Shown here piece by piece: positions 1-64,000 of a stretch of DNA of 64,000 nucleotides. Both the position numbers and the translations under genes were made by a program. The stretch is from Candidatus Gottesmanbacteria bacterium. Lineage in GTDB: Bacteria > Patescibacteriota > Microgenomatia > UBA10105 > UBA927. A model generated the notes under the pieces. That model worked only from the letters and a program-made list of their open reading frames with translations. It had not been told where the DNA came from and searched no databases. Numbering within the stretch: position 1 is the stretch's first letter; each line of letters opens with the position of its first letter. The stretch is from positions 549,486 through 613,485 of the forward strand of contig OY969569.1 of assembly GCA_963701185.1 (NCBI GenBank), written 5' to 3'.

Positions 1-178
1 AGCTAACTTGTTAAAGTTTTAAGAGATTTATCATTTGACAAAACAATCGATTGTTTGGTTCAATGGGGTTAAACACTCGGTTTGATATTTGTCAAGTTTT
101 GTGCTAGAGTGTTCAATCTGGAGCGACAGTACGGTATAAAATCGTACTTTAGAGGACATTAAAATCTTGGCTTTGATG

Positions 179-250
179 CGCCCCGCCAGAGAGTCGAACT
201 CTGAACTTAGATTTAGCATATCTGTGCTATATCCATTTAACTAGCGGGGC
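179..250 (-). tRNA. tRNA on the minus strand. My fold gives anticodon GCU (Ser) but only a 4-nt variable region, which is class-I-like, so identity is uncertain.
   Basis: A 7-bp acceptor stem GCCCCGC/GCGGGGC, a GG-containing D-loop, a T-arm CAGAG-TTCGACT-CTCTG, and an anticodon loop AUGCUAA, all read by eye on the reverse complement. Confidence 0.55.
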
Positions 251-315
251 CTATCAAAATCACGATTTTAGATGCAATAACTATACGCTTTTCGAGCGTA
301 ATTTTCAAGGTAATT

Positions 316-582
316 ATGGCTGAAGATTCTGTACCAAAAAAAATAGTTACTCTGAATGTTAAAAGCGGGACAATTATAGGTAGCACCTATTCTCAAGTTG
401 CCGGGGTTACTGTTACAGATAATGAAGTAACAATAGAGTTTGTATATATTAATCCACAAATTAGGACAGAAGGACAGACAGTTGCTCGAATCACCATGCC
501 GAGAAAATCTGCCCAAGAACTAGCAAAGATTATTCCTGAAACAATAACAAAACATGAATCTAAAAAATCTGCTTCTGAATAA
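316..582 (+). CDS. Small hypothetical protein of 88 aa in an AT-rich islet.
   Basis: An ORF with clean codon usage and low GC, immediately upstream of the DUF433 gene. I recognise no motif. Confidence 0.4.
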   Translation: MAEDSVPKKIVTLNVKSGTIIGSTYSQVAGVTVTDNEVTIEFVYINPQIRTEGQTVARITMPRKSAQELAKIIPETITKHESKKSASE

Positions 583-811
583 GTTAATTACAGTTGATCC
601 GAATATTCGTGATGGTACACCTTGTTTCAAAAACACAAGGATTCCCGTTTCCTATGTATTAAAGCATTTTAAATTAGGATGGAATATTGATGAAATAGTT
701 AAACTATTTCCAGAACTCAGTAAAAGTAAAATATCTCAAGTTTTATCTTATTTTGATCACTTAGTGGAGTATGACAAAGAAAAAATCAACAAGTGGAGAG
801 TTAACCCCTGA
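554..811 (+). CDS. DUF433-family protein, the putative antitoxin-like partner of a type II TA-like pair.
   Basis: The motif DPNIRDGTPCFKNTRIPVSYVL...GWNIDEIVKLFPELSKSKISQVLSYF matches the DUF433 pattern as I recall it. Confidence 0.65.
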   Translation: MNLKNLLLNKLITVDPNIRDGTPCFKNTRIPVSYVLKHFKLGWNIDEIVKLFPELSKSKISQVLSYFDHLVEYDKEKINKWRVNP

Positions 812-1160
812 TAAAGCTGTTTACTCTAAAATAATCTCTGAATTCCAAGCAAATGGGTGGACTATTAGGCCGATACCAAAGACTATTAGAGATACAGCAA
901 GTGATGAATATATAGCGAAAACCGTCGGTAAAGGTAGATGTGTGATGTTAACATATGACCATACAGCTTATACCCACAATGTAAAACGGGGTTTTGTGGG
1001 ATATATTGAGTATGATCCACCCGAAAAAGAAAAATTTGATAATTTTATTTTAGATTTTAGGAAAGTTAGTAAACCATTAAAAAGAAAAGATATAACTGGT
1101 TATAGATTAGTATTTAAAAATGGTAAATATGATAAACAAAAACTTCCAAAAATCAGATAA
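771..1160 (+). CDS. Hypothetical protein, possibly the DUF5615/PIN-like partner of the DUF433 gene.
   Basis: It overlaps the 3' end of the DUF433 ORF, the typical gene order for DUF433-DUF5615 pairs. The segment ASDEYIAKTVGKGRCVMLTYDHTAY loosely resembles the D..E.L..A..E.R.L.T.D.DF core. This is a weak call. Confidence 0.4.
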   Translation: MTKKKSTSGELTPDKAVYSKIISEFQANGWTIRPIPKTIRDTASDEYIAKTVGKGRCVMLTYDHTAYTHNVKRGFVGYIEYDPPEKEKFDNFILDFRKVSKPLKRKDITGYRLVFKNGKYDKQKLPKIR

Positions 1161-1266
1161 ACAACGAAGCAAATCATAAAATAAATATTTAAAAACGGGA
1201 TAATTGTCTATTTAGCCTCTTGACAGTATCAGGCGGCAACAGTACGTTAAGAGTTAGGAGGCAAAT

Positions 1267-1509
1267 ATGGCAAAAAGAAAAGTGCGTAGTGATCTCATGT
1301 CCTGGAATTTTATTCTATTTCTCACGCTCGCATTTATTCTTCTTGTCGTTGTTCTCTCTGCCATGCGCCGCCTGACGTTTGATGTCCGGTCACGCGCAGG
1401 ACTTGAATGCCCCCAGGTAATTCTTCCGCGGGCAGAAGACTGCAGCACGGGATGGGTATATAAACGAAATACGACGAATGGATGTTTGGCGTTCTTCTGT
1501 AACCCTTAA
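1267..1509 (+). CDS. Small membrane protein of 80 aa, hypothetical.
   Basis: An N-terminal hydrophobic helix (FILFLTLAFILLVVVLSA) and a Cys-containing tail. A palindrome plus T-run terminator follows it. Confidence 0.4.
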   Translation: MAKRKVRSDLMSWNFILFLTLAFILLVVVLSAMRRLTFDVRSRAGLECPQVILPRAEDCSTGWVYKRNTTNGCLAFFCNP

Positions 1510-1745
1510 ACAGCAGCCGCGGCTTTTTTGAGGTCAAATCTCACCCGTTTTATACAATTTGTACATGCACGAACGCGGGTATCGAGGCCGCCGATCTTCA
1601 TCGTGACATAGTGCAAATTCGGCGCAAAGGAGCGGAACGTTGTTTGAGCACGCTTTTTCCACTGTCCGCCGGCAACTCCGGTGTGATGCGTGTGCTGACG
1701 GCCGGCCATGGTTTTCTTGGAACAAATCTCGCATTGATACGCCAT
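1506..1745 (-). CDS. rpmB: 50S ribosomal protein L28.
   Basis: The sequence MAYQCEICSKK...RSFAPNLHYVTMKIGG...RVRACTNCIK carries the L28 hallmarks (R.F.PNL, a zinc-ribbon-like Cys pair). It is the internal Met of a longer six-frame ORF. Confidence 0.8.
   Translation of the reverse strand: MAYQCEICSKKTMAGRQHTHHTGVAGGQWKKRAQTTFRSFAPNLHYVTMKIGGLDTRVRACTNCIKRVRFDLKKAAAAV
1511..1532 (+). terminator. Rho-independent terminator-like hairpin.
   Basis: The palindrome AGCCGCGGCT is followed by TTTTTTG directly after the 1509 stop. It overlaps the convergent rpmB stop region. Confidence 0.4.
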
Positions 1746-1764
1746 AAGGGTTATACTATACCAT

Positions 1765-2370
1765 ATGTTGGACTTCGTATTCAACCTCATCGCGCTTATT
1801 GTAGCGATTGATATCCACGAATTCTCCCACGCGTGGGCAGCAGAGCGTCTGGGAGACCCTACGCCACGCCTGCAGGGCCGGTTAACCCTCAACCCGCTGG
1901 CTCACCTGGATCCTATCGGAACGATCCTATTAATTCTCGTACGTTTCGGCTGGGGTAAACCCGTCCAATTCGATCCGTTTAACCTCAGAAATCCACGCCG
2001 CGACAGCGCGCTTATCTCCCTTGCGGGTCCGGTTTCAAACATGATTGTTGCAACAATCTGTGCTTTACTTTTTCGTTTACCGATGCCGTCAGTTCTTTCC
2101 TACCTTCTTTTCATGATTCTTCAGATGAACGTGGTATTGGGCATATTTAACCTGATACCCATTCACCCCTTAGACGGGTTTAAAATCGTCGAGGGAATTC
2201 TACCCGAAGAGCAGGCACACGAGTGGCACGGGCTCGAACGGTACGGCATGATTTTCCTTATTTTTCTTCTCTTCCCTATTTTCGGCGGTGTTGCCCCAAT
2301 CCAGCGCATCATTTCCCCCGTTATTAATTTCTTTATAAGCTTTTTCCTTCCGGCAACCCCGTTGCTATAA
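1765..2370 (+). CDS. Site-2 protease family (M50-like) integral membrane zinc metalloprotease.
   Basis: An HEFSHAW (HExxH) motif sits inside a TM helix, with several further TM segments and an LDG motif, as in COG1994-type proteins. Confidence 0.75.
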   Translation: MLDFVFNLIALIVAIDIHEFSHAWAAERLGDPTPRLQGRLTLNPLAHLDPIGTILLILVRFGWGKPVQFDPFNLRNPRRDSALISLAGPVSNMIVATICALLFRLPMPSVLSYLLFMILQMNVVLGIFNLIPIHPLDGFKIVEGILPEEQAHEWHGLERYGMIFLIFLLFPIFGGVAPIQRIISPVINFFISFFLPATPLL

Positions 2371-2380
2371 CGGCCGATTT

Positions 2381-3094
2381 TTGCTATACTACAAAGGATC
2401 CACACGCAGTCATTTTTATTTTTCGCATATGATGAAGGAAAGACCTCTGGACTCAATGAAAGAATTAACAATTGCAATCCTTGCCATAAAAAAATGCTTT
2501 CAGGGTGATGCGGATTTAGTACGCGGGAGTGCTGCAGTCCATCGCGTCGAGGTTACCGAGGGTAATATGATTACCCCCCTTTCGGAAGGCAATTATAATG
2601 CCAGAATTCCTGACGGCTCCACAAAGGAAATGAATGCAATAAAACAGGCCAAAATTGTTGCATTTATGTGCGAAGATTTCCGGCAGTCACATAAGGCTGC
2701 TCGAGAATTCAACGCGGATATTGTATTCGCTTCGGCAGGCGGCGTCGTTCAGCCGGATGAGGTTCGCCGTGAGACAATGGTGAATTTAGCCCTCGCCATG
2801 CACCACGTAAATCCGAACGCAAAATTTCTATTTGCTTTCCATACGGAAGTGTGCGGCGGAGCCAAACATTTTACCGGCGGCGAAGGCGGTAAAATGGATA
2901 CAATTTACAAAAATCAGGGAGTTGCCGGCGAGCTGTTGGAAATGACCAAGTATGCCAGACGATTTGTGGCTGATTTATTGAAGGCGGGTTTTCCGGAAGA
3001 CCGTATACAACTTCACGCGGTCCATTTGCACAATGGACACTCATCCGAAGGTCATTCTCATTACATAAAGGAAATTCAGCGAATTTCTCATTAG
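2381..3094 (+). CDS. Hypothetical protein with a His-rich C-terminus.
   Basis: An ORF of 237 aa (the true start is possibly a downstream Met near 2429). I recognise no family. Confidence 0.5.
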   Translation: MLYYKGSTRSHFYFSHMMKERPLDSMKELTIAILAIKKCFQGDADLVRGSAAVHRVEVTEGNMITPLSEGNYNARIPDGSTKEMNAIKQAKIVAFMCEDFRQSHKAAREFNADIVFASAGGVVQPDEVRRETMVNLALAMHHVNPNAKFLFAFHTEVCGGAKHFTGGEGGKMDTIYKNQGVAGELLEMTKYARRFVADLLKAGFPEDRIQLHAVHLHNGHSSEGHSHYIKEIQRISH

Positions 3095-3109
3095 AAGTAC
3101 TATAGACTC

Positions 3110-3679
3110 ATGAAAGTCTATTTCACGGCTTCCATCACCGGAAAAAAACAGTATTTGCCGAACTATCTGGCAATCGTCCGATACCTCGAATCCAAAGGGT
3201 ATAAAATCCAGGCTCACCATATTCTCGATTCTACCGAATCCGAAATGCGCCTCAAAACCAGGGAGGATCGCCTGCGATTTCATAAACAGCTTGCCGCATG
3301 GATCCAGGAAGCAGATTTTATGATTGTAGAAGCTTCTTTCCCCAGTATCAGCGTCGGCTATGAGATCTCGCTTGCCCTGCAGAGCCGAAAACCTATCCTC
3401 ATCCTCTACAGTGAAGGCGACGCGCCAAACCTTTTTGCCTCATTCAGCGATGACAAACTGGTATGTGAAAAATATACCATGGAGACGGTAACAGGGCTCA
3501 TTGATGATTTCATTGGCTATGCCAACGGCGCCTGCGATACCCGTTTTACCTTTTTCATTACGCCAAAAATCGCGGTTTTTTTGGATGAGGTTTCGGTTGA
3601 AGAAAAAATTCCAAAATCCGTGTATTTACGTAAACTTATCGAAGCTCACATCCGAAGCGCCCGCGCTAAAAGCTCCTGA
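3110..3679 (+). CDS. Nucleoside 2-deoxyribosyltransferase-like (SLOG/Rossmann-like) domain fused to a C-terminal ribbon-helix-helix domain.
   Basis: The N-terminal pattern MKVYFTASITG...ADFMIVEASFPSISVGYEISLAL..KPILILY resembles the NDT/Rcl fold family. The C-terminal TFFITPKIAVFLDEVSVEEKIPKSVYLRKLIEAHI looks like a CopG/Arc-type RHH. Confidence 0.5.
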   Translation: MKVYFTASITGKKQYLPNYLAIVRYLESKGYKIQAHHILDSTESEMRLKTREDRLRFHKQLAAWIQEADFMIVEASFPSISVGYEISLALQSRKPILILYSEGDAPNLFASFSDDKLVCEKYTMETVTGLIDDFIGYANGACDTRFTFFITPKIAVFLDEVSVEEKIPKSVYLRKLIEAHIRSARAKSS

Positions 3680-3958
3680 TGCATCACGGTGATGCATTGA
3701 GTAATACCCGCCTCTCTAATATCCTATAGCTAGTTTTCTAAAACCGCCACCCATGGCCCATTTTTTGTACTCGATAAAGAGCAATATTCTGCAGGCAGTA
3801 CGCGGCACGATTTTTCTCTGGTCGAATGGGTTTCATAGTGCATGGGATCATCTTTCCCTGACGGATAAGTGCATCTGGCTGTTGTTTTTCAGCAACACCA
3901 TCGCACTTATTTCCCTACTGGAATATTTGCTTCTCGGACACCCCTAGCCCCCCCCCGC

Positions 3959-3987
3959 TTGACAACAGTTCATAATGCATTTACGAT
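3959..3987 (+). promoter_or_regulatory. Sigma70-like promoter, TTGACA-N17-TACGAT.
   Basis: A consensus -35 with a 17-nt spacer and a near-consensus -10. No downstream CDS follows before tRNA-Thr, so it may drive an ncRNA or the tRNA. Confidence 0.35.
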
Positions 3988-4238
3988 ACGTATGCCCGTG
4001 TGAGAACTTGAAGTTTAATTTTTCTCTACAAGTTCAACACAAATGAGGTAGTCCCTTAATTTTTACGGGGCAACAGGACATAGTTCTCGACTAGCTGTGG
4101 CTAGGCGGACAGTCCATCCGATTAACTCGATCGGGAAAAATGCTTCAAGTCACCGGGCGAAATAATTAAAACGCACCAACTCTCTTGACATCCCCACGAA
4201 TTGCCGTTCCCTGTGAAAGTTTAGTATAATTGGATCGT

Positions 4239-4309
4239 GCCTCCATAGCTCAGTGGCAGAGCGACGGTTTTGTAAACCGCTGATGTCAGTTCGATTCTGA
4301 CTGGGGGCT
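4239..4309 (+). tRNA. tRNA-Thr (anticodon UGU).
   Basis: Acceptor GCCTCCA/TGGGGGC, D-arm GCTCAGTGGCAGAGC, anticodon loop UUUGUAA, T-arm GTCAG-TTCGATT-CTGAC. It is preceded by TTGCCG-N18-TATAAT. Confidence 0.85.
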
Positions 4310-4597
4310 CAAAAATTTACGAAGCAACACAATCATTTCTTTTACCGCACCTTCCTCAACGTAATACGTGACAAGCCTGCCGGCTTTGGTCTTCGTTACC
4401 AACCCGGCGCCCATTAATTGTTTGAGGTGGTGGGAAAGAAGGCTCGGAGACATCTTCAGGCGGTGGGCTAGCCGTCCGAATTCCATAGGCTCCCGGATCA
4501 GTATATACAGGATAGATAACCGGCTGATATTCCCGATGGCATGGAATCGACCGGCGTGGGGTTTAACTTTATTATGCAGGGTAACCCGGGATAGCAT
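4286..4597 (-). CDS. ArsR/SmtB-family HTH transcriptional regulator.
   Basis: ISRLSILYILIREPMEFGRLAHRLKMSPSLLSHHLKQLMGAGLVTKTKAGRLVTYYV is a typical ArsR winged helix. Its last 8 codons overlap the 3' part of tRNA-Thr on the opposite strand. Confidence 0.7.
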   Translation of the reverse strand: MLSRVTLHNKVKPHAGRFHAIGNISRLSILYILIREPMEFGRLAHRLKMSPSLLSHHLKQLMGAGLVTKTKAGRLVTYYVEEGAVKEMIVLLRKFLSPQSESN

Positions 4598-4602
4598 AGA
4601 GG

Positions 4603-4914
4603 TTACGGGATAATAGTAATCGTATCCGCGTACAGCGTGTTACCGGAATATTGGCCGGTCGCGGAAACTTTTTTTCCGATGTAATCATCCAGATTCAATG
4701 TATAGGAGGCAACACCGACAGACCCTCCGGAATTGATAATTACGTGAGTAAAATCGCTTTGGGCGACCGTCGATTTCTGCAGTATCCCTGTTTTGGTAAC
4801 GGCGGCTGATGTAAACGTCTGGCCGGGAGCCGGTTTATAATAATATTTCAGCCCGATATACGCACCGGCGCCGACAATAACGAGAAAGAGTATTCCGATA
4901 AGAAATGCTTTCAT
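4603..4914 (-). CDS. Small N-terminally membrane-anchored hypothetical protein.
   Basis: A signal-anchor helix (FLIGILFLVIVGAGAYIGL) and a 103-aa ORF immediately downstream of tRNA-Tyr. Confidence 0.5.
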   Translation of the reverse strand: MKAFLIGILFLVIVGAGAYIGLKYYYKPAPGQTFTSAAVTKTGILQKSTVAQSDFTHVIINSGGSVGVASYTLNLDDYIGKKVSATGQYSGNTLYADTITIIP

Positions 4915-4919
4915 ATGTG

Positions 4920-5002
4920 TCAGGACCAGGATTCGAACCTGGGTAGCCTGTTAGGGCGACAGTTTTACAGACTGTTGCGTTTGACCGCTCCGCCATCCTG
5001 AC
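4920..5002 (-). tRNA. tRNA-Tyr (anticodon GUA), with a long variable arm.
   Basis: From the reverse complement: acceptor GTCAGGA/TCCTGAC, anticodon stem ACAGT/ACTGT with loop CUGUAAA, an extra arm, and T-arm CCAGG-TTCGAAT-CCTGG. Confidence 0.85.
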
Positions 5003-5068
5003 GTACTTTCGTATTATACCAAACTTCCCTCTTGCAATTCTGCAGAAATCCTTTTATATTACTCCTAT

Positions 5069-5572
5069 ATGGAAAACGAAGAACAATCCCCACCCATGGG
5101 AACAAAACAATATTACGTCCTCGGATTCATTGTTCTTATCGCCATCGTGATTGCCGGATATTTACTGCGCAGCAAATCAACGTCACCCGCGACAACGACG
5201 ACGCCTGTTGCAGATGTTACAGCGCCAACGCCCACACCGGGACCCATAACGAAGTTAGACTGCGATACTCAGTATTACAATCCGGTTGTCGGTTTTCCGA
5301 AATATTATCTGTCGGCAGAAGGCGGAGATATTTCCACAGCGAAAACGGTGACATGTACGTTTACGGTCACTGTCGATAACAAAGTCGTCGCCACCCAGAC
5401 TGTATCCAGTCCGCTGACGGATAAACCGCAGCGCGGAGGAAGTACGTTCCGCTGCACATCACCCGCTGTCGAGATTGCGCCCAATACGCCGGCTGTTGTC
5501 GATGTAATTCTCAAGGATGATCTCAAAGCATCCTCTACCTGCAGCTCAACATTCCTGTTCCCTGCTCCCTAA
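5069..5572 (+). CDS. Membrane-anchored or secreted hypothetical protein, Thr/Pro-rich.
   Basis: An N-terminal TM helix, a TTTTPVADVTAPTPTPGP linker, and a Cys-containing extracellular domain. Confidence 0.55.
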   Translation: MENEEQSPPMGTKQYYVLGFIVLIAIVIAGYLLRSKSTSPATTTTPVADVTAPTPTPGPITKLDCDTQYYNPVVGFPKYYLSAEGGDISTAKTVTCTFTVTVDNKVVATQTVSSPLTDKPQRGGSTFRCTSPAVEIAPNTPAVVDVILKDDLKASSTCSSTFLFPAP

Positions 5573-6549
5573 CGGAGATATTTCCCGAAGAACGTGATGT
5601 CGCGGGAAACGACGGTGCTCCAATCCGGCATCATATTGTGGTCCGCGACGGGATAGGTAAAATAGTTGATGCCCGGCATTTTCTTCACTAATTCGTCGCT
5701 CCATTTTTTGGGCACCGATTCATCTCCCGCACCCTGATGCAATTGCACCGGTCCCGTTATTCTCTCAACATAATTTGTCAGAGAATATAATTCCGTATCG
5801 TACTCTTTTTCAAAATCCGCAAGGCGCTTCCGAAGTAATTTCCCGTGATCGTCCGCCTCATCGGTGTAGTACAAAATGGAATACGGAAACGGTTTTGATA
5901 CCGGTGCCCATAACGTTGCCGGTATGGGACGACCTAATATTTCAAGCACCGTGAGTGCTATCTGCCCCCCATTACTATGCCCCCATATGCCGACCTTCAA
6001 AGGATCTGCCATCGGCAGCGACCCCACGGAGGCAAGCAAATTCAGTGCGGTCGTATATGTTTCAAACCGTTCCTCAAACACATCGGGAGAAGGCATGTCA
6101 CTCCCGCCGTATCCCAAAAAATCGGGTGCAAGAGATATAAACCCGTTCTGGGCGAAGACTTCGGCACTCCTCTGAGTCCCCTCGCCGGGAAAATATTTCT
6201 CCCGGTCCGCATATCCGCGAAATTGTACGATAACGGGAAATCTTTTATTTTCCCCATTCGGTATATGAGCAACACCCGTTACTTTTTTGCCATCACTCGT
6301 AAAGTGAAACATATATTTCGTATATGCGCTTGTTGTCGCAACCGGCTCATCAAGAATAATCTGACTGCCGGTAAATACCCGCCCACTTAAACGGAGAATC
6401 GAATATTTTTCCAGAGGCTTTTCAAAAAATTTTCCGAGGGGAGACACTGTTTGATGCGAGGAAATATAATTCTCAACTGCGCCTTTTCCGTAATATGTGC
6501 CAATGACAATGAGGGCACCGATGAAAATTCCGAGGAAGACCTTTCTCAT
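5569..6549 (-). CDS. Alpha/beta-hydrolase fold enzyme (dienelactone hydrolase / S9 peptidase-like), membrane-anchored.
   Basis: A GIWGHSNGG nucleophile elbow (GxSxG), downstream Asp and His candidates, and an N-terminal TM helix. Confidence 0.7.
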   Translation of the reverse strand: MRKVFLGIFIGALIVIGTYYGKGAVENYISSHQTVSPLGKFFEKPLEKYSILRLSGRVFTGSQIILDEPVATTSAYTKYMFHFTSDGKKVTGVAHIPNGENKRFPVIVQFRGYADREKYFPGEGTQRSAEVFAQNGFISLAPDFLGYGGSDMPSPDVFEERFETYTTALNLLASVGSLPMADPLKVGIWGHSNGGQIALTVLEILGRPIPATLWAPVSKPFPYSILYYTDEADDHGKLLRKRLADFEKEYDTELYSLTNYVERITGPVQLHQGAGDESVPKKWSDELVKKMPGINYFTYPVADHNMMPDWSTVVSRDITFFGKYLR

Positions 6550-6558
6550 GAAACCAGT

Positions 6559-7746
6559 CTACAGCACCCCTAACTCTTTTCCAACTTTGGCGAACATGGC
6601 AAGGCCGATGTCGAGGTCTTTTTTGGAATGACTTGCCGAGGGCATGACGCGGATGCGTGCGCGTCCTAAGGCGACCATAGGATATTTAATCGGCGTGGCA
6701 AACACCCCGTTTTCAAATAACTTTGCCGAAAAATTTTTGGCAAGATTTTCGTCACCGAGCATCACCGGCGTAATCGGTGTTTCGCTGTTGCCGATATCGA
6801 ACCCGAGCTTCGTAAATCCCCGTTTGAGATATTCTGCATTATCCCAGAGCTTATTGACCAGTGAGCTCGATTTCGTAAGCACTCTGATGGCTTCTATAAT
6901 TGCGGCGGTATCGGCAACCGTAAGTCCCGTTGAAAACAAAAACGGCCTACCCTTTTGTTTGTAATACTCAATGAGTTCTTTCTTTCCTGCAATCACGCCG
7001 CCCAACACGCCGAATGCCTTGGAAAATGTACCGACTTCGATATCCACTTTTCCGTGAAGATTAAAGTTATGCACAATGCCGCGTCCTCCTCCTAACACTC
7101 CTTCGCCGTGCGCATCGTCCACCATCGTAATAGCACCGTATTTTTTAGCCAACCTTACGATCGCGGGGAGGCGCGCAATATCCCCGTCCATACTAAACAC
7201 GCCGTCGGTGGCAATCATGATGATGTGTTGGCCGGGAATTTTTTTTGCTTCTTTCAGTTTTGCTTCCAGATCTCCCATGTCCCCGTGTTTGAAAATAAAT
7301 TTGTTTTTAATCTGCGCAATTTTTATGGCATCGATAATGGACGCGTGATTCAGTTCATCGGAGATAACGATGTCTTCCTTTCCCATCACGGTTTGGATGG
7401 CAACGATGTTTGCAATAAACCCGCCGGGGAGCAAGAATGCCGCTTCTGCATGTTTGAAGCGCGCAATCGCTTCCTCCGCCTGTTCATGTAACTTCAGATT
7501 TCCGGAAAGAGGACGGACAGCTCCCGGTCCGACGCCGTATTCGTGTACTGCCGCTACTACCGCATCGACCAGTCTTTTATCTGATGCAAATCCCAGATAA
7601 TTATTGGAGCAAAAATTCAAAACACGTTTCCCGTTCACCTGTAACCAGGATCCCTGCGGGGATTCAACGGTCCGGAGAGTCGTATACAACCCCTTGGCCT
7701 TCATGTCTTCAATCGTATCGTAATATGGTTTCAGCGGATCAATCAT
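6559..7746 (-). CDS. kbl: 2-amino-3-ketobutyrate CoA ligase (glycine C-acetyltransferase) / 8-amino-7-oxononanoate synthase family PLP enzyme.
   Basis: Class-II aminotransferase pattern: the motifs [22 protein letters not shown] and GTFSKAFG (PLP lysine). It sits directly upstream of a tdh-like gene. Confidence 0.8.
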
Positions 7747-7817
7747 AATTATTAATTTTAAATTTTCAATTTTTAATCAATTTTCAAATTACAAATTTTA
7801 AATTTCAAATTTGAGTA
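7747..7817. repeat. AT-rich intergenic tract with repeated AATTTTCAA / AAATTTCAA units.
   Basis: About five imperfect copies of the A2T3-4CAA motif between kbl and tdh, seen directly. Confidence 0.6.
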
Positions 7818-8759
7818 TTACAGAATACCAAATTTACGCTTTAAATTACGAATCATAACAGCTGTCATCTTTGAAAGTGTGTACTCATGTTTCCATCCCC
7901 AGTCGCGGCGGGCGACGGAATCATCAATGGACTGGGGCCAGCTGTCTGCTATGTTTTGACGGTGATCCGGCTTGTATGTAACGTGAACTTTTATATGTTT
8001 ATTTATTTCGCGGGCGAGCTCTTCCGCCGTAAAACTGATTGCTGCAAGATTATAACTATTATGAATCGTTAATTTTTTAGGATCGGCTTCCATAAGTTCA
8101 ATCGTTGCGCGGATGCCGTCATCCATGTACATCATGGGCAGTTTTGTATCCGGCCGCACGAAACACTCGTACATTCCCTTTTGCAACCCGTCATAAAAAA
8201 TCGCAACGGCAAAATCCGTGGTTCCCCCGCCGGGCGGTGCTTTCCAGCTGATAAGACCCGGATACCGGACGCTCCGCACATCAACACCATATTTGAAATG
8301 ATAATAATTAACTAAATTTTCCCCTGCTAATTTCGTTACGCCATACATCGTCGTCGGTTCCAACACTGTCCGCTGCGGCGTCCGGACTCGCGGAGTTGTC
8401 GGACCGAATGCGGCAATAGAGCTTGGCCAAAAAACTTTCAGTTTATTTTCCACCGCATAATCCAAAACGGTTTTGAGTCCGTTCATATTAATATTCCAGG
8501 TAAGCGACGGATCAATTTCTCCTTTGGCCGAAAGAAGCGATACGAGATGATAGATCGTGCCGACGTTATGTTCTTTAAGAATTGCGGTAACTGCTTTACC
8601 ATCCGTAATTTCAACTGATTCGACGATGCCGTCAAAATTTTCCGGAATATGATGATGTCCTACGGCAACCACATTATTCTTGCCGTATGATTTCTGAAGC
8701 ATCGGAATGAGTTCCGATCCGATTTGCCCGAACGCGCCGGTCACAAGAATCTTCTTCAT
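7818..8759 (-). CDS. tdh: L-threonine 3-dehydrogenase of the UDP-glucose-4-epimerase-like (extended SDR) type.
   Basis: MKKILVTGAFGQIGSEL Rossmann start and an NAD-dependent epimerase fold. The start is the internal Met of the six-frame ORF (ATG at 8757-8759). The pairing with kbl supports Tdh. Confidence 0.7.
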   Translation of the reverse strand: MKKILVTGAFGQIGSELIPMLQKSYGKNNVVAVGHHHIPENFDGIVESVEITDGKAVTAILKEHNVGTIYHLVSLLSAKGEIDPSLTWNINMNGLKTVLDYAVENKLKVFWPSSIAAFGPTTPRVRTPQRTVLEPTTMYGVTKLAGENLVNYYHFKYGVDVRSVRYPGLISWKAPPGGGTTDFAVAIFYDGLQKGMYECFVRPDTKLPMMYMDDGIRATIELMEADPKKLTIHNSYNLAAISFTAEELAREINKHIKVHVTYKPDHRQNIADSWPQSIDDSVARRDWGWKHEYTLSKMTAVMIRNLKRKFGIL

Positions 8760-8970
8760 ATAACAATAGTCGCTATCATAGCACAAATCATTCAATTTCT
8801 GATAAAATACACTGGAAGCCCGGGTAGTTCATCGGTGGAACGCTTTCTTGGTAAGAAAGAGGCAATGGGTCCAATTCCCATCCCGGGCTCCAAATGTACA
8901 GAAGTAACTATAAACTGATATAAAGTTACTAGAAACTTACATAAACTAACAATAAGTATAGAATAAAAGT

Positions 8971-9816
8971 ATGAGCAAAGCTAAAAAAATATTGGGTGTG
9001 ATCATCAGATTTTTTGCGGTTGCCATCCTTTCAATACTGTCACTTCTGAATCTGTTTGCAGTACTACTTGCACCATTATCTCGAGATATTTCTCAAATGC
9101 CTCAGATTGTATCCATACTTTATAAGATTTTTAATATTTTCTTCTTGGTTGTTTTTGTTTACTGCACTTATTTGCTCATTAGGAATAATCGAAAGTACTT
9201 GAAACTATCAGCATATTTTCTTCCGGCGTATTTTTTATTCATGACTATATATCGCTTTTTCTTTGTAACGCATGGTCAGTTTGAGGGCGCAGATTTTAGT
9301 AATTTTTTGTTTTTTTTGGCTCCGCTTGGTTTAATGTTCATTAGTTATAAATTGGAACCTGTTGGAATCAGTCAAGAAAACTTGCTGATGACAGACCATT
9401 CTGCAAACGAGCCTTTCTCTCCACTCCGGTATCAAGGATTTATAGTGCGAGGCTTGGCCAACATCATTGATCAGGTATTAGTTATTGTTCCATTTGTTGC
9501 AATAGCATCATTAACGAAAACAGGACCTGCCTATTCGGAGACATATATGACAGTTGGTGGATTGCTATTTTTCGCTTATTTGATAATAGCCGAGGCTGTT
9601 TGGGGACAAACTCTGGGTAAAAAGCTTTTTGGTATAAAAGTAATGATGCAAGATGGCAGAAAATGTACTGTGTTGGGTGCGATTCTTAGAAACGTTTTCA
9701 GGTTGATAGACGTGATATTTGGTGGATATTTGCTTGCAATAATTGTTATGACGCTTACACCCAGAAGGCAGCGGGTTGGCGATTTGATAGCTAGAACAGT
9801 AGTTATTAAACCTTAA
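8971..9816 (+). CDS. RDD-family membrane protein.
   Basis: Multi-TM N-terminal half and a C-terminal RDD-like region (RGLANIIDQVLVIVPF...RRQRVGDLIARTVV). Confidence 0.65.
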   Translation: MSKAKKILGVIIRFFAVAILSILSLLNLFAVLLAPLSRDISQMPQIVSILYKIFNIFFLVVFVYCTYLLIRNNRKYLKLSAYFLPAYFLFMTIYRFFFVTHGQFEGADFSNFLFFLAPLGLMFISYKLEPVGISQENLLMTDHSANEPFSPLRYQGFIVRGLANIIDQVLVIVPFVAIASLTKTGPAYSETYMTVGGLLFFAYLIIAEAVWGQTLGKKLFGIKVMMQDGRKCTVLGAILRNVFRLIDVIFGGYLLAIIVMTLTPRRQRVGDLIARTVVIKP

Positions 9817-10149
9817 AGTTTTAAGATTCGGTCTCTGCGGCTAAGGTGGATCACATTTTGTGCCATCAGCTCCCTAAAAAGGTACGTTCACCGCAGAGAT
9901 CATTCGGTACCCAAATATTACCATATTTTTCTATCTTTGCGCCGTTTGCCAAATACTTCTAGAAATAAAAATGGATTTATTTTCTCAAGATAGTCTTTAA
10001 AGACATTAAGTTGTAAAATCAGATCAGCTGTAACGTAATAGCGAAGACCAATTTTAACAGCAGTAATAAGTGGAATATGAGGGTCGAGTAGATATTGTTT
10101 GATATACTCGTCCTGGCTAAATAGGTCCGAGCCAATTACGGTATCCAGC

Positions 10150-12761
<2,612 letters not shown>

Positions 12762-12909
12762 GCGACACTCGGTATATATATTTTTTTTGTGTTTGTCAAA
12801 TCCAAAAATGCTTGACTCCTGTAAAAAAGCATTCATAATAAAAATAGTCATTGACATTCAATGAAAAATGTCATTATCTACATATAGAAAGAATTTATTT
12901 TTTACTACT

Positions 12910-13296
12910 ATGTTGAACGCACCGGATAAAAAACACGACCAATATTTCGGACAGGAACTCATATTAAATTTATATGAGTGCAATCCTGAAAAAATTTCGT
13001 CCGGAGAAGAAATTAAAAAATTTGTCATTGAACTCTGCGACAACGTCATAAAAATGAAACGATATGGGGAAGCATTCATTCCCCATTTCGGTCATGAAAA
13101 TCCCATGACGAGCGGCTACTCACTGGTACAACTTATCGAAACCAGTTCCGTGACTGCACATTTTTCCGAGTACAAAAAAAGCGTGTATCTGAATATTTTT
13201 TCCTGCGCGTGGTATGATCCGGTGAAAACCCGCGACTTCTGTGCAAAATTTTTCGAAGCAAAACGATTCGAAGAACATCTCATCATGCGCGAATAA
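12910..13296 (+). CDS. S-adenosylmethionine decarboxylase proenzyme-like (small SpeH type, pyruvoyl-dependent).
   Basis: LILNLYEC...GYSLVQLIETSSVTAHFSEY...NIFSCAWYDP follows the SpeH pattern (LYEC, ESH..HTWPE, D.F.CG). The processing site reads ETSS. Confidence 0.55.
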   Translation: MLNAPDKKHDQYFGQELILNLYECNPEKISSGEEIKKFVIELCDNVIKMKRYGEAFIPHFGHENPMTSGYSLVQLIETSSVTAHFSEYKKSVYLNIFSCAWYDPVKTRDFCAKFFEAKRFEEHLIMRE

Positions 13297-13313
13297 TCTG
13301 CTATGATAGATGT

Positions 13314-14174
13314 ATGAATCCGCTTTCCCTCTTCGCGTTCGTCATCTTTGCCGCAGAGACAGTGATATCACCGATTCCGGACGATATGATAACCGCAACA
13401 CCCCTCCCGCCGAAACCCGACGTTTCTTTTGGTCAAATTGTTGACGTGCCCACACCAACCCCTGAGATTCTTGGAGTAACAACAATCGCTCCTACTCCTT
13501 CGCCAACGCCAAACGTCACTCAAAAGAAATCCTACACCATCGCATTTTTAGGCGACTCGATGATCGATACCATGGGACCGGGACTTCCTGCGGTTACTAA
13601 TCAACTGTCCCAAACATATCCGGCAACGCATTTTACCCTGTTGAATTACGGTGCCGGCGGCACGAATATTGATTACGGCATTGAACGTATAACGAATGGC
13701 TATACGTATTTAGGGAAGCAAATACCGTCACTCGTATCCATGAATCCCGATATCGTCGTCTTGGAATCGTTTGCGTATAATCCGTTTCCCAATGAAAGCG
13801 GCGTCGACCGTCATTGGATGGCACTGGCCAAAGCTGTTGATACGGTACGCAAAAATGTACCCGGGGCAAAAATCATTATCGCGGCAACTATTGCTCCCAA
13901 CAGTACGGCGTTCGGCGACGGGGCACCCGGCATTGCATTTAGCCCGCAGGAAAAAATCCAACGGACAACCGTCATCAAACAATATCTGGACAGTACGGTC
14001 AAGTTTGCCGCCAGCCAGCATCTGCCGTTGGCCGATGCCTATCATGCAAGTATCGGCGGTAACGGGGACGGAATACTCACATATATAAATAGCGGCGACC
14101 ACATCCATTATTCCGACGCCGGACGCGCACTGTTTGCAAAAAAAGTAGTCGCCGCCATCCAGGCTGTGCTATAA
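13314..14174 (+). CDS. Secreted SGNH/GDSL-family hydrolase.
   Basis: Signal peptide, an IAFLGDSMID (GDS) block, the YGAGGTN motif, and a C-terminal DHIHYS (DxxH) block. Confidence 0.7.
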   Translation: MNPLSLFAFVIFAAETVISPIPDDMITATPLPPKPDVSFGQIVDVPTPTPEILGVTTIAPTPSPTPNVTQKKSYTIAFLGDSMIDTMGPGLPAVTNQLSQTYPATHFTLLNYGAGGTNIDYGIERITNGYTYLGKQIPSLVSMNPDIVVLESFAYNPFPNESGVDRHWMALAKAVDTVRKNVPGAKIIIAATIAPNSTAFGDGAPGIAFSPQEKIQRTTVIKQYLDSTVKFAASQHLPLADAYHASIGGNGDGILTYINSGDHIHYSDAGRALFAKKVVAAIQAVL

Positions 14175-14183
14175 TACGCTCCT

Positions 14184-14357
14184 ATGGCTAAAAAAGACCA
14201 ACGAGCACTCTTGGCCCTCGTCTGTTCTGTATGCAAACACCAGAACTACATTTCCGTGCGCAATAAGGTGAATACACCGGAAAAAATAACCCTGAATAAA
14301 TATTGCCGGTATTGTAAAAAGCACACACTGCACAAAGAGACGAGCAAACTTGATTAA
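14184..14357 (+). CDS. rpmG: 50S ribosomal protein L33 (57 aa, below the ORF-track cutoff).
   Basis: The translation MAKKDQRALLALVCSVCKHQNYISVRNKVNTPEKITLNKYCRYCKKHTLHKETSKLD has L33 Cys-x2-Cys pairs and NTP..L.L.KYC..C.KHT.H.E. Confidence 0.85.
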   Translation: MAKKDQRALLALVCSVCKHQNYISVRNKVNTPEKITLNKYCRYCKKHTLHKETSKLD

Positions 14358-14363
14358 CGCTGT

Positions 14364-14876
14364 ATGCATCGAAATACCCTGCTTCTGGTAAGTATCCTTG
14401 CGATATGCGCGGCGCTACTTATCGGCGTCAATATCGGGAAACGGCTGCAAAAACAAACACCCTCTCCTGCAGTACTCCAAGACCCTACTCCAACACCGGG
14501 TATTACCACACAAACGTATATGAACACGTACTGCGGATTTTCACTCTCGTATCCCACAACCTACACTATGTTGGAAAATGCATCCGGCAGCGCCATTTTA
14601 AATAGTCCGACGGATAAAACGCAGTCCATAACGCTCACGTGCCAAAAGGGAATCCCCAGACCGGCACTTCCCGCGGATAAAATTGAAACCCTGACTATTT
14701 CTACAACTACCGGATCTAGTATATCCGCGAAGTTGTATCACAACAGTTCCGCAAGTACAGGGACGCCGATTGACGCCGTTATTTTCCGTCACCCGACCCG
14801 CGGCATGGACGGCTTCATCGCCGGCTATGGAGATGCATTCAATGCCGCCATCCAAACCCTCCAGATACTCCCTTAA
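14364..14876 (+). CDS. Membrane-anchored hypothetical protein.
   Basis: N-terminal TM helix and a TPTPG linker. It sits directly downstream of rpmG. Confidence 0.5.
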   Translation: MHRNTLLLVSILAICAALLIGVNIGKRLQKQTPSPAVLQDPTPTPGITTQTYMNTYCGFSLSYPTTYTMLENASGSAILNSPTDKTQSITLTCQKGIPRPALPADKIETLTISTTTGSSISAKLYHNSSASTGTPIDAVIFRHPTRGMDGFIAGYGDAFNAAIQTLQILP

Positions 14877-14926
14877 CATACCTCTTGTTTCCATAAAACG
14901 GACCTCCTATAATGGTTATATAACCT

Positions 14927-15622
14927 ATGTCGTACTCTCAAAAATATAGAAACAGAGCAATCATATTGCGCAAAAAAGGATATTCAGTCAAAGAAATTGC
15001 CAAAATAATGAAAATCTCAGTCAGCTCTTCTTCTACATGGTGTTCCACGGTCAAAATCGGTAAAAAAGCTCAAAGAATATTAGCTACCAAACAGAAATTG
15101 TCTCTTATCCGTGCGAACCAAACACTTAGTGATAGTAGAAAAAAATTCGACACGTTTATGCACCAAAGCGCGAAACATGAACTATCCTCACTGCGTTTTT
15201 CGAAACCACTTTGTAAGCTCTTATGTGCTATTTTTGTCTGGACCGAGGGTGGAAAAGCCGAAAAATATCGAGTAACGTTTACTAATTCGGATCCAATGAT
15301 GATCCAAACATTTCTTACATTACTTCGTACTAGTTTTGATATCGATGAAAGAAAATTTCGAGGTTTAATTCACGTTCATGAATATCATAATGAAAAACAA
15401 ATGAAAATTTTTTGGTCATTAATAACAAAAATTCCTATCAACCAGTTTAATAATAGTTTTCATAAAGCTAATACTAAGAAACGAATACGCCTTGATTATA
15501 AAGGCAGCATGCATGTGACTTACTATGATACGAAAGTTGCCCACGAACTCCGAGCATTATACAATACGTTTGCACAACAATTTGTGCCTAACCTCAAAAC
15601 ATTGGGGAAAAGAGAATTATAG
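14927..15622 (+). CDS. Putative LAGLIDADG-type homing-endonuclease-like protein with an N-terminal HTH.
   Basis: Very AT-rich gene. N-terminal HTH (ILRKKGYSVKEIAKIM). The motif LLCAIFVWTEGGK resembles a degenerate LAGLIDADG dodecapeptide. The stop overlaps the first nucleotides of tRNA-Trp. Confidence 0.4.
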   Translation: MSYSQKYRNRAIILRKKGYSVKEIAKIMKISVSSSSTWCSTVKIGKKAQRILATKQKLSLIRANQTLSDSRKKFDTFMHQSAKHELSSLRFSKPLCKLLCAIFVWTEGGKAEKYRVTFTNSDPMMIQTFLTLLRTSFDIDERKFRGLIHVHEYHNEKQMKIFWSLITKIPINQFNNSFHKANTKKRIRLDYKGSMHVTYYDTKVAHELRALYNTFAQQFVPNLKTLGKREL

Positions 15623-15694
15623 GGGCGTGGTGAAATGGTATCACAGCAGTCTCCAAAACTGCTTTTTCAGGTTCGAATCCTGACGCCCCTGCCA
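15621..15694 (+). tRNA. tRNA-Trp (anticodon CCA), with the 3' CCA encoded.
   Basis: Acceptor AGGGGCG/CGCCCCT, anticodon stem GCAGT/ACTGC with loop CUCCAAA, T-arm TCAGG-TTCGAAT-CCTGA. Confidence 0.85.
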
Positions 15695-16190
15695 GACGTG
15701 CAATGTTCTACCCGTCCACGAGGGTACCCTCGAATAGCTTGCTGTGGCTTGCTAATTCCTTCGCATTTCAACATTTTTCACTTCAACGGCCTGTAAAACA
15801 CGGTTGTGGGACTATGTAATGCGGAGTGCGCGGTTGTGGAGGACAAACTTGGCTTGATAAATGCTCTCCCGCTCATCAGACTCACTGGATTTGCGTGCAT
15901 ACAAACAGTATGCAATTGTTGAGGTTTCGGTCGTTATGATATCCATAGGCGTATATGTTTTTTCAGGCGTTTTGACGTCATAAAGAACCGATCAATATAC
16001 ACCCGGTCATGCGTCAGAAGATACTTATAAAAATACCGTTCACACCTGTTCACCCGCTTTTCAAGGATCGCTTTTTCTCTTTCCTTTTCCATCAGGGTAT
16101 ACAGTACCGCAACGGTGGGTGAAGTCTAGAGGGAAAGAGCTATAAGGATAGAACTACGGTAGGGATTAAAAGCCACAACGTTAATCTGAT

Positions 16191-18065
16191 CTATTTTGAA
16201 GATCCGTTGAGTAACTGTTTTTTCAATTTCAAATACCTCTCTGTAAAATATACTCCATTTTGGGATTCTCTTAAATCAAACCCAAAAGCACGTCTACTAA
16301 CGGCAATAATCGGTGGAGCTTGTATTCGTTTAAAATAATTATTCTTAAAAAGCTTCCATTTGTGCTCTAAATCAGCAATAAATTCATTTGCTGTAGGAAA
16401 ATATTTATTAACCAACCCTTTTTTTATCATTAATGCCTCTTCCAACTTTCCACTTTGGTATAAGTCTAAGATGTATTCAGGATCACGTCTAAATTCTATA
16501 AAAGCTCTCATTAGCTTGTCATGATACGGATAGAGAATCGGATCTCCCATCCCTTTTGTAACATCCTGTTTACTACTGAGTTCCGCGGAGGGCACAACAT
16601 CGATAATCTCTTGAGGGATAATCTTCTTTCCATGAATTTTATTAATGTACTTTGCCAACTGATAGATCTCCCATTTATATAAATCTCCAAGCGGAGCAAT
16701 TGCCCCGTTAACATCCCCATATAGCGTAGAATACCCCAACGCTATTTCGGTTTTATTGCCGTTGTTTACGAATAATGCTCCTAAACTGGCAGCGATACCA
16801 GCCAATACTCTGCCACCTCTGTCTCTGGCCTGAATATTTTCTGAAACAGCCTCCGTTACCGAAAATCCGCCGTTGTTGAGCTCGTGAACCGTTAAATCTA
16901 CAGACTCCTGTATGGGAAATACGTGATAGTTAATACCTAGATTTTCTGCCAGCTTCTTTGCTGCGGTCCTTGTCAGATTGGAATTGAATTTTGACGGCAT
17001 ATTCACGGCATGGACATTTTCCTTACCTAATGCTTCTGTCAGCAAACATGCCGAAACCGCCGAATCAATACCACCGCTTATGCCAATAACGACTTTCTTG
17101 CTTAATCCGTTAAAAAATTTTCTGATTCCGTAAATCAGTCCCCGGTGTAATTCCTCCGTATCGCGTTCGTCGGATGAAGGAAGGGATTTGATTTCGGCTG
17201 TTTTTGTCAAACCCACTACAACGTCAACCGTTTCCTCCTTATATTCATTTGCGGTTATCATGATAGAACCGTCGGGATTATATACCGTTGTTCCACCGTC
17301 AAAAAGGAAAATATTTTTACCATTATTTTGGATACCAACATTATTATCATAGATAAATGGAATAGGGTCTTTTTCGAGAAGCGCCCTGACAATCCTATGT
17401 CTTTTGTCATTTTTTCTCCATGTCCATGGAGATGCTGACACATTGACGATAACTTCCGCACCGTTTCTCACTAAAATATTAGTTGGGTTAACGGCATAAT
17501 CATTGCACCACATATCTTCACACAGAATAGCCCCGACCATAATAGAATTTTTATCGATTTTGATAGGAAACGGCTTCAGAAGATTATTTAAACTTACCCC
17601 TCGTTCTGCCGCCAATTTCGACATTGAATAAAAATGCCGTTCTTCATCGAATTCCCGATATTTGGGCATGAGTGTTTTATATGTATGTCCATCGAACACA
17701 CCATTAGGTACCCATTCACCTTCCTGAGCAATATGGACTGCATTATATTTTCTCGTTCTCCCATCCTCACCAATTTTGCTAAAATCGGCTTGAACATTTC
17801 CCCACATAATCGCAATTCCTGAGCTTGCAGCAAGAATCCGCTCGTTAAACCCCATCAAATCAGCGATAAAACTATCATTTTCCCATTCATCACCCAACAA
17901 ATATCCCGGAACTGCCATTTCGGGGAAAATAATAATATCAATTTTTCTCTTTTTCGCTAACTCTGTTTCCTTAAGAATTTTTGCAACGTTCACATCAGGA
18001 TGACCGGGAGATACATCCATTTGTGTTAAGGCAAAATTAATTTCTCGATTCATGGCAAAAAGCAT
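16191..18065 (-). CDS. nadE: Glutamine-dependent NAD+ synthetase (N-terminal nitrilase/CN-hydrolase domain plus NAD synthetase domain).
   Basis: CN-hydrolase motifs (FPEMAVPGY, active-site Cys region) and the PP-loop GISGGIDSAV. Confidence 0.9.
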   Translation of the reverse strand: MLFAMNREINFALTQMDVSPGHPDVNVAKILKETELAKKRKIDIIIFPEMAVPGYLLGDEWENDSFIADLMGFNERILAASSGIAIMWGNVQADFSKIGEDGRTRKYNAVHIAQEGEWVPNGVFDGHTYKTLMPKYREFDEERHFYSMSKLAAERGVSLNNLLKPFPIKIDKNSIMVGAILCEDMWCNDYAVNPTNILVRNGAEVIVNVSASPWTWRKNDKRHRIVRALLEKDPIPFIYDNNVGIQNNGKNIFLFDGGTTVYNPDGSIMITANEYKEETVDVVVGLTKTAEIKSLPSSDERDTEELHRGLIYGIRKFFNGLSKKVVIGISGGIDSAVSACLLTEALGKENVHAVNMPSKFNSNLTRTAAKKLAENLGINYHVFPIQESVDLTVHELNNGGFSVTEAVSENIQARDRGGRVLAGIAASLGALFVNNGNKTEIALGYSTLYGDVNGAIAPLGDLYKWEIYQLAKYINKIHGKKIIPQEIIDVVPSAELSSKQDVTKGMGDPILYPYHDKLMRAFIEFRRDPEYILDLYQSGKLEEALMIKKGLVNKYFPTANEFIADLEHKWKLFKNNYFKRIQAPPIIAVSRRAFGFDLRESQNGVYFTERYLKLKKQLLNGSSK

Positions 18066-18181
18066 TATATATCACTAGTCTATAAAATATCTAACTTTAT
18101 CGCCTAATAGAGCCTTCCGTGTATTAGGGTTTGAGTAAAAATGGAGAAATGTATGGCTTTAATAAATGGCGATTTTTACTT

Positions 18182-19228
18182 TTATCTATATAGCGATAAA
18201 TAATCTACCATCTTCTGCCAATACCGTTGCGGATCTTTTACATCCATAGCAACTTGGATTGTGTGTAGTCCAAAATCTTTATTTGCCATATACTCACGAG
18301 CTGTTCCGATTGCTCCCGTCTGATCTACCATGACTTGCATGGGATAAATTTCAAAATTCCCTGGATCAAGTTGAACAAGTTGTGCAGTTAAATCATGTAT
18401 GGCAGCACCATCAAAATTGATTCTATTATATGGAGGTCTTCTATTCCCTCTTGTATTTTCAGGAAAAGTGAAGAAATTATAATATGTAGAATCCGAACCA
18501 ATGAATGTTTTCATTATACCTGCCATTGATTGGGAACCTCTTAATTGCAATTCTTTATAGAGCCATTCAAATCTATCTCGTGTAAGCCCAAGTTTCGGTT
18601 TTTGTGTAAGATCAATGGGAACAAGAGTGAAGGGAATTCCTCCTAAATTACAGCTTCGTAAAACCATTTCTAATGCTTGTGGATCATTAGACAAATTCCA
18701 TTCTACATTCATGCTAAAATTACCTTCTTCAAACAAAGTTCCCCCCATTACGGTAACGCTTTTTACTTTCCCTTCCATATCTGGACGGGTAATCATTCTT
18801 GCTAATTCTGTTACCGCTCCTAATGAAATTACGTGAGCTGTTGCCTCTGGATTTGCTGCCAAATGATCATAAATTACTCCAGATGGTTCTAATGTCCGAT
18901 TTGAAGATCTTTGTATTCCTTCCATTCCATTCGCACCCATAATAAAATCAGCATTTCCTGAATACGCTAGTTTTCCATGTAAAGCTTGCTCAGCTCCAGA
19001 ATAATAGAATCGTTCTGGAAAAGACGCATCAGATTGACGAAGTTCATCAATAAGTGTTCCTAATGTAAGAAGATTTTTCCCAGTCTGTTTGGTTGAATCA
19101 TTACCATAAATAGCAATTGAATCAATTTCAGTAAATTGTTCGGAAGCAGCAGCGGTAGCCGCTAAGACAGCGACTGCGTCATCAATACCAGGATCAGTAT
19201 TTATAACAATCTGTTTGTCAATTTTTAT
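18182..19228 (-). CDS. Inosine-uridine-preferring nucleoside hydrolase family protein. The N-terminus is recovered upstream of the listed ORF, and the start codon is unclear.
   Basis: In-frame extension upstream of MGANG gives IKIDKQIVINTDPGIDDAVAVLAA (the DxDxxxDD Ca-binding motif). There is no ATG/GTG/TTG in frame after the upstream stop; candidate starts are ATA/ATT at about 19228/19222. Confidence 0.65.
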   Translation of the reverse strand: MKIDKQIVINTDPGIDDAVAVLAATAAASEQFTEIDSIAIYGNDSTKQTGKNLLTLGTLIDELRQSDASFPERFYYSGAEQALHGKLAYSGNADFIMGANGMEGIQRSSNRTLEPSGVIYDHLAANPEATAHVISLGAVTELARMITRPDMEGKVKSVTVMGGTLFEEGNFSMNVEWNLSNDPQALEMVLRSCNLGGIPFTLVPIDLTQKPKLGLTRDRFEWLYKELQLRGSQSMAGIMKTFIGSDSTYYNFFTFPENTRGNRRPPYNRINFDGAAIHDLTAQLVQLDPGNFEIYPMQVMVDQTGAIGTAREYMANKDFGLHTIQVAMDVKDPQRYWQKMVDYLSLYR

Positions 19229-20343
19229 AGTAGTTTCATTCGAGGATTATCGATATATTTTCGTCCAACTTTCGCAATTTCTTTTTTTCCAACTTTTACA
19301 ATATCTGCGGTAAAATCATTTTTACCATCAAACATTGCAGAACCAACAGCATACACATCTACTGGCGTATTTTTTTGCTCAAACCAAAGAATTTTTTCCT
19401 TATTAAATCCTCCAGAGGTAATAATTTTTACATGAACGAAGCCTTTTTTATTTAATGCCTCTCGTACCATTTTTACTAATGTAGGATTTACCCCGCGTAA
19501 CTCAGTTTTACTTTCAGAAGGTCTTTTAAGACTTTTGTCTACCATGTTTTCTGATGTATCCAATCGTATTCCCCACAATTTCCCTCCAAATTTTTCTGCG
19601 GCTTGTAGTGCAGTTCGAACACAGTCATTCTCAAAATCTACAAGTGCAATCAGGTGCCTTTTTGGAAAGTATTTAGCATATTGGCTGGTCGTTTCAATTG
19701 TATCGCCGTTATTAATAGCAATGAGTGCATGGGGTATTGTCCCCACTGCTTCACCTTTAAACCATTTACCCTGTGCTTGAGTACAAATATTTGTTACTCC
19801 TCCAATTCGCGCAGCGTAACCATCAGCCTCTTGATTAAGAAAGTAGTCAAACCTGTCTGCAAAAAATAATACGGGTTTTCCATTTGCCGCGGTAACTATC
19901 TTACTGGCATTTGTTGCAATACGGGTTTGTCTCGCCAATATCCCAAGATATAACGACTCTAAATGTGCAAAGTAGGAATAGGAGCCAGTTATATGCATAA
20001 CTGGCTCTCCTTTATTTATAATCTTTCCCTCAGGAAGTGTTTTTATTGCTAACGTGTCATATTTGGACACCCACATAGAATCTTCAAAATATCCTGTTCC
20101 AATCTTTAGAAGTTCTATTACTTGATTTATTCCACACAATGTTGCGTTGTTTTGTTTTTGGAAAATTTGCATGGTAACTGATTTAAGGTTATTCTCGTGG
20201 AGAAGAATTTCTTTTGTCCTATTGAAGTACACAGCAGAATAATATCCCTTTCGAATTTTTTTAATTGTTGAGTTATTCCAAATTTTCATAATAAGCGAAA
20301 CATAATTGAGTGGATAAGCAATTACCTTCACTGTACATGGCAA
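19225..20343 (-). CDS. Nicotinate phosphoribosyltransferase family protein.
   Basis: The blocks VGTIPHALIAI and GIRLDTS (GxRxDSG-like) match NAPRTase-family proteins. Confidence 0.7.
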   Translation of the reverse strand: MPCTVKVIAYPLNYVSLIMKIWNNSTIKKIRKGYYSAVYFNRTKEILLHENNLKSVTMQIFQKQNNATLCGINQVIELLKIGTGYFEDSMWVSKYDTLAIKTLPEGKIINKGEPVMHITGSYSYFAHLESLYLGILARQTRIATNASKIVTAANGKPVLFFADRFDYFLNQEADGYAARIGGVTNICTQAQGKWFKGEAVGTIPHALIAINNGDTIETTSQYAKYFPKRHLIALVDFENDCVRTALQAAEKFGGKLWGIRLDTSENMVDKSLKRPSESKTELRGVNPTLVKMVREALNKKGFVHVKIITSGGFNKEKILWFEQKNTPVDVYAVGSAMFDGKNDFTADIVKVGKKEIAKVGRKYIDNPRMKLL

Positions 20344-20391
20344 GTATTATATATCGACTTTCCGATATAAAAATGGCCAGTTTTTCTAATT

Positions 20392-21930
20392 TTATTTTTG
20401 TGAACGAAGAATAATCGCCGCGTGACGAAGCGCTTTAGTAAATTCTGCTGGATTTCTTAGCACTATATCAGCCGAACGTAAAAATTCAGGTGCATCTTTC
20501 GTCATATCAAGATTACCCTCAATACCAATAACAACGCCCCGTCTCATCTTGGTCACTTCTGCAATTGGTGTGTCTCCAAACCCATCCGCCACAAAACCCC
20601 AGGTTCCTTCTAGTTTTTCTGCTGCTATTCCCTTATGTATTATTTTTCCGTCTAATGTCCCTTTGATTCCAACTATAGCAAGATTTCCATTTTCTTCGCT
20701 TGGTTGCATTCGATAAAAGTTAACAGCGACATCTCTGTCATAACTAAGTCCATGTCGGTCTGCTATTGTTCGAAACACCGGTTCAAATATTGTAGAAACT
20801 ATCTCAGCGTCATGTGAAGTATCTTCATCATATTCAAACCAAAATGAAGATCTACAGTCTCCTTGCCATTGATAATTACCGGCACAGAAGGCAAATTTAC
20901 CTTTTTGTGTTGCTACTCGAACATCGTGCCACCTTGAAAGAAATCCCGCGTGATTTTCCAATACGCCCCGCATATTTTCCATGAATAGTCTATGGTTTGG
21001 GTGTCCGAGATATTCGATTGCACCGTGTTGGACTATTTTTTGACCCTCTTCTAAAATAGCCGGGCCGGAAAGTTGCAATCCTTGTTCACGTAAATAGTTT
21101 GTGACATGTATCCCTCTGCCTGTCGCAGGGCCAATTATTATCCCTTGAGCTTCAAGAAGCTGAAGTGTTGGGATAATATCAAGCGTGGTAAATCGAGGGT
21201 CATGAAGGCTATCTGCATGGAAAACTACTCCGTCCATATCCAAAAGTAATTGAGGTTGCGTTTGTGATATGAAATGATTAGCCAATAACTCACCCGCCCT
21301 TTTAACTATTGGCTCTCGTTGCGCTGCCTCTTTTTTGTCAGGAACTTGTTGAAACCGGTCAGTAGACATAAGGAGAAGTATATCAATATAGGCAGCTATT
21401 GCGGGGCCTACGAGATCGGTTATATCCTCGCCTGCCATCACTTTGGCTCGCACCTCCGTTGATGAAACAGCTACTTCATTTACTCCACTTATAGGAACCA
21501 TTCCCTTCAGTAAGTTTTCCATCGGATAATTTGGCCTTGGATAAACGTAAACAGTAAACTGTTCCAGCAGCTCACGGTACTTATACCATTTAGGGAAACT
21601 TGCAATGTTATCGCTGCCAATGACCCATGCAAATGTGTTGGAGGGCTGCGATTCCTCAAAATGTCTTAAAGTTTCATAAGAATAGCTTGTGGTTTCCTTT
21701 TCTAATTCATATTTTTCAATTCTAACTGGTTTTTCCCAAAAATCTTGAACAAAAAGTTGAAGCATCGCCAAACGATGATCCCCCTCAGTTAACGATTTAG
21801 AAAATGCATGTTTTCTTGCCGGGATTAACCATACTTCATCCGCGGTATATTTAGCAAGAAGGCCGGACACGATTTCTCGGTGACCGTTGTGAGGAGGGTT
21901 AAAGCTGGCACCCACAATCTCAATGTTCAT
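20392..21930 (-). CDS. nadD: Nicotinate/nicotinamide-mononucleotide adenylyltransferase fused to a C-terminal HAD-like hydrolase domain.
   Basis: N-terminal GASFNPPHNGH (HxGH nucleotidyltransferase), a C-terminal LLLDMDGVVF (DxDG HAD motif I), and later HAD blocks. Confidence 0.75.
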   Translation of the reverse strand: MNIEIVGASFNPPHNGHREIVSGLLAKYTADEVWLIPARKHAFSKSLTEGDHRLAMLQLFVQDFWEKPVRIEKYELEKETTSYSYETLRHFEESQPSNTFAWVIGSDNIASFPKWYKYRELLEQFTVYVYPRPNYPMENLLKGMVPISGVNEVAVSSTEVRAKVMAGEDITDLVGPAIAAYIDILLLMSTDRFQQVPDKKEAAQREPIVKRAGELLANHFISQTQPQLLLDMDGVVFHADSLHDPRFTTLDIIPTLQLLEAQGIIIGPATGRGIHVTNYLREQGLQLSGPAILEEGQKIVQHGAIEYLGHPNHRLFMENMRGVLENHAGFLSRWHDVRVATQKGKFAFCAGNYQWQGDCRSSFWFEYDEDTSHDAEIVSTIFEPVFRTIADRHGLSYDRDVAVNFYRMQPSEENGNLAIVGIKGTLDGKIIHKGIAAEKLEGTWGFVADGFGDTPIAEVTKMRRGVVIGIEGNLDMTKDAPEFLRSADIVLRNPAEFTKALRHAAIILRSQK

Positions 21931-22153
21931 TCTGGCATTATATCACTGTCTTATATTGCATAAGTTACGACACTTTTTAGACATTGCAGAGCAATGTCAG
22001 TCTTGAAATACGGTAAATCCGGTGTTCTCTCGCATGCATACCCAATCCTGAGTAGAATCAGAGGCCTCAAGGGGGTGATGCCTGTGATTGCTAGTCTACG
22101 GAAGTTTGATCATGAAGAGGTAGCAAAGGAACGGATGGAGGCCCTGCAAAGTA

Positions 22154-22762
22154 TTATCCCGCCAGCTGAAGAATTGCGGTTGAGGGAATTTCAAACCAGT
22201 AGGCCGGACCGCGCGATCCGTCATCTTTCGACGTATAGATAATAAGGAGCGTGCCGGATGCCCACCCCGTCGCCTCACGGATCGTGTACGGTATCTTTTT
22301 TTCCTTCCATACGGCACCGACATCGATCAATGATCCGCCTGTTGATTTCATCACAAGATAATCCGGCACTCCGCTGTTTATTTCCTCCAAAAATACGTAC
22401 GTATCCGTCGGATCCCAACTGTTGTCGGGAAGTTTCATAACACTACCGGCGGGCAGTGTTTTTTCAAATAATATTCTCCGATTTTCGCCGGATATATCTG
22501 CAACAATATATGAGTACAGTGTCATTCCGCCGGATTGAGGTATAACACGAAGTATTAATTGTTTATCCGCATGTGAGGAATGAACTGAAATTTCTGACGT
22601 TCCGCGCGCGGCTTTCGCAGTCACCGCAGGCGTTATCCCTGTTGATGCTTCCGCAGTTGTGGTATTTCGCCCTTGGTACCATATCGTCGTGACAACGGCG
22701 ATGGCGACAAGAAACACAAATACGAGGAATGATTTGAGAAGCGACTGTTCGTTTCTGTTCAT
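22154..22762 (-). CDS. Membrane-anchored hypothetical protein, starting at an internal Met.
   Basis: MNRNEQSLLKSFLVFVFLVAIAVV signal anchor. The upstream part of the long six-frame ORF looks non-protein-like. Confidence 0.45.
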   Translation of the reverse strand: MNRNEQSLLKSFLVFVFLVAIAVVTTIWYQGRNTTTAEASTGITPAVTAKAARGTSEISVHSSHADKQLILRVIPQSGGMTLYSYIVADISGENRRILFEKTLPAGSVMKLPDNSWDPTDTYVFLEEINSGVPDYLVMKSTGGSLIDVGAVWKEKKIPYTIREATGWASGTLLIIYTSKDDGSRGPAYWFEIPSTAILQLAG

Positions 22763-22781
22763 AGATCCAGTATACCATTGG

Positions 22782-23849
22782 CTAGACCCAAGACAACAGG
22801 AATATAAGCTGCAGCCAGTGGGTAACGCCGAGCGGCTGGAACGAGGCAAACACAAACCACGCGGCAAACACGATACACCGCAGCCGGTCGCGGGCCCAAA
22901 GCGCTTTCCCGCTGACAATACACCAGCCGGTAAACAGAATCAGCCCGACTATTCCGGACCACAATGTTACGTCTAAAAACAAATTGTGCGACCGATCGAC
23001 CATAAAATCGATAAGGCGGACGTTTATCTGTTGAAAAGCCCGGTTGTAGATTGCTTCGCCCGATTCCGCGCCATACCCCAAGACCGGCCGCAAAACCGCC
23101 TCCCGTACTCCTAATTGCCAAAACAATGAACGGCTTTCATATACGGACTGCGGGCGCACCTGTGTTAAGATTAATCCGATTCCGATGATGCCTAATACTG
23201 CCATGACTCGCCTCCCTGCCAGTCCAAGTGTAACGATGAGCGCCGTGGCGATACCAACTCGTGATCCTGTCGCCGCAATTGCAAATAGCGTGAGTATATA
23301 TAATAGTAACCGTACCCGTTTGGTGAAATCCGAAGAAGCGATCCAAAACAATCCGATCGCCAGAAATCCGGCAACGGCATTGGGCTCACCCAGTGTCCCC
23401 AACGGCCGGGCGGACCACCCGATAATTTTCTGCCATATAATAATGAAGCTTTCAATAACAATACCGCACGCAAGCAGGTTCTTCAGTGTCTGATGTTGTT
23501 TCAAAGACAACTCCCTGAGCATCAGCAATATCAGGAACACCGTAAAGAAAAATAATACGCCTTGGTGCCGGTAGCTGCCGCCGATTACGGAATCAAAAGG
23601 ATGAATCCCCGCGATACTTGCAATGAATAAAACCAACAGCCACAGAAGAAACCATGTCATCCCGGTATCGATCTTGGGGAACCTGGAATGAAGTATTCTC
23701 ATGATCCACCATACGGTAAGAAAAAATCCGCCTATCCACAACCAAAAAACTTTCGGCCCTTCATATGCGCCGTACATGACGATAAACGGAAACGCGGCAA
23801 GCCAAAGAATAGCGATACCCATGTAGATGTAGTATACAAGTACTTGCAT
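22782..23849 (-). CDS. O-antigen ligase / Wzy-like polymerase family polytopic membrane protein.
   Basis: More than ten TM helices and a periplasmic-loop motif GEPNAVAGFL...GSRVGI typical of the O-antigen ligase domain. Confidence 0.65.
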   Translation of the reverse strand: MQVLVYYIYMGIAILWLAAFPFIVMYGAYEGPKVFWLWIGGFFLTVWWIMRILHSRFPKIDTGMTWFLLWLLVLFIASIAGIHPFDSVIGGSYRHQGVLFFFTVFLILLMLRELSLKQHQTLKNLLACGIVIESFIIIWQKIIGWSARPLGTLGEPNAVAGFLAIGLFWIASSDFTKRVRLLLYILTLFAIAATGSRVGIATALIVTLGLAGRRVMAVLGIIGIGLILTQVRPQSVYESRSLFWQLGVREAVLRPVLGYGAESGEAIYNRAFQQINVRLIDFMVDRSHNLFLDVTLWSGIVGLILFTGWCIVSGKALWARDRLRCIVFAAWFVFASFQPLGVTHWLQLIFLLSWV

Positions 23850-23878
23850 TTATATTCCGCGTTCATTACGATAAGAAT

Positions 23879-25435
23879 GTGAAAACTTCGTGGATCAAAA
23901 TACTTTTTGCAGGTTTGTTACTTGCAGGACTTCCTATTTTCATCTGGGCAGTAGCGACGCAGCGAATTGAACTTCGCAAACGGGCAGCAACCGCAGAACC
24001 CACGGAAATCTGCTGGAGCCGCGTCGTCGTTTTCAACGATGCCTATAATTGGCCCAATAGCTGCAGGGGGAACCCGGGCGTTCAGGGGTGTATGGATGTT
24101 CTCGTCCCTCTGACAGCTGAAGAAATAACCGGGTACAATAGCTGGGTATCCGCAGGCAAACCGTATATCCCCGGCTGCGGATCGACCCCCAAGCCGACCG
24201 TACCGCCACCTACACCGACCTGCCAACCGAGACCGCCCTGCCTGGACGCAATACCCCGATGCTTGATGCCGGAAACGTCGGATATGTGTCCGCCGATAGA
24301 TCAAAATTCCTGTACGGGAGCTAAAGACGGAACATCCTGTGTCGATACGTGTGCGAGGGCTTGCCCGCCGGATGTAAAGTTTTGTACGGATCAGTGCACG
24401 ACACGAAACGGAGTCTGCATCGGCGGCCGGTGTGAAACATGGATTACGCCCACAATCACCCGGTATCCCACTCCGTCACTTTATCCGACGCTGACGCGGT
24501 ATCCCACTCCGACATATTATGTAACGCCGACACCGCCCCAAATGTTTACGCTCAGCGTCAACGGGGCAGTACCCGAACTTCTTCCAAATCAGGTTATGCC
24601 GCTTACCATAAACGTACAAGAGTACGATGGTTCAGCCGGTACACCAACCGAAGGTTTTAATGCGCAGGTGGCTGTTGACGTTTTACCGCTCGTTGGTACT
24701 ACGCCATCGGTCTTTAGTCAAAATGCTATCTTTAATCCAAACACACAGCGATGGGAAGTAACCGTTCCAAGACCGCAAAATGAAGGGACGTACCGACTTC
24801 AAGTACACGCATATTGCGCACAGGATAATAGTCTGTGTACAACGAGATACGGACGGAGTCGCCAACTTTCATGGGAGTATCAATTTAAAGCCGTGATTCC
24901 CCAACCGCAAAATCTTGCCTTTAAGGTAAAACTCGCGGGCGTCTCCGGCGCGGAGGCAAAAGGAGCGACAATAACGGTGAAGCTGAAACTCAAGGACGGC
25001 AGAGTTCTGCCGCTGGATAAACCATTGCTTCTGGAATCCGTCGGCAACGGCGTCTACACGGCAACCGCAACACTTACCAATCCTCTCCCTGCCGGTACTG
25101 CCCTGCGGGTTCTGGTCAAAGGAGAAAAACATTCGCAGGTCGTCTTCTGCCGGCAAGCAGGACAAACAGAACCATGCAATGACACGGAGTATATAACGCC
25201 GGTTTCGTACACATTTGATTTTACGAGCCGGCCGCTGCCTCCGGGTGACCTCAATCAGGACGGAAGAGTGAACACCGGCGATATCACGCTCATTACAGAA
25301 CTTTTTAAGAAACCAAGTTCGCAGCAGACTGCGCAGGATCTCAAAACCGCAGACGTGAATTACAGCGGAAAAGTCGATTCACTGGATTTGAGTCTTATTT
25401 TTCAAACACTGGAGACCAGATACGATGAACAATAA
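23879..25435 (+). CDS. Secreted Cys-rich protein with a C-terminal type-I dockerin module.
   Basis: Signal anchor, Pro/Thr linkers, and many Cys pairs. C-terminal duplicated Ca-binding segments DLNQDGRVNTGDITLI and DVNYSGKVDSLDLSLI (DxNxDGxVNxxD). Confidence 0.7.
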   Translation: MKTSWIKILFAGLLLAGLPIFIWAVATQRIELRKRAATAEPTEICWSRVVVFNDAYNWPNSCRGNPGVQGCMDVLVPLTAEEITGYNSWVSAGKPYIPGCGSTPKPTVPPPTPTCQPRPPCLDAIPRCLMPETSDMCPPIDQNSCTGAKDGTSCVDTCARACPPDVKFCTDQCTTRNGVCIGGRCETWITPTITRYPTPSLYPTLTRYPTPTYYVTPTPPQMFTLSVNGAVPELLPNQVMPLTINVQEYDGSAGTPTEGFNAQVAVDVLPLVGTTPSVFSQNAIFNPNTQRWEVTVPRPQNEGTYRLQVHAYCAQDNSLCTTRYGRSRQLSWEYQFKAVIPQPQNLAFKVKLAGVSGAEAKGATITVKLKLKDGRVLPLDKPLLLESVGNGVYTATATLTNPLPAGTALRVLVKGEKHSQVVFCRQAGQTEPCNDTEYITPVSYTFDFTSRPLPPGDLNQDGRVNTGDITLITELFKKPSSQQTAQDLKTADVNYSGKVDSLDLSLIFQTLETRYDEQ

Positions 25436-26606
25436 ACTGTTCTCATTCCTCACGGCATTCGCGTTCAGTTTTCTGGCGCTCGCGTATCCGGCCGCACACG
25501 CACAGGCGGCCCCAAGTCTTCTGTTTAATCCGACGAGCGCCGTCGTCGTACAAAACGACACGGTAACACTGACAATCGGCATCAATGTAGACGCCAACAC
25601 CGTAAAGACAAGCGACATCACGATCCAGTATGCCGCCAATGACCTGGACTTCGTATCAGCGACAAACGGAAATTTTTTCCCGTTCTTCGATCCCGCGCCT
25701 GACCCGGCGCATAATGTCCTTGAACTGCATGCATATACGACATCACCTATCGGGACGACCGGCAACGGCACCTATGCGACGGTTGTTTTTAAAGCGAAAA
25801 AAACTTCCGGGAGCAGTACCGTTTCATTTGACTGCGCGAATACGCATATTTACTCTACCGACCTTCAAAACGTTCTCTCCTCGTGTCCATCGCAAACGAA
25901 CATGGTTGCCCTGACGTACAGCGACGGCTCCGTGCCTACCCCCACACCGACGGTTGGAGCCGGCACGCCGACCCCCACCGCAACCCCGACGCCGACCTCC
26001 GGTGGCCAGGGAGGTACGAATACAATCCCCAGCTGTGTCACATTATCAAGCGATACTTCGATCGGCACCGGCACGCCGCTTACCGTACGGTTTACGTGTT
26101 CCGGCATGGACCCGGACGGCTATATCAATGCTGCGGAATTTACCTTCGGCGATAATACCCGCGATACAATTTATAAAAATGCGGGCAGTCCGGGATCTAT
26201 TTCCACGACACACACGTATACGACAATCGGCACGCTGGGCGCTACCTGCCGGGTGCGCGACAACAACAATGTTTTTTCCAATGCCACGAACGATTGTAAA
26301 AGGATTATCGTCATCAACCCGAAGCCCGCCAATACAGCTGCAACGTCGTATTACCAGCGCGTCATCGCCGGGGAAAAAGGAAATGTTATTCCGGTCGTTT
26401 CACCGACCCCCGAAGAAGTGGCAATCGTCTATGAAACACCTACACCCCCTGTCATCCCGACGCTCGCCCGCGAGCCTACCAAAAATCCTCTCGAAAATCT
26501 CATCTGGTGGATAGTGGGAATCTTTGTCGCAATCCTCCTGGCTATTTTACTTCTGCGTAAGAAAAAATCGCCCCCACCGCCGTATATACAACCACCAGCG
26601 GTTTAA
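25425..26606 (+). CDS. Cell-surface protein with a cohesin-like N-terminal domain, a PKD-like domain, and a C-terminal TM anchor.
   Basis: Signal peptide. VVVQNDTVTLTIGINVDANTVKTSDITIQYAANDLDFVSAT...GTYATVVFKAKKTSGSSTVSFD follows the cohesin beta-sandwich pattern. FTCSGMDPDGYINAAEFTFGDNT...HTYTTIGTLGATCRVRDNNN is PKD-like. C-terminal LIWWIVGIFVAILLAILLLRKKK. Confidence 0.55.
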   Translation: MNNKLFSFLTAFAFSFLALAYPAAHAQAAPSLLFNPTSAVVVQNDTVTLTIGINVDANTVKTSDITIQYAANDLDFVSATNGNFFPFFDPAPDPAHNVLELHAYTTSPIGTTGNGTYATVVFKAKKTSGSSTVSFDCANTHIYSTDLQNVLSSCPSQTNMVALTYSDGSVPTPTPTVGAGTPTPTATPTPTSGGQGGTNTIPSCVTLSSDTSIGTGTPLTVRFTCSGMDPDGYINAAEFTFGDNTRDTIYKNAGSPGSISTTHTYTTIGTLGATCRVRDNNNVFSNATNDCKRIIVINPKPANTAATSYYQRVIAGEKGNVIPVVSPTPEEVAIVYETPTPPVIPTLAREPTKNPLENLIWWIVGIFVAILLAILLLRKKKSPPPPYIQPPAV

Positions 26607-26617
26607 CCTCTCAATGT

Positions 26618-27355
26618 ATGCAATGCCCCGCAGGAGACGCCGAACTAACCAACCACACCACGCAAGGCGCAAACGGTCTGACGGTTTCCTATGCAACCTG
26701 CCCCACGTGCCGCGGGTACTGGATGGATTCGTTTTCCGCTAATTACATAACAACAAACAGTCTTGACGCATCAACAACAAAACCCATTGCGCCCGCGTAT
26801 CACTGTCCGGTTTGTACAAAACAGCTTGTCCGGTCTTCAGGCGCGAATATCCCCGACACAGTGTTCGTTTTTGATTGTCCTGCCCATCACGGCTATTTTT
26901 TTCCTACAGGACAACTTGCTGCATTCAAAAAAGCGCAGCAAACCAAAATCGAATACCACAAACTTTGGCAGATCCCCATGCCTAATGTTGCAAGTATTCT
27001 CCTGGGCAGTATCGTCCTTCTTCTTTTGTCCGGGGGACTCGCAGTAACCTTCCGGGCATTAGAGCAGCGCCAAACCAGCCAGTCGCAGGCAAAACAGATC
27101 CTTACGGGCCATGCAGTCTATACGTCTGCCGACCATACCGCGATACTCATCACGGCAACAACCGGCACGGATGCGGCACTCACGGTTCACATCCCGGCAC
27201 TTCATAATTTTACGGCTGTCCTGCAGTCCGAAAACAACCGGACGCACCAACTCACGATTCCAAACATCCCTCCCGGCACCTATCACTATTTCTTTACCAT
27301 TGCGGTATCAGGCAAAGAAATTCAATCAGACACATTTACATTTACCAATCCGTGA
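26618..27355 (+). CDS. Zinc-ribbon membrane protein, hypothetical.
   Basis: CPxC...CPVC...CPAHH Cys clusters at the N-terminus, one TM helix, and an extracytoplasmic tail. Confidence 0.5.
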   Translation: MQCPAGDAELTNHTTQGANGLTVSYATCPTCRGYWMDSFSANYITTNSLDASTTKPIAPAYHCPVCTKQLVRSSGANIPDTVFVFDCPAHHGYFFPTGQLAAFKKAQQTKIEYHKLWQIPMPNVASILLGSIVLLLLSGGLAVTFRALEQRQTSQSQAKQILTGHAVYTSADHTAILITATTGTDAALTVHIPALHNFTAVLQSENNRTHQLTIPNIPPGTYHYFFTIAVSGKEIQSDTFTFTNP

Positions 27356-28068
27356 CCAATAATACATATATGAAGAAATTTATCAGTTTTTTCGTATTAT
27401 TTCTGGCAACGTTTGTCCTTTTGCAATCCAAAAAACCGCACGTTCAAACAGAGCCGCTTGCAGATCCTCTTTCCCTTTCCAAACTCATTGCCGGTGAAAC
27501 GCTGCCGGAACCCACGGATGGACAGTATGGAATTTTTCACGGCATCGAAGCGCTTCCGCCGCGCCTTGCAAGCCTTCGTCAAACCAGCCGAATTTTAGGA
27601 GTGACATCTCCTACCAATAAACGCATTGAAGTGGATCTTGCAAAACAAAAAGTGTATGCGTACGAGGGCAATACCAAGATATTTGATTTTACCGTATCAA
27701 CCGGCAAATGGGGCCGTACGCCGACGGGTACCTTCCGCATCTGGGCCAAAGTGAGGAGTCAACTGATGTCCGGCGGCTCTCAGTCAGACGGCACGTATTA
27801 TTATCTGCCCAATGTCCCGTACGTGGAATTTTTTTACAACAGTGAAACCCCAAAATCCATGGGGTACAGCTTCCATGGCACATATTGGCACCATAACTTC
27901 GGCCATCCGATGAGCCACGGGTGCATCAACATGCGCACGGAAGACGCCGCAAAACTCTACGATTGGACGACGCCGGAAGTGACCAATCCGAAAGCCTGGA
28001 GCACGATCGCGACACGCGATAATCCCGGAACGGAAGTGGTTATCTACGGAAATCCTCCTGCGGAGTAG
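27352..28068 (+). CDS. L,D-transpeptidase (YkuD family).
   Basis: The catalytic block SHGCINM plus the conserved YAYEG / TG.W.TP upstream segment, and a signal anchor. Confidence 0.8.
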   Translation: MTNNTYMKKFISFFVLFLATFVLLQSKKPHVQTEPLADPLSLSKLIAGETLPEPTDGQYGIFHGIEALPPRLASLRQTSRILGVTSPTNKRIEVDLAKQKVYAYEGNTKIFDFTVSTGKWGRTPTGTFRIWAKVRSQLMSGGSQSDGTYYYLPNVPYVEFFYNSETPKSMGYSFHGTYWHHNFGHPMSHGCINMRTEDAAKLYDWTTPEVTNPKAWSTIATRDNPGTEVVIYGNPPAE

Positions 28069-28177
28069 TTCTTGATGTCATTCCCGCTTTGGGTTCACTT
28101 TTTGAATTAAATTCAACTTCCAATGTGTAAAACCTTTAATAAAATAGACATAATAATGACGAAGTCGCATAGACAAA

Positions 28178-28195
28178 ACCAATACCGATCCTCGC
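28178..28195. terminator. Hairpin CCTCGC-CTTC-GCGAGG, a possible bidirectional terminator between convergent genes.
   Basis: Perfect 6-bp GC stem seen directly. It lies between the L,D-transpeptidase (+) and galU (-) 3' ends, with a weak T-run on the minus strand. Confidence 0.35.
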
Positions 28196-28212
28196 CTTCG
28201 CGAGGATGACAA

Positions 28213-29100
28213 CTAAAGACGGAGGCTTTTGAGATATTCGCGGAAATCACCATTCAGATCTTTGTGCTGAAGCGCAAACTCAACGACGGTTTTGAGATAT
28301 TCCAATTTATTTCCCGTATCGTAGTATTTGGCATGCTCGACCTCGCAGGCATACACCGGACGGGATTTCATGAGGATTTTGATCGCGTCGGTGAGCCAGA
28401 CTTCTCCGCTTTTTCCGGGGCCTAACTTTTCCAGAATCGGGAAAATGTCCGGCGTTAAGACATAGCAACCATGAGCGGCTAAATTTCCCGGCGCTTCTTC
28501 ACGGCTCGGCTTTTCGATAAGCCGCTTGATCTGGCCGACGTTTTTTTCAACTTCCGTTATCTCGACAATACCGTACCGGGAGACGTCATCTTTCGGCACG
28601 CGGATTGCGGAAATAACCGGATCGCCGTATTTTTCAAATACCTCGATGCATTGTTTTGCCCGCGGCGGGTGGGCGTAAATAAACTCGTCGCCCCATATGG
28701 CCACAAACGGTTCATCACCGATCACCGATCTGGCGCAGAGTACGGGCGTTCCGTTACCGTACGGACCTTTCTGCCGGATGTAGATAAAGTTGGCAAGCTC
28801 GGCCGTTTTTTTGACCGATTCCAAAAGTTCCTCTTTTCCCTGATCTTTAAGCATTTGAATAAGTTCATTGGGATAATCAAAATGGTCTTCAATGGCGCGT
28901 TTGTGCCAGCCGGTGACAATAACGATATCCGTAATGCCGGAGGCAACCAGTTCTTCCACGACGTATTGAATGACGGGTTTATCCACGATCGGAAGCATTT
29001 CCTTGGGCATGGCCTTGGTCTGGGGAAGAAACCGCGTCCCGAAACCCGCCGCCGGAATCACTGCTTTTCGGATCGTCTGTTTATTCATGCGTACTCTCAA
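28213..29100 (-). CDS. galU: UTP--glucose-1-phosphate uridylyltransferase.
   Basis: KAVIPAAGFGTRFLPQTKAMPKEMLPIVDKP is the canonical GalU N-terminus (the true start is probably MNKQ at 29088). Confidence 0.85.
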   Translation of the reverse strand: MRVRMNKQTIRKAVIPAAGFGTRFLPQTKAMPKEMLPIVDKPVIQYVVEELVASGITDIVIVTGWHKRAIEDHFDYPNELIQMLKDQGKEELLESVKKTAELANFIYIRQKGPYGNGTPVLCARSVIGDEPFVAIWGDEFIYAHPPRAKQCIEVFEKYGDPVISAIRVPKDDVSRYGIVEITEVEKNVGQIKRLIEKPSREEAPGNLAAHGCYVLTPDIFPILEKLGPGKSGEVWLTDAIKILMKSRPVYACEVEHAKYYDTGNKLEYLKTVVEFALQHKDLNGDFREYLKSLRL

Positions 29101-29142
29101 TTGTATCGCTCCTGCAAGATGCTTGTCAATTTGCTATGATGA

Positions 29143-30858
29143 ATGTACATGCGGTATATCCGGAATTTTTTCATTCTGTTTACGATATGCTTCTTTCTTG
29201 CCGGAGCCCTGCCTGTCTCTGCGGTTGACTCATTATTTTCCGTTTCCGGGTGCAATGATCCCAGCCAAACCTGCGCAACAACCGGCGACGGCGTCAATAC
29301 AATCGTACCGTTAAGTCAAACCCAAACTCTGATTGCCAATACTGCGGCCCAACTCTTAGGCCCGAAAAATATTATCACGAAAATATTCGGTTCGTTGAAA
29401 CCGCTCGGATCATACAATACCGGCAGTGAAAAGCTCACGAATTTTTCCAACCAAATCCAAACTGCGAGCGATTTTGAGTTAAACCCGGCATCACTGCAGT
29501 CGATTGAGCAACATGACGAAACCAGCAAATCCGCCTCCATGACCAGCCGCGAGTGCGTGTATAACCCGCAAACCGGCGCACTCGAAGCGGATATAGTAAG
29601 CGGCGAAACCATAATAACCGCTGACGTACCGTGGATCCGTCCGGGAGCCGAAGGCGCACGGAGACTCTCATCGTTCACCACGGGATACACACAGGAATCG
29701 CAGGACTATAACCTTCCCAATATAACGATCAAACAGAATGCGGCTCTCCCCTGCGGATCACAGTTGAGCGGCATTGAAAAAAATCAAAATCCTACGGCAT
29801 TTCAAAATGAAAACACGTACGGAGGTCCAGGGAACGGTACTATTAGTTTTGTCGTTAACGTTTTAAACAGCATGATCAAATTATTCACCAGCCCTGAAGG
29901 GTCCGCTAGCGCCAAGGCAGATATTACCGTCCAGGCTCACATCGTGGGGACAGCCCAAAATCCGTACACCGGGCACACCGCGGCGCTCACGGCCGGATGC
30001 GCAACATCATCGGATTTATCTTCCGTTTCCTACGCAACAGATGAACAAAAACGGAAGCTCTGCGAATCCGGCGGATTTGTCAACAGCATGTACCGTCAGG
30101 ACCAAATTGATCCCACATATAAATCCGATCTCAACGCAAAAGACCCCAATCAACAATGGGTACAGACGATCACCAACGATCAGCCCACCGCCGCCAACAG
30201 CAGCGCATTTGCGGCCCGCGTCGAAGCCGCCGGAGATTATACTAACTGTACGCTCACGCAGGCCGACTACCAAACGACCGCCGTCCCCGACGGCGCCTGC
30301 AACACAAACTGGGTGGGTTCTGCGGCCGCCGGAGGCGGATGGAATTGCAGTAATGTGGGCGAACGATCCGTCCCGGGATTAAACTCCGGCGCCGGACAAT
30401 CATATGCAAACATACTCTATGGTCCATGTACGAGCGGCAAGGAGAATGCATGGGAAAAATGCAAAAATGATGTCATCGCACGTGCCGCAAAAGCATGCGT
30501 GGATCCGGTGTTCGCCCTGGCTATCTGGCTTCACGAATCCGGCGCCAGCAACTATACGTGCGGTCAGCAGCTGTCCGGCGGCAAAGTGCAGGATTTTGGT
30601 GTTAATATTTCGAGCGTCGCTGAAAATTTTAGCGAGCAACTTGACCGGTTTCTCCAATTGCCGGGCTACTACGGCTCAAAGTGTTCAGGGAAAACCATGC
30701 AGGATTTCGTCGCTATGTTTTGGATCGGAGACGGCTGTTACAATACGCTCTCCTCTGCGAATAAGGCTAAAATTGACGGATATATCACGGAATTGCAGGG
30801 TATCTACTCCGTTATCGCCCCCGGGAAAAAACTTCCAAAATGGCCGGGAGGCTGTTGA
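29143..30858 (+). CDS. Large secreted hypothetical protein, possibly with a C-terminal lysozyme/transglycosylase-like domain.
   Basis: Signal peptide. Over 500 aa rich in Ser/Thr/Gly/Asn. The C-terminal LAIWLHESGASNY segment resembles an E-S catalytic pair of lysozyme-like folds. This is a weak call. Confidence 0.55.
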   Translation: MYMRYIRNFFILFTICFFLAGALPVSAVDSLFSVSGCNDPSQTCATTGDGVNTIVPLSQTQTLIANTAAQLLGPKNIITKIFGSLKPLGSYNTGSEKLTNFSNQIQTASDFELNPASLQSIEQHDETSKSASMTSRECVYNPQTGALEADIVSGETIITADVPWIRPGAEGARRLSSFTTGYTQESQDYNLPNITIKQNAALPCGSQLSGIEKNQNPTAFQNENTYGGPGNGTISFVVNVLNSMIKLFTSPEGSASAKADITVQAHIVGTAQNPYTGHTAALTAGCATSSDLSSVSYATDEQKRKLCESGGFVNSMYRQDQIDPTYKSDLNAKDPNQQWVQTITNDQPTAANSSAFAARVEAAGDYTNCTLTQADYQTTAVPDGACNTNWVGSAAAGGGWNCSNVGERSVPGLNSGAGQSYANILYGPCTSGKENAWEKCKNDVIARAAKACVDPVFALAIWLHESGASNYTCGQQLSGGKVQDFGVNISSVAENFSEQLDRFLQLPGYYGSKCSGKTMQDFVAMFWIGDGCYNTLSSANKAKIDGYITELQGIYSVIAPGKKLPKWPGGC

Positions 30859-30920
30859 TGCAGACGGATACCGCGTCTATCTTTACTTTTTTTGTCCGCT
30901 TTGCTATACTGACTTCCGTA

Positions 30921-30944
30921 CCCCTGGGAGGGGGTTTTTCATAG
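30921..30944 (+). terminator. Rho-independent terminator, CCCCTGGGAGGGG plus TTTTT.
   Basis: 5-bp GC stem with a GGG loop followed by a T5 run, 60 nt after the 30858 stop. Confidence 0.5.
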
Positions 30945-30957
30945 ATCCGCCGAAGCC

Positions 30958-31209
30958 TTGGCGAAGGCGGAGTTGGTAGGATATAATGGAACTATGGATA
31001 CAACGGTAAAACCAAATATTCCCAATGTGGCACCGGGAAAGTTTCTGCGCGAGGTGATTTCGGAACTCAAAAAAGTCACCTGGCCGACGCGGGAAGAAAC
31101 AGTGAAGCTGACGGTTGTTGTCATCGTCATATCCGTCCTCGTCGGCGCTTTTATCGGCGGACTGGACTCATTATTTGTCAAAATAACAACAATACTATTT
31201 AAACGATAA
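30958..31209 (+). CDS. secE: Preprotein translocase subunit SecE.
   Basis: KFLREVISELKKVTWPTREETVKLTVVVIVISVLVGAFIG is the SecE signature with one TM helix. An alternative start is MDTT at 30994, just after a TATAAT. Confidence 0.75.
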   Translation: MAKAELVGYNGTMDTTVKPNIPNVAPGKFLREVISELKKVTWPTREETVKLTVVVIVISVLVGAFIGGLDSLFVKITTILFKR

Positions 31210-31213
31210 ACCT

Positions 31214-31750
31214 ATGGATACACCATCACATGCAAAATGGTACGTAGTTCACACCTACTCCGGCCATGAAAACAAAGTCGCCGCAAACCTGAAACAGCGC
31301 ATCGACACAATGAAGCTGGCGGACAAAATATTTGAAATCATCGTCCCAACACGCAATATCGTACATGTCCGCCACGGAAAAAAGGAAGAACAAAAGGAAA
31401 AAATTTTCCCGGGCTATATTCTCGTCAAAATGGTTCTGGATGACACGTCGTGGCTGGCGGTCCGCACTACACAGGGCGTCACCGCATTTGTCGGCGCCGG
31501 CAACAAACCTACCCCGATTTCCGATAAAGAAGTCGATACGATTTTGAAATTTATGCAGATGGAAGCGCCCAAATACAAGGCATCGTTTTCGGTGGGCGAA
31601 GCCGTCAAAATCGTGGACGGGCCGTTTGCGGATTTCTTAGGCACCATTGACACCATTGATGAGGAAAAAGGGAAAATCAAAGTCCTGGTCTCTATTTTTG
31701 GAAGAGAGACGCCCGTTGAACTGGACTTCCTGCAGGTTGCCAAACTCTAA
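31214..31750 (+). CDS. nusG: Transcription termination/antitermination factor NusG.
   Basis: WYVVHTYSGHENKV N-terminal NGN domain and a C-terminal KOW (GEAVKIVDGPFADFLGTI). Classic secE-nusG-rplK order. Confidence 0.9.
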   Translation: MDTPSHAKWYVVHTYSGHENKVAANLKQRIDTMKLADKIFEIIVPTRNIVHVRHGKKEEQKEKIFPGYILVKMVLDDTSWLAVRTTQGVTAFVGAGNKPTPISDKEVDTILKFMQMEAPKYKASFSVGEAVKIVDGPFADFLGTIDTIDEEKGKIKVLVSIFGRETPVELDFLQVAKL

Positions 31751-31827
31751 AAAATTTGCTATACTTCCCCATACTACCCTGACGCTCACGAGCAGTTGGG
31801 TGGGAGAAATCTCAAAGGGGTTTCGCT

Positions 31828-32256
31828 ATGGCAGTCAAAAAAGTCAAAACCATCATTAAGCTTAATCTTCCCGCCGGCAGTGCCACTGCGGCTCCCCCAG
31901 TCGGACCAGCGCTTGGACAACATGGACTTCCGATCATGGAGTTTGTGAAGGCCTACAACGAACGCACCGCCAAGCTCAAAGGTGAAACAATTCCCGCCGT
32001 TATCACCGTCTACGAAGACCGCACATTCAGCTTTATTACTAAGCTTCCCCCCGTTGCCGCCATGATTAAAAAGCTTCTGGCGTTGGAAAAGGCAGGCGGC
32101 AAAGCCGGCCATGAATCGGCAGGCAAACTCACGCAAGAACAGGTCAAAAAAATCGCAACCGATAAATTGCCGGATTTGAATACCGACAACGTCGAAGCAG
32201 CCATGAAAGTAGTCAAAGGAACCGCCCGCAGTATGGGCATTACGGTGGAAGGATAA
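31828..32256 (+). CDS. rplK: 50S ribosomal protein L11.
   Basis: The motifs KLNLPAGSATAAPPVGPALGQHGLPIMEFVKAYN and PAVITVYEDRTFSF are canonical L11. Confidence 0.95.
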   Translation: MAVKKVKTIIKLNLPAGSATAAPPVGPALGQHGLPIMEFVKAYNERTAKLKGETIPAVITVYEDRTFSFITKLPPVAAMIKKLLALEKAGGKAGHESAGKLTQEQVKKIATDKLPDLNTDNVEAAMKVVKGTARSMGITVEG

Positions 32257-32260
32257 GACT

Positions 32261-33088
32261 ATGGGTAAAATCAGAGCCGTCGCCATGGGCGACGAACGAG
32301 AGGAAAAAGAGCAAAAACGCCGGGCCGAAGCAAGGCGTCAGACCAAAGATTCCAAAAAACAGAAGGTGGAAGGCATCGAGGTGGCCGAAGGCACCGATAT
32401 CAAGCCGGAATTTAAAAAATTGATTGAAGAGGTTGAATCCGGAGAAAAGCCTGCGGTAAAAAAAGCCAAGAAAGAAAAGAAAGCACGCGTCCGCTCAAAA
32501 CGGTATGTTGAGGCTGCTTCCCTGGTTGATAAAACCAAAGTCTATCCCCTGGGCGATGCAGTGTCGCTCGTGAAGAAAACAAGCCTCACGAAATTTGACG
32601 GATCCGTGGAACTGCATATTAATCTCAATCCTGCATCTTTGGGTGAAAAGAAAGATATGCGCGGCTCCGTATCCTTACCGCACGGAACAGGAAAACAGGT
32701 ACGCGTCCTTATCGCGGACGAATCTATTATTGCCGACGTTGCCGAGGGAAAAATCAATTTTGATATTCTGGTAGCCTCTCCCGCCATGATGCCGCGTCTT
32801 GCCAAAGTCGCCCGGATTTTGGGTCCCAAGGGGCTTATGCCCAACCCGAAAACCGGCACCGTGACGGAAGACACCGCCAAGCGCGCCAAAGAGTTATCGA
32901 CCGGCAAAGTCAACTTCAAAACCGAACCCGACCAGCCGCTCATCCATCTCTTGGTGGGCAAAGTATCGTTTGATGACAAAAAGCTTGAGGACAACATCAG
33001 CGCAATCTTAAACGCAGTCGGACGGGGCAAAATTGCCAAGGCTACTCTTGCGTCCACCATGGGTCCGGGAGTTAAAATTCAGATATAA
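32261..33088 (+). CDS. rplA: 50S ribosomal protein L1 with an N-terminal Lys/Glu-rich extension of about 75 aa.
   Basis: The core KRYVEAASLVDKTKVYPLGDAVSLVKK...KFDGSVELHINLN...GTGKQVRV aligns to canonical L1 from about residue 76. The preceding segment is KE-rich low complexity. Confidence 0.9.
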   Translation: MGKIRAVAMGDEREEKEQKRRAEARRQTKDSKKQKVEGIEVAEGTDIKPEFKKLIEEVESGEKPAVKKAKKEKKARVRSKRYVEAASLVDKTKVYPLGDAVSLVKKTSLTKFDGSVELHINLNPASLGEKKDMRGSVSLPHGTGKQVRVLIADESIIADVAEGKINFDILVASPAMMPRLAKVARILGPKGLMPNPKTGTVTEDTAKRAKELSTGKVNFKTEPDQPLIHLLVGKVSFDDKKLEDNISAILNAVGRGKIAKATLASTMGPGVKIQI

Positions 33089-33324
33089 ATTCTATGGCTG
33101 GCTCCCCCTCAGAATTTCGTATCGGTCACCCTTATGGACTCGTGCGGGATACCAGATATTTTCGTGTGACCCTCATGTCTGTTGACGCATCCGTACAACC
33201 ACCTCGGGCACATGTTATTATCCAAGAGCACTCGGTCGAATCATTTATTGAGGGGACAGGTACCCGAAAACGCCATAAATATCGTGGCGATCCCGTTCCC
33301 TGTGCCAATGTTCCGCTTACCGAC

Positions 33325-33455
33325 CTTATTGATATCGGGTAAATAATCTGCTATACTCTTTTTATCCTAAAGACCGTAGGTATCCCGATCAGATCGGGAG
33401 GAAATCCTACCGAGGGAATATTTTCCTCGCTTTTGGCGGGGATTTTTTTATATAT
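33325..33455 (+). promoter_or_regulatory. Promoter TTGATA-N17-TATACT plus a structured rplJ leader (candidate L10 leader autoregulatory element).
   Basis: Consensus-like promoter seen directly. Downstream hairpins: CCCGATC-AG-GATCGGG nested in GTAGG...CCTAC, and CGAGG-GAATATTTTC-CCTCG. The position matches the known L10(L12)4-binding leader upstream of rplJ. Confidence 0.45.
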
Positions 33456-33974
33456 ATGGCTACACAACGAAAAATAGATGCAGTGACGGAACTGACCGGA
33501 AAAATCGCTAAAGCGAAATCCATTGTCTTGGCCGATTACCGCGGCCTCAAGCATAAACAGCTTGAAGAACTGCGCCGGGCCCTCAAAAAAACCGACGCAG
33601 ACTTTAGCGTGATCAAGAATCGTTTATTTACCAAAGCTTTGGGAAATAAGGCAAAATCCATCGAAAACCAACTCACACAATCGACAGCGGCACTGTTTGC
33701 ATATGCTGATGAAGTAGCTCCCCTTACCGTCCTGCTTAAATTTTTCAAAACAGCAGGAGCAGGGATTACAAAAGGCGGACTGTTGGGCGACAATGTGTTG
33801 ACCGAAGCAGATATTACAAAATTAGCGGCACTCCCCGCCCGTTCCGTTCTGTTGGCCCGCTTAGTCGGCCAGCTCAATGCACCGATCCAGGGCTTGCACT
33901 ACGCACTTTCGTGGAATATAAACAGGCTCGTTTGGGCATTGAAGGAGGTGACTGTACATGGCAAAACTAACTAA
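33456..33974 (+). CDS. rplJ: 50S ribosomal protein L10.
   Basis: [35 protein letters not shown] is a canonical L10 N-terminus. Confidence 0.9.
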
Positions 33975-34344
33975 AGACGAAATACTGAAAGCAGTTGAAG
34001 AAATGACGGTATTGGAGCTTTCCGACTTAGTGAAGGCTCTTGAGGAAAAATTCGGAGTTTCTGCCGCACCAGTCGCAGTAGCTGCAGGAGCAGCGCCGGC
34101 GGCAGATGCAGGCGAACCGAAGGAAGAACAAACGGTTTTCAACGTGGTTCTTAAGGAAGCAGGAGCAAACCGCATCGGCGCAATTAAAGCGGTGCGCGAA
34201 CTCGTACCGACCTTGGGACTTCAGGAAGCCAAAACACTCGTGGAATCGGCTCCGAAAGAAGTTTTAACCGGCGTCAACAAAAGTACCGCTGAAGAGGCAA
34301 AGAAAAAGCTCGAGGCAGCAGGTGCAAAAGTTGAATTGAAGTAA
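33958..34344 (+). CDS. rplL: 50S ribosomal protein L7/L12.
   Basis: [34 protein letters not shown], an Ala/Pro hinge, then [12 protein letters not shown]-like and C-terminal [10 protein letters not shown]. Confidence 0.95.
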
Positions 34345-34356
34345 TAAAACAAAAAC

Positions 34357-34392
34357 GTATAGAAACGTACCCCGCTTCTCGTGAGAGGCGGG
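34357..34392 (+). terminator. Rho-independent terminator after rplL: CCCCGC-TTCTCGTGAGAG-GCGGGG plus TTTTTT.
   Basis: 6-bp GC stem and a T6 run seen directly. It may act bidirectionally for the convergent 34398 gene. Confidence 0.6.
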
Positions 34393-34397
34393 GTTTT

Positions 34398-36650
34398 TTA
34401 TGACCGCTTTTTCTGATTTGGTGTGTATTGAAAAAGTTTGATCTCATCAAAACGGCTCTTTGACCACGCTGCCGGTTCTACTAATTCTATCAGTGAAGGC
34501 TCCGTGGGATCTTTTGCGTCTGTTTGTATAAGACGATACCCTGCATACCTCCCCTGCATGTCATCCAGGAGTTTCTCCATAAATGCGATAAGACCCGACC
34601 CCGAAAGGACCGTTCCGTCCATGTCGATACTCTGAAAGGGATAGATGCATATCTCCGTAAGGTGTTCTTCCTCCCCGCGGGATAGGGACAAGACAAATTT
34701 TTCCCGAACTATCAGGTTTCCGATGGATCCAGCGCGTACACCGTTCCTCTTTCCGGCGATAAACTCCTCCCGTTCTTTCTTTGATTGAATGGTAATAAAT
34801 TTCCGCACAGAATCAATAGCCGCTGTTTTATGCGTTCCCGCAACGATAGACACCTGCCACCCCGACCCCGCAAGGAGCGTACGATAATGGTCAAGCAATG
34901 CCTCACGAAATTCTTCAACCTTCGCGAGCCGCAATGGTATATTCCTGCGCTCTTCTTCCGAAAAATTATCTTCATGGATAACGAAATTGTGGCTGAAATC
35001 ATCGTTCACTGGTTCGTGCAAGCTTTTAAACCATTTTCGCTCTTCAGATTTCAAGGGCCGCTTATCATGCAAGAGCAGAAGCGCTTTGCCCCCGACCGGT
35101 TTCTCCGTCTGACGCCGAAGTATTGTATGGGTGACATCTTTCAGGTGTATTTCGTCCAATTCGGGCGGATATTTCAAAAACTTCGCCAAGCCGTTTTCAA
35201 ACAGGCTATCGTCTACAACCATATGCTGTTCGATGACCGGAATTGCAGTAAAAAATTCCGCGATGATCATAAGCATCTCACCGCGCATCCGTTTGGCGGC
35301 ATCACTCTGGACATTGGACGGAATGTTTTTGTACGGGTGCAAACCCAACACATGCAGCATCTGCACAAACGGCCGCTCGATGGCGCTGGCAACTTCGTTT
35401 ATCGGGTAATGCTGTTGAAACGAGTTTTTCGTTTTCTGCATTTCACCGGCAATATAACGCGGAATCCGTTCGGGAAATTCCAGAGCACGCTTTACAATAT
35501 CCCGCGGCTTACGGAGCCTAACGGCAAGTTCATCGACAAACCGCGCGTCCAGATCTTTTAGGAGCTGGGTGTGTTGATCCAGCCGCAGGGCAATCACCTG
35601 AGGCCAAATTGCCCGGAGTGCCGCTACGGTGTCGACACCTCTTGCTGAGATAAATGGGGTAATATCTACCCCCATTCGCACATATAGCTCCTGCACCGTC
35701 CCGCGAAGCGCATAATTTAATATGTTGCGGGCTTTTCGGACTTGGGCCGTTGGCATAGAAACCAGTGCGTCCGGCAACTGCTCCGGCGTAAACTCCCGCA
35801 TATATAAACTCGCAGTAAGTAAATCCGTTGACCTGGGCGGCTTTTGACCATTTTCTCTGTCCCGCGTGCGTTCATCGGTAAACCCCATCATCATCTGCGC
35901 CGCAAGAAATCCGCGAAGCAACTCATTATGTCCGCATTGACCCAACCCTGAAACCTCCGGCTTTTTATGCCACCTGCGGACGAGGTTAATCTGTTTTTTC
36001 ATCTCATCAAGAAACGATTGCTCATAACTCCTGATTTCCTGCATCACGCGGGTAAACTCCAAGCCTTGTATCTGCCGCGCGTCGGCGGAAAGTATCACAT
36101 CACCGGCCTGCGCCTGCGTCAAATGGCCGACGATATGAAGATTTTCCTCGTATCGGGTGGTTACATATCCGTTGTTGAATAATTGTTCTAGTTCGTTGGG
36201 TGTGACACTCACAAGCTGATTCGCGCCATCTTCACGCGGTTGGTGGAGAGAAATGGCACCGGACCGCACCGGCATGACGGTAAGAAATGCTTCGCGTCCT
36301 GCTCGTTTGCCGTTGACCCGATATGGTATGGGGCTCCCGTGCCCGATGGAATCTTGGAGATTTCGCAGGGACTCGCGTGTAAGAAGTGATTTTTCAAACA
36401 CTTTCCTCATGCCGGCATGCAAAAGATCTTCTCCCGGATTAATCTCTCCTCCTATTGCAGTGACCAATTTCGTATCGACTTTTTTGACCAAAATCACTTC
36501 GATACAAGAAATCTCTTGGAAAGATTTTCCAGCAGCAAGCAATCCTTCTAGTTGCTCAGCCCGTATCGGCGCCACGGCAAACACCCGCACGCTGCGGTGG
36601 ACGTTTTCATGAGAATCAAGAGATGACAGTCGTTCTGTTTTCGACGGCAT
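34398..36650 (-). CDS. Large hypothetical protein of 750 aa with a degenerate N-terminal Nudix-like box.
   Basis: Long clean ORF. GGEINPGEDLLHAGMRKVFEK fits G-x5-E-x7-R-[EK]-U-x-E, which is incomplete relative to REUxEExGU. I recognise no other motif. Confidence 0.55.
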   Translation of the reverse strand: MPSKTERLSSLDSHENVHRSVRVFAVAPIRAEQLEGLLAAGKSFQEISCIEVILVKKVDTKLVTAIGGEINPGEDLLHAGMRKVFEKSLLTRESLRNLQDSIGHGSPIPYRVNGKRAGREAFLTVMPVRSGAISLHQPREDGANQLVSVTPNELEQLFNNGYVTTRYEENLHIVGHLTQAQAGDVILSADARQIQGLEFTRVMQEIRSYEQSFLDEMKKQINLVRRWHKKPEVSGLGQCGHNELLRGFLAAQMMMGFTDERTRDRENGQKPPRSTDLLTASLYMREFTPEQLPDALVSMPTAQVRKARNILNYALRGTVQELYVRMGVDITPFISARGVDTVAALRAIWPQVIALRLDQHTQLLKDLDARFVDELAVRLRKPRDIVKRALEFPERIPRYIAGEMQKTKNSFQQHYPINEVASAIERPFVQMLHVLGLHPYKNIPSNVQSDAAKRMRGEMLMIIAEFFTAIPVIEQHMVVDDSLFENGLAKFLKYPPELDEIHLKDVTHTILRRQTEKPVGGKALLLLHDKRPLKSEERKWFKSLHEPVNDDFSHNFVIHEDNFSEEERRNIPLRLAKVEEFREALLDHYRTLLAGSGWQVSIVAGTHKTAAIDSVRKFITIQSKKEREEFIAGKRNGVRAGSIGNLIVREKFVLSLSRGEEEHLTEICIYPFQSIDMDGTVLSGSGLIAFMEKLLDDMQGRYAGYRLIQTDAKDPTEPSLIELVEPAAWSKSRFDEIKLFQYTPNQKKRS

Positions 36651-37148
36651 AGCACGAATGCATAGTATACCCTAATCATGCCTCATTATGCAAAAAACGA
36701 CACGTCTACGGGCAATACAGAGGCTGGCGCTCCTTTCCGTATTCTGCCAACATGGTTCAATTACCTATTTACTACAGGTTGATCACCTATGATATAGCCG
36801 TGTGTATGGGGCATTTTGCATTTTTTGGTGTTTTCCGCATATTTCCGTATGACAAAGCATTGTGGATTGTTTGTGCGATATTGTGGATATTATTGAACAA
36901 TATTAGTGTTCAATTACGTAGCTTTGATAATGTTACAAAAAATGGGTTTTTTGAAAAATATTGTGTTGCCACTTTTTGTCACCCCCAAATTTATTTTTCA
37001 TAGTTTTTTGGACACTCCTCTGAATTTTTTGCCGCCGCTCACTGTTTTTTTCTTTTTAATACTATTTTACTTTTCCGTTTCAATATATATCATACTAGCT
37101 GCATGCATTTGATGTCTCTTGACAATGTTTGACTGACGATGTACTGTT

Positions 37149-37394
37149 GTGATGAATATTGATCTTAAATTCTTGCCCGAAAAAGGAGCTAGTATGGCAC
37201 TTGGTGATGAATGGCCGGATTTGTTGACCGTGCGGGAAGTGGCAAAAATTTTACGCGTATCTCCTCTGACAATCAAGCGGTGGGGCAAGCGCGGGAAGTT
37301 GCCCGCCATCCGCATAAACTCGCGCGGAGACCGCCGGTATAAGAAAGAGGCGGTACTCTGGCTCCTGGGACTTCAGCAAAAAGGGGCGGTGTAA
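37149..37394 (+). CDS. Small excisionase/MerR-like HTH DNA-binding protein.
   Basis: LLTVREVAKILRVSPLTIKRWGKRGKLPAIRINSRGDRRYKKEAV matches the Xis/HTH_17 pattern (the start is possibly MALGD at 37194). Confidence 0.6.
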   Translation: MMNIDLKFLPEKGASMALGDEWPDLLTVREVAKILRVSPLTIKRWGKRGKLPAIRINSRGDRRYKKEAVLWLLGLQQKGAV

Positions 37395-37398
37395 AAGG

Positions 37399-38256
37399 TT
37401 ATATCGCAGTTTCTTTAATTTCAGTCGCGGCCTGCGCGGGATCTACGACATTGACGTTTAGGCCGGTCCCCAGCTCAAACCCCGCGCGGTGGATAAAACG
37501 CGGAATAATACGGATAAACCAATTGATACCGTGGTAAATGTAATAGTTGTAGACAAACGCATTGTCAGAACGGTCTTTCGGTTTAATCGTCGAAGCCAGA
37601 TATATTTTTTCCAACCGTATAAGAACGCGCTGCAGGACTCCGGCCAAATCAGGAAGCTCCGCCTCCGGCGTATCGCCGAATTTACTTCCTTCACTTTTGG
37701 GCGCGATCCACGTCTCATAGGGCCACTGCGAAAAATCCGGACAATAGGTGATAAAAAAGGTATTTTCATCGACAATGTTGGCAATCGGCTCCCGGTACAG
37801 TGAATCCAGGTTAATCTGCTTGGGAACCACAACCAATTGGGAATGCGGATGGATAAGGCTTGCTCCCGCATGAAACCCGTGATTGCAGAAGATAATGACC
37901 TGCCCGTCGCCCTCATGAGCGCGGTAACGGTCGCGGTACACGGTCAGAATCCGGGTTACCTGCTCAACCGGAAGGTGTTCCAGATCATCCGTATGATTAG
38001 GCGTATGAATAATAACCTCGTGAATGTCGGTAATGGCGTATTTATTGGGGACCACGCGTACCTGCCAGCCCGGCTTATCCTTCTCCCCACTCCCTATCCG
38101 GTACACCTCCTGCGGCGTGAGACTTTCGTTTCCCTCGCAAAATGCACAAACTGGTTCACCTGTTTTCGGAGCGGCTGCTTCGTCCGGGCGTTTGCTGCGG
38201 GCGGCCGCGATAATCACCCACCGCTGTGTCTTGACATCGGGAACATATTTTGCCAC
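37399..38256 (-). CDS. GalT-family (HIT superfamily) nucleotidyltransferase: galactose-1-phosphate uridylyltransferase-like / NDP-sugar phosphorylase.
   Basis: CAFCEGNE Cys cluster, VRVVPNKYA, and the HPHSQ (HxHxQ) active-site motif. GTG start. Confidence 0.7.
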   Translation of the reverse strand: MAKYVPDVKTQRWVIIAAARSKRPDEAAAPKTGEPVCAFCEGNESLTPQEVYRIGSGEKDKPGWQVRVVPNKYAITDIHEVIIHTPNHTDDLEHLPVEQVTRILTVYRDRYRAHEGDGQVIIFCNHGFHAGASLIHPHSQLVVVPKQINLDSLYREPIANIVDENTFFITYCPDFSQWPYETWIAPKSEGSKFGDTPEAELPDLAGVLQRVLIRLEKIYLASTIKPKDRSDNAFVYNYYIYHGINWFIRIIPRFIHRAGFELGTGLNVNVVDPAQAATEIKETAI

Positions 38257-38261
38257 ACATC

Positions 38262-38303
38262 TAGTATTGCGTATTGCGTATCGGGTATCAAGTATCAGGT
38301 GTC
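38262..38303. repeat. Six tandem imperfect heptamers (TTGCGTA TTGCGTA TCGGGTA TCAAGTA TCAGGTG TCAAGAG) in the 5' region of the galT-like gene.
   Basis: Seen directly. A 7-nt period with the core TYRNGTA. Confidence 0.6.
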
Positions 38304-38314
38304 AAGAGAAGAGG

Positions 38315-38743
38315 TTATGTTTTCTCCGGCCAGATAACCGTACCGGGAAAACGCTCCTCCACCAAATGGAGTGCCTTTTCCCAACCGGGAGAATCAAGAA
38401 CCACCGTCATGGGCTTATGGGCCGGCAATCGATAAACAAACGTGGATTTAGATTCTACGTAATCTTTTTGATAGGATCCGAGCATCCTGATAAAAACCTT
38501 CATAGCGAACTCTGAATCTTTATGCGCTTCGAATATACAACCCGTTGAAATTGAGGATTCTTCGTAATACTTCAGGTCAAACGGATCCTCATCCGTTAAC
38601 ATAACATGCGGGGTTTTCTCCCCAGCATTAAGCCTATCTTTCCGGATTACGCGAAGATGGTGCTGTTGTAAAAATGTAACTCCGTGATTAAACTCGTCTT
38701 GTTGCTCTTTATTTTGGAATATCAGCTCTTGTTTCGCCACCAT
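38315..38743 (-). CDS. Hypothetical protein.
   Basis: 142 to 149 aa ORF (ATG at 38743, or a GTG at 38764 overlapping the upstream stop). I recognise no family. Confidence 0.45.
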   Translation of the reverse strand: MVAKQELIFQNKEQQDEFNHGVTFLQQHHLRVIRKDRLNAGEKTPHVMLTDEDPFDLKYYEESSISTGCIFEAHKDSEFAMKVFIRMLGSYQKDYVESKSTFVYRLPAHKPMTVVLDSPGWEKALHLVEERFPGTVIWPEKT

Positions 38744-38763
38744 AGTTCTCCATATATACCACA

Positions 38764-39716
38764 CTAAACAAATTTATTCAACAATTCCTTGGCTTCCGAC
38801 TGTTTTTCCGGCGTCACGAGAACCTCGACTAATCCCTGTCCGGGCTGACCGTAATAGACGACGGCCCCGGGCGGTCCGTAGGCAATGGCGGGAAGCGCCA
38901 GAAGATCTTCTTCCCCGGTCACCGTCAGCACCAATTTCTCTTCCGGATGCAGGCTCCATTTTTTAATGACGTCTATCGCCTCCTGGGCGATAAATCCGGG
39001 GCCGCTTGGCACATGAATGCGGAAAATACCTAAACCCGCAAACCGTCCGTCCAACTCCGGATAGGGTTTGCGCTCCACCTGAAAATCAATAATGGAAAGA
39101 GACGGGATGACACCGGCAGTCAGAAATGTTTTGGTCGTAATATCGCCCACGGTGACAATAACGCCGCTCCGGTGGGCTTCGATCGAGCTTCCTATGGCGT
39201 CGCCGATAAGAATCCTGCCTACAGGCTTCCCAAGCTCCGGCCGCATGGTATCCGGTAGAATCAACCGGCCTGTTTTATCAATCTCTCCGTCGCGAACTCT
39301 GGTTGATGAGATCGGTACTGCATCCGCAGCCGGCACAAGCGGAACAAGGAGTAGTCCCAACGGTGCCAGACCTTTTTCCTTACGGATGCGGTTTATTTCC
39401 CCGCCGCGCGATGTATTGTCCGGGGTGACCACAAGCACCTCGAGGTCGTGAGGCTCGCCGCCGGCTCGTACGGGTCGTCGATGGAAAGTATCATCGTCTT
39501 ATCACTATATCCGTTGCTACTCAGCCATTGTTCCAGATCCGCCTTACGATCTGAAAACGCCGAAATCGCATGATCTTTCTTGAATCTGGCAACAAAGGTA
39601 TCTGACGTGAGGCCTATGGTCACATTCTCCCCCGCCTCATACGCCGCAGTCAGAACAGCCTCATGGCCCGTATGGAGTCTGTCAAACGTGCCGGCAACAA
39701 GTACACGGTGGTACAT
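38764..39716 (-). CDS. coaD: Phosphopantetheine adenylyltransferase (archaeal-type cytidylyltransferase) fused to a GTP-dependent dephospho-CoA kinase (DUF359), interrupted by a frameshift near 39440-39460.
   Basis: Upstream frame: VLVAGTFDRLHTGHEAVL (nucleotidyltransferase HxGH). Downstream frame: DLEVLVVTPDNT...ISSTRVRDGEI (PPAT C-terminal motif) then GRILIGDAIG...IVTVGDITT...GVIPSLSIIDFQVERKP (the DUF359 pattern). The frames switch within the GC-rich run GCCGGCGGCGAGCC. Confidence 0.6.
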
Positions 39717-39757
39717 GAGGTAATAGTACGATGAAACAAAGCGGGAGTAAAGAACAC

Positions 39758-40216
39758 CTACGGTCCTATTTCGTTTATGTACTCGCGATATCGCGATTCA
39801 TATCGATGATAAAAGTCACGTTCTTCAGCGGATAGTCCTTTTTTTCCGGATAATCTTTCCATTTTTCCCATAATGTCCGCCTCAACTGTGTGTATTTGAT
39901 CAAGAACCGTTCCGATTAATCCCCCGTGGGGAGGGAAAACACCAATTTGATCCACACGTGTACTGACCCCTTTTTCAACATCAAAAATTGTGGTTCTGCG
40001 TATCTCACGAATAAAGCCACCTTCCATATGAATACCGCCTGACGTTCTCAAATGTCTTAATGCGTCGTCAAAATATATCGCCAGTTCCGGATGGCGTTCT
40101 TCTATGAATGCTTTTGTGTCTTCGTAGTTTTGTCCGTAATGACCCTCTTGGACTTGGTGTTCTCTCGGCATAGGATTTGTATCCCATAATATATCATTAT
40201 GTACCTGCGGAGTCAA
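39758..40216 (-). CDS. Hypothetical protein.
   Basis: 152-aa ORF, operonic with its neighbours. No recognised motif. Confidence 0.45.
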   Translation of the reverse strand: MTPQVHNDILWDTNPMPREHQVQEGHYGQNYEDTKAFIEERHPELAIYFDDALRHLRTSGGIHMEGGFIREIRRTTIFDVEKGVSTRVDQIGVFPPHGGLIGTVLDQIHTVEADIMGKMERLSGKKGLSAEERDFYHRYESRYREYINEIGP

Positions 40217-40220
40217 TAAT

Positions 40221-41060
40221 TTAGGGATACATCAAAGAAGCACGGAACAAAACTGAATGAAACTGTGATGCTTTGGCCAAGGTAAGGTAAGGTTCAAGAC
40301 GGGAATTTTTGAATGAATTTAAATAATCTGCAAACTGCTGTATTCGATCAAGAATTTGTCTGGCTTCTTTAAAATATCCGCCTTTAATATCCATTTCCCC
40401 TTTCTCAAGCATATCAAGAAGTATTTTGTTGGATTCTGTCATTTCACCTTTAAGAAGACGATGAATATCCGTTTCTGTAATACGTTCGTCAGGCCTACGA
40501 AGAGCTATCGGAGCATATCTCTTTGCTGCTCTTGCGATTTCCGCTTCAGTTATTTTGTAGGCTGCTGCTATATCACCTGAATTTTCCTTTTTTGCCATAA
40601 ACTCAAACATGCCCCGCCACTGAATAAAGCCGGGTGCGGGAGAGCCTGTGAAGGGCATGGAGAGAAAATACCCTGTCCTTTTTTCCGGGATGAGATTACG
40701 ATCGTCGTAATGAACAGGGATAATGCAAATATTTCCGTCCTGAAAAAAAACGGGTTTTATACGGTTGTCAGCGGCGGAAACCTCGGTAACAAGGGAACCT
40801 CCGCGTTCTGCACGAAGACGGGAATGTATCCCGGTGAGGATAGGATTATTCGGATCGGATTGTACTTTTATTGTCGTCTCCGCCAGTTTTTGAAAAACAT
40901 TCCTGAAACGTAGAGTGGTGTTTTTTGCCGCGTGATGGATATCTGAAATCGTGTGAGGGGCAATAATTTCCCAGTTTCTGCCTTTGAATGCCAAAAGCTC
41001 TTTACTTCGGGGTAATAGATCTTCAACGATGCCAACAGTATTATTTGGTTTTTCCGTCAT
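40221..41060 (-). CDS. Hypothetical protein.
   Basis: 279-aa ORF at the head of the minus-strand cluster 37399-41060. No recognised motif. Confidence 0.5.
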   Translation of the reverse strand: MTEKPNNTVGIVEDLLPRSKELLAFKGRNWEIIAPHTISDIHHAAKNTTLRFRNVFQKLAETTIKVQSDPNNPILTGIHSRLRAERGGSLVTEVSAADNRIKPVFFQDGNICIIPVHYDDRNLIPEKRTGYFLSMPFTGSPAPGFIQWRGMFEFMAKKENSGDIAAAYKITEAEIARAAKRYAPIALRRPDERITETDIHRLLKGEMTESNKILLDMLEKGEMDIKGGYFKEARQILDRIQQFADYLNSFKNSRLEPYLTLAKASQFHSVLFRASLMYP

Positions 41061-41088
41061 AGTTTTTCTGATTTTACCTTATAGTATG

Positions 41089-41412
41089 TACTGCATGCAA
41101 ATGGATATCCGGCTGTATACAGAGTATACTATGCGCGGTATGACACCTAATGAAAAACAGCCAAACAGCGTTCGGCACTACTTTGAAACAGAGGTATATC
41201 CTGAACATGCTGCTGCCATAAAGGCAGCAGAAAAGAAAAAAGTCCCTCATTTTATTCCTCGCCGCCGCAGCAGGCATGAAGATGAACCCATGCAAACGAG
41301 GTGGGATTGCGGATGTGTCACGACCCTCGCCCCTGATGGGACAATTCTTCGCTCGCAATGCGGAACTGACGATTGCCTCTATGACCAGGGCATGGCCAAC
41401 AGAGTAAAATGA
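41089..41412 (+). CDS. Possible small Cys-containing protein, hypothetical.
   Basis: The only substantial + frame in the 41061-41460 gap. Starting at an internal Met avoids overlap with the divergent gene. Weak call. Confidence 0.3.
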   Translation, partial: YCMQMDIRLYTEYTMRGMTPNEKQPNSVRHYFETEVYPEHAAAIKAAEKKKVPHFIPRRRSRHEDEPMQTRWDCGCVTTLAPDGTILRSQCGTDDCLYDQGMANRVK

Positions 41413-41460
41413 ACAAAGCTCCCCCTCGTTTTTCCCTCTGGTATCTTTTATACTGAGTAC

Positions 41461-42123
41461 ATGCATCCCTTTGCCCAATACCTCGATTTTGCCAACCACC
41501 GAGCCAGTGCGACGCCCGCGGATATCGAGAACCTATGCGCATCAGTCGTGGAACATGGTTTCCACGCGGCTTTTATGAATGCGTGCTATATTAGTCCCGC
41601 CCACACCAAATACGCGGCGGGACTAAAAATCGGAACGGTGGTAAGTTTTCCGCTGGGCCAGGATACGGTTGCCGCAAAGGTGGCCGCGACCAACGAAGCG
41701 GTGCAACTGGGCGCGGACGAACTGGATATCGTCCCCAATATCGGCACGTTCCTCTCCGGCGACACCGACGGGTTTGTGGCGGAAATGAAAGCTATTGTTG
41801 ACGGCGCACGGATGGTAGGTCAGCCCGTGATCGTAAAGTTTATTCTCGACCCCGGGTACATAACTACCCCGGATCAAATGAAACAGGCCGCACTGGCAAT
41901 CCAGCAGTCCGGCGCGGATTTTGTCAAAATAGGAAGCGGCATGGGGCCCAGAGGCCCGTCCGTTGAGGATGTAAAAATCGTGCGGGACGCAGTCGGTCCG
42001 GATATGAAAATTAAAGTCGCCGGAGGCATTGATACCTACGAAGAAGCCAAGGCATTCATCGACGCGGGAGTGGTCCGTATCGGCACGTCGCACGCGATAG
42101 ACATTGTATGCGCAAAAAGATAA
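41461..42123 (+). CDS. deoC: Deoxyribose-phosphate aldolase family.
   Basis: TIM-barrel class I aldolase pattern. FVKIGSG matches the Schiff-base Lys region (FVKTSTGF) of DeoC, with C-terminal VRIGTS. Confidence 0.8.
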   Translation: MHPFAQYLDFANHRASATPADIENLCASVVEHGFHAAFMNACYISPAHTKYAAGLKIGTVVSFPLGQDTVAAKVAATNEAVQLGADELDIVPNIGTFLSGDTDGFVAEMKAIVDGARMVGQPVIVKFILDPGYITTPDQMKQAALAIQQSGADFVKIGSGMGPRGPSVEDVKIVRDAVGPDMKIKVAGGIDTYEEAKAFIDAGVVRIGTSHAIDIVCAKR

Positions 42124-43463
42124 CGTCCGTTGAGATTGCCGTTTTTGTCGCCATAGGCCTCATTGCAATCCTTTTAAACCGCATGGGGGTCCGCTTTGAT
42201 TTACGTCTGCGGGCCACCGGAATTCCGGCAAATATTGTCGTTTCGACGAAAACCGGACTGACCCCCTTCCCTACCGCGTTTTACCATGCATTTGCCCAGG
42301 GAGGCGAAGAAAAAACGGACATGCTTTCCCCGGTTGCCTCTGCCGTCCGCGCACTCAAGCCCGCATACATCCGCATTGATCATATTTTTGACAGCTACCG
42401 CGTGGTGCACAAAGAAAACGGCACCCTCACGTTTGATTTTACCCGGCTGGATCGGACTGTCGATACGATCCGTGGCACCGGCGCAACCCCGGTCCTTTCC
42501 CTTTCCTACATGCCCGCGGCAATTGCAAAAGACGGAATCATCACCAATCCACCGGACAATTGGAATGATTGGGTGTCGATTGTGCGGGAGACAATAGAAC
42601 ATTACAGCGGCAAAACCAATAAAAATCTCTCCGGCGTGTATTATGAAGTCTGGAATGAGCCTGACCTGCCGCAGTTCGGGAGCTGGAAAACCTACGGCAA
42701 CAAAAATTATCTCACCCTGTACGGCTATGCCGCCGACGGCGCCAATTCTGCCCGCAATGTCAATACGTTTTATTTCGGCGGACCTGCAACAACAGGACTG
42801 TACAAAGATTGGGTCACGGCCATCCGTAAAACCGGCTCCCGTATGGATTTCGTGAGCTGGCATATATATAACAGCGACCCGAAACGTTTCAGCCGGGACC
42901 GGCAAACCGCAGGCGAATGGGGCATTCCGACACTCATCACCGAATTCGGATTCACCGGGAATAAAGATGAACGCTATGGCACAACGTATGGGGCCGCCTA
43001 CATGGCTGCGGTCATCCGGCAGATCGTTTCAGACCCGCCGGCCGGCTTGTTTACCTTTGAACTGAAAGACGGACCCGCGGATACGACTGACGGATGGGGG
43101 CTTTTGCCGCATGAAAACGCGGGAGGAGATCCAAAACCGCGGTATCAGCTCTTTCCCCTGCTGGATGAATTATCCGGCGACATGCTGCAGGTTTCCGGCG
43201 AGGGCACGTGGGTGACGGCGATCGCGTCTACCCGCAGCGGCACCGTCAGGACGCTTCTGGTTAATTTCCATCCCGACGGCAACCACTCCGAAAACGTCCC
43301 CGTCACATTTACCGGACTTATCCCAGGGCAATACGCGTTCCGGCAGTACCAACTTTTGGGTCACGATGCAACAATACGGGTAACAATTCCTGCGGAAAAC
43401 TGGCAGACAAATGTCTTCATGCCTCCCAATGCCGTCACCCTCCTGACACTGACGCGTTTGTGA
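42108..43463 (+). CDS. Membrane-anchored clan GH-A glycoside hydrolase (GH39/GH5-like).
   Basis: N-terminal TM helix. YYEVWNEPDL (NEP acid/base Glu) and ITEFG (nucleophile Glu) are spaced as in GH-A enzymes. Confidence 0.65.
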   Translation: MRKKITSVEIAVFVAIGLIAILLNRMGVRFDLRLRATGIPANIVVSTKTGLTPFPTAFYHAFAQGGEEKTDMLSPVASAVRALKPAYIRIDHIFDSYRVVHKENGTLTFDFTRLDRTVDTIRGTGATPVLSLSYMPAAIAKDGIITNPPDNWNDWVSIVRETIEHYSGKTNKNLSGVYYEVWNEPDLPQFGSWKTYGNKNYLTLYGYAADGANSARNVNTFYFGGPATTGLYKDWVTAIRKTGSRMDFVSWHIYNSDPKRFSRDRQTAGEWGIPTLITEFGFTGNKDERYGTTYGAAYMAAVIRQIVSDPPAGLFTFELKDGPADTTDGWGLLPHENAGGDPKPRYQLFPLLDELSGDMLQVSGEGTWVTAIASTRSGTVRTLLVNFHPDGNHSENVPVTFTGLIPGQYAFRQYQLLGHDATIRVTIPAENWQTNVFMPPNAVTLLTLTRL

Positions 43464-44086
43464 GGCGTTCGATGGCGCCTGCGACATTGGCAGGGTCTTT
43501 GAAGATAAAACTTGTGGAAACCAGCCGCGTAGCACCCGCTTCCGTCACCACACGTACGGTCTTATCATTTATTCCCCCTGAAACTTCTATCGGGAGGTGG
43601 GGTAAATACCTGCGGATCGATTTAATTTTTTCCAGACACTCCGGTAAAAACGCCGCGCCGGAAAAGCCTGCTTCCACCATCATCACCAAAACAAAGTCCA
43701 CTTCCTCCAAAAACGGCTCAACGGTCTCAAATTCCGTGGGTCCGTCGATGGCGATACCCACCTCTACTTCTTCATGTTTCACCGCATCCAAAAAAAGCCG
43801 CGGATCATGTGCTTCAACATGGGCAATAAGCCGCCTGAAACCGGCATCCGCGGCCGGTTTTATGTATTTTTCGGGGGATGTGACCATGAAGTGGGCTTCC
43901 AATTGGGGAGATAAGGGTGATAAGGGGAAATCGGGAAAAATCTAAAAATGTTGTATTGGGTACCATCGTGTTATCCGCAAACTCAATCTGCACCCAGTCA
44001 ACAAGACCTGTCACCAGGCGAATTCTCTCCTCGATCATTTCCCACTCTTTTTCTAAAATTCCGGGGATGATATCAATTGTGCTCAC
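43435..44086 (-). CDS. rpe: Ribulose-phosphate 3-epimerase, split by a frameshift near 43905-43912.
   Basis: The N-terminal ORF (44086-43814) has IIPGILE...WVQIEFADNTMVPNTTFLDF. The C-terminal ORF (43902-43435) begins LEAHFMVTSPEKYI (Rpe LDVHLMV block) and has GADFV-like and GGIN blocks. The frames switch at the CCCCAATTGG homopolymer. Confidence 0.65.
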
Positions 44087-44158
44087 TTTGGAAGTTTATT
44101 GCCCAATGCTTCGTCCCACTTCGTCCCGCATGGCGGGACTTCGCGGGACTCATATTGT

Positions 44159-44470
44159 TTATTTAGGTAACTTGTTACTTAAACTTTCGTATGCGCCGTC
44201 CAGCTTGGTGAACGTCTCATCGCCCATGGCATCCTGTGCCCAGGCCACCGACAGTAAACTGCGTACGCCCGCGACACTCCCTGCGGCATCGCGGAGTTTC
44301 ATATCGCGCTCACGTCGGTCCCGGCGCGATACGCCGTCCGCGATGATTGTAAGGGTTTTGAGCCCTAACTTCTGTGCCCGCTCGATAACTTCGTTTTCCC
44401 CTCCCAGAGCACAAAGGTCTAATACCGCCGTATACGACATCTGCCACAGTTTATCGTCATGGAAACTCAT
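44159..44470 (-). CDS. Hypothetical 103-aa protein downstream of the PAS protein.
   Basis: An ORF 19 nt after the PAS-protein stop. No recognised motif. It could be a detached output domain. Confidence 0.4.
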   Translation of the reverse strand: MSFHDDKLWQMSYTAVLDLCALGGENEVIERAQKLGLKTLTIIADGVSRRDRRERDMKLRDAAGSVAGVRSLLSVAWAQDAMGDETFTKLDGAYESLSNKLPK

Positions 44471-44489
44471 GAGTAGAATTATAACACAC

Positions 44490-45257
44490 TCACAGGGCCT
44501 TGTCCGCCTCCGTAAGCTCGCGGATCGTGGTCACGCGGACACGCTGGCCGCGGTATTGAGCCATTTGACCGCAAATTTCTACGTGTGCTACCGTCCCGTC
44601 TTTTTTATGCGCCGTCACGCGGTAGCACCCTGCTGCTTCTTCGGTAATGTGTTTTTTGACGAGATCCTGCGATTCCGCCGGAAAAAAGTCCAGCACGTGT
44701 TTACCGATCATCTCGGCAACCGTATATCCGGACATATCGGCAAGCTTCGTGTTGCAGAGTAAAATAATGCCGTTGTCATGGATCGCGATGCCTTCCTGTG
44801 CCACTTCTGACAATATCCGGAACCGTTCTTCGCTTTCCAAGAGCGATCCTTCCGCACGTTTCAAATTGCTGACATCTTCACCGATACTTAACGTACCCAG
44901 GGGTGCACCCGCCGGATCTTTGAGAACCGCATTTGTCCAGGAAATTTGCCGCAGTTCACCGGATTTTGTAAAAATAGCATTTTCGTACCGTGTATAGCTT
45001 TCTTTCGCAAGAATCTCGGCAAATGTTGAAACGAGCATGGAGCGTAACGGCTGGGGAATAAATGTTTCAAACCAATTTTTCCCGATGACTTCTTCCGACG
45101 TAAACCCGGTAACCGTCAGAAAAAACGGATTGACATACGTCACCTTGCCCTGGGTATCCAGCCCGACACCCAACAGCGGCATATGTTCAAAGAAGGTCGT
45201 GAGTACCCGCTCAGTGGCCAAATCGGAGAAAATGGGGTTCGTCGGCAGATCAGACAT
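44490..45257 (-). CDS. Tandem PAS/PAC sensor protein with no attached output domain.
   Basis: Two PAS-like segments (GKVTYVNPFFLTVTGFTSEEVIGKNWFE... and GIILLCNTKLADMSGYTVAEMIGKHVLDFF...), each followed by a PAC-like block. Confidence 0.65.
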   Translation of the reverse strand: MSDLPTNPIFSDLATERVLTTFFEHMPLLGVGLDTQGKVTYVNPFFLTVTGFTSEEVIGKNWFETFIPQPLRSMLVSTFAEILAKESYTRYENAIFTKSGELRQISWTNAVLKDPAGAPLGTLSIGEDVSNLKRAEGSLLESEERFRILSEVAQEGIAIHDNGIILLCNTKLADMSGYTVAEMIGKHVLDFFPAESQDLVKKHITEEAAGCYRVTAHKKDGTVAHVEICGQMAQYRGQRVRVTTIRELTEADKAL

Positions 45258-45310
45258 AACCTACGGCATCAGTATCACACGATAAAAAGTGTTTTGCAAG
45301 ACACATTTGC

Positions 45311-45712
45311 TTACTGAATAATAATTTTGGGGGCAACAGTAGCCGAAGGTGTCGCGGGGCCTATATTGATCGGCGCCACATCGATAATCTTATTTGCATC
45401 GACACGGTATAATATTGCTTTCTTTGCCTTCATATAGATAATCACTTTGTCTCCGTTCACCGCATTAGCAAAAAACGGCTGATCTTTCAACAAGGTGATA
45501 TCCTTCACCTGCATAACCGTAGGCTCCTCTCCCTGCGGCAGCATCATGAGCTTTGAAACGGCGGCAATCGTGACTTTGGCATCCTGCTTGGCGACTTCGG
45601 TCGGGTTATCCAATTTAAACTGGGCCTTTTGGTACTGCCGGAAAAAATAAACTGACGGAAAAACGGCTAAAATCACAAGAAGGACGATACCGATTGCGAG
45701 TTTATATTTCAT
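45311..45712 (-). CDS. Membrane-anchored hypothetical protein.
   Basis: N-terminal TM helix (LAIGIVLLVILAVFPSVYFF). 133 aa. Confidence 0.45.
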   Translation of the reverse strand: MKYKLAIGIVLLVILAVFPSVYFFRQYQKAQFKLDNPTEVAKQDAKVTIAAVSKLMMLPQGEEPTVMQVKDITLLKDQPFFANAVNGDKVIIYMKAKKAILYRVDANKIIDVAPINIGPATPSATVAPKIIIQ

Positions 45713-45734
45713 AAAACGTATTATAATACAAGCG

Positions 45735-46349
45735 ATGTCAAAACCATACTATTCCGTCATTCTCCCGATCCGCAACGAGGAAGAATCCCTGCCGCAGCTT
45801 TTTGCCGAAATAGAACAGGCGTTTGCCGGAAAACAGTATGAAATCATTGCCGTCGATGATGCATCGGGGTATGCCGATCATCCGGGAAAATGGGAGGCAC
45901 TCCGGGCCGGCATAGACCGGGCAAAGGGATCGGTTGTCATCACGATGGATGCGGACCTCCAGGACGATCCAAAGGAAATAAAAAAACTTCTTGTACCCGG
46001 TTTTGATGTGGTGTCCGGATGGCGTTCCCCCCGCAGGGATGCATTCTATAAAATTGTCCTCACCCGTATCGCCAATCTCCTCTTCGGATTTAAAGATTTT
46101 TCAAGTCCCTACAAAGTCTATCGAAAAGACGCACTTGCCCGGCTTCCGAAAGAAGGATCACTCCTTCGGTATTCATATCTTTTTGCCCGCAAATTCGGCA
46201 TGCGTATTGTCGAGGTGCCGGTTTCTCATCGGCCCAGATTGTACGGAAAATCAAAATTCGGAGTTATCAAATACTTCCGGATTTTTTATGATCTAGTCCT
46301 CCTCTCTTTGCTATTTCGCGGATCAGGAAGACTGGAGAAACGTATATGA
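45735..46349 (+). CDS. Family 2 glycosyltransferase (polyprenyl-phosphate sugar synthase / DPM1-like).
   Basis: YSVILPIRNEEESL, AVDDASG, and VVITMDADLQDDP (DxD) blocks. Confidence 0.8.
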   Translation: MSKPYYSVILPIRNEEESLPQLFAEIEQAFAGKQYEIIAVDDASGYADHPGKWEALRAGIDRAKGSVVITMDADLQDDPKEIKKLLVPGFDVVSGWRSPRRDAFYKIVLTRIANLLFGFKDFSSPYKVYRKDALARLPKEGSLLRYSYLFARKFGMRIVEVPVSHRPRLYGKSKFGVIKYFRIFYDLVLLSLLFRGSGRLEKRI

Positions 46350-47443
46350 TTCCCGTATCCCGACCGCTTCCTGCGCCACACACGCAATCATATCTTATTG
46401 ATTGTGCGCGATCCGGCTGGTTTTCGTCTCACGGACCGTATGTAGCGAGGTTTGAACAGGCATTCGCCTCATACCTGGGTATTTCCCATGCCGCAGCTGT
46501 CCCCAGCGGCACCGCCGCACTACATCTGGCTCTTGCGGCCCTGGATATCCATAAAGGAGACGAAGTCATCGTCCCCACATTCACGATGTTTTCCCCGGTT
46601 GCGGCAATTCTGTATACCGGTGCCACACCGATCTTTGTCGATAGTGATCCCCGTTCATGGACACTCGACGTGACCCACGTTGCACAAAAGATAACGAAAC
46701 GGACCCGTGCAATTCTTGCTGTCCACATCTACGGTCATCCGGCGGACATGGATCCGCTCCGGGCACTCGCCAAAAAACACAATGTCTTTCTTATCGAAGA
46801 CGCTGCAGAAGGGTTAGGCGCGCTCTATAAAGGAAAAAAAGTCGGAACACTCTCAGATATCGCGTGTTTCAGCTTTTACGCAAATAAGCTGGTCACGACC
46901 GGCGAAGGCGGTATGGCGGTAACTAATAGTATACGTCTTTATACCCGCATCAAGAGCCTTGCGGACATGGCCTACCACCCGAAAAAACGGTTTCTCCATA
47001 CGGATCTGGGATTTACATACCGGATGAGCAACATGCAGGCTGCGGTAGGCCTCGCCTATCTTGAAGAAATTGAGAAAACGATTCAGAAAAAACGCGCGAT
47101 TGCATCGTTGTACAACCGGCTTTTGACAGACGTGCAGGACATTACCAGACATGAACAGGAATCCTGGGCGTCGCCCGTATGGTGGATGTACGGCATTCTT
47201 ACCCCCAATCGCGATGAGGTGAGGAAGAAATTATTTGCGCACGGCATAGATACCCGTGATTTCTTTGTTCCCTGCCACCGCCAACCGGCTCTCGGCAAAC
47301 TCGGGGTCCGTGCATTCGGACACTTTCCTGCTGCAGATATGCTCTCTGCCCGAGGCATCTATTTGCCATCAGGACCTGCTATCGACGACCGTGATATCCG
47401 TACGGTCTGCCGAGCGATCAAAAAAATCTATGCAGCGTTGTAG
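46346..47443 (+). CDS. DegT/DnrJ/EryC1/StrS-family PLP-dependent sugar aminotransferase.
   Basis: The VPSGTAALHLAL and ILAVHIYGHPADMD blocks and a FSFYANKLVTTGEGG (PLP Lys) block, typical of ArnB/WecE-like enzymes. Confidence 0.85.
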   Translation: MIPVSRPLPAPHTQSYLIDCARSGWFSSHGPYVARFEQAFASYLGISHAAAVPSGTAALHLALAALDIHKGDEVIVPTFTMFSPVAAILYTGATPIFVDSDPRSWTLDVTHVAQKITKRTRAILAVHIYGHPADMDPLRALAKKHNVFLIEDAAEGLGALYKGKKVGTLSDIACFSFYANKLVTTGEGGMAVTNSIRLYTRIKSLADMAYHPKKRFLHTDLGFTYRMSNMQAAVGLAYLEEIEKTIQKKRAIASLYNRLLTDVQDITRHEQESWASPVWWMYGILTPNRDEVRKKLFAHGIDTRDFFVPCHRQPALGKLGVRAFGHFPAADMLSARGIYLPSGPAIDDRDIRTVCRAIKKIYAAL

Positions 47444-48626
47444 ATTGTGTGGTCATCAGACAAAAGCATTTCTTGATTTAGGGCGCGTGCCGCTCCCGGA
47501 AGAATTCCGGCTGAAAAAAGATAGAGAAAAACGCATCATCACCTATCCCCTGGGGCTTTCCTATTGCATCCGCTGTTTCCATGTACAGCTGACACGACCC
47601 GTCGGGGCGGATCCTATTTACAAAAATAATTATTTTTATGATTATTCCGTTACCGCGGCAGGACGCGCCCATTGGCAACAGTTAGCACGACTCCTGGGGA
47701 GCACGCTCACCAAAAAAGATCTTGTCGTTGATGTCGGCAGTAATACCGGTACGCTGTTATCCTATTTCAAAGCGTCGGGCTTCCGAATTCTCGGCGTGGA
47801 TCCGGCGGGAAAATTGGTCCGTATCGCCCGCGCAAACGGTATTCCCACCATCAACGCATACTTTACTCCCGCGATAGCACAAAAAATAGTGAAACAATAC
47901 GGCCGGGCACGTGTCATTACGTGCACGAATGTTTTTGACCACGTTGCGGAGCTTGACCGGATCACCAAAGCGTTCCGGCTGCTTTTGGCACCCGGCGGCA
48001 CCCTTGTTATTGAAGTGCCCTATTTCTACCGAATGCTTACAAAATGTACTCATATTGTCTACCACCAGCAAATCGACTATATGATGCTTACCCAACTCGT
48101 TTCGTATTTCCGATCATTCGGTTTGACGGTCGTTGATGCCCAGGAAATCCCTCTCCACGGCGGTTCGATGCGACTCTATGTGAAACATAAAGGAAACGCG
48201 ACCAAACGCCTCGGACAACTTCTTGTCCATGAGAAAAAAATCATATCGCAGTATCCAAAAAGGCTTGTGCAATTTGGCGAACGGGTACTCCATCAACGGG
48301 ATGCCTTTGCGACCGCCATCAAAAAACTCAAAAAACAACACAAAACGATCGCCGCCGTCGGGGCATCGGCCAAAGGCATCACGCTTCTGAATTATTCCGG
48401 TCTGGGGCCCACAGACATCGCTTTTATCACCGAAAAATCTCCGCTTAAAATCGGACGGTTCACGCCAAACGGCATACCGGTTGTGAAGGACGGTATTCTT
48501 CTGACACGCCAACCCGACTATGCCATCCTCCTTTCCTGGAATTTTGCAGGAGAAATCATGGGTCATCTTACATCTTATACCGGACACTGGATCATACCTG
48601 TCCCTTCCCTACGGGTACTATCATGA
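47430..48626 (+). CDS. SAM-dependent sugar C-methyltransferase-like protein with an N-terminal zinc ribbon.
   Basis: MQRCRLCGH...CIRCFHVQL Cys4, VVDVGSNTGTLL (SAM motif I), and the C-terminal domain typical of NDP-hexose C-methyltransferases (TylC3-like). The start is at an internal Met overlapping the DegT 3' end. Confidence 0.65.
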   Translation: MQRCRLCGHQTKAFLDLGRVPLPEEFRLKKDREKRIITYPLGLSYCIRCFHVQLTRPVGADPIYKNNYFYDYSVTAAGRAHWQQLARLLGSTLTKKDLVVDVGSNTGTLLSYFKASGFRILGVDPAGKLVRIARANGIPTINAYFTPAIAQKIVKQYGRARVITCTNVFDHVAELDRITKAFRLLLAPGGTLVIEVPYFYRMLTKCTHIVYHQQIDYMMLTQLVSYFRSFGLTVVDAQEIPLHGGSMRLYVKHKGNATKRLGQLLVHEKKIISQYPKRLVQFGERVLHQRDAFATAIKKLKKQHKTIAAVGASAKGITLLNYSGLGPTDIAFITEKSPLKIGRFTPNGIPVVKDGILLTRQPDYAILLSWNFAGEIMGHLTSYTGHWIIPVPSLRVLS

Positions 48627-49612
48627 ATATTCTGTTTTTATCCCGGAAACGATCACAAGATATCGGTGGATTAAGCCGGTTTATCCTGGAGCTTACCCGC
48701 TATTTTCCCGACACCGACTGGCGGCGCCACATTGATTGTATTCACACGACAGACGCGACACTCATGCTGTTGGGCGTCTTTCTCAAACTATTATTCCGGG
48801 CTCCTCTTACGGTTACCGCCCACGGCAAAGATATAACGTGGCCCAACGCGATCTATCAAAAGATATTCTTCCTCTGCAGTCCATTTGTCAACGCGTGGGT
48901 CGTTGACAGCGAAGCTGCAGCTACTTTGCTCAAACGAAAGGGCGCCAAAAACATTCACATTATCGCGCCCGGCATCTCTGTCAATCACATAAAACAACAT
49001 ACACCGCTTGCACGTCCTGCATTTGACGGGAAAACGATACTGACAACTGTCGGAAACCTCGTTCTCCGCAAGGGTCATGTGTGGTTTATCCGACATGTTC
49101 TTACAAAACTCCCGTCACGCTTCATATATATAATAGTCGGAGCGGGAAAAGAGGCAAAACGCATCCATGAGGCGAGTGTACAAAAACGTGTACACCAGCG
49201 TGTTTTTTGTTTAGGGCAGCTGGACAACGGATACCTTGCATGGCTTTTTACCCGCGCACATATTTACGTCGCTCCGAATCAGCACGTTCCGGGTGATTTT
49301 GAAGGATTTGGCATCGCGGCCGGTGAGGCAGCGGCCATGGGACTTCCGGTGCTGGCAAGTCGTATTGACGGCCTCCCTGCGGTTATTCATCACAACAAAA
49401 ACGGGCTGCTCGTCCAAACAACACCGAACGCGTGGGCTCGCGCCATTCTGTCTATGGAATCCCCCAACGCACGCACCGCCTTAGGAGCAAAAGCACGAAG
49501 ATATACAAGGGTACACTTTTCCTGGAAAAAAACGGTCAGAGAGTATTCCGACCTCTTCCGAGAAGCCGCCGGTAAAAGGAAATTGTCCCCGAAGCGGTTT
49601 TTTCCCACGTAA
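48623..49612 (+). CDS. Family 1 (GT4-like) glycosyltransferase.
   Basis: C-terminal EGFGIAAGEAAAMGLPVLASRIDG (E-x7-E GT4 motif). Confidence 0.75.
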   Translation: MNILFLSRKRSQDIGGLSRFILELTRYFPDTDWRRHIDCIHTTDATLMLLGVFLKLLFRAPLTVTAHGKDITWPNAIYQKIFFLCSPFVNAWVVDSEAAATLLKRKGAKNIHIIAPGISVNHIKQHTPLARPAFDGKTILTTVGNLVLRKGHVWFIRHVLTKLPSRFIYIIVGAGKEAKRIHEASVQKRVHQRVFCLGQLDNGYLAWLFTRAHIYVAPNQHVPGDFEGFGIAAGEAAAMGLPVLASRIDGLPAVIHHNKNGLLVQTTPNAWARAILSMESPNARTALGAKARRYTRVHFSWKKTVREYSDLFREAAGKRKLSPKRFFPT

Positions 49613-50672
49613 GCAGACGGGCCTTTTGGCGGCTTACTTCACCAAATTTTGTCCGGTTTTTAAGCGAGTTTTCAATCTTTTTCGCCAACTCGTGAGGGTC
49701 CGTGGGTTCAACGATGTACCCATTCTCCCCATCTTTCAAAATATGAGGGTCTGCTGCGTCCGGCGAAAGTAACAGTGCCAAACCGTAAGCTGCAGCTTCA
49801 TGTGCGGCGAGAGCGACCCCCCCTTCGGCGACTGACGGAAGCACAAAAATATCGGCTGCAGAGAAATACGGCGAGGCGTCTTCAATAAATCCAAGAAACC
49901 GGGCGTTTGACGGCGCAATGGATTCCAAAATTTTCCGCTCTTTCCCTTGTCCGATAATAACCCCTGCAACATGTTTACGTTTTTTTTGAAGAAAAGCAAG
50001 TGCATGCAGAATCGTGTCGACATGTTTACGGGCAACCAGACGCCCTACGTAAAGAATCACTGCCGGTCTCCCGGGTATGGCGGGCCTGTTGCGACGCTGT
50101 TTTCGAACCCGGGGCGCAGCCAAAGGAACGACAGACATTGCTTGACCCGCGAGTGTATAGCGTTTGACAACATATTGCTTTTCACTTTCCGTATGGAACA
50201 GAAGCCCGTCGGCATGGTGAAAAATAAATGACTCCGCCATAATAAGAGGTTGATATATCGATCGTTTTATCGGCGGCGCGTACTGCGCCATTTGGTCCCA
50301 CGTATTATGTACGGAAACCACTATCCGACCGATATTTTTCGGACGAAAAAGAAGAAAAAATAGTGCGGTGAGTTGATTCGCATGTAGTATATCAAATTGT
50401 TTAGTATGATATCGTACTATAAAGTAAACATACTCTAAAAATCCTAATAACAGCTGGTTGCCAAAACAAAATGGCACCAGGTGAATGCTGACCCGCCGAA
50501 CTGATTTCCAGTAGTGCTTCCGATTGCCCCGTTGCTCCGCAAGCACGGTGACGTTCATCCCTTCCCGGGCCAAATTGGTCACTAATTCCTTCCCCCACAC
50601 CCCCTGTCCGCCGATAAATGACGGATAAAAGTCTTCCGTAGCAAACAGTACCCGCAGCGCGTTTTTTTTCAC
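49536..50672 (-). CDS. Family 1 (GT4-like) glycosyltransferase.
   Basis: LFATEDFYPSFIGGQGVWGKEL N-terminus. C-terminal SVAEGGVALAAHEAAAYGLALL and NGYIVEP. Confidence 0.75.
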   Translation of the reverse strand: MKKNALRVLFATEDFYPSFIGGQGVWGKELVTNLAREGMNVTVLAEQRGNRKHYWKSVRRVSIHLVPFCFGNQLLLGFLEYVYFIVRYHTKQFDILHANQLTALFFLLFRPKNIGRIVVSVHNTWDQMAQYAPPIKRSIYQPLIMAESFIFHHADGLLFHTESEKQYVVKRYTLAGQAMSVVPLAAPRVRKQRRNRPAIPGRPAVILYVGRLVARKHVDTILHALAFLQKKRKHVAGVIIGQGKERKILESIAPSNARFLGFIEDASPYFSAADIFVLPSVAEGGVALAAHEAAAYGLALLLSPDAADPHILKDGENGYIVEPTDPHELAKKIENSLKNRTKFGEVSRQKARLLTWEKTASGTISFYRRLLGRGRNTL

Positions 50673-50704
50673 ACCGCTAGTGTACCATATGGTATACTTC
50701 GCCC

Positions 50705-51370
50705 ATGACTGGGTACCGTTTCACTGAACACATAAAAGGGTATGCCTTGGGCGCGACGCTTCAACCCTGGAGGCCGCAATTTACCACAATCATCTCATGG
50801 GTGCCGGAAGGATCACGTGTACTTGACATCGGCTGCGGCGACGGCGTTTTGGGTGTAAAACTCATCCGGGAAAAAAACTGCCGCGTGTGGGGATTTGACC
50901 TGGATCCGACCGGTGTAGCGGAGGCAAAGCGTAAGGGGGTCCATGCCGTCACTCACGATGCCAACATGTCATTTCCCTACAAAGCCCGGCAGTTTGATAT
51001 CGTCATCTGCAACGAACTGTTGGAATTTGTTTCCGACCCGAATCTGGTCGTCTCCGAAGCCCTGCGGGTTTCCAAAAAAACGGTCATCATGGAGTTTCCG
51101 AATTTCGGATTTTGGTTGTACCGGCTGGAGCTGCTTTTGGGCCGATTCCCGCGGCTTGCCCTCTACGGCCACCGGTGGTGGAACACCCGGCAGATAAAAT
51201 TTTTCAGCTACCATGATTTCCTTTCATTGCCGGTCATGAAAAAAGCATACGTGTCCCGTATTGCCGGCATAGACTGGCGCAACCGCCGTGTAAGTTGGTT
51301 TGCTTCCCGCTTCCCGAATTTTTTTGCCCGCAGCGTCCTTATCATACTGGAGAAAAATACCCGCCTGTGA
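50705..51370 (+). CDS. Class I SAM-dependent methyltransferase.
   Basis: VLDIGCGDGVLG motif I and the DIVICNELLEFV motif II/III region. Confidence 0.7.
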   Translation: MTGYRFTEHIKGYALGATLQPWRPQFTTIISWVPEGSRVLDIGCGDGVLGVKLIREKNCRVWGFDLDPTGVAEAKRKGVHAVTHDANMSFPYKARQFDIVICNELLEFVSDPNLVVSEALRVSKKTVIMEFPNFGFWLYRLELLLGRFPRLALYGHRWWNTRQIKFFSYHDFLSLPVMKKAYVSRIAGIDWRNRRVSWFASRFPNFFARSVLIILEKNTRL

Positions 51371-52038
51371 CGACAACGATTCTTATTATCGCCAAAAACG
51401 AATCGCGGGGCATCAGGCACATCATCCGGTCGGTGAAACCATACGCGGATGAAATTATTGTCGTTGACGGCCGTTCCACCGATGCCACGGCAACGCTCGC
51501 TCAAAAAGAAACCGGTATTGTGCTCTCCGATCATGGGAAAGGCCGCGGCGACGGCGTAAAAACGGGACTGGCGGCGGCATCGGGAGATATTGTCGTCCTT
51601 TTTGATGCAGACGGATCGCATAATCCGAAAGATATCCCGACACTGACCGCACCCATCAGGCACGGAAAAGCGGATATTGTCATCGGATCGCGCCGCACAG
51701 GAGGAACGCTTGATACAAATAAAGGAGTGGACAGCCTCATCCGCTCTCTGGGAGCCGACATATTTGCCTATCTGGTGAATCGCCGGTTCGATACGCAATT
51801 CACTGATATCCTGTTCAGCTTCCGTGCAGTCCGGCGGCCCGTCGTACCTATTCTGCGTCTTACCGCCGACACATTCGCCATAGAACAGGAAATGGTCATC
51901 TCAGCACTGCGCCATCGCCTTCGGGTCCGGGAAATACCCATGAGGGAATTTGCACGTGCGTGGGGCAGCTCAAAACTGGCGACAAAAACAGGTATTGGGC
52001 TTCTCGTTACACTTCTGTGGCAGTTATGGGGACCGTGA
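51367..52038 (+). CDS. Family 2 glycosyltransferase.
   Basis: ILIIAKNESRGI, IIVVDGRSTDAT, and VLFDADGSHNP (DxD) blocks. GTG start overlapping the upstream stop (GTGA). Confidence 0.75.
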   Translation: MTTTILIIAKNESRGIRHIIRSVKPYADEIIVVDGRSTDATATLAQKETGIVLSDHGKGRGDGVKTGLAAASGDIVVLFDADGSHNPKDIPTLTAPIRHGKADIVIGSRRTGGTLDTNKGVDSLIRSLGADIFAYLVNRRFDTQFTDILFSFRAVRRPVVPILRLTADTFAIEQEMVISALRHRLRVREIPMREFARAWGSSKLATKTGIGLLVTLLWQLWGP

Positions 52039-53548
52039 CAGATCGTAAAGATATAAATCCGCGTTATCACTGTGCACCGCATCCTTCATGGCCCCCATAC
52101 GGGTAAGCTGTCCGAGAAAATATTTTTCTTCGTCCACCGGTCCCCAGTTGTAGACGTGAGAAAATAATACCCACACGCGGGGGTTTCCCCGTAATTTTGC
52201 AAGATCTTGTGCATACGCAGAGAGATCTGTCGTCCGGGAAATCCCGACAACATACTCTGATGGTTGTATCCCATACCGGTCAGAGTAATAGGAAAACGCA
52301 TAGGCGCTGGCATAATACAAATACAACGTATCACCGGTTTTCCGGTGCGTTTGGTAATAGGAAAGAAGCGGGGTAATAACCTCAAACCGTTCCGGATGCT
52401 GTAATCTGTAGAAACCCAGGTAGGATGTATTGATGACGAGTCCTGCCACAAGCAGCGCGCTTACCACACGCATGCTTACCCACGGACCATGCCATGCCCA
52501 CACGCCGATCTGCCACAATCCGTACGTCATAAGAAGGATCAGTCCCGGGGAAAAAAACAGCAAAAAACGTCCGGAAAAAGGATAGTAGTGCAGTGCTGAT
52601 GCAACAAACGCCAGAAAAAGCGGCAGAAATAACAGAACCAGCAGTTTTGGTTTGGTGCGGGAAAGATACCACGCGCCCACCGTCACGCTCACGACCCCGA
52701 TCGGCCAAAAATCGATGCCTCCGGGCCGGCGGAAAAATTGTACCACGGTATCCGCATACCACGCCCAGTCCGCAACCGACCGGATGGGAAACGGGGCATA
52801 AAAATCTGTCCAAACGTCCCGGTAGCGTCCGTAGTAGGCGCCCAGGGTGATGCCGCTTTGAACAAGAAAGCTTATCAGCCATCCCATACTTATCCCTACC
52901 CACACAAAAAACAGACGTCCGTTTCTCTTTGTCAGACTGTCTATCATTCCGACTATTCCGATTGCCGCTAATATAAAGACGATCGCCTGCGAAAACCACA
53001 GGCCCGACTATCCCCAACATACCTATGGTCGCAAGCATACGGCCCGTTGGTTTGTGGGTAGTGATAAATATCCGAACAGACAGCAAGGTAAGAAATACCC
53101 CGACGGTCATATCCAACGCGTACGGTTTCACTTCAGATGCATAATAGATAAGAGGCGCTGAAAAAACAAAAAGCAGCAGCGCCATATGCGCAAACGCCAC
53201 CGGCAGGACATCAAGGGCCAAAGCCGCCATCCCTCCCAGCGACACAAAACTGACAACGAGCGGAAATGCACGTAAGACAAACTCATCTTTCCCCGCGAGC
53301 GTTACCAGAAGTTTCTCAATGATAAGAAACCCGATCGGCGCCTGCTGTTCATACTCCAGGGGAGCAAAAAGGCCGCTGAATGATCGTGTGAGAATGTTCA
53401 TCGTCAGCATAGCCTCATCAAGCCATAACGGACGATGGGAAAGATACTGGGAGAACCGGAGAAGAATTCCCGTCACAATAAGTATCCACAGAAGTTCTGC
53501 GGGGTGTTTTCGCATAAAATTACTGTAGACCTTCAACCTGAATGACAT
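52024..53548 (-). CDS. Polytopic GT-C type glycosyltransferase (GT39 / PMT- or ArnT-like), split by a frameshift near 52990.
   Basis: The N-terminal ORF (53548 down to about 52995) has 5-6 TM helices and becomes low-complexity nonsense after about 190 aa. The in-frame hydrophobic continuation FSQAIVFILAAIGIVGMIDSL joins the second ORF. The switch is at GTGGTTTTCGCAGG. Confidence 0.55.
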
Positions 53549-55602
53549 GTATTAATTTTGCACAACCGGTATGTGTTATGTCCCAAAACCGTACTGTGTC
53601 GCCTGCCGTACCGGGAAATGAAAGCGTGGCTGATACATCGGAAGATTGAGAAATCCACGGAATCATATAGGTTTCATTTTTCCCGTCGCCGATACTCCAG
53701 ACGAGGTTTTGTTGAGTAATACACCGGATATCGTCTGCCGATACGGAAACATTCAGTATCCGAAGGGCATTGGGAATACGAACGTCCACCCGATCGGTCC
53801 CGCGAAATACTGACGTCTTCGCACGCAGTACGTCTGTTCCGATCGTTTGCCGCGTACCCGTCATCTTTGTGTGCGTACTGTCATTTTTCCAAATTTTGGC
53901 GATCACGACGCCGTCCACTTTCACCTCGTACACCGGCTTAACAAACGTTTCCAGATAGTTATAGGGAAAAACTGCCGGCGGTTTAGGATAGACAATGGAA
54001 GCGATGTATTCCCCTTTCCCGTCAAATCCGGAAAAATACGACCCTATCCGTATGTCCGGCCGAAGCCAGGTCGGCGAAAGAGCAAGCATCGTGCCATCCA
54101 GATGTGCCAAACGTGCATCTTTTTGGGCATGGGCATCCATCCATGACGCAAGCTCCCGGTATGGCGCATCATAAAGCGTTTCCCACGTATACAATCCGAC
54201 GGATTGGGCCCCTTTGAGACCTCCGATAAACGAATTGAAATAGAGGTGTTCATAGGGATGCAGCCGGACCAGCAGCACCACGTGCACGAGGATAAACATG
54301 CCAAAAAATATTCCGTAGAAGATACGCTTTCTTACGCGCTTCAGTATCCATGCACTCCCCGCCCCGACCAATACGGCAAATGCGGGGAGAAACTCCATAA
54401 AATGTCTGATCGATCCGAATACTTCGGAGGTCTGCCAAATAACGCGAATGAAAGGCACAATAAACCAAAGAGCGATAAGCAACCCCGTCGCATTTTTCGC
54501 GGTATATTTTTCTGAATATCAATCCGACGGCTCCTAGAGATGCCAATATCAGCATAATTGGCGGCGACATGGAAAAGAAAAAAAGCACGGCCTTGGCGTC
54601 AAACCCGCCGAAGAGCGGGGTCGGAGACGGCTGTTGTACCCGCAGATCCCGTACGGCAAGCGTTGCATAATAACTGAAGGTATTCAGAAGTTTATATACT
54701 GTTTGTGTCCAATAAAACGGATATGCAAGAATAAGGAGGATAAACGGGATGATGACGCAAAGGACGCCATACAGAATTAATTTTCGGAACGTAAAACGCG
54801 TATGTAATTCAGACGTATACCATATCCATATGGTCCACGGTACCAATGCAATCGGCGCAAATAGAATATTCCATTTTGTCCCCAATGCCATAAAGACCGA
54901 AAGTATGCACAACACGAGCCAATCGACGGACAACCGTCTGGTGACGGTAAAATACCAGGAAACTACTGCCATCGTGTAAAATCCCATCTGCACCGGATCT
55001 TTGATATTAAAATGGCTCTCCGCAAATATCACGGGATACATTGCCAGAGATACGACCGCTATGATTGCGGCAAATCGTCCAAAAGCATCCTCAACGAACA
55101 GATAGACGAATACCAATGATAGTGCAACGACGATAAGAGAATATACCTGATATCCGTCCACGTCCGACAGAACGCCGAGCCATTCATATGTCACCCGGTT
55201 GACCGCCGCCATAAGCATGTCGGATACGGCAGGATGTCCCTGATTTTCCGTAAGCTCCCATATGTTTGCTGTCCACGCATCGTTCTTATAGATGCTGATG
55301 CGGCGGCCTGCGGCAGTTTCTTTATTTTGATATGGAGAGATTTGCACGACAGGAGAAAAGAGTTCTTCTGACGCATTCGGCTTATAGACAGAAATCCGCT
55401 GCCCGGGGGTAAACATGACCGGAGAACGGGCGGCAGGGATACCAAACTGTCCGGACCTCCCCAGGATACGCTCCAAAAAATATTGCCCGCGCAAAAAATG
55501 GAACGGGCTGTCCTCATGCATGCCGTAGTGGGACATGGTTCCCACACCAACAATAAAGAAGGCTCCGGCGAGAATCCATGGAAGAAATTTCTTCATAAAC
55601 AC
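53520..55602 (-). CDS. Second polytopic GT-C (GT39/PMT-like) glycosyltransferase with a large C-terminal extracytoplasmic domain, split by a frameshift near 54480-54540.
   Basis: The N-terminal ORF has more than 9 TM helices and DE-containing first-loop motifs, and its tail after GLIFRKIYRE is nonsense. The second ORF continues in frame upstream of its TTG (KNATGLLIALWFIVPF). The switch is at AAAAATGCGACGGGG. Confidence 0.55.
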
Positions 55603-55662
55603 GTATAGACTATAACAAATTTTGGTACAAATTTGTAAAAACTATGAAACCCAGCCTCATGT

Positions 55663-56283
55663 CTATGGACCGCCGGCAGATAGCGTGGCTGACGCTGAAG
55701 CTTCCACGGTTACGGTCGGGACCAGTGTGGGGATGGCGGACGACGTTGCGGTTACGCCAAGGATATCCGAGACCGGTGGTACAAGAAGAGTCGACGTCGA
55801 ACCGGTTCCGTCTATACTCTTCCCCACAATCGTCCTCCCGCCGGAAACCGTCAGGGCAAACCAGTTGTATGTCAAATCCCGCGGCACCGGACCGTTAAGG
55901 ACTATGCTAAAGCCGCTGGTTGTGACATTGGTTACGGCGGCCTGCACGCCCTCGGCAAGAAATGCGCTGTTTGAAGCTTGCGGCAACACCAACGTAATGG
56001 TGACAATAGGCGGTGTATCAAAGGAACGTTCAAACGGTACGTCGACACTCATGGTGGACTTCGGAATGACCGCAATACCAGCCGAGTCTGAACCTACCGT
56101 CACGTGTCCCTGGAATATGACATCACTCAATACTTTCAGCACACCGTTGACGGTTACCTGCCCCTGAACAATAAGATCCTGTACAAATGTCGCAATCGCA
56201 TTAACAACAAACGGCCCGTTAAATGTGCTTGCTCCGGAGGCCACTATGTCGCCCGTAACTGCAAGTCCACGGGTGGTAAACAA
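55663..56283 (-). CDS. Probable frameshifted C-terminal continuation of the collagen-like giant protein (beta-helix-like repeats), or a separate small paralog.
   Basis: It overlaps the giant ORF's last 40 nt in another frame. The [23 protein letters not shown] / [10 protein letters not shown] segments resemble the giant protein's C-terminal [27 protein letters not shown] units. Confidence 0.45.
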
Positions 56284-59200
56284 GATCCGACATGTTGGGC
56301 ACTTGCCGTCGCAAGCGTACTATATAATGCAGACAGATTTGAAAGTGTGTCGGAATAGATTTCAAGTCCTTCAATCTTGTTGGCCCGGATGCTATCCGCT
56401 GTCACCATCCCTTTAAATACGGCGTTCCCTGAACTATCAACGGTAAAGATATCCGCTCCCGCATTTCCTTTCACCGCCAACAATCCGTTCTCCGGCGCCA
56501 GTTCAATGGTAAGCGCATTGTTGATAGGCCGAATGACGTTAAGTCCCACCGTATTGATTTTCGCTTGCTGGGATTCTATAAACCCGGCCTTTAAGTTTGC
56601 GATGACGCTTTGCGCCCACGCAGAAACAGCGCTCACGGGAGACCCTGTCTCTGTCTTTGCCTGATACGTGGTAAAGTAATCGACATTTGCATCCGGATAG
56701 AGGAGCACTTTGTTTAACATGTCCCCGGTAAGGTCACCTTGACTGGCCAGCTCATACCAATCGGTTTGAACTCTGGCAAGCACCATACCCACGTCTGCGG
56801 GAAGCGATTGCTGCGGCGCATCAGGGTCCCGCGTTTCCACTCCGGTCCACGGTTCCAGGGCCCAGCCGACAATCCTGCCCGTGGTCGTGGCTCTTGCGGC
56901 TATCCCGGACACTGAAGATATTGTCAAAGGATCGCCCGGCGAAACGGGACCATTTTCAAGGGATGTTTTCACCCACACCTGACCGAGCATACCGACGTCT
57001 GCATACCGCGGGTCGCCTTTTTTCGTTAACTCTTCCCACCCTTGCTGTACATAATCATTAAATCCTGTCCCGCGGGTGGTCACAACACCCAACATCCAAT
57101 CTCTGGAATTTGCATCCGCTTTTGTTACTTTGTACGTTGAAGAGCGGGATACCATCATGACATCGCCGGGCTCGCTTCCTCCGACGGGATCCTGATCGAA
57201 ATATTCTGAATAGTCAGCCCAGCTGTTGACTCCCGACTTAAATGTGTATGAATTGGAGCCGCTGCGTATCCAAATACGGCCGCTGGTTGCGGCGGTACCG
57301 ACGTTCCCCAGTTTCAACTCTCCGCTTACCACGTTTGTGGCAGCAGGTGCCGCACCGTTATTATCAAAAAAGACCACGTGCGTATCCGCCACGGTGTTAC
57401 CGAGGTTAATGGTGGTTGCGTTGGCACCTGTTGCCGTTCCAGTACCAATATTGACCGTCACGATACCGCTTGCAGGACTACCGGTACCGATATTAAGTGT
57501 ATTTGCGACATTTCCTGTACCAATGGAAATGATTTTGGCGTTAGCGCCAGTGCCAATCGAGAGCGCACCTGTTCCGTTGGTATCAATAGAAAGAGTCTCA
57601 TTGGCATCCGCGGTCGTGATGGTGGCACCGGCATCTCCTGCATAACCCAAAGTCAGATCATCGGTATAGAGATCTGTTGCAATAGCTGCATCCTGATAGA
57701 GATACGTTCCACCGTCAATCCAATAATTTACACCGCTACCGGTAGCTCCAGTGGGGCCGGCGGGTCCGGCCGTTCCCGTAGCGCCGGTTGATCCTGATGG
57801 ACCGGTAGCCCCGGCCGTTCCCGTGGCTCCTGTTGCACCTGTGGGGCCGGTAACTGCCGCACCCTGATTTCCCGTGGCTCCGGTAGAGCCTGTGGGACCA
57901 CCTGTTCCGGCTGATCCGGTTGCTCCGGTAGAGCCTGTGGGACCAAAGTTTTGTCCGGTTGGACCGGTAGCGCCGGTGGGACCATTGGCCCCTACACCTC
58001 CACCTGTTCCAGTGGCTCCGGTTGCACCTGTGGGGCCGGAAGAACCGACACCGCCTTGTGTTCCTGTCGCGCCGGTTGCGCCTGTGGGGCCGGAAGAACC
58101 GACACCGCCTTGTGTTCCTGTCGCGCCGGTTGCACCTGTGGGGCCGGAAGAACCGACACCGCCTTGTGTTCCTGTCGCGCCGGTTGCGCCTGTGGGGCCG
58201 GATCCGCCTGCGGTTCCCTGGGTTCCCGTGGCTCCGGTTGCGCCTGTGGGGCCGGATCCGCCTGCGGTTCCCTGGGTTCCCGTGGCTCCGGTTGCGCCTG
58301 TGGGGCCGGAAGAACCGACACCGCCTTGTGTTCCTGTCGCGCCGGTTGAACCGGTGGGACCGGAGGATCCCGCGGTTCCCTGGGTTCCCGTGGCTCCGGT
58401 TGCGCCTGTAGGACCGGATCCGCCTGCAGTTCCCTGCGTTCCCGTGGCTCCGGTATTACCTGTGGGACCCGATCCTCCCGCTGTTCCCTGAGTGCCCGTG
58501 GCTCCGGTATTACCTGTGGGACCGCCTGCTCCGCCTGTACCGGCTGATCCGGTGGCTCCGGTGGCTCCGGTTGAACCACTAGGACCAGTCGCACCTGCAG
58601 CTCCGCCTTGTGAACCGGTTGGACCGGTTGCGCCGGTTGGACCGCCTACACCATTTGCACCTGTGGAACCCGTTGGGCCATTAGTTCCTGTGCCTCCGGT
58701 TGAACCGGTGGGGCCACCTGCTCCGCCGCTTCCGGCAGTTCCCGTGCCTCCCGTTGAGCCTGTGGGACCGGATCCTCCGGCTGTTCCTTGAGTACCCGTG
58801 GCGCCGGTTGACCCTGTGGGACCGGATCCTCCGGCTGTTCCCTGAGTACCCGTGGCGCCGGTTGAACCGGTGGGGCCACCTGCTCCGCCGCTTCCGGCAG
58901 TTCCCGTGCCTCCCGTTGAGCCTGTGGGACCGGATCCTCCGGCTGTTCCTTGAGTACCCGTGGCGCCGGTTGACCCTGTGGGACCACCTGCGCCCGCTCC
59001 ACCTGCATTACCTGTGGCACCAGTTGAACCTGTGGGACCGTTACCGCCGGTGGCGCCTGTTGAGCCTGTGCGTCCTGTTGGGCCATTGGCACCTGCTGAT
59101 CCCGTGGCGCCGGTTGAACCGGTGGGACCGGAAATTCCGGCAACTCCCGAGGCACCGGTTGCACCTGTGGGACCGGATCCTCCGGCTGTTCCCTGAGTAC

Positions 59201-60881
59201 CCGTGGCGCCGGTTGAACCGGTGGGTCCGGCGCCTCCTCCTGCCGCTCCTGTGCCGCCGGTTCCGCCTGTGGGGCCTGCAGTCCCGTTATTCCCGGCATT
59301 CCCTGTGGCTCCGGTTGCTCCTGACGGACCGGCCCCGCCACCGATTCCTGTCGCGCCTGTGGATCCTGTCGGACCACTCGCTCCGGCTGACCCGGTCGCG
59401 CCGGTTGAGCCGGTCCGTCCTGTTGGGCCATTTGCTCCTGCAGATCCCGTGGCGCCGGTTGAGCCGGTGGGACCGCCTACACCGTTTCCTCCGGCTGATC
59501 CCGTGGCGCCTGTTGAACCTGTGGGGCCACCGGCACCTGCTCCTCCGGCAGTTCCCGTGCCTCCGGTTGCACCAGTCGGACCGTTTGTGCCGGTTGCACC
59601 CGTGGCGCCGGTTGAACCGGTCGGGCCGGCATCACCATTTGCGCCGGTTTCCCCTGTTGCACCCGTGGGACCCGAACTGCCGGACGCACCGCCGCTCCCT
59701 CCTACACCTGTTGCACCGGTCGGGCCAGTGACGGACGTTCCGTTTGTTCCGTTTGTCCCATTCGTTCCGTTTGTTCCGTTTGTCCCTGCCGGACCCGTGG
59801 CGCCGGTTGACCCCGCACTGCCGATCCCGCCGGCTGACACAAGCTGAGTAAGCAACTGGGTTAACCCTCCCTGAACATTCGTAAATTGGGGAATAAGTTG
59901 AGCGAGGTTTCCGACAGCTCCTACGGCAACCCCCTGCGGAGATCCCAACCTGACAGTCCCCTCATCCAAATCTCGCTGGGCAACGACGGCGTTTGATACA
60001 AACGCCCCCGGTTGACTATACTCAGGATTTTCGTCCGTCGTAACACCTAATATATTAATGCTCATATCTCCTTGGCTCTCAAAATATAATTTCAGTATCT
60101 CCCGCTCCGTCAATAATGTTGCCGGATCAGGCGAAGTCAAAGTCGGGGTAGCTACCACCTGCGATAGTTGACCCCGCGGCGATACATACCCTGTTACCTG
60201 CTTTCTGTCGGCATATTCAAACAAACGAAACCCTCCGACCAATGCTCCGTTGCGGATGGTCGCGTCGCGGAATTCCGCCGGCAAAATCGTCCCATCCGGC
60301 AACCGTATGCCTGCAATGAGCGGATATGCTATGAATGCCGTTTCACGCGCTCCCTTTTTCGTCATAAACAGGACGGATTTATCCTCTATTTCCGCCATCA
60401 TGCCGTAATCCCCGTTGGGATAATGGAGGGTCACATCTCCATCAAAATGACCGTCTATCAGAATGCCCTGATCTACCACTGCATAGGAATACGATCCGTC
60501 AATCCGGGTAACGACGACAAGAAACGGTCCGGAAAAATCGCTTTTAGCAAACACATTCGCCGTGAGATTGGATATCGGCACGGGAACGGTTTTTTCCGGC
60601 GGCCGCAGATCCAGAGAAGTGATGTACATGGGGACATTCACCCCTCTACGGAAAACCGTGATGCCTACGGACAAGAGAATGATAATGAACAGCAATGCAA
60701 AGATGGAAACTGTCCCTGTTTGCGTTTGTATGAATTGGTACGAAATGGTACTTTTTTTAGTATAAACTGGTAAAAACCTGCAAATCCGTGTTTTTGCAGC
60801 CACAAACCACCTTCCTAATAAAATGAGAATGCCGCCCGAAGGCGGATTTGCGGAGGGTACCGAGGTAAAAAAAAACCTCAT
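56244..60881 (-). CDS. Giant (at least 1545 aa) membrane-anchored collagen-like protein. It has an N-terminal anchor and globular domain, about 780 aa of Gly-X-Thr triplets, and a C-terminal domain of about 410 aa.
   Basis: TM helix [18 protein letters not shown]. Uninterrupted [22 protein letters not shown]... (G-X-Y with Thr at Y, Pro/Ser/Ala at X). The C-terminal domain has Gly/Thr/Asn beta-helix-like repeats. The 5' 190 nt may be non-coding (alternative starts TTG at about 60695 or ATG at about 60628). Confidence 0.8.
57480..59790. repeat. Collagen-like coding repeat tract (9/18/27-nt periodic GGN-CCN/NCN-ACN units).
   Basis: Seen directly. Long near-identical blocks (e.g. GTGGGGCCGGAAGAACCGACACCGCCTTGTGTTCCTGTCGCGCCGGTTGC at least 3 times). 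It generates many Pro/Val-rich shadow ORFs on both strands. Confidence 0.8.
60815..60845 (-). terminator. Terminator/attenuator-like hairpin CCGCC-UUCG-GGCGG followed by CAUUCUCAUUUUAUU on the minus strand.
   Basis: 5-bp GC stem with a UUCG tetraloop and a U-rich tail, 35 nt downstream of the regulator stop and inside the annotated 5' end of the giant ORF. Confidence 0.4.
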
Positions 60882-62797
60882 GGACTCCCTCCCTCGCCCA
60901 CGGATGTGTGCTTCAAGGCATAGCTCAGTTCAAATATGAGCGCGGCAACTATGATACAGAGGATAATGAAACTTGCGACGATAATATTTGCCGTATTGGA
61001 AAGAGCATAAATTTTGTTAAAAGGGGCCTTCAGTGCAATCGCCCAATGGAGAGAGGAGTTGATGCTTGTATACACAATCAGTGAATAAATACCATCGTAG
61101 GTATCTCCCTGGGCCATGCCTGTTTTTCCCTGAATACCCAGCAGTGTCGGATCATTGGGCTCCGTATCCGTACCGATAAGCGAGGGAACCGGATGCATGA
61201 TCCGTTTCCCATGGCTGTCCAAAACCACAATATATTCTCCGCGATCCGTCACCGCGATCTTTTGCAATCGGGCGCTGATGGCATCCAGATCGACAGATGC
61301 GCCGAGTATTCCGACAAATTGCTTATCAGCGGTAAAAAGCGGCATTGAAATAATAATGACTTTCCGGTGCGCACGGTCTACGAGCGACTCAAAAACATCG
61401 GAAATATAGACGTTACCGGTATCCCGCGCCCGGATAAAGTAATCCCGGAACGATAAATCCGTCTGATCAAATGTCCCCAAGGGATACAGGAAAAGCCCTG
61501 TGCCGTTCTTATCCAATATGACAATCCGGCGGATACTGTCGCTGCTGTCAAACATGATGCGGCTCAAATTCATCAGTTCCGTTGTGTTGTTCTTTTGTAC
61601 CGCGGCAACCAGATCCGGATTTATGGACGCGGTCATGACAGTAGATTTAACGCTCTGGATGTCGGTTTCAATCATTGTACGGGCAAAATCCACTTTCTGA
61701 GCATCTTCCCGTTTGACGACGGTAACGACATTAAGCTGGCTGACATACACCATCAGAATACCTATAATGATCACGGCAGTTATTACTCCGAACATGCCGA
61801 TGGCAACACCCTGTGCTTTTCTGTTCCTGGTCATTGAGAGATTTTTCCATGACGGCAGATACATGCACGTCAACCCGACGATCATGAAATAAAACGAACG
61901 GGCCCAAAATTGATGTTGCGCGAATGAAAATCCCAGAAGGAAATACGTACCCGCCGCCACATACGAACAAACCCAAAATAGCGCTTTTTTCCGGTACAAC
62001 CCAAGCCAAAGGAGCAGGATAAATCCGAAACAGACAAAGGATAATCCTATTCCCAGGACAACCGGCGTCACATGCAGCGCGGCTGTTACAGCCATCACGT
62101 GGGAATCCGCGGGCGCGGCAAATGCCACGACCGGCGCGACCAAAGCCAGAAGTGTCAGAAGCAGGACAAACGGCATGATCTTCCCTAAACGGACAAACAG
62201 GGTAAGTCCGGTGATAAGCGTCAATGTTCCGTAGATACCTATGGCATCAATATCCCGCACCAGCACTAAAATGATCGTCATGATGATCCCGGCAACCACC
62301 AGGAGGCCGCGGAATACTTTGTGCCATGTCTGATGGGTATCGTACGCGAGATTGGTTAAAAGTATCCCTATTCCCCCGCCTATTAAGAGGATTCGTATTA
62401 TGGACACGACCGGCGTAACCGACTGAACATACACGGTGTCAAACGTCTGGTTAAAAAGAAACAACGCGGCACCGGATATGACTGCAGCAATACCGACAAA
62501 CCAATCAAAGATGTTTGCCGTCACGCCATGAGCCCGGCCGAATACTGAAAAAGAAAACCGCGATGCACTTTCATGCGGGGTGATGACTTCCGTATCCTGT
62601 ATCGCGACCGCATCGGTCATCGGACTTTGACCCTTGGAAATCAAAAGCAGCCGGTGTAATTCGCTTTGCGGAATGCGGAATCTTCCCTTTCCTACTCGAA
62701 TTCCCTTAATGCGATGTTCTTTGAGGAAGGTATAAATGCTGTTGGTGCTGTACCCCAATATTTCTGCGATTTGTTTGACGGTGTATGTGGCAGCCAT
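60878..62797 (-). CDS. Membrane-bound one-component regulator: N-terminal excisionase/MerR-like HTH, an 8-TM domain, an extracytoplasmic dCache-like sensor, and a C-terminal TM.
   Basis: The HTH is [37 protein letters not shown]. There is a long polytopic segment. The double Cache pattern is ...[13 protein letters not shown]...DLSFRDYF...[10 protein letters not shown]...VIIISMPLF...[10 protein letters not shown]...[16 protein letters not shown] final TM helix follows. The stop overlaps the giant-gene ATG (ATGA). Confidence 0.7.
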
Positions 62798-62937
62798 AGC
62801 CTCATTTTTTCTAAATTATTACAAGTTTACACAACTCTATATCTACTATGTAATAATAAATGGAGTGTTGTCAATAGGGTAATTAATCTTATCATTTTCT
62901 TATCATCCATGATATAATCACGAACACATACAACCAT

Positions 62938-63873
62938 ATGCTCTCACTTTCCTACACGTCTACACTTCAATTACGGGACACGCTCAATACCGTCAACCGA
63001 CTCCGGTCGCAGATTCTCACATTGCCCATTCCGCCGAAAACCGAAGCCAAACTTGCCTGGGAAGGCACGGCAATCCGGACATGGGCAACGCTCTCACTTG
63101 CGGGCTATGATATCCAGAAACATGAAGTAGCAACGATTCTTGCCAATCCGGTCAAGCCGACCCCTGCGGTTGCACGGATCCTAGGATTGCGGCGAACCTA
63201 TGATGCCATACACAGGGAATGGCGCGCCAATCCGCGACCTGTCAGCCTGTCGGCTCTGGAAATGCTGTATTCCTTAAGTTGCCCGCACGATACGGGATCA
63301 TTTTCGATCATTGAACCCGCACTCAAAGAACTTCTCTCGTATCTCGGAGCCCAGGAAGAACATCCTGTCATTGCCGCCGCCATTGCCCACATGTATATCA
63401 TGACGATACCGAAATTCACTGAGCCGGGAATATGCGCGCGACTGACCCATTATTTGTTTTTAACCAAATACGGCTTTGACATCCGCGGGTGGATCACTCC
63501 CGAACGGATCTGGCAAACGGATGCCGCAACGTATACGCGCTTCATCAACACCTACCAAAACGATCATACTATCACAAAATGGATCGAATATATTGCCCAA
63601 TCCATGCAAACGAATCTGGAAGCACTCGCCGCTGATATCACGGAATCCCGATTCCACATCGAATACCCGGCGTCATTCTGGACACTCTCCGACCGGCAAA
63701 AGGAAATTCTCACGCTTATGAATGTACCCAACGCCTCAATTACGAACAGATACATACATAAACGGTTCAAAGTATCTCAAATCACCGCCTCGCGGGACCT
63801 TGCGAAACTCACCGCTCTGGGACTTCTCTACCCGCACGGGAAAGGGAGGGCGGTGTACTATACGAAGATCTAG
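62938..63873 (+). CDS. Fic/Doc-fold-like protein with a degenerate FIC motif and a C-terminal winged HTH.
   Basis: HMYIMTIPKFTEPGICARLTHYL sits where HPFx[DE]GNGRxxR would be (His kept, catalytic core lost). The C-terminal LSDRQKEILTLM...ITNRYIHKRFKVSQITASRDLAKLTALGLLYPHGKGRAVYY is a wHTH. Confidence 0.45.
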   Translation: MLSLSYTSTLQLRDTLNTVNRLRSQILTLPIPPKTEAKLAWEGTAIRTWATLSLAGYDIQKHEVATILANPVKPTPAVARILGLRRTYDAIHREWRANPRPVSLSALEMLYSLSCPHDTGSFSIIEPALKELLSYLGAQEEHPVIAAAIAHMYIMTIPKFTEPGICARLTHYLFLTKYGFDIRGWITPERIWQTDAATYTRFINTYQNDHTITKWIEYIAQSMQTNLEALAADITESRFHIEYPASFWTLSDRQKEILTLMNVPNASITNRYIHKRFKVSQITASRDLAKLTALGLLYPHGKGRAVYYTKI

Positions 63874-64000
63874 CTACTTTACTGTCGCGGTACTCCCCAA
63901 CATTGTGGCTTTTGTTCGAAAAAATTGTTTCAACTCATCAAGTGTTACCGGCGCAATCATGCGTGGTAAGGCGGTAAAATCTTCGACCGTAAGGATATCT

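What the first reader, a model, noticed from the sequence alone, without database searches (positions are those of the whole stretch)
14927..15700. AT-rich LAGLIDADG-like/HTH ORF inserted flush against tRNA-Trp
The 231-aa ORF is far more AT-rich than its neighbours and has an N-terminal HTH plus a degenerate LAGLIDADG-like block. Its stop codon overlaps the first nucleotides of tRNA-Trp. It looks like a free-standing homing-endonuclease-like mobile gene (or its domesticated remnant) sitting at a tRNA gene. A 490-nt non-coding gap with ORF remnants follows (15700-16190).
Basis: partly seen in the sequence, partly recalled or inferred. Interest (0 to 1): 0.5.

Follow-up and report, generated by a model that had tools for sequence, protein, structure and literature searches.

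The report
Nuclease-like gene fused onto tRNA-Trp
A real, AT-rich gene for a DNA-binding protein with a homing-endonuclease fold ends inside the start of the tRNA-Trp gene; it belongs to a large, unnamed family of candidate-phyla-radiation bacteria whose members always sit in this position before one particular tRNA, come and go between relatives, and most likely act as selfish mobile genes living on tRNA genes.

Summary

The gene belongs to a large unnamed family from candidate-phyla-radiation (CPR) bacteria. In all 30 loci that hold a Trp-type copy, including cut and decayed ones, tRNA-Trp follows on the same strand, flush in 29. In 11 of 23 loci measured the ORF reads 9-10 nt into the tRNA and stops at U8-A9-G10. 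Sister subfamilies sit the same way on tRNA-Ala(GGC), tRNA-Arg(GCG) and tRNA-Thr(GGU). An unrelated HNH nuclease family occupies the same position.

Presence is patchy. One close relative keeps only a 38-nt tail of the ORF, four copies are disrupted, and ORF-bearing and ORF-less relatives carry different alleles of the adjacent tRNA. Intact copies are under purifying selection (dN/dS about 0.13).

Best reading: a free-standing homing-endonuclease gene, or a recent descendant, that lives at the 5' edge of a tRNA gene. Cleavage activity and the target site are untested.

The parts
14927..15622 (+). Gene for a 231-aa protein: HTH, long helix, then a LAGLIDADG-fold domain (Trp-type member of an unnamed CPR family)
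   Evidence: ORF. 57 homologues of about 220 aa. 525 clusters at 50% identity with E<=1e-30. AlphaFold pLDDT 93.5. dN/dS 0.13-0.16.
14933..15046 (+). N-terminal three-helix HTH (residues about 3-40)
15062..15187 (+). Single long helix (residues 46-87) linking the HTH to the nuclease-like domain; possibly a dimerisation helix (inference)
   Evidence: DSSP on the model, H46-87, pLDDT 95-98.
15188..15583 (+). LAGLIDADG-fold domain (residues 88-219)
15203..15256 (+). Motif helix ending in the invariant E107-G108-x-K110 (E107 codon at 15245-15247); counterpart of the LAGLIDADG helix with its terminal acidic residue
   Evidence: E107, G108 and K110 are invariant in 39 sequences and kept in the Ala- and Arg-type relatives. 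Helix 93-107 ends at E107 in the model.
15537..15565 (+). Promoter-like TTGCCC-N17-TACAAT inside the 3' end of the ORF; possible promoter for tRNA-Trp (tentative)
   Evidence: Found by the scan, where the number of sites in the region was not above shuffles. The same element, TTGC[CT][CT]-N17-TATAAT, lies 17-29 nt before the tRNA in at least 19 of 25 loci. The deletion relic L046 keeps its -10 box with a new -35 hexamer. The possible relic L034 has a TTGCAC-N17-TACAAT read by eye.
15620..15622 (+). TAG stop codon sharing two bases with tRNA positions 1-2
   Evidence: The relative L032 has its own TAA 12 nt upstream.
15621..15694 (+). tRNA-Trp(CCA), the constant partner of this protein subfamily
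   Evidence: ARAGORN. Rfam 65.2 bits. tRNA-Trp follows the ORF in all 30 loci with a Trp-type copy.
15695..16190 (.). Variable non-coding stretch just 3' of the tRNA; a breakpoint of synteny with every relative compared
   Evidence: No similarity to L026, L032 or L046 beyond the end of the tRNA. No family match for its short ORFs. Weak gapped similarity of 15956-15985 to the 3' half of the tRNA.

Best explanation
The ORF is a free-standing homing-endonuclease-type gene, or a still-functional recent descendant of one. It encodes an HTH DNA-binding module joined by a long helix to a single LAGLIDADG-fold domain, so the protein probably acts as a homodimer.

The gene lives in the 5' flank of tRNA-Trp. 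It is co-oriented with the tRNA and has no room for a terminator of its own. It ends at or inside the tRNA gene, often at the tRNA's own U8-A9-G10 read as TAG.

Inferred mechanism: the protein recognises and cuts tRNA-Trp loci that lack it. Recombinational repair then copies the ORF together with the adjoining tRNA allele into the cut chromosome. The tRNA 5' leader is a harmless place to sit, because RNase P trims everything upstream of the mature tRNA. In the Trp-type subfamily a promoter-like element inside the 3' end of the ORF may keep the tRNA expressed and make clean deletion of the ORF costly.

Shown: gene reality, fold, invariant motif, strict tRNA linkage, subfamily-to-tRNA specificity, patchy presence, decay products, and tRNA allele replacement. 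Inferred: cleavage, the target site, co-conversion, the RNase P coupling, and use of the promoter.

For: Linkage. All 30 loci with a Trp-type copy have tRNA-Trp(cca) next on the same strand. In 29 the ORF is flush or overlapping; L001 has a 69-nt gap. In 11 of 23 loci measured the ORF reads 9-10 nt into the tRNA and stops at positions 8-10.

Specificity. The Ala-type subfamily (1508 proteins) is flush with tRNA-Ala(ggc) in 5 of 5 loci. An Arg-type copy reads 15 nt into tRNA-Arg(gcg). Thr-type relics abut tRNA-Thr(ggt).

Convergence. An unrelated HNH family of about 145 aa (1426 proteins) sits identically. It overlaps tRNA-Trp or tRNA-Arg(tcg) by 10 nt in L052 and L051, and overlaps the window-type tRNA-Trp by 2 nt in L040.

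Mobility and decay. Only 3 of 18 loci with the same tRNA-Trp type carry a Trp-type copy flush upstream. L046 keeps the neighbour gene, a 38-nt ORF tail and an identical tRNA. L018, L019, L020 and L022 are truncated or frameshifted.

Allele replacement. L019 and L031 share an identical tRNA-Arg and a gene at 83% nt identity, yet their tRNA-Trp genes are only 69% identical. The ORF and its tRNA are present or absent there as one block. L037 and L031 show the mirror case for tRNA-Arg.

Composition. The ORF is the lowest-GC long ORF in the window and more AT-rich than its flanks in 20 of 20 loci.

Precedent. T4 segB lies between tRNA genes, and several T4 free-standing endonuclease genes carry embedded promoters for downstream genes (PMC2988022).

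Against: No cleavage site or target can be defined. The ORF-bearing window and the ORF-deleted relic L046 have the same tRNA, so self-immunity is unexplained.

Intact copies are under purifying selection (dN/dS 0.12-0.16), similar to neighbouring genes. The gene is syntenic in its nearest relatives. Sequence signatures follow host groups such as Roizmanbacteria. All of this fits long vertical residence and a possible host function.

The family is absent from phage, plasmid and IMG/VR collections.

The promoter-like element is not above chance in the window scan and is absent from the Ala-type and HNH tails.
Confidence: 0.62

Rival explanations
1. A domesticated LAGLIDADG-derived factor, comparable to WhiA or to intron maturases, that no longer cuts DNA. 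It would bind the DNA or the precursor RNA of its own tRNA and serve the host, for example in transcription, processing or folding of that tRNA. It would be co-transcribed with the tRNA and inherited mainly vertically.
Against: Many close relatives with the same tRNA lack the gene. Deletion relics and frameshifted copies exist. The acidic residue that WhiA has lost, by established knowledge of that family, is invariant here. An unrelated HNH nuclease family occupies exactly the same position, which is hard to explain by a tRNA-specific host function. The ORF is consistently more AT-rich than its host.
Confidence: 0.22
2. A regulator or cargo gene of an integrative element that used tRNA-Trp as its attachment site. 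Under this reading the resolvase-type HTH and the scrambled DNA after the tRNA would be what is left of that element.
For: The best Pfam match is the resolvase HTH_7. Sequence 3' of the tRNA differs in every relative compared. There is a weak similarity to the 3' half of the tRNA 260 nt downstream.
Against: The ORF lies 5' of the tRNA, whereas elements that integrate into tRNA genes lie 3' of them (established knowledge). The ORF-tRNA pair is constant while the downstream DNA varies. No recombinase domain was found in the protein or in the gap. The C-terminal domain has a LAGLIDADG fold.
Confidence: 0.05
3. A remnant of an IS630/Tc1-type or other transposase, of which only the HTH is still recognisable.
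For: Weak HTH matches to the Sleeping Beauty, IS630 and Tc3 DNA-binding domains. One source labels a homologue 'transposase'.
Against: There is no DDE or other transposase catalytic domain. The C-terminal domain folds as LAGLIDADG. No terminal inverted repeats flank the gene. No second copy lies in the window. The gene always sits at a tRNA.
Confidence: 0.03

Closest known systems
Free-standing homing endonuclease genes of T-even phages (Seg and Mob; especially SegB between tRNA genes)
   Same: A stand-alone nuclease gene inserted between host genes in the host orientation and variably present among relatives. It is inherited together with flanking markers. In T4, promoters for the downstream essential gene are embedded in several endonuclease ORFs. 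segB sits between tRNA-Arg and tRNA-Ile and targets the tRNA region (PMC2988022).
   Different: Those enzymes are GIY-YIG or HNH, phage-borne, and usually cut hundreds of bases from their gene. Here the fold is LAGLIDADG plus HTH and the host is a bacterial chromosome; no phage, plasmid or IMG/VR copy was found. The ORF is fused onto the 5' end of the tRNA and often ends inside it.
Homodimeric and single-chain LAGLIDADG homing endonucleases (I-CreI, I-MsoI, I-CeuI; I-DmoI, I-Tsp061I)
   Different: No detectable sequence similarity. An extra helix lies between strands 3 and 4. The protein has an N-terminal HTH and a 42-residue linker helix. It is not inside an intron or intein. The Trp-type subfamily has an H-x-H-E-Y-H-N cluster not known from the classical enzymes.
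WhiA (DUF199), a transcription factor derived from LAGLIDADG enzymes
   Different: WhiA has two LAGLIDADG domains and a C-terminal HTH, and lacks the catalytic acidic residues (established knowledge). Here there is one domain, the HTH is N-terminal, and the acidic residue is invariant. No Pfam WhiA match was found.
LAGLIDADG endonucleases in rRNA introns and group I introns in tRNA genes of CPR/Patescibacteria
   Same: The same bacterial group is unusually rich in endonuclease-bearing insertions in its RNA genes (PMC11270868, listed; PMC13011429).
   Different: Those elements lie inside the RNA gene within a self-splicing intron. This one lies outside the mature tRNA with no ribozyme (Rfam). 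The tRNA-intron survey does not mention this family or tRNA-Trp.
tRNA punctuation of mitochondrial transcripts
   Same: A coding region abuts a tRNA with no spacer, so tRNA processing defines the end of the mRNA (established knowledge).
   Different: In mitochondria the incomplete stop codon is completed by polyadenylation. Here RNase P cleavage would remove the stop codon and leave a non-stop mRNA, which is an inference. The arrangement here belongs to an optional gene and is not the genome's general layout.

Membership tests
LAGLIDADG homing endonucleases | Core alpha-beta-beta-alpha-beta-beta-alpha fold with the motif helix first | tested here: met
LAGLIDADG homing endonucleases | Sequence match to a LAGLIDADG family model or to a solved member | tested here: not met
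   No Pfam, NCBIfam or PDB sequence hit for the C-terminal domain, singly or as a profile. None in any of the 39 members. hhalign against I-CreI gives probability 0.1.
LAGLIDADG homing endonucleases | Conserved acidic residue at the C-terminal end of the motif helix (metal ligand) | tested here: met
   E107-G108 is invariant in 39 sequences and kept in the Ala- and Arg-type relatives. Helix 93-107 ends at E107. Equivalence to the catalytic Asp is by position only.
LAGLIDADG homing endonucleases | Site-specific cleavage of a long DNA target | not testable with these tools
   Needs purified protein and substrates.
Homing endonuclease genes in general (mobile, selfish) | Presence/absence polymorphism at one conserved site, with decayed copies | tested here: met
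   3 of 18 loci with the same tRNA-Trp type carry a Trp-type copy flush upstream. Relic in L046 and a possible relic in L034. Disrupted copies in L018, L019, L020 and L022.
Homing endonuclease genes in general (mobile, selfish) | Transfer with co-conversion of flanking DNA, seen as incongruence between element and host | tested here: inconclusive
   For: ORF-linked tRNA alleles differ from the ORF-less alleles of close relatives, and ORF dS is 0.85 against 3.1 or saturated for flanking genes between the window and L026. Against: protein signatures follow host groups. No proper trees were built.
WhiA | Two LAGLIDADG domains followed by a C-terminal HTH; acidic residues lost | tested here: not met
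   One domain, N-terminal HTH, invariant Glu. No WhiA Pfam match.
Serine recombinase/resolvase or IS630-type transposase | Catalytic recombinase or DDE domain next to the HTH | tested here: not met
   Only the HTH matches. The rest folds as LAGLIDADG.
Intron- or intein-encoded endonuclease | Lies within a self-splicing intron or an intein | tested here: not met
   Rfam at E<=1 finds only the tRNA in 14300-16400. The tRNA is uninterrupted. The ORF stands alone.

The most novel reading that the evidence does not exclude
The ORF and the tRNA form one selfish cassette, a 'tRNA gene drive'. The nuclease cuts resident alleles of its cognate tRNA gene, and the linked, resistant tRNA allele replaces them.

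The pre-tRNA 5' leader would serve as the silent harbour that introns and inteins provide elsewhere, with RNase P doing the job of splicing. Because the stop codon lies in the tRNA, RNase P processing would turn the message into a non-stop mRNA and so throttle nuclease synthesis.

At least two unrelated nuclease folds (LAGLIDADG-like and HNH) would have converged on this niche across CPR bacteria, and several tRNA species would be affected. The window-type tRNA-Trp found inserted in the anticodon loop of a resident tRNA-Trp (L029, L035, L044) would be a by-product of such attacks.
Probability: 0.3. Interest if true: 0.85.

Novelty: new variant of a known kind. Interest (0 to 1): 0.7.

Why it matters
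If correct, free-standing homing endonuclease genes have a previously undescribed habitat in cellular genomes: the 5' edge of tRNA genes. Thousands of copies from two nuclease folds in CPR bacteria would occupy it.

That would explain several things at once. It would account for a large block of 'hypothetical proteins' in these tiny genomes. It would explain why tRNA alleles can differ sharply between close relatives. It would also explain why protein-coding ORFs run into tRNA genes, which annotation pipelines tend to trim or flag.

It would add a new class of compact sequence-specific nucleases (HTH plus one LAGLIDADG domain) whose natural targets, tRNA genes, are conserved. It also gives a testable case of coupling between RNase P processing and expression of a selfish gene.

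Tried and rejected
- Sequence-based assignment of the C-terminal domain failed. Pfam, NCBIfam and PHROGs on the protein, Pfam on all 39 members, PDB phmmer and profile search, and hhalign against I-CreI all gave nothing.
- An exact look-up of the annotated 218-aa version (P0001) found no contig.
A 12-sequence alignment worked.
- Group I intron or other RNA element around the gene: none. None around the nested tRNA loci either.
- Phage, plasmid and IMG/VR origin: no matches.
- Gap 15695-16190 as a decayed recombinase or integrative element: no family or phage match for the short ORFs. The only repeat is a weak gapped resemblance to the 3' half of the tRNA. This is left open.
- Embedded promoter as a general feature: rejected. 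Only the Trp-type subfamily has it; the Ala-type and HNH tails score like background. In the window the number of promoter-like sites is not above shuffles.
- My first synonymous-codon test picked the wrong Tyr codons. The corrected one (TATAAT at 15 of 17 Tyr-Asn sites, against about 55% expected from codon use) is only suggestive, because the sequences are related.
- Other tRNAs in the window (Ser, Thr, Tyr, Thr) carry no such ORF.
Full report
**1. What is in the window**

The ORF 14927-15622 (+) encodes 231 aa. tRNA-Trp(CCA) is called at 15621-15694 by ARAGORN and at 15621-15691 by Rfam at 65.2 bits. The TAG at 15620-15622 therefore uses tRNA bases 1-2.

The ORF has GC 0.345. That is the lowest of the 85 ORFs of at least 150 aa in the window (mean 0.505, sd 0.067), and only 0.9% of windows of equal length are as AT-rich.

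The gene is real. It has 57 close homologues of about 220 aa. A profile search of 1.84 billion cluster representatives finds 525 clusters at E<=1e-30 and 3317 at E<=1e-10. dN/dS against close relatives is 0.13-0.16.

Source labels, where given, are candidate-phyla-radiation lineages. They include Woese-, Davies-, Roizman-, Gottesman- and Berkelbacteria, Parcubacteria, Paceibacterota and Wildermuthbacteria. Several MAGs are labelled 'uncultured Gammaproteobacteria'; I did not check those labels.

**2. What the protein is**

Residues 3-33 match the resolvase-type HTH (HTH_7, E 1.5e-5). HTH models match 36 of 39 members. Nothing matches the remaining roughly 190 residues by sequence.

The AlphaFold model is confident (pLDDT 93.5). 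It shows a three-helix HTH, one 42-residue helix, and then an alpha/beta domain.

The first helix of the domain (93-107) ends in E107-G108-x-K110. These residues are invariant in 39 sequences and kept in distant subfamilies. That is the position of the metal-binding acidic residue of LAGLIDADG enzymes; the equivalence is by position and is not tested.

**3. The gene is always welded to a tRNA**

Homologues were fetched without any reference to tRNAs: three by exact look-up and 19 loci by a protein-pattern scan of one genome per species. Every one has tRNA-Trp(cca) directly after the ORF on the same strand, in different gene neighbourhoods. The same holds for the closest relatives. It also holds for the copies found later through the tRNA itself.

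In total, all 30 loci with a Trp-type copy, including cut and decayed ones, have tRNA-Trp next. In 29 the ORF is flush or overlapping; L001 has a 69-nt gap.

Measured exactly, in 11 of 23 loci the ORF runs 9-10 nt into the tRNA and stops at TAG or TAA formed by tRNA positions 8-10. In most of the others it ends within a few bases of position 1. The last residues of many family members (Leu/Ile-Gly-x) are thus encoded by the acceptor stem.

In the window, the tRNA has G at position 9 and so offers no such stop. A relative 91% identical in DNA (L032) has its own TAA 12 nt before the tRNA. In the window that codon reads AAA, and the frame runs on to T|AG.

**4. Subfamilies go with particular tRNAs, and an unrelated nuclease does the same**

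A six-frame profile search of all fetched DNA and the tRNA-based scan turned up divergent relatives.

- One ends 2 nt before tRNA-Ala(ggc) (L039).
- One reads 15 nt into tRNA-Arg(gcg) (L037).
- Relics abut tRNA-Thr(ggt) (L012, L014).

The Ala-type is itself a large subfamily of 1508 proteins. Four further loci are all flush with tRNA-Ala(ggc), and two overlap it by 10 nt with the stop at positions 8-10.

In L040 the same type of tRNA-Trp as in the window is preceded by a 147-aa ORF. This ORF has an HNH motif: CxxC...DH...N...CxxCH by eye, and Pfam HNH at E 0.005, which is below the family threshold. Its stop is again T|AG across the tRNA start. That HNH family has 1426 members of about 145 aa.

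The two further HNH loci that could be read overlap tRNA-Arg(tcg) and tRNA-Trp by 10 nt, stopping at positions 8-10. Two unrelated nuclease folds in the same peculiar position is the strongest argument that the position is a niche for selfish nuclease genes. A tRNA-specific host function would not predict it.

**5. Presence, absence and decay**

I scanned metagenomes for the window's type of tRNA-Trp. Of 18 loci, 3 carry a Trp-type copy flush upstream. Twelve with at least 398 nt of upstream sequence do not.

L046 is a close relative of the window. It has the same upstream gene (75% nt identity) and an identical tRNA. The ORF is gone except for 38 nt of its 3' end at 87% identity. L034 may be a similar relic. 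L018 lacks the HTH, L019 and L020 are frameshifted with internal duplications, and L022 is riddled with stops. This is the gain, decay and loss pattern expected of homing endonuclease genes.

Against a purely selfish reading, intact copies are under purifying selection about as strong as their neighbours. C-terminal signatures are also shared within host groups.

**6. The ORF travels with its tRNA allele**

L019 and L031 share an identical tRNA-Arg and a neighbouring gene at 83% nt identity. Their tRNA-Trp genes are only 69% identical. In L019 the block [ORF + tRNA-Trp] lies between that gene and tRNA-Arg. In L031 39 nt lie there, and a different tRNA-Trp abuts tRNA-Arg.

The mirror case is L037 against L031. 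They have identical tRNA-Trp, but their tRNA-Arg genes are 72% identical. The L037 allele carries the Arg-type ORF.

L029, L035 and L044 are syntenic with the window through the GDSL lipase gene, rpmG and the 170-aa ORF, in whole or in part, at 29-56% amino-acid identity. They carry no family ORF. Their tRNA-Trp is identical or nearly identical to the window's (72 of 72 in L029). It sits inside the anticodon loop of another tRNA-Trp-like gene.

Between the window and L026, the ORF has dS 0.85, while a flanking gene has 3.1 and another is saturated. This estimate is noisy and sensitive to codon bias.

Together these results fit co-conversion of the tRNA with the nuclease gene. They do not prove it.

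**7. How it most likely works**

Shown: an HTH plus LAGLIDADG-fold protein with an invariant acidic motif. Also shown are its obligate same-strand junction with one tRNA species, patchy distribution, decay, and linked tRNA allele replacement.

Inferred:

- The protein, probably as a homodimer because it has a single LAGLIDADG domain, cuts tRNA loci that lack it.
- Repair copies the ORF plus the tRNA into the cut locus.
- The site is tolerated because everything 5' of the tRNA is removed by RNase P.
- Where the stop codon lies in the tRNA, processing would leave a non-stop message, which would limit nuclease production.

In the Trp-type subfamily the conserved motif (I/V)-A-x-E-L-x3-Y-N spells TTGCNN-N17-TATAAT, 17-29 nt before the tRNA, in at least 19 of 25 loci. 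In the window this is TTGCCC-N17-TACAAT at 15537-15565. The deletion relic L046 keeps this -10 box with a new -35 hexamer. In L034 a TTGCAC-N17-TACAAT can be read by eye just before the tRNA.

T4 offers the precedent of promoters for downstream genes embedded in free-standing endonuclease genes, which favours their retention. T4 segB also sits between tRNA genes (PMC2988022).

The promoter idea stays tentative. It is not above chance in the window scan. It is absent from the Ala-type and HNH tails. The codon-level test is only suggestive.

**8. Comparison with what is known, and novelty**

The kind of element, a free-standing homing endonuclease gene, is known. The fold is known. Three things appear undescribed.

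- The family itself. It has no Pfam or NCBIfam model, and nearly all sources call it hypothetical.
- The architecture: an N-terminal HTH, a long helix and one LAGLIDADG domain.
- The niche: flush on the 5' end of a specific tRNA gene in a bacterial chromosome, with the stop codon in the tRNA, shared with an HNH family.

Four full-text searches found no description of it. The recent survey of tRNA introns in Patescibacteria does not mention it (PMC13011429).

The family is absent from phage, plasmid and IMG/VR collections.

I rate it a new variant of a known kind. My confidence is about 0.85 that it is an HTH plus LAGLIDADG-fold DNA-binding protein. It is about 0.62 that it is, or recently was, a mobile homing-type nuclease gene targeted to tRNA-Trp.

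**9. The gap after the tRNA**

The stretch 15695-16190 has no ORF of 60 aa or more. It shows no similarity to the corresponding DNA of L026, L032 or L046, and similarity stops at the 3' end of the tRNA in each comparison.

Its short minus-strand ORFs match nothing. A 12-nt repeat with a gapped extension resembles the 3' half of the tRNA and could be an old attachment-site copy or chance.

The 3' side of the tRNA is thus a separate zone of rearrangement, and I see no evidence that it belongs to the ORF.

Noticed in passing
L029 2050-2256 (same as L042); L035; L044: A complete tRNA-Trp, 72/72 identical to the window's in L029, lies inside the anticodon loop (after C35) of another tRNA-Trp-like gene. 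It is flanked by GC-rich arms that pair with each other. RNAfold gives -96.9 kcal/mol, z -4.8. With the 112-nt insert removed in silico, ARAGORN calls a 95-nt tRNA-Trp(cca) with a long extra arm. Rfam finds no group I intron. These loci are syntenic with the window but have no family ORF. Position 35/36 is also the group I intron site reported for Patescibacteria tRNAs (PMC13011429).
   Followed up: partly
L040 2076-2519; L051 2501-2935; L052 2501-2947: An unrelated family of HNH-motif proteins of about 145 aa (1426 members, CPR labels) sits flush 5' of tRNA genes on the same strand. It overlaps tRNA-Arg(tcg) and tRNA-Trp by 10 nt with the stop at U8-A9-G10, and overlaps the window-type tRNA-Trp by 2 nt (T|AG).
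   Followed up: partly
L039 (original coordinates 7030-7686, minus strand), L047-L050; L037 171-851; L012 2271-2597, L014 2273-2605; L013 1897-2280: Sister subfamilies of the window's protein go with other tRNAs. A very large Ala-type subfamily (1508 proteins) is flush on tRNA-Ala(ggc). An Arg-type copy reads into tRNA-Arg(gcg). Frameshifted relics stand before tRNA-Thr(ggt). A decayed HTH plus 'LYMGEGTK' paralogue lies after a tRNA in L013.
   Followed up: partly
L029 about 2311-2586: A small GIY-YIG domain gene (Pfam E 8.5e-15) starts about 55 nt after the nested tRNA-Trp. In L040 a DpnI-like gene (E 9.6e-21) follows the tRNA. Nuclease genes of several kinds gather around this tRNA.
   Followed up: no
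window 10000-21000 and the whole window: GC skew is negative in nearly every sliding window regardless of gene strand, and the cumulative skew falls steadily (G 22.4%, C 25.5% over the window). This resembles the strand disparity reported for Microgenomates of order UBA1400 (PMC7143001). The source contig on record is 995,214 nt.
   Followed up: no
window 15695-16190: Similarity to every relative compared ends exactly at the 3' end of tRNA-Trp. The stretch 15956-15985 weakly resembles the 3' half of the tRNA (TG[CT]TTTTTCAGG...TGACG). A 44-aa minus-strand ORF (15812-15946) looked by eye like a serine-recombinase N-terminus but matched nothing.
   Followed up: partly
window 16191-21942: A block of genes after the gap (NAD synthase and others) is also AT-rich (GC 0.36-0.42) against a window mean of 0.48. 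The ORF studied lies at the edge of a compositional step.
   Followed up: no
L031 1172-1318 (also L036, L038, L045): tRNA-Arg(gcg), with its encoded CCA, abuts tRNA-Trp with no spacer at all. Related Roizmanbacteria loci have the family ORF between the two tRNAs (L015, L018) or before both (L037).
   Followed up: partly

What the first reader, a model, noticed from the sequence alone, without database searches (positions are those of the whole stretch)
34398..36650. 750-aa orphan protein with a degenerate Nudix box, convergent on the rplKAJL operon where rpoB would normally follow
After rplL the operon ends at a strong terminator, and a long gene on the opposite strand begins. Its only recognisable feature is an N-terminal G-x5-E-x7-RKVFEK segment resembling a Nudix box without the full REUxEE. 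The other roughly 650 aa are unassigned. Large orphan proteins like this in reduced genomes are candidates for lineage-specific functions.
Basis: partly seen in the sequence, partly recalled or inferred. Interest (0 to 1): 0.5.

Follow-up and report, generated by a model that had tools for sequence, protein, structure and literature searches.

The report
Nudix plus RelA/SpoT-like enzyme fusion
The "orphan" 750-aa gene belongs to an undescribed family from uncultured small-genome bacteria that joins a Nudix domain (catalytically dead in this copy) to a domain folded and motif-patterned like the enzymes that make the bacterial alarm signal (p)ppGpp, so it is a testable candidate for a new nucleotide-signalling or RNA-modifying enzyme.

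Summary
There is a 750-aa ORF at 34398..36650 (-), convergent on secE-nusG-rplKAJL behind a strong terminator, and it carries G68-x5-E74-x7-R82KVFEK87.

It is not a strict orphan. It has 17 full-length relatives (47-100% identity; the named ones are Ca. Gottesmanbacteria) and a wider family of 87 clusters.

It has three modules:
- **Residues ~185-494:** an unassigned helical region.

Best reading: an NTP-dependent RSH-like transferase with an ancestral Nudix hydrolase partner, architecturally parallel to Rel/RelA. The activity and the acceptor substrate are inferred, not shown. This is a new family and architecture built from known folds.

The parts
34398..36650 (-). Whole gene, 750 aa plus stop codon. 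Member of an undescribed family with the layout Nudix / helical region / RSH-like NTase.
   Evidence: ORF; 17 full-length homologs; 87 clusters in the exhaustive HMM search.
36126..36599 (-). N-terminal Nudix-fold domain, residues ~18-175.
36381..36449 (-). Degenerate Nudix box, residues 68-90: G68-x5-E74-x7-R82 K83 V84 F85 E86 K87. Two of the three REUxEE glutamates are Lys.
   Evidence: Sequence; column composition E83 43/70, E86 46/70, E87 51/70; 0 of 20 closest relatives have REUxEE against 36 of 83 family-wide.
35169..36098 (-). Central all-helical region, residues ~185-494, fold unassigned. Family-conserved NE(V)xNA (418-423) and RxE458 motifs.
   Evidence: AF2 secondary structure; alignment. 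No family, PDB or fold assignment was obtained.
34401..35168 (-). C-terminal Pol-beta-type nucleotidyltransferase-fold domain (residues 495-~735) plus a basic tail (741-750, QKKRS).
34977..35078 (-). beta1-alpha2-beta2 motif, residues 525-558: D529, R531, K534, R538 (Ser in 60/70 members), F541 (Arg in 60/70), K542, D550, S553, N555. Proposed NTP-phosphate-binding helix and Mg-binding Asp.
   Evidence: Invariance; hhalign against the RSH profile P=0.0064 in this register; controls; SaRelP residue roles from PMC5794853.
34638..34742 (-). GKRxGSxG loop plus beta-hairpin, residues 637-671: R639, G641, S642, R649, K651, E666, Y670, P671. Proposed acceptor loop and second Mg-binding carboxylate.
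   Evidence: Invariance R649 70/70 and E666 70/70; order and 25-residue G-to-E spacing match SAS sequences. The mapping is inferred, not aligned significantly.
34369..34399 (+). Intrinsic terminator of the rplKAJL operon (11-bp stem, T-run), placed between the two convergent genes.
36664..36669 (-). TATACT -10-like hexamer 13 nt upstream of the ATG, implying a very short leader. Conserved in two relatives.
   Evidence: Sequence; alignment A6, last block. Promoter function is inferred.
36840..36930 (-). Conserved non-coding block 2 in the upstream spacer, with ATCCACAAT x2 spaced 21 nt apart (36859-36867 and 36880-36888). Possible operator or RNA element.
   Evidence: Not an oriC, not a conserved small ORF, no Rfam match.
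37149..37394 (+). Divergently transcribed small HTH_17/MerR-like DNA-binding protein (probable true start 37194, giving 66 aa). Candidate local regulator.
   Evidence: Pfam HTH_17 E=1.1e-10; the same divergent neighbour appears in L001/L002, L007 and L015.

Best explanation
The gene encodes a three-module enzyme of a previously undescribed family.

Shown: (1) an N-terminal Nudix-fold domain; (2) a ~300-aa helical region; (3) a C-terminal Pol-beta-superfamily nucleotidyltransferase-fold domain whose nearest solved relatives are OAS1 and the RelA/SpoT-homologue (RSH) pyrophosphokinases. The C-domain carries an invariant Lys/Asp/Arg/Glu set, and the Nudix catalytic glutamates are lost in this clade.

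Inferred mechanism: the C-domain binds an NTP donor through K534, R538 (Ser in most of the family) and K542 on the beta1-alpha2 element. It holds Mg2+ with D550 and E666, as SaRelP does with K80/S84/K88 and D107/E174. It then transfers a pyrophosphoryl (or nucleotidyl) group to an acceptor held by the GKRxGSxG loop. The acceptor is probably not bound the way RSH enzymes bind GDP/GTP, because the stacking Tyr is absent. It could be another nucleotide or an RNA 3' end.

In relatives with an intact Nudix box the N-domain most likely hydrolyses the product or a related pyrophosphate. That would make the ancestral protein a synthetase/hydrolase pair on one chain, like Rel (HD + SYNTH). In the window protein the Nudix domain is catalytically dead and most likely survives as a ligand-binding or regulatory module, as the dead HD domain does in RelA.

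The gene stands alone, with its own promoter-like -10 and no operon partner. It may be controlled by the divergently encoded HTH_17 protein through conserved spacer elements.

For: The motif K-x3-S-x2-R-K...D-x2-S-x-N-h-V matches E. coli RelA KHIYSIWRK...DVRAVRIV. hhalign against a 17-sequence RSH profile gives P=0.0064, score 25.1, in exactly that register. The reversed template scores 15.3 and 60 column shuffles reach at most 16.3. Residue roles in SaRelP (K80, S84, K88, R91 on phosphates; D107 and E174 on Mg) are taken from PMC5794853.

The C-domain signature is kept whether or not the Nudix box is intact, so it is the core function. The parallels are documented: RelA keeps an inactive HD domain, a helical bundle links HD and SYNTH, and a Nudix enzyme degrades ppGpp in Thermus (PMC3153485).

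Context is housekeeping, with no defence or mobile genes.
Against: No Pfam RelA_SpoT match for any member, even at E<=10. No PDB sequence or profile hit. hhalign probability is only 5.9% and covers 39 columns. A RelA-only profile gave nothing, and extension to the E666 region is unreliable.

The adenine-stacking Arg (SaRelP R112) corresponds to N555, and the G-loop Tyr is Ser or absent. The window clade also replaces S538 with Arg and R541 with a hydrophobic residue.

There is no biochemical data. It is unknown whether these genomes also carry a canonical RSH enzyme: none was found in the 210 kb I hold, but that is a small fraction of a ~1-Mb genome.
Confidence: 0.5

Rival explanations
1. The C-domain is a classical nucleotidyltransferase (OAS / CD-NTase / MenT-like) that adds nucleotides to an RNA or tRNA end or builds an oligonucleotide signal. 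The Nudix domain trims or degrades that product, or binds the RNA 5' end.
Against: The family lacks the hG[GS] loop and the paired [DE]h[DE] carboxylates of classical Pol-beta NTases (family definition from my own knowledge). It has DEKPxK and a single invariant Asp, which is the RSH pattern. Sequence-level similarity, weak as it is, points to the RSH motif. Z differences among the Nudix hits are too small to indicate a substrate.
Confidence: 0.2
2. It is a self-contained toxin/antitoxin-like or anti-phage module: a toxSAS-type toxic pyrophosphokinase (like CapRel or FaRel2) fused to a Nudix domain that detoxifies its product.
Against: No PADLOC or PHROG match. The chromosomal position between housekeeping genes is stable across relatives from 100% down to 33% identity. 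No integrases, transposases or defence genes are adjacent. The window clade has lost the supposed antidote activity yet keeps the 'toxin' residues, which would be lethal under this model unless another antidote exists.
Confidence: 0.07
3. The protein is non-catalytic in this clade: both domains are relics, and it acts as a scaffold or as an RNA- or ribosome-binding factor.
For: The Nudix box is dead. Two otherwise conserved C-domain residues are changed in this clade, S538R and R541F. It has a basic tail, and it sits next to ribosomal operons in several lineages.
Against: K534, K542, D550, R639, G641, S642, R649, K651, E666, K693, D696, Y702 and R706 are all retained in the window protein. The S538R/R541-hydrophobic pair looks like relocation of one basic side chain along the same helix face rather than loss (inference).
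Confidence: 0.08
4. The N-terminal domain of the window protein is still an active Nudix pyrophosphohydrolase with a non-canonical box, and that is the protein's main activity.
For: The fold is intact and G67, G68, E74, R82 and E86 are kept.
Against: K83 and K87 reverse the charge at two metal-binding Glu positions of REUxEE (role of these Glu from established knowledge of the Nudix family). E74, R82 and E86 themselves vary within the 17 close relatives. Pfam NUDIX does not match this protein. Family-wide the Nudix site is missing in sequences at several levels of divergence while the C-domain never is.
Confidence: 0.05

Closest known systems
Long RelA/SpoT homologues (Rel, RelA, SpoT)
   Different: The hydrolase module is Nudix, not HD. 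There are no TGS or ACT domains. There is no PF04607 or PF13328 match. The connector is ~300 aa rather than a three-helix bundle. The acceptor-loop Tyr and the second adenine-stacking Arg are absent. The activity is untested.
Small alarmone synthetases RelP/RelQ and toxSAS CapRel
   Same: They are among the closest solved folds after OAS1: YwaC 6.9, SaRelP 6.5 at 17% identity, YjbM 6.3, CapRel 6.3. The order of basic helix, Asp strand, Gly-rich loop and Glu strand is the same, and the 25-residue Gly-to-Glu spacing is the same.
   Different: Those are single-domain ~200-aa proteins, and toxSAS have separate antitoxins. Here the domain sits at the C-terminus of a 750-aa protein, with a helical insertion (residues 610-635) before the Gly-rich loop. 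Sequence similarity is confined to one motif.
Nudix hydrolases (RppH, ADP-ribose pyrophosphatase, Thermus Ndx8) and non-catalytic Nudix sensors such as NrtR
   Different: In the window protein REUxEE is RKVFEK. The domain is fused to ~575 further residues. The substrate is unknown.
OAS1 / cGAS-DncV-like nucleotidyltransferases
   Different: The G[GS] loop and the DxD carboxylate pair that define these enzymes (my own knowledge) are absent. There is no CBASS-type neighbourhood.

Membership tests
Nudix homology clan (fold and homology) | Nudix alpha/beta/alpha sandwich fold | tested here: met
Nudix homology clan (fold and homology) | Sequence match to Pfam PF00293 | tested here: inconclusive
   The window protein itself has no hit, but 39 of 65 aligned family members hit PF00293, best E=1.6e-8. 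Homology is therefore established through the family, not directly.
Catalytically competent Nudix hydrolases | Nudix box GX5EX7REUXEEXGU with the three metal-binding Glu | tested here: not met
   The window protein has R82-K83-V84-F85-E86-K87. 0 of the 20 closest relatives have REUxEE, while 36 of 83 family-wide do.
RelA/SpoT homologue (RSH) synthetase domain, PF04607 | Match to the RelA_SpoT profile (RSH proteins are defined by SYNTH and/or HD domains; PMC3153485) | tested here: not met
   No PF04607 hit for the window protein, for 65 relatives at E<=0.01, or for 35 C-domains at E<=10. My own RSH HMM finds nothing in 210 kb of window plus loci.
RelA/SpoT homologue (RSH) synthetase domain, PF04607 | RSH-type NTase fold | tested here: met
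RelA/SpoT homologue (RSH) synthetase domain, PF04607 | ATP-phosphate motif on beta1/alpha2 (R-x-K-x3-S-x3-K/R) followed by the Mg-binding Asp on beta2 | tested here: inconclusive
   The family consensus [KR]-P-x-K534-x3-S538-x2-R541-K542...D550 aligns to the RSH motif with hhalign P=0.0064, and 0 of 60 shuffles reach the score. Probability is only 5.9%, however, and the window clade has R538 and F541.
RelA/SpoT homologue (RSH) synthetase domain, PF04607 | Catalytic Glu on the later beta-strand (EIQIRT; SaRelP E174) | tested here: inconclusive
   E666 is invariant in 70 of 70 and sits in a beta-strand 25 residues after the Gly-rich loop, as in SAS. No significant alignment covers it, and coordinates could not be superposed.
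RelA/SpoT homologue (RSH) synthetase domain, PF04607 | G-loop with aromatic residue stacking on the guanine acceptor (GY.S.H), and an Arg stacking on the adenine (D-x2-G-x-R) | tested here: not met
   The loop is GKRxGSxG with no Tyr, and position D550+5 is Asn in 47 of 70, never Arg. SaRelP residue roles are from PMC5794853.
RelA/SpoT homologue (RSH) synthetase domain, PF04607 | Pyrophosphoryl transfer from ATP to a 3'-OH | not testable with these tools
   Needs biochemistry.
Classical Pol-beta NTases (OAS, CD-NTase, MenT) | hG[GS] loop plus [DE]h[DE]h on the next strand (own knowledge of the superfamily) | tested here: not met
   The equivalent loop is D-E-K-P-x-K, and the strand carries one invariant Asp (D550) followed by x2-S-x-N.
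toxSAS toxin-antitoxin / defence systems | Adjacent antitoxin gene, or a defence or mobile-element neighbourhood | tested here: not met
   No PADLOC hits. Neighbours are ribosomal, aaRS, RecJ, IF-2, sugar-nucleotide and HTH_17 genes in 10 contexts.

The most novel reading that the evidence does not exclude
This family is an analogue of the long RSH stringent factors in these reduced-genome bacteria. A divergent RSH-type synthetase domain makes an alarmone-like pyrophosphorylated nucleotide, or pyrophosphorylates tRNA or rRNA. A Nudix domain, in place of the HD domain, degrades it. Lineages such as this Gottesmanbacteria clade have become 'RelA-like', with a dead hydrolase kept as a regulatory module. 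The conserved placement against the L11-L1-L10-L7/L12 operon in that clade would then reflect a ribosome-linked function. If these genomes lack canonical RSH genes, this would be their missing stringent-response enzyme.
Probability: 0.15. Interest if true: 0.85.

Novelty: new variant of a known kind. Interest (0 to 1): 0.6.

Why it matters
The named relatives come from Candidatus Gottesmanbacteria, an uncultured lineage with genomes of about 1 Mb, and how such bacteria sense starvation or regulate growth is largely unknown. A conserved single-copy 750-aa protein that couples a Nudix module to an RSH-like transferase domain with invariant catalytic-type residues is a concrete, clonable candidate for a new nucleotide second-messenger or RNA-modification system.

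It also gives a natural series for study, because some relatives have an intact Nudix site and others a dead one. It would extend the RelA/SpoT-type fold to a family that no current profile recognises, and it would add a second example of the 'synthetase plus opposing hydrolase on one chain, hydrolase sometimes inactivated' design.

Even under the more conservative reading (a generic NTase), it defines a new domain family that currently has no Pfam model.

Tried and rejected
**Direct family and sequence searches (no result)**
- Scans of the window protein against Pfam, NCBIfam, PADLOC and PHROGs gave nothing significant. DUF5984 at E=0.022 and a nitroreductase at E=0.088 were dismissed as noise.
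- PDB sequence searches with the protein, the full-length profile and the C-domain profile gave nothing.
- hhalign of the C-domain profile against a RelA-only profile was not significant and fell in a different register. Only a taxonomically broader RSH profile gave the motif-level hit.
- Forcing a global or extended alignment gave an unreliable mapping of the second half, so I do not use it.

**Searches that added little**
- The third large-database search, with alignment A3, returned only the same 17 proteins.
With A1 it found only 2 loci.
- Three cluster look-ups gave almost no organism names, so the taxonomic range beyond Gottesmanbacteria is unresolved.

**Ideas about the spacer that were rejected**
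- oriC: the ATCCACA repeats resemble DnaA boxes, but such sites do not cluster there (4 sites at <=2 mismatches, against 5-6 in ordinary 500-bp windows), and the cumulative GC skew shows no turn.
- A conserved small membrane protein on the opposite strand: the ORFs in three genomes share only the ~17 aa over the conserved DNA block and differ in start, end and length.
- A known RNA family: none at E<=1.

**Literature**
- Searches for a described Nudix-RSH fusion, or for RSH distribution in CPR/Patescibacteria, found nothing relevant.
Full report
**1. Observation**

The window has an ATG-initiated ORF of 750 codons at 34398..36650 on the minus strand. On the plus strand, secE, nusG, rplK, rplA, rplJ and rplL run from 30958 to 34344 (the Pfam identities of the equivalent genes are listed in syntenic relatives).

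Twenty-five bases after rplL there is a hairpin of 11 pairs (7 G-C) followed by a T-run, at 34369-34399. The T-run overlaps the TAA of the minus-strand ORF, so the two genes converge on one terminator. The N-terminal motif is present exactly as described: G68-x5-E74-x7-R82-K-V-F-E-K87. None of the large ORFs elsewhere in the window is an RNA-polymerase subunit.

**2. Not an orphan**

The word-indexed search of 5.8 billion proteins returned 17 full-length homologs at 47-100% identity. The only informative names are Candidatus Gottesmanbacteria, and the identical protein sits on a 995,214-bp contig. These align end to end at 60% mean column identity.

An exhaustive HMMER search of 1.84 billion cluster representatives with that alignment found 87 clusters at E<=1e-3 and 31 at E<=1e-30, almost all 680-860 aa long. 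The C-terminal half reaches furthest. I could not attach organism names to the divergent members, so I claim only that the close clade is Gottesmanbacteria.

**3. N-terminal domain**

The window protein itself does not reach Pfam NUDIX, but 39 of 65 divergent relatives do. In the wider alignment the consensus reads GGxxxxxExxxxAAxRExxEET, a canonical Nudix box.
- 29 of 83 full-length members match GX5EX7REUXEE, and 36 carry REUxEE.
- None of the 20 closest relatives does.
- The window has Lys at 83 and 87 where 43 and 51 of 70 members have Glu.

By established knowledge of the Nudix family these glutamates bind the catalytic metal ions. The domain here is therefore a Nudix fold without a credible hydrolase site.

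**4. C-terminal domain**

The family's strongest conservation lies in residues 526-550 and 626-725. In a 70-sequence alignment at 18% mean identity, K534, D550, R649 and E666 never vary. R706, G641, Y702, D696, S642, K693, P671, R639, D529 and K542 are each conserved in at least 65 of 70. No Pfam family matches this region, even at E<=10, and no PDB sequence matches a profile of it.

- B. subtilis YwaC/SAS2, 6.9
- B. subtilis Rel, 6.8
- S. aureus RelP, 6.5 (17% identity)
- YjbM/SAS1, 6.3
- the tRNA pyrophosphokinase CapRel, 6.3
- ribosome-bound RelA, 6.2
- then CD-NTases, OAS2, Utp22, SpoT and DNA polymerase beta

This places the domain in the Pol-beta nucleotidyltransferase superfamily. After OAS1, the nearest solved relatives are the RelA/SpoT-type pyrophosphokinases.

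**5. Motif-level test against RSH enzymes**

SaRelP binds the ATP analogue through R78 and R112 (adenine stacking), K80, K88 and R91 (phosphates) and S84 (alpha-phosphate). It holds Mg2+ with D107 and E174 (PMC5794853). E. coli RelA reads GRPKHIYSIWRK...FDVRAVRIV...PKPNGYQSIH...VEIQIRT. The family consensus reads DEKPxKxxxSxxRKSF...IxDxxSxNIVL...GKRxGSxGxRIxRxK...ExxxYPF.

The formal comparisons gave the following:
- hhalign of the C-domain profile against RelA alone aligned K534/S538/R541-K542/D550 with the RelA K/S/RK/D, at E=0.015.
- A RelA-only profile gave nothing.
- I then fetched eight diverse RSH synthetase domains from annotated plasmid records: Bacillus, Staphylococcus and Rhodococcus SAS, a Nostoc protein, and Listeria, Parabacteroides and Rickettsia long RSH. 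A 17-sequence profile recovered the same register with P=0.0064 and score 25.1.
- The reversed template scored 15.3. Sixty column-shuffled templates averaged 11.5 (sd 1.7, maximum 16.3).

The similarity is therefore real but confined to the beta1-alpha2-beta2 element. The alignment could not be extended reliably. The equation of E666 with the RSH catalytic Glu rests on strand position and on an identical 25-residue spacing from the Gly-rich loop, as seen in the SAS sequences.

Three features differ from RSH enzymes: N555 replaces the adenine-stacking Arg, the Gly-rich loop has no Tyr, and there is no PF04607 match. The classical NTase signature (G[GS] loop and a DxD pair; my own knowledge) is also absent.

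**6. Which module is the core?**

The seven-residue C-domain signature K-S-R-K-D-R-E is present in 57 of 70 members, whatever the state of the Nudix box. The three Nudix glutamates are all present in 37 of 70 members. Some or all are missing in members at several levels of divergence from the window protein.

The window clade additionally has S538R together with R541 changed to a hydrophobic residue. Both positions lie on one helix face, so I read this as relocation of a basic side chain rather than loss (inference). The C-domain is therefore the constant, presumably essential activity, and Nudix catalysis is dispensable.

**7. Context**

The convergent position against rplL is kept in relatives at 76%, 50%, 49%, 43% and 33% identity. 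Upstream, four genomes share a divergent 65-66-aa HTH_17/MerR-like gene, a GalT-like gene and a CTP_transf_like+DUF359 gene. One relative has glycosyltransferases there instead.

Very distant members sit next to infC-rpmI-rplT, a class II aminoacyl-tRNA synthetase, Peptidase_S11, RecJ, IF-2/NusA or a histidine phosphatase. One has a separate small NUDIX gene beside it. No defence, integrase or transposase genes are adjacent, and there is no PADLOC hit. The gene behaves as a stand-alone housekeeping-type gene with no fixed operon partner. Because it is convergent with the ribosomal operon rather than co-transcribed, that neighbourhood is weak functional evidence.

**8. Interpretation**

Shown:
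- the Nudix fold and Nudix ancestry
- loss of the catalytic box in this clade
- a well-modelled NTase-fold C-domain
- an invariant Lys/Asp/Arg/Glu set
- a motif-level match to the RSH ATP/Mg element

Inferred:
- The C-domain is an active NTP-dependent transferase with an RSH-like mechanism.
- The acceptor differs from GDP/GTP.
- The ancestral protein paired synthesis with Nudix hydrolysis, as Rel pairs SYNTH with HD.
- The dead Nudix domain now has a binding or regulatory role, as the inactive HD domain of RelA does (PMC3153485).

A Nudix enzyme degrading ppGpp is documented in Thermus (PMC3153485). I give the mechanism 0.5 confidence. The domain architecture itself I hold at about 0.85.

**9. 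Comparison and novelty**

The protein fails the membership test for RSH (no PF04607, missing acceptor-loop features) and for catalytic Nudix hydrolases. It passes only at the fold or clan level for both. I found no description of a Nudix-RSH-like fusion.

It is best called a new family and architecture built from known folds: a new variant of a known kind. The most novel reading not excluded is a Rel/RelA analogue specific to these reduced-genome bacteria (probability about 0.15).

**10. Side finding**

The 498-bp, 36%-GC spacer upstream of the gene contains two DNA blocks that are nearly identical in genomes whose proteins are only 49-76% identical.

- **Block 1** (about 37075-37148) reads TTGACA-17 nt-TACTGT on the plus strand, ahead of the HTH_17 gene.
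- **Block 2** (about 36840-36930) carries ATCCACAAT twice, 21 nt apart.

It is not an origin, not a conserved small ORF and not a known RNA family. An operator for the adjacent HTH_17 protein is the simplest untested idea.

Noticed in passing
window 36840-36930 (block 2) and 37075-37148 (block 1); L015 5744-5772; L001 7894-7922: Two non-coding blocks in the 498-bp AT-rich spacer upstream of the gene are nearly identical in genomes whose proteins are only 49-76% identical. Block 2 has ATCCACAAT twice, 21 nt apart. Block 1 reads TTGACA-17-TACTGT on the + strand, ahead of the HTH_17 gene. It is not an oriC, not a conserved small ORF, and has no Rfam match. It is possibly the operator of the adjacent HTH_17 protein.
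   Followed up: partly
window 37149-37394 (+): A small HTH_17/MerR-like gene is divergent from the target gene, and the same neighbour is present in L001/L002, L007 and L015. The listed ORF starts at a GTG (81 aa), but homologs are 65-66 aa, so the real start is probably the ATG at 37194.
   Followed up: partly
window 38764-39716 (-): CTP_transf_like (39393..39716, 107 aa) and DUF359 (38764..39438, 224 aa) are two ORFs that overlap by 46 nt in different frames. In relatives (L001, L007, L015) they are one 317-322-aa gene. This suggests a frameshift, a sequencing error or programmed frameshifting in this genome.
   Followed up: no
window 56244-60881 (-): A 1545-aa ORF full of collagen triple-helix repeats (PF01391, E=3e-51). 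It explains the local GC spike (0.667) and the strong AT skew at 58-60 kb. It is followed by an HTH_17 + dCache_1 protein at 60878-62797.
   Followed up: partly
window 29143-30858 (+); L001 15263-17068; L007 15485-17371: A 571-aa Cys-rich protein with a hydrophobic N-terminus and no Pfam match lies just upstream of secE. Proteins of 601 and 628 aa without Pfam hits occupy the same position in relatives. This may be another lineage-specific conserved unknown.
   Followed up: no
L001, L002, L007, L015 (around the GalT-like gene): Relatives carry one to three small PF05635 (23S_rRNA_IVP) genes around the GalT-like gene. The window has none detected there; the 149-aa ORF at 38315-38764 has no Pfam hit.
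   Followed up: no
L008 8001-10202; L014 639-1130: A very distant family member (P0071) is also convergent on a translation operon (infC-rpmI-rplT). Another (P0034) has a separate small NUDIX gene divergently adjacent. This hints at a recurrent link to translation genes and to Nudix partners, but it may be chance in small genomes.
   Followed up: partly
P0016; L005: Database labels look wrong. JGI names the 49%-identical homolog 'biopolymer transport protein ExbD', and a 57%-identical homolog lies on a 9.6-kb contig of a MAG labelled 'uncultured Gammaproteobacteria', which is probably mis-binned.
   Followed up: no

What the first reader, a model, noticed from the sequence alone, without database searches (positions are those of the whole stretch)
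38764..39716. Archaeal-type last two CoA steps in one (frameshifted) gene: PPAT cytidylyltransferase plus GTP-dependent dephospho-CoA kinase (DUF359)
Bacteria normally use CoaD plus CoaE. This gene instead has an archaeal-type PPAT (GTFDxLHxGH ... ISSTRVRDGEI) followed by a DUF359-type GTP-dependent DPCK, and it is broken by a frameshift in a GC run (GCCGGCGGCGAGCC). If intact, it is a horizontally acquired, fused archaeal CoA module. If truly frameshifted, CoA may be scavenged.
Basis: partly seen in the sequence, partly recalled or inferred. Interest (0 to 1): 0.55.

Follow-up and report, generated by a model that had tools for sequence, protein, structure and literature searches.

The report
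Archaeal-type fused CoA synthase, probably mis-assembled
This gene of a tiny-genome (CPR) bacterium joins the last two enzymes of coenzyme A synthesis in their archaeal versions; the fusion is normal for the lineage and already known from archaea, and the break in the gene is most likely a one-base assembly error.

Summary
On the minus strand, 38764..39716 encodes an archaeal/eukaryotic-type phosphopantetheine adenylyltransferase (PPAT) followed by a DUF359/arCOG04076 GTP-dependent dephospho-CoA kinase (DPCK). In this window the gene is split into ORFs of 107 and 224 aa.

The break is a single missing base at 39446/39447 (coding strand CTCACG-ACCTCGAG).

A contig from an independent assembly is 99.94% identical over 15.1 kb. 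It carries an intact 317-aa gene, and its only gap against the window is this base. More than 100 relatives (Candidatus Gottesmanbacteria and other Microgenomates) have the same fusion as one ORF.

Three other conserved genes in the 64 kb window are also frameshifted: rpe and two membrane glycosyltransferases. At least two of these shifts lie next to homopolymer runs of 4-5 bases. The frameshift is therefore most likely an assembly indel (about 0.7). A recent strain-specific mutation is the alternative (about 0.2-0.25).

The PPAT-DPCK fusion was already described in uncultured archaea and led to the discovery of the archaeal DPCK. Its presence across a CPR lineage is in databases, but no paper in the searchable library discusses it. 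Verdict: gene identification correct, ordinary for the lineage, modest interest.

The parts
38764..39716 (-). Whole PPAT-DPCK gene as it stands in the window. It would be 317 codons plus a stop if one base were restored at 39446/39447.
   Evidence: The intact orthologue P0122 (317 aa) is identical to the window outside the junction.
39259..39716 (-). PPAT domain (residues 1-153), interrupted by the frameshift after residue 90. It carries TFDRLHTGH (aa 10-18) and ISSTRVR (aa 136-142).
   Evidence: PF01467. NF001985 at 147.8 bits against cutoff 104. 3do8 at E 1.4e-17 over aa 4-153. Fold TM 0.84 to 3do8 on a 78%-identical homologue.
38767..39258 (-). GTP-dependent dephospho-CoA kinase domain (DUF359/arCOG04076, residues 154-317), with Asp192, Asp211 and Asp271.
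   Evidence: PF04019 at E 5e-28. 8jvc at E 7.5e-21 over aa 157-312. Fold TM 0.80-0.84 to 8jvc/8jvg. The Asp residues align with TK1697 D48/D67/D125 and are invariant in 66 homologues.
39445..39449 (-). Frameshift site. The coding strand reads ACG-AC, with one base of the Asn/Asp-91 codon missing (AA->A or GG->G).
   Evidence: This is the only gap in a 15,140-bp alignment with L004. Relatives read ACC GAC / ACC GAT / ACG AAC at this point.
39452..39465 (-). It is adjacent to the frameshift but is not its site.
   Evidence: The run is identical in L004.
39393..39716 (-). The 107-aa ORF as annotated: 90 genuine PPAT residues plus a 17-aa out-of-frame tail.
   Evidence: P0121.
38764..39438 (-). 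The 224-aa ORF as annotated, with a GTG start. It holds the C-terminal third of PPAT plus the whole DPCK domain.
   Evidence: P0033.
37399..38256 (-). GalT/Ap4A-phosphorylase-like HIT-family gene, a conserved downstream neighbour of the fusion in relatives. A functional link has not been shown.
   Evidence: The same neighbour is present in L001, L002, L004, L005 and L006.

Best explanation
The locus encodes a bifunctional 'CoA synthase' of archaeal type.

How it works:
- The N-terminal nucleotidyltransferase domain adenylylates 4'-phosphopantetheine with ATP to give dephospho-CoA.
- The C-terminal DUF359 domain phosphorylates the 3'-OH of dephospho-CoA, probably with GTP, to give CoA.

This single 317-aa polypeptide is the normal state of the gene in Candidatus Gottesmanbacteria and related Microgenomates (CPR bacteria). 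The two-ORF state in this window comes from one missing base at 39446/39447. That is most likely a consensus or assembly indel error rather than a biological lesion, so the organism most probably makes the intact enzyme.

What is shown: domain identities, motif and catalytic-residue conservation, fold, the exact position of the indel, intactness in a near-identical strain and in all relatives examined, and further frameshifts in the same window.

What is inferred: enzymatic activities, GTP preference, that the indel is an artefact, that the gene came from archaea, and that these small-genome bacteria feed the enzyme with salvaged 4'-phosphopantetheine.
For: Identity of the two domains:
- Pfam PF01467 plus PF04019.
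- NCBIfam NF001985 above its cutoff.
- PDB sequence hits 3do8 (archaeal PPAT) and 8jvc (GTP-dependent DPCK).
- An AlphaFold model of a 78%-identical homologue has pLDDT 92. Its best Foldseek hits are 8jvc (TM 0.80) and 3do8 (TM 0.84).
- The catalytic Asp residues of TK1697, which were tested by mutagenesis (PMC6650551), are conserved.

The fusion is the norm:
- More than 100 full-length clusters of about 317 aa at 45-78% identity, several named Candidatus Gottesmanbacteria.
- 553 clusters at 50% identity with E<=1e-30; nearly all of the 150 listed are 300-370 aa and match over the full length.

The frameshift is probably an artefact:
- The intact P0122 sits in the same 90% cluster as the window's fragments.
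- Its contig L004 is 99.94% identical to window 28764..43902, with exactly one gap, and that gap is this site.
- The 8 substitutions between the two are mostly synonymous (5 of 8). So L004 is a genuine sister strain under purifying selection.
- Three further conserved genes in the window are frameshifted. For the two glycosyltransferases, homologues span the junction in single alignments. rpe is colinear with the intact rpe of L001 and L002 across two frames. Indel sites: rpe at TTTCCCC; glycosyltransferase CD between two A5 runs; glycosyltransferase AB at GGGCC.
- Four inactivating indels per 64 kb, set against about 8 substitutions per 15 kb, is implausible for genes under selection.
- The source contig is a single 995-kb piece. 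From general knowledge, that is typical of long-read assemblies, whose residual errors are indels.
Against: - No reads were available, so the indel cannot be proven to be an error.
- The site is only a dinucleotide (AA or GG), not a long homopolymer.
- Two genuine synonymous differences lie 20 and 23 nt away. The region is therefore truly polymorphic between strains, and the indel could be real variation.
- Enzymatic activity and GTP preference have been measured only for the distant T. kodakarensis homologue (about 30% identity).
- The absence of CoaD/CoaE in this genome was not tested.
Confidence: 0.7

Rival explanations
1. The frameshift is a real, very recent mutation in this strain. PPAT is truncated after residue 90 and loses the ISSTRVR motif. 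The DPCK part is made only if translation restarts at GTG 39438. The cell would then depend on imported dephospho-CoA or CoA.
For: - The sequence as given has the deletion.
- The site is not a long homopolymer.
- Two real synonymous polymorphisms lie within 23 nt of it.
- From general knowledge, CPR bacteria are thought to depend on other cells and to have reduced cofactor synthesis.
Against: - The gene is intact in a 99.94%-identical strain and in all relatives examined.
- Three other conserved genes in the same 64 kb, including rpe, are also frameshifted. That is far more than the substitution divergence would predict.
- No Shine-Dalgarno sequence at a usable spacing precedes the GTG.
Confidence: 0.22
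2. The two frames are joined in vivo by programmed -1 ribosomal frameshifting or by transcriptional slippage, as a regulatory device.
For: The shift needed is -1, and both frames are open across the junction.
Against: - There is no X XXY YYZ slippery heptamer in the N-terminal frame upstream of the site.
- There is no homopolymer that would allow transcriptional slippage.
- None of the relatives examined, including the sister strain, needs a frameshift; the gene is a plain ORF in each.
Confidence: 0.02
3. The C-terminal DUF359 domain is not a dephospho-CoA kinase here. It acts instead on another substrate of the thiamine-pyrophosphokinase-like superfamily.
For: - Identity to the characterised TK1697 is only about 30%.
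- The Thermococcales equivalog model NF041125 scores 88 bits, below its cutoff of 300.
Against: - The domain is fused to PPAT, the enzyme of the preceding step. That same fusion is what led to the discovery of the activity (PMC6650551).
- All three catalytic Asp are conserved and invariant across 66 homologues.
- PF04019 scores well above its gathering threshold.
Confidence: 0.05

Closest known systems
PPAT-arCOG04076 fusion proteins of uncultured archaea (e.g. group II/III Euryarchaeota, AIF21550.1), described by Shimosaka et al. 2019, mBio (PMC6650551)
   Same: The domain order is the same (PPAT at the N-terminus, DUF359 DPCK at the C-terminus), and the size is similar. A Poseidoniales genome (L009) encodes a colinear homologue covering query residues 5-317 at 30% identity.
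   Different: - The host is a CPR bacterium, not an archaeon.
- Sequence identity to the archaeal fusions found here is only 30-37%.
- In rough NJ trees the Microgenomates proteins form their own clade. One archaeal fusion (L007) groups with standalone archaeal enzymes, which suggests that the fusion arose more than once (no support values).
TK1697, the standalone GTP-dependent dephospho-CoA kinase of Thermococcus kodakarensis (PDB 8jvc/8jvf/8jvg)
   Same: The same Pfam family (PF04019), the same fold (TM 0.80-0.84) and the same three catalytic Asp.
   Different: TK1697 is a standalone 177-aa protein, whereas here the domain is the C-terminal part of a fusion. Identity is about 30%. Nucleotide preference has not been tested for the CPR protein.
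Archaeal/eukaryotic-type PPAT (COG1019; NF001985; Archaeoglobus fulgidus 3do8; TK2128)
   Same: The HxGH and ISxTR motifs, the fold, and an NCBIfam score above cutoff.
   Different: Here the domain is fused to DPCK, and the host is bacterial.
Eukaryotic CoA synthase (COASY), a bifunctional PPAT/DPCK
   Same: The same two consecutive activities in one polypeptide, with a PPAT domain of the same (non-CoaD) lineage.
   Different: The COASY kinase domain is CoaE-type (a P-loop kinase, general knowledge). The kinase here is the unrelated DUF359 fold. This is a convergent fusion.
Bacterial CoaD + CoaE
   Same: The same two reactions. CoaD shares the nucleotidyltransferase fold at a distance (Foldseek E about 1e-4, 14-19% identity).
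   Different: The Pfam scan of the protein lists no CoaE family (PF01121). PPAT is closer to archaeal than to bacterial enzymes. The gene is fused rather than present as two separate genes.

Membership tests
Archaeal/eukaryotic-type PPAT (NF001985 / COG1019, PF01467 superfamily) | (H/T)xGH nucleotide-binding motif near the N-terminus | tested here: met
   GTFDRLHTGH at aa 9-18. G9, T10, F11, H15, G17 and H18 are invariant in 66 homologues.
Archaeal/eukaryotic-type PPAT (NF001985 / COG1019, PF01467 superfamily) | C-terminal ISxTxxR motif | tested here: met
   ISSTRVR at aa 136-142. It lies downstream of the frameshift, in the second ORF.
Archaeal/eukaryotic-type PPAT (NF001985 / COG1019, PF01467 superfamily) | Score above the curated family cutoff | tested here: met
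   NF001985 scores 147.8 bits against a cutoff of 104 on P0122, which is identical to the window outside the junction.
Archaeal/eukaryotic-type PPAT (NF001985 / COG1019, PF01467 superfamily) | Uninterrupted reading frame in this window | tested here: not met
   A 1-nt deletion at 39446/39447 splits the domain after residue 90.
Archaeal/eukaryotic-type PPAT (NF001985 / COG1019, PF01467 superfamily) | Adenylyl transfer to 4'-phosphopantetheine | not testable with these tools
   This needs an enzyme assay.
GTP-dependent dephospho-CoA kinase (arCOG04076 / DUF359 / PF04019) | Pfam PF04019 above the gathering score | tested here: met
   97.6-98.7 bits against a cutoff of 25, covering profile positions 1-125 of 126.
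GTP-dependent dephospho-CoA kinase (arCOG04076 / DUF359 / PF04019) | Three conserved catalytic Asp (TK1697 D48, D67, D125) | tested here: met
   VTVGD192ITT, SIID211FQV and GEED271LLA align with TK1697 VTVGDVVT, ALYDLKT and GEEDLAA. D192, D211 and D271 are invariant in alignment A2.
GTP-dependent dephospho-CoA kinase (arCOG04076 / DUF359 / PF04019) | Fold of 8jvc | tested here: met
   Foldseek E 2e-13, target-normalised TM 0.80-0.84, using the model of the 78%-identical P0001.
GTP-dependent dephospho-CoA kinase (arCOG04076 / DUF359 / PF04019) | NCBIfam equivalog NF041125 (Thermococcales) cutoff | tested here: not met
   88 bits against a cutoff of 300. The model is specific to one order, so this excludes only Thermococcales orthology, not family membership.
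GTP-dependent dephospho-CoA kinase (arCOG04076 / DUF359 / PF04019) | Preference for GTP as phosphate donor | not testable with these tools
   Known only for TK1697 (PMC6650551).
PPAT-DPCK(DUF359) fusion architecture | Both domains in one polypeptide, with PPAT N-terminal | tested here: met
   Met in the lineage: P0122 and more than 100 homologues are single ORFs of about 317 aa. In the window itself the architecture is interrupted by the indel.
Bacterial CoaE-type DPCK (PF01121) | P-loop kinase CoaE domain | tested here: not met
   The Pfam and NCBIfam scans of the protein list no CoaE model.

The most novel reading that the evidence does not exclude
A whole CPR lineage (Gottesmanbacteria and neighbouring Microgenomates) may have no CoaD/CoaE at all. 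It would make CoA solely through an archaea-derived, GTP-dependent bifunctional PPAT-DPCK, acquired as an already fused gene and fed by salvaged 4'-phosphopantetheine. That would be a domain-crossing replacement of the universal last two steps of CoA synthesis. No paper in the searchable library describes it.
Probability: 0.4. Interest if true: 0.45.

Novelty: new member of a known kind. Interest (0 to 1): 0.27.

Why it matters
Two practical lessons come out of this.

1. The apparent pseudogene should not be used to infer CoA auxotrophy. This window's assembly carries several frameshift indels. Metabolic reconstructions from it, and probably from the whole 995-kb genome, will undercount intact genes unless frameshifts are corrected.

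2. Public annotation mostly names these CPR proteins only 'pantetheine-phosphate adenylyltransferase'. That hides the kinase half, so automated pathway calls will report the last step of CoA synthesis as missing in these bacteria.

Biologically, the locus adds a bacterial (CPR) clade to the known archaeal PPAT-DPCK fusions. It fits the pattern of CPR bacteria keeping only the final assembly steps of cofactors: the same window also holds late NAD-synthesis genes.

Tried and rejected
- Looking up the window's own proteins to fetch more independent contigs failed. The window's genome is not in that index, so the sister-strain comparison is limited to 15.1 kb.
- A metagenome-contig scan with the rebuilt glycosyltransferase found nothing.
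- Two suspected extra frameshifts were examined and rejected:
  - ORFs 22154..22918 and 22782..23849 are two separate genes. There is a clean stop, and a new Met starts a protein with an N-terminal membrane anchor.
  - The nucleoside hydrolase at 18182..18940 continues upstream in the same frame to its DPGIDD motif, but without an ATG, GTG or TTG. That is a start-codon question, not a frameshift.
- Programmed frameshifting was considered and rejected.
- Literature searches for DUF359, arCOG04076 or archaeal DPCK in CPR, Patescibacteria or Gottesmanbacteria found no paper that reports it. This covers only the open-access library.
- The cluster look-up gave no taxon names for distant fused representatives. 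Their domain of origin had to be guessed from flanking genes of named loci.
- The NJ trees have no support values and long branches. They are used only as a weak hint.

Full report
**1. What is in the sequence**

The feature lies on the minus strand. ORF 39393..39716 (107 aa) starts MYHRVLVAGTFDRLHTGHEAV... ORF 38764..39438 (224 aa) contains ...PISSTRVRDGEIDKTGRL... and runs to the stop at 38764.

A joined translation matches Pfam PF01467 (cytidylyltransferase-like, aa 7-144, E 4e-11). It also matches PF04019 (DUF359, aa 195-317, E 5e-28, 97.6 bits against a gathering score of 25). A 3-periodic Markov coding model trained on the window's other long ORFs shows the coding frame switching at about 39446.

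**2. Where exactly the frame breaks**

More than 100 homologues of about 317 aa read ...DDPYEPAASLT-D-LEVLVVTPD... as one ORF. The window reads PAASLT in the first frame and LEVLVVTPD in the second, so the lesion is in the single codon between them.

The cluster that holds the window's two annotated fragments (P0121, P0033) also holds P0122. P0122 is a 317-aa protein identical to the window on both sides of the junction, with Asn at the junction codon.

Its contig (L004, from an independent assembly of run ERR10755943) aligns to window 43902..28764 at 99.94% identity over 15,140 bp. There are 8 mismatches and exactly one gap: CTCACGAACCTCGAG in L004 against CTCACG-ACCTCGAG in the window. On the plus strand the site is GTCGT, 39445..39449. 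More distant relatives have ACC GAC or ACC GAT at this point. The window therefore lost one base of an AA or GG dinucleotide.

**3. Is the break biological?**

Four observations argue that it is an assembly or consensus error.

- (a) The sister strain has the gene intact.
- (b) Of the 8 substitutions between window and L004, 5 are synonymous and 6 are at third codon positions. L004 is thus a genuine close relative, and the genes are under purifying selection.
- (c) The window contains at least three more frameshifted conserved genes:
  - Ribulose-phosphate 3-epimerase (44086->43435). The shift is at TTTCCCC, about 43927-43933. The N- and C-terminal parts lie in different frames and are colinear with the intact 209-211-aa rpe of L001 and L002.
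  - A PMT_2/ArnT-like membrane glycosyltransferase 'AB' (53548->52024). The shift is at GTCGGGCCTGTGG, about 53000.
  - A second such glycosyltransferase 'CD' (55596->53520). The shift lies between two A5 runs, about 54490-54510.
  - For AB and CD, homologues P0273 and P0272 align in single HSPs across the junctions: AB residues 19-505 with the junction at 182, and CD residues 8-691 with the junction at 367.
- (d) Four inactivating indels in 64 kb (about 60 genes), two of them in housekeeping enzymes, is out of proportion to about 8 mostly silent substitutions per 15 kb.

The window's contig is a single 995,214-bp piece. From general knowledge, that is typical of long-read metagenome assemblies, whose residual errors are mainly indels. 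The sequencing technology could not be verified here.

Against the artefact reading: the PPAT site is only a dinucleotide, and two real synonymous differences lie 20 and 23 nt away. No reads were available. My estimate is artefact about 0.7, real recent mutation about 0.2-0.25.

Programmed frameshifting is very unlikely. There is no slippery heptamer, and none of the relatives examined needs a frameshift.

If the lesion were real, PPAT would lose everything after residue 90, including ISSTRVR. The DPCK domain would be made only by re-initiation at a GTG that has no usable Shine-Dalgarno sequence.

**4. What the gene is**

*N-terminal half.*
- NCBIfam NF001985 (pantetheine-phosphate adenylyltransferase, the archaeal type) scores 147.8 bits against a cutoff of 104.
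- The best solved relative is Archaeoglobus fulgidus 3do8 (E 1.4e-17, aa 4-153).
- The HxGH and ISSTR motifs are invariant or nearly so in 66 homologues.

*C-terminal half.*
- The best solved relative is 8jvc, 'GTP-dependent dephospho-CoA kinase' (E 7.5e-21, aa 157-312).
- Mutation of TK1697 residues D48 and D67, and more weakly D125, impaired complementation in T. kodakarensis (PMC6650551). These align with D192, D211 and D271 here, which are invariant.

*Fold.* An AlphaFold2 model of P0001 (78% identical to the window protein) has mean pLDDT 92. Its best PDB matches by Foldseek are 8jvc/8jvg (target TM 0.80-0.84) and 3do8 (TM 0.78-0.84). Bacterial CoaD structures come far behind (E about 1e-4, 14-19% identity).

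*Mechanism.* The inferred mechanism is PPAT (ATP + 4'-phosphopantetheine -> dephospho-CoA + PPi), followed by DPCK (dephospho-CoA + GTP -> CoA + GDP), on one polypeptide. The activities and the GTP preference are inferred from homologues and were not measured.

**5. Organism and distribution**

The window is bacterial. It has a class II (86-nt) tRNA-Tyr, an L,D-transpeptidase, and the bacterial secE-nusG-L11-L1-L10-L7/L12 gene order. The closest named homologues are Candidatus Gottesmanbacteria, in the Patescibacteria/Microgenomates group.

The fusion is very common:
- 553 clusters at 50% identity score E<=1e-30, and nearly all of the 150 listed are 300-370 aa and match over the full length.
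- In a species-level genome collection, full-length colinear homologues occur in five named loci:
  - Two MAGs labelled 'uncultured Gammaproteobacteria' (L005, L006). Their DeoC / fusion / GalT-like synteny matches the Microgenomates loci, so they are probably mislabelled.
  - A bacterium with PBP1A, UppS and a sigma factor next to the gene (L008).
  - An uncultured archaeon (L007).
  - A Poseidoniales archaeon (L009).
- Standalone PPATs of Bathyarchaeia and Asgard archaea are 38-47% identical to the PPAT half.

Rough NJ trees place the Microgenomates proteins in one clade for both domains. L007 groups with standalone archaeal enzymes, which hints at more than one fusion event (no support values).

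**6. Comparison with what is known**

Shimosaka et al. 2019 (PMC6650551) reported that arCOG04076 genes are fused to PPAT in many uncultured archaea. They used this to identify TK1697 as the missing archaeal DPCK. Makarova et al. 2019 list arCOG04076/DUF359 as part of the pan-archaeal core (PMC6393860). The architecture and its function are therefore known.

What is less known is that a CPR bacterial lineage uses it. I found no paper in the searchable library that says so. The proteins are in public databases, named 'pantetheine-phosphate adenylyltransferase' by NCBI and JGI, and in one case 'GTP-dependent dephospho-CoA kinase' by IMG.

Archaea-to-CPR transfer is the parsimonious direction, given the pan-archaeal distribution and the patchy bacterial one. 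It was not rigorously tested.

**7. Context**

No CoaE, CoaD, CoaBC or PanK family was detected among the roughly 45 window ORFs scanned or in the Pfam table for L004. This is only 6% of the genome and decides nothing.

The window does hold late NAD-assembly genes: NadE, a nucleoside hydrolase, a phosphoribosyltransferase and a 512-aa NadD-like protein, at 16191..21930. That is consistent with a cell that keeps the last steps of cofactor assembly and imports precursors.

**8. Verdict**

The frameshift is one missing base next to, not in, the GC run. It is probably an assembly error, one of at least four in this window, and it should not be read as loss of CoA synthesis.

The fused archaeal-type PPAT-DPCK is the ordinary state of the gene in this CPR lineage and a known architecture in archaea. 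It is a new member of a known kind, of modest interest.

Noticed in passing
window 43435..44086 (-), shift about 43927-43933: Ribulose-phosphate 3-epimerase is frameshifted at a TTTCCCC run. The N-terminal part (VSTIDIIPG...FLDFSRF) and the C-terminal part (PLSPQLEAHF...) are in different frames, yet they are colinear with the intact 209-211-aa rpe of L001 and L002. The independent contig L004 ends exactly at 43902, just beside this site.
   Followed up: yes
window 52024..53548 (-), shift about 53000: A PMT_2/ArnT-like membrane glycosyltransferase is split by a +1 shift at GTCGGGCCTGTGG. Homologue P0273 aligns across the junction in one HSP.
   Followed up: yes
window 53520..55596 (-), shift about 54490-54510: A second PMT_2-family glycosyltransferase (about 690 aa when rebuilt) is split by a +1 shift between two A5 runs. 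Homologue P0272 aligns over residues 8-691 in one HSP.
   Followed up: yes
window 178..250 (-): A tRNA with anticodon GCU (called Ser, Rfam 50 bits) is only 73 nt long and has a short variable loop. Bacterial tRNA-Ser normally has a long variable arm, so the identity of this tRNA is unclear.
   Followed up: no
window 18182..about 19170 (-): The reading frame of the inosine-uridine nucleoside hydrolase stays open upstream of the first ATG/GTG/TTG, and that stretch encodes the catalytic N-terminal DPGIDD motif. The gene therefore seems to need a non-canonical start codon (ATT or ATA), or the start has been lost.
   Followed up: partly
window 16191..21930 (-): A cluster of late NAD-assembly or salvage genes: glutamine-dependent NAD synthase (NadE), a nucleoside hydrolase, a QRPTase/NAPRTase-like phosphoribosyltransferase, and a 512-aa protein with an N-terminal NadD-like nucleotidyltransferase domain and an unassigned C-terminal 350 aa.
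   Followed up: partly
window 37399..38256 (-); L001, L002, L004, L005, L006: A GalT/Ap4A-phosphorylase-like HIT-family gene lies immediately downstream of the PPAT-DPCK gene in relatives spanning 42-78% identity. A DeoC-like aldolase is conserved upstream. In the window and L004 an extra 142-149-aa ORF of unknown function (38315..38764) sits between the fusion and the GalT-like gene.
   Followed up: partly
window, e.g. upstream of 21930 (-), 45735 (+), 62938 (+): Several genes have a TATAAT-like box only about 6-15 nt upstream of the ATG and no Shine-Dalgarno sequence. This suggests leaderless or very short-leader mRNAs.
   Followed up: no
window 55663..60881 (-) and 23879..26606 (+): A 1545-aa protein with collagen triple-helix repeats sits next to an H-type lectin-domain protein. 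Elsewhere, a dockerin-domain protein sits next to a cohesin/PKD-domain protein. These are probably cell-surface or attachment proteins.
   Followed up: no
L005 and L006 (CAZPNL010000067.1, CAZNKB010000009.1): These MAGs are titled 'uncultured Gammaproteobacteria bacterium', but they carry the Microgenomates-type fusion gene with the same DeoC / fusion / GalT-like synteny as the Gottesmanbacteria loci. The taxonomic label is probably wrong.
   Followed up: partly

Follow-up and report, generated by a model that had tools for sequence, protein, structure and literature searches.

The window analysed here, a stretch of 64,000 nucleotides from the genome of a Candidatus Gottesmanbacteria bacterium (CPR), holds five genes that are each split by one missing or one extra base, as is apparent in a three-frame display (Table 1). 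All five lie on the minus strand, and the shifts comprise three of +1 and two of -1. At each of the five sites the two halves are adjacent ORFs in different frames, which together match an intact protein of a relative from end to end, and the homologues, which are 58-86% identical (36-49% for the tail of the giant gene), are single ORFs. Both halves are otherwise stop-free in all five genes, and those downstream of the breaks are open throughout and conserved, with one lesion per gene and no second. Five frameshift interruptions are what the sequence-only reading of this DNA had claimed, and all five are present; the positions given for them were less accurate, since four lie 4-17 nt from the spots noted, and at four of the five sites the lesion is elsewhere than in the sequence context quoted. 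An alternative genetic code can be ruled out, because the breaks shift the frame and are not in-frame stops. Inspection of ORFs reveals no comparable lesions in the remaining 47 kb of the window, a result for which we also drew on a tblastn search that used proteins of L007, the nearest relative, as queries, and on 12 window proteins that recur unchanged in an independent assembly from this population.

Table 1. Interrupted genes and associated features, in window coordinates; protein lengths are those after repair of the frame
Feature	Position	Strand	Remarks
PPAT and GTP-dependent DPCK (DUF359) fusion, archaeal-type (site 1)	38764..39716	-	317 aa; one base missing at 39446
Block of difference from the co-occurring strain L001	39424..43902		Contains all 8 SNPs and the sole indel
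Ribulose-phosphate 3-epimerase, rpe (site 2)	43435..44086	-	~216 aa; one extra base, best placed in C4 43924-43927
Glycosylation island, ~9.9 kb	45772..55662		Absent at this locus in L007
GT-C-like membrane glycosyltransferase (site 3)	52024..53548	-	507 aa; extra G or C in GGGCC 53001-53005
GT39/PMT_2-family glycosyltransferase (site 4)	53520..55602	-	691 aa from ATG 55596; extra A in A5 54507-54511
Giant collagen-repeat surface protein, C-terminal H-type lectin domain (site 5)	55663..60881	-	~1739 aa; last 206 aa cut off

The independent assembly is that of Logan run ERR10755943, which is 99.92-100% identical to the window and whose retrieved contigs span site 1 alone among the five sites. 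Here the PPAT-DPCK gene is divided between ORFs 39393-39716 and 38764-39438, and the lesion is given by direct comparison with a Logan contig (L001; 99.92% identity over 11,795 nt) in which the gene is intact: the window reads GG-TCG where L001 reads GGTTCG, or CACGA[A]CCTCG on the coding strand. The context proposed previously, GCCGGCGGCG, does not contain the missing base. In the repaired protein the Pfam domain CTP_transf_like (2-132/133) spans the junction and is followed by DUF359; the NCBIfam archaeal-type PPAT model PRK00777 is matched at 147.8 bits (cutoff 104) and PF04019 at 97.6 bits (cutoff 25), both domains being in one polypeptide. The same architecture is found as a single 317-aa ORF in L001, L007 and L009, and a 90% protein cluster consists of the two window fragments together with the intact Logan protein.

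The second interrupted gene, rpe, is split into ORFs 43814-44086 and 43435-43902, the downstream half beginning at position 60 of 198 of the Pfam profile. Repair restores a full-length match to PF00834 (profile 2-198/198; 117.4 bits, above the gathering score), and homologues of 209 aa with 78-86% identity are intact. Homology at the protein level confines the extra base to 43909-43928, and DNA alignment places it as an additional C in the C4 run, which sits in a 9-nt repeat CCC(C)TTATCA CCCTTATCT coding for PLSPLS; a break in the CCCC at 43905-08, as had been suggested, is contradicted by the same alignment, since the run has equal length there in an intact relative.

Sites 3 and 4 interrupt two neighbouring glycosyltransferase genes. 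The repaired GT-C-like product of the first has no Pfam or NCBIfam match, and its 327-aa downstream piece aligns from residue 2-3 with residues ~176-501 of proteins of ~500 aa; the junction IVG/LWFSQ puts the extra base within GGGCC and not in GGTTTTC at 52990, where the break had been assigned. The frame that is wrong after this site stays open for 207 codons, and an overlapping gene was considered and rejected, as 130 of 5000 synonymous shuffles equal this length, which is mildly unusual. The GT39/PMT_2 protein is spanned over 98-100% of its repaired length by homologues of 693-712 aa, and its junction FRK/YTAKN indicates the A5 run listed in Table 1, in place of the A5 run at 54493-97 named earlier. 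An alignment-based scan of a genome collection with the repaired protein recovered only relatives of 36-40% identity, all of them intact. At site 5 the giant gene is split between ORF 56244-60881 and a 206-aa H-lectin ORF (55663-56283), and one base is missing somewhere in 56271-56297, a variable linker in which the exact base is not placeable. In eight homologues, as in the L007 orthologue of 2220 aa, a single ORF encodes the collagen-like body together with the H-lectin tail.

With the lesions so placed, the clustering at homopolymers that had been offered as a signature of sequencing error is seen to be weak. The changes are A2 to A1, C3 to C4, one within GGGCC, A4 to A5 and one that is unplaceable, amounting to two short runs (C4 and A5) and one dinucleotide; the lesions thus involve runs of 1-5 nt. 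The stretch 39430-56290 contains 48 runs of at least 6 nt, 16 of them of at least 7 nt, and every one is unbroken. There is no sequence or methylation motif shared by the five sites, the contexts being CTCGAG, GGCC, GATC and CAATTG in turn.

These same contexts bear on whether the breaks could be functional. Contingency loci, which vary in phase by slipped-strand mispairing, are known to depend on tracts of at least about 7 nt; glycosyltransferase and adhesin genes that vary in this way through homopolymeric tracts are familiar from Campylobacter, Haemophilus and Neisseria. The present genes resemble them in that surface glycosylation genes are broken at mononucleotide runs: three of the five encode envelope or surface products (the two GT-C transferases and the lectin-tipped giant protein), and sites 2 and 4, and perhaps site 3, fall in such runs. 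However, at 3-5 nt the tracts here are much shorter, the same genes contain longer runs that are unbroken, site 1 is outside any tract, and the housekeeping genes rpe and PPAT-DPCK, which are not surface genes, are broken too; we therefore regard phase variation of surface genes as highly improbable. Less probable still is recoding, whereby the full-length proteins would be restored by transcriptional slippage or by a programmed ribosomal frameshift (+1 or -1); programmed frameshifting we reject. The prfB (+1) and dnaX (-1) genes are the well-known examples of programmed frameshifting, and as with these, two overlapping ORFs jointly encode one protein; moreover, tRNA slippage is conceivable at the three +1 sites, which lie in short runs (UUU-CCC-C, GGG-C and AAA-A), although they fall in such NNN-N runs because the extra base itself lengthens the run. 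But the shifts here affect five unrelated genes and are unconserved, no orthologue being frameshifted at any of the five positions and all being single ORFs; both shift directions would be needed; the -1 junction at site 1 (CUC ACG ACC UCG) offers no slippery heptamer of the form X XXY YYZ, and the allele there is plainly intact in the sister strain; and A and C runs of this size are in general too short for efficient transcriptional slippage.

Comparison with the co-occurring strain sets the breaks against the natural variation of the population. The window and L001 are identical from 32109 to 39423, and all their differences fall within 39424-43666; site 1 lies 19-22 nt from the first SNPs, and the L001 contig ends at 43902, 7-26 nt from site 2. 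Of the eight SNPs, six affect third codon positions and five leave the amino acid unchanged; all eight are real polymorphisms under purifying selection, so that the high ratio of frameshifts to SNPs is unlike natural variation. Where the window can be set against the independent assembly, over 19.3 kb in all, one indel separates the two, and the window is therefore not generally unpolished. All 12 window proteins tested from 10-31, 40.2, 42.1, 50.7, 51.4 and 60.9 kb are present in Logan; 14 from 39.4-39.7, 43.4-50.7 and 52.0-56.3 kb, six of which are frameshift fragments, are absent from it, and the repaired proteins of sites 2, 3 and 4 are absent from a collection of 15 billion proteins. The frameshift fragments are recorded only from the source contig, and the lesion at site 1 is not shared by the Logan strain. 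By tblastn, 16 genes of L007 match the window between 31 and 45.7 kb, and of these only rpe and PPAT-DPCK are split between frames in the window. The breaks thus fall in or beside parts that differ from the co-occurring strain or from the nearest relative, including the island of ~10 kb.

This island encodes an ArnC-like GT2, a DegT aminotransferase, a C-methyltransferase, two GT4 proteins, a methyltransferase, a GT2 and the two broken GT-C proteins; sites 3 and 4 are inside it, and site 5 is ~0.6 kb from its edge. The ArnC-like GT2 has lost ~27 residues of its catalytic core in-frame, a loss for which no one-base error can account and which may be a sign that the island is truly decaying.

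The nucleoside hydrolase of the window, as had been noticed from the sequence, lacks a canonical start, there being no in-frame ATG, GTG or TTG ahead of its DPGIDDA motif; the same truncated 252-aa product also occurs in Logan.

We considered whether the frameshifts are real, very recent null alleles in one strain of the population, a possibility to which we give some, though a minority, weight. On this account a surface glycosylation and adhesin module is being lost or is switched off and rpe and PPAT-DPCK are lost, while the co-occurring strain keeps PPAT-DPCK. The window does represent a distinct real haplotype at 39.4-43.7 kb, with SNPs biased by codon position, and two derived synonymous SNPs 19-22 nt from site 1 are window alleles; the intact allele of L001 is thus on a slightly different haplotype, and the deletion could be a real strain difference. 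The lesions are in flexible, island-associated sequence in which selection may be relaxed, long homopolymers are spared, the assembly is otherwise free of indels relative to Logan, and the in-frame loss in the ArnC-like GT2 and the nucleoside hydrolase without a canonical start, whose truncated product recurs in Logan, are in keeping with such decay. Recent pseudogenes are known in reduced or host-dependent genomes, such as those of Mycobacterium leprae and recent insect symbionts, and there are likenesses in the frameshifted genes, the small genome (~1 Mb) of an organism thought to be cell-dependent, and the further lesion that the flexible island carries in its ArnC-like GT2. The differences are that here each gene has one lesion, core genes are broken, a sister allele is intact and the SNPs bear the stamp of purifying selection, acting on the same genes. 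Several lesions or relaxed constraint, the marks of a true pseudogene, are not found in the five genes, five of the eight nearby SNPs being synonymous. Null alleles would also require five independent frameshifts within 17 kb, all too recent for any second lesion to have arisen, with none comparable in the other 47 kb, and the loss of rpe and PPAT-DPCK, which are intact in every relative examined. That the sequence is correct, and that a strain living beside a wild-type sister has recently inactivated five genes (the two GT-C genes, the lectin tip, rpe and PPAT-DPCK), we accordingly hold to be rather unlikely; if true, it would show a CPR population in the course of losing genes or of switching off surface structures.

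The explanation that we favour, and consider probable if well short of certain, is that the five frameshifts are errors of one base each, made in the consensus or assembly of a genome derived from a metagenome. This was also the reading proposed from the sequence, and it is still the best single explanation, although the homopolymer argument advanced for it fails. That core metabolic genes, rpe and PPAT-DPCK, are among those broken supports an artefact, as do the intact allele in L001, the single lesion per gene, the third-position bias of the nearby SNPs and the concentration of the breaks where the population varies between strains; the avoidance of long homopolymers, the accuracy of the assembly elsewhere (one indel in 19.3 kb) and the in-frame loss in the ArnC-like GT2 count against it. 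The source is a single contig of 995,214 bp that crosses ~2 kb of collagen repeats, where k-mer assembly breaks, and this points to long reads, from which the genome was probably built. Long-read consensus indels cause frameshifted gene calls, especially in bins below ~40x coverage (Sereika et al., 2022; PMC9262707). The present case resembles such errors in that single-base indels split conserved ORFs into adjacent calls, in the very long, repeat-crossing contig, and in the greater frequency of breaks where low coverage or mixed strains are likely; it differs in that classic errors affect long homopolymers, as against runs of 1-5 nt here, and in the clustering of the breaks within 17 kb instead of across the window. 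Where the sequence varies between strains or belongs to the island, the consensus may have drawn on fewer or mixed reads, which would give rise to single-base indels, and we infer that local coverage or strain mixing was the cause. The intact allele provides direct support at site 1 only, and for sites 2-5 artefact status is inferred. The underlying genes, encoding PPAT-DPCK, Rpe, two GT-C glycosyltransferases and a collagen/lectin surface protein of ~1740 aa, would then be intact. We found nothing in the literature on run ERR10755943 or on a long-read Gottesmanbacteria genome.

In summary, because the breaks are most likely consensus errors in a strain-variable stretch of the assembly, the interruption of these five genes is most likely a quality warning and not new biology. 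Gene calls for the five genes of this public genome are split or shortened, and with the refined coordinates it is possible to mend the genes or to go straight to the reads. If the calls were accepted as they stand, a metabolic reconstruction would mistakenly leave out Rpe, of the pentose-phosphate pathway, and the two final steps in the synthesis of CoA, and two glycosyltransferases would be overlooked, as would the lectin domain at the end of the giant surface protein. If the lesions were real, they would record the inactivation of genes at strain level in a CPR bacterium, which would not be surprising.

All five frame breaks that the sequence-only reading proposed are present. ORF inspection and alignment with homologues, which for the genes of this region come from Candidatus Gottesmanbacteria (Microgenomates, CPR), resolve each break into a pair of minus-strand ORFs read in different frames, with overlaps ranging from a few dozen to a few hundred bases, the test being whether single proteins from other organisms align through the junction. 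One base is missing at sites 1 and 5 and one is extra at sites 2, 3 and 4; each of the five genes carries one lesion with no further decay, and ORF inspection of the remaining 47 kb of the window found nothing similar. While the breaks exist as described, homologue alignments displace the lesions at sites 1-4 from the motifs and runs originally quoted.

At site 1 the upstream ORF corresponds to positions 2-60 of the Pfam CTP_transf_like profile, and the downstream ORF comprises about 100 unassigned residues followed by DUF359; restoring one base extends the first match to positions 2-132 of 133, with DUF359 next. NCBIfam identifies the repaired protein as an archaeal-type pantetheine-phosphate adenylyltransferase (147.8 bits; cutoff 104) and also finds a GTP-dependent dephospho-CoA kinase domain. 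This 317-aa PPAT-DPCK fusion is one ORF in L001, a 99.92% identical Logan contig assembled independently from the same population (run ERR10755943), and likewise in the nearest relative (L007, GCA_040960375.1; also L009). L001 reads GGTTCG where the window has GG-TCG, and the missing T lies about 10 nt from GCCGGCGGCG, which is not the lesion. In the window, L001, L007 and L009, an archaeal-type PPAT and an archaeal-type GTP-dependent DPCK (DUF359) replace the bacterial CoaD and CoaE. At site 2 the downstream ORF starts at position 60 of the 198-position rpe profile and the repaired protein spans 2-198; over 100 homologues with a length of about 209 aa are unbroken, the best being 86% identical. 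Protein homology confines the extra base to 43909-43928, and DNA alignment with L007 and L008 puts the gap in a C4 run, the CCCC at 43905-43908 being equally long where the gene is intact. Once repaired, the sequence forms a 9-nt repeat encoding PLSPLS.

The downstream piece at site 3, translated from just past the stop that precedes it, matches from its residue 2-3 onward residues ~176-501 of proteins of about 500 aa (2271 proteins at E<=1e-10). The junction with the 58% identical protein P0182 (GIVG, then LWFSQAIVF) implies an extra G or C within GGGCC, 12 nt from the GGTTTTC first suggested. The wrong frame past this site is open for 207 codons, a length matched by 130 of 5000 synonymous-codon shuffles, which is mildly unusual and probably due to chance. 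At site 4 ten homologues (693-712 aa) span 98-100% of the repaired protein, and tblastn matches change frame at 54505-54511; comparison of the homologous protein P0121 (GLMARKYAAKNRAG) with the window (GLIFRK, then YTAKNATG) assigns the extra A to one A5 run and not to that at 54493-54497. At site 5 eight homologues and the L007 orthologue continue unbroken from the collagen/tail region into an H-type lectin domain, and the missing base falls in a poorly conserved linker that allows no finer placement. In the giant protein, collagen-like G-x-x repeats account for about 700 residues (GC 0.67 in 58-60 kb), alongside this C-terminal domain; the protein's length is about 1739 aa in the window versus 2220 aa in L007 (1490-8152), so repeat number varies among relatives.

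Features of the window, frame-break lesions and matching Logan contigs
Feature	Position	Strand	Detail
Nucleoside hydrolase	18182-19249	-	PF01156, profile 1-296 of 297
L001	32109-43902		8 mismatches, 1 gap
PPAT-DPCK gene	38764-39716	-	
Site 1 lesion	39446		T missing
GH39-family glycoside hydrolase gene	42108-43463	+	
Site 2 lesion (rpe)	43924-43927		C4 run
ArnC-like GT2	45735-46349	+	204 aa
Glycosylation cluster	45772-55662		ArnC-like GT2, DegT, C-methyltransferase, 2 x GT4, methyltransferase, GT2, two GT-C genes
L002	49708-52418		100% identical
Open wrong frame past site 3	52382-53005	-	
Site 3 lesion (GT-C-like gene)	53001-53005		GGGCC
Site 4 lesion (GT39/PMT_2 gene)	54507-54511		A5 run
Giant surface-protein gene	55663-60881	-	
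Site 5 lesion	56271-56297		linker
L003	59196-64000		100% identical

Over the 19.3 kb shared with the three Logan contigs, all from run ERR10755943, site 1 is the sole indel, which argues that the window is not generally error-ridden. All differences from L001 fall in one 4.3-kb block: the eight SNPs lie inside 39424-43666, and the 7.3 kb preceding them are identical. Six of these SNPs occupy third codon positions and five are synonymous, a bias that marks them as genuine polymorphisms under purifying selection that separate two co-occurring strains. A cluster within 23 nt comprises two synonymous SNPs together with the site 1 deletion; at both SNPs L001 shares its allele with the outgroup L007, so the window is in the derived state there. 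L001 terminates 7-26 nt from site 2. By exact look-up, 12 of 12 tested window proteins (10-31, 40.2, 42.1, 50.7, 51.4 and 60.9 kb) are present in Logan, as opposed to none of 14 from 39.4-39.7, 43.4-50.7 and 52.0-56.3 kb, six of which are frameshift fragments; Logan does have the site 1 gene in intact form. The frameshift-bearing stretch is thus polymorphic, poorly assembled or under-represented in the ERR10755943 reads. The nucleoside hydrolase indeed lacks a canonical start, with no in-frame ATG, GTG or TTG from the preceding stop (19247-19249) to the DPGIDDA motif; ATA and ATT are the sole in-frame options, and a TTG (19219-19221) is one base out. An identical truncated 252-aa product is on record in Logan, so the window sequence is probably correct there.

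L007 is collinear with the window (rpe 86% identical), in the order HTH-dCache, giant gene, 147-aa gene, PAS protein, 103-aa gene, rpe, DeoC, PPAT-DUF359, GalT and ribosomal protein genes. Among its 16 genes matching the window, just two, rpe and PPAT-DUF359, have a frame-split counterpart there, and the giant gene is the third case; all three are intact in L007, as the suggested comparison of orthologous loci reveals. The ~9.9 kb glycosylation cluster, flanked by the giant gene and a 133-aa gene, is absent from L007 at the collinear locus, where ~200 nt stand instead, and appears to be an island specific to the strain or species. The GH39 gene, between DeoC and rpe, is also absent from L007 in this comparison; an unrelated 151-aa gene occupies the slot, making it another variable spot adjoining a frameshift site. 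Sites 3 and 4 lie within the island, site 5 about 0.6 kb beyond its edge, and sites 1 and 2 flank other variable segments. The ArnC-like GT2 lacks ~27 residues between DDAS and GKWEAL (ArnC residues 52-78, GT-A core) and stops where the C-terminal membrane helices of ArnC would begin; it may have undergone an in-frame deletion or truncation, or it may be a CPR form that is short by nature.

The clustering at homopolymers that had been read as the signature of sequencing error is not by itself diagnostic of platform error. Between 39430 and 56290 there are 1053 runs of at least 3 nt, 136 of at least 5, 48 of at least 6 and 16 of at least 7, and none of the long runs is broken; the lesion contexts are A2 to A1, C3 to C4, GGGCC, A4 to A5 and one that cannot be placed. 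Inserting a copy of the neighbouring base always creates a run, and runs of at least 3 nt take up 21% of window bases, so the association is weak. Consensus or assembly error is nevertheless, on balance, the probable source of the five frameshifts, given the single lesion per gene without further decay, two core genes among those broken, the intact site 1 allele in the sister strain, a SNP spectrum indicating selection on the affected genes, the absence of similar breaks from the ORFs inspected elsewhere and the coincidence of the breaks with heterogeneous or flexible sequence. The window proteins are on record (NCBI, ENA) solely from one 995,214-bp contig, and a single contig of ~1 Mb spanning 2 kb of collagen repeats is probably of long-read origin; consensus indels in long reads are a documented source of frameshifted gene calls, chiefly at low coverage (PMC9262707). 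Real, recent null alleles are a possible but doubtful alternative, consistent with the window being a distinct real haplotype, with lesions that avoid long homopolymers in an otherwise clean assembly, and with the ~27-residue loss in the island's ArnC-like GT2, which no single-base error can yield. Recoding and phase variation are together very improbable: phase variation would act on tracts of at most 5 nt, and housekeeping genes are also broken. Programmed frameshifting was rejected, as no orthologue is shifted at any position, shifts in both directions would have to occur and site 1 is intact in the sister strain.

Gene calls broken by frameshifts are routine among metagenome-assembled genomes, and the practical value of the present analysis lies in the corrected coordinates and in the caution that it attaches to these five gene models.
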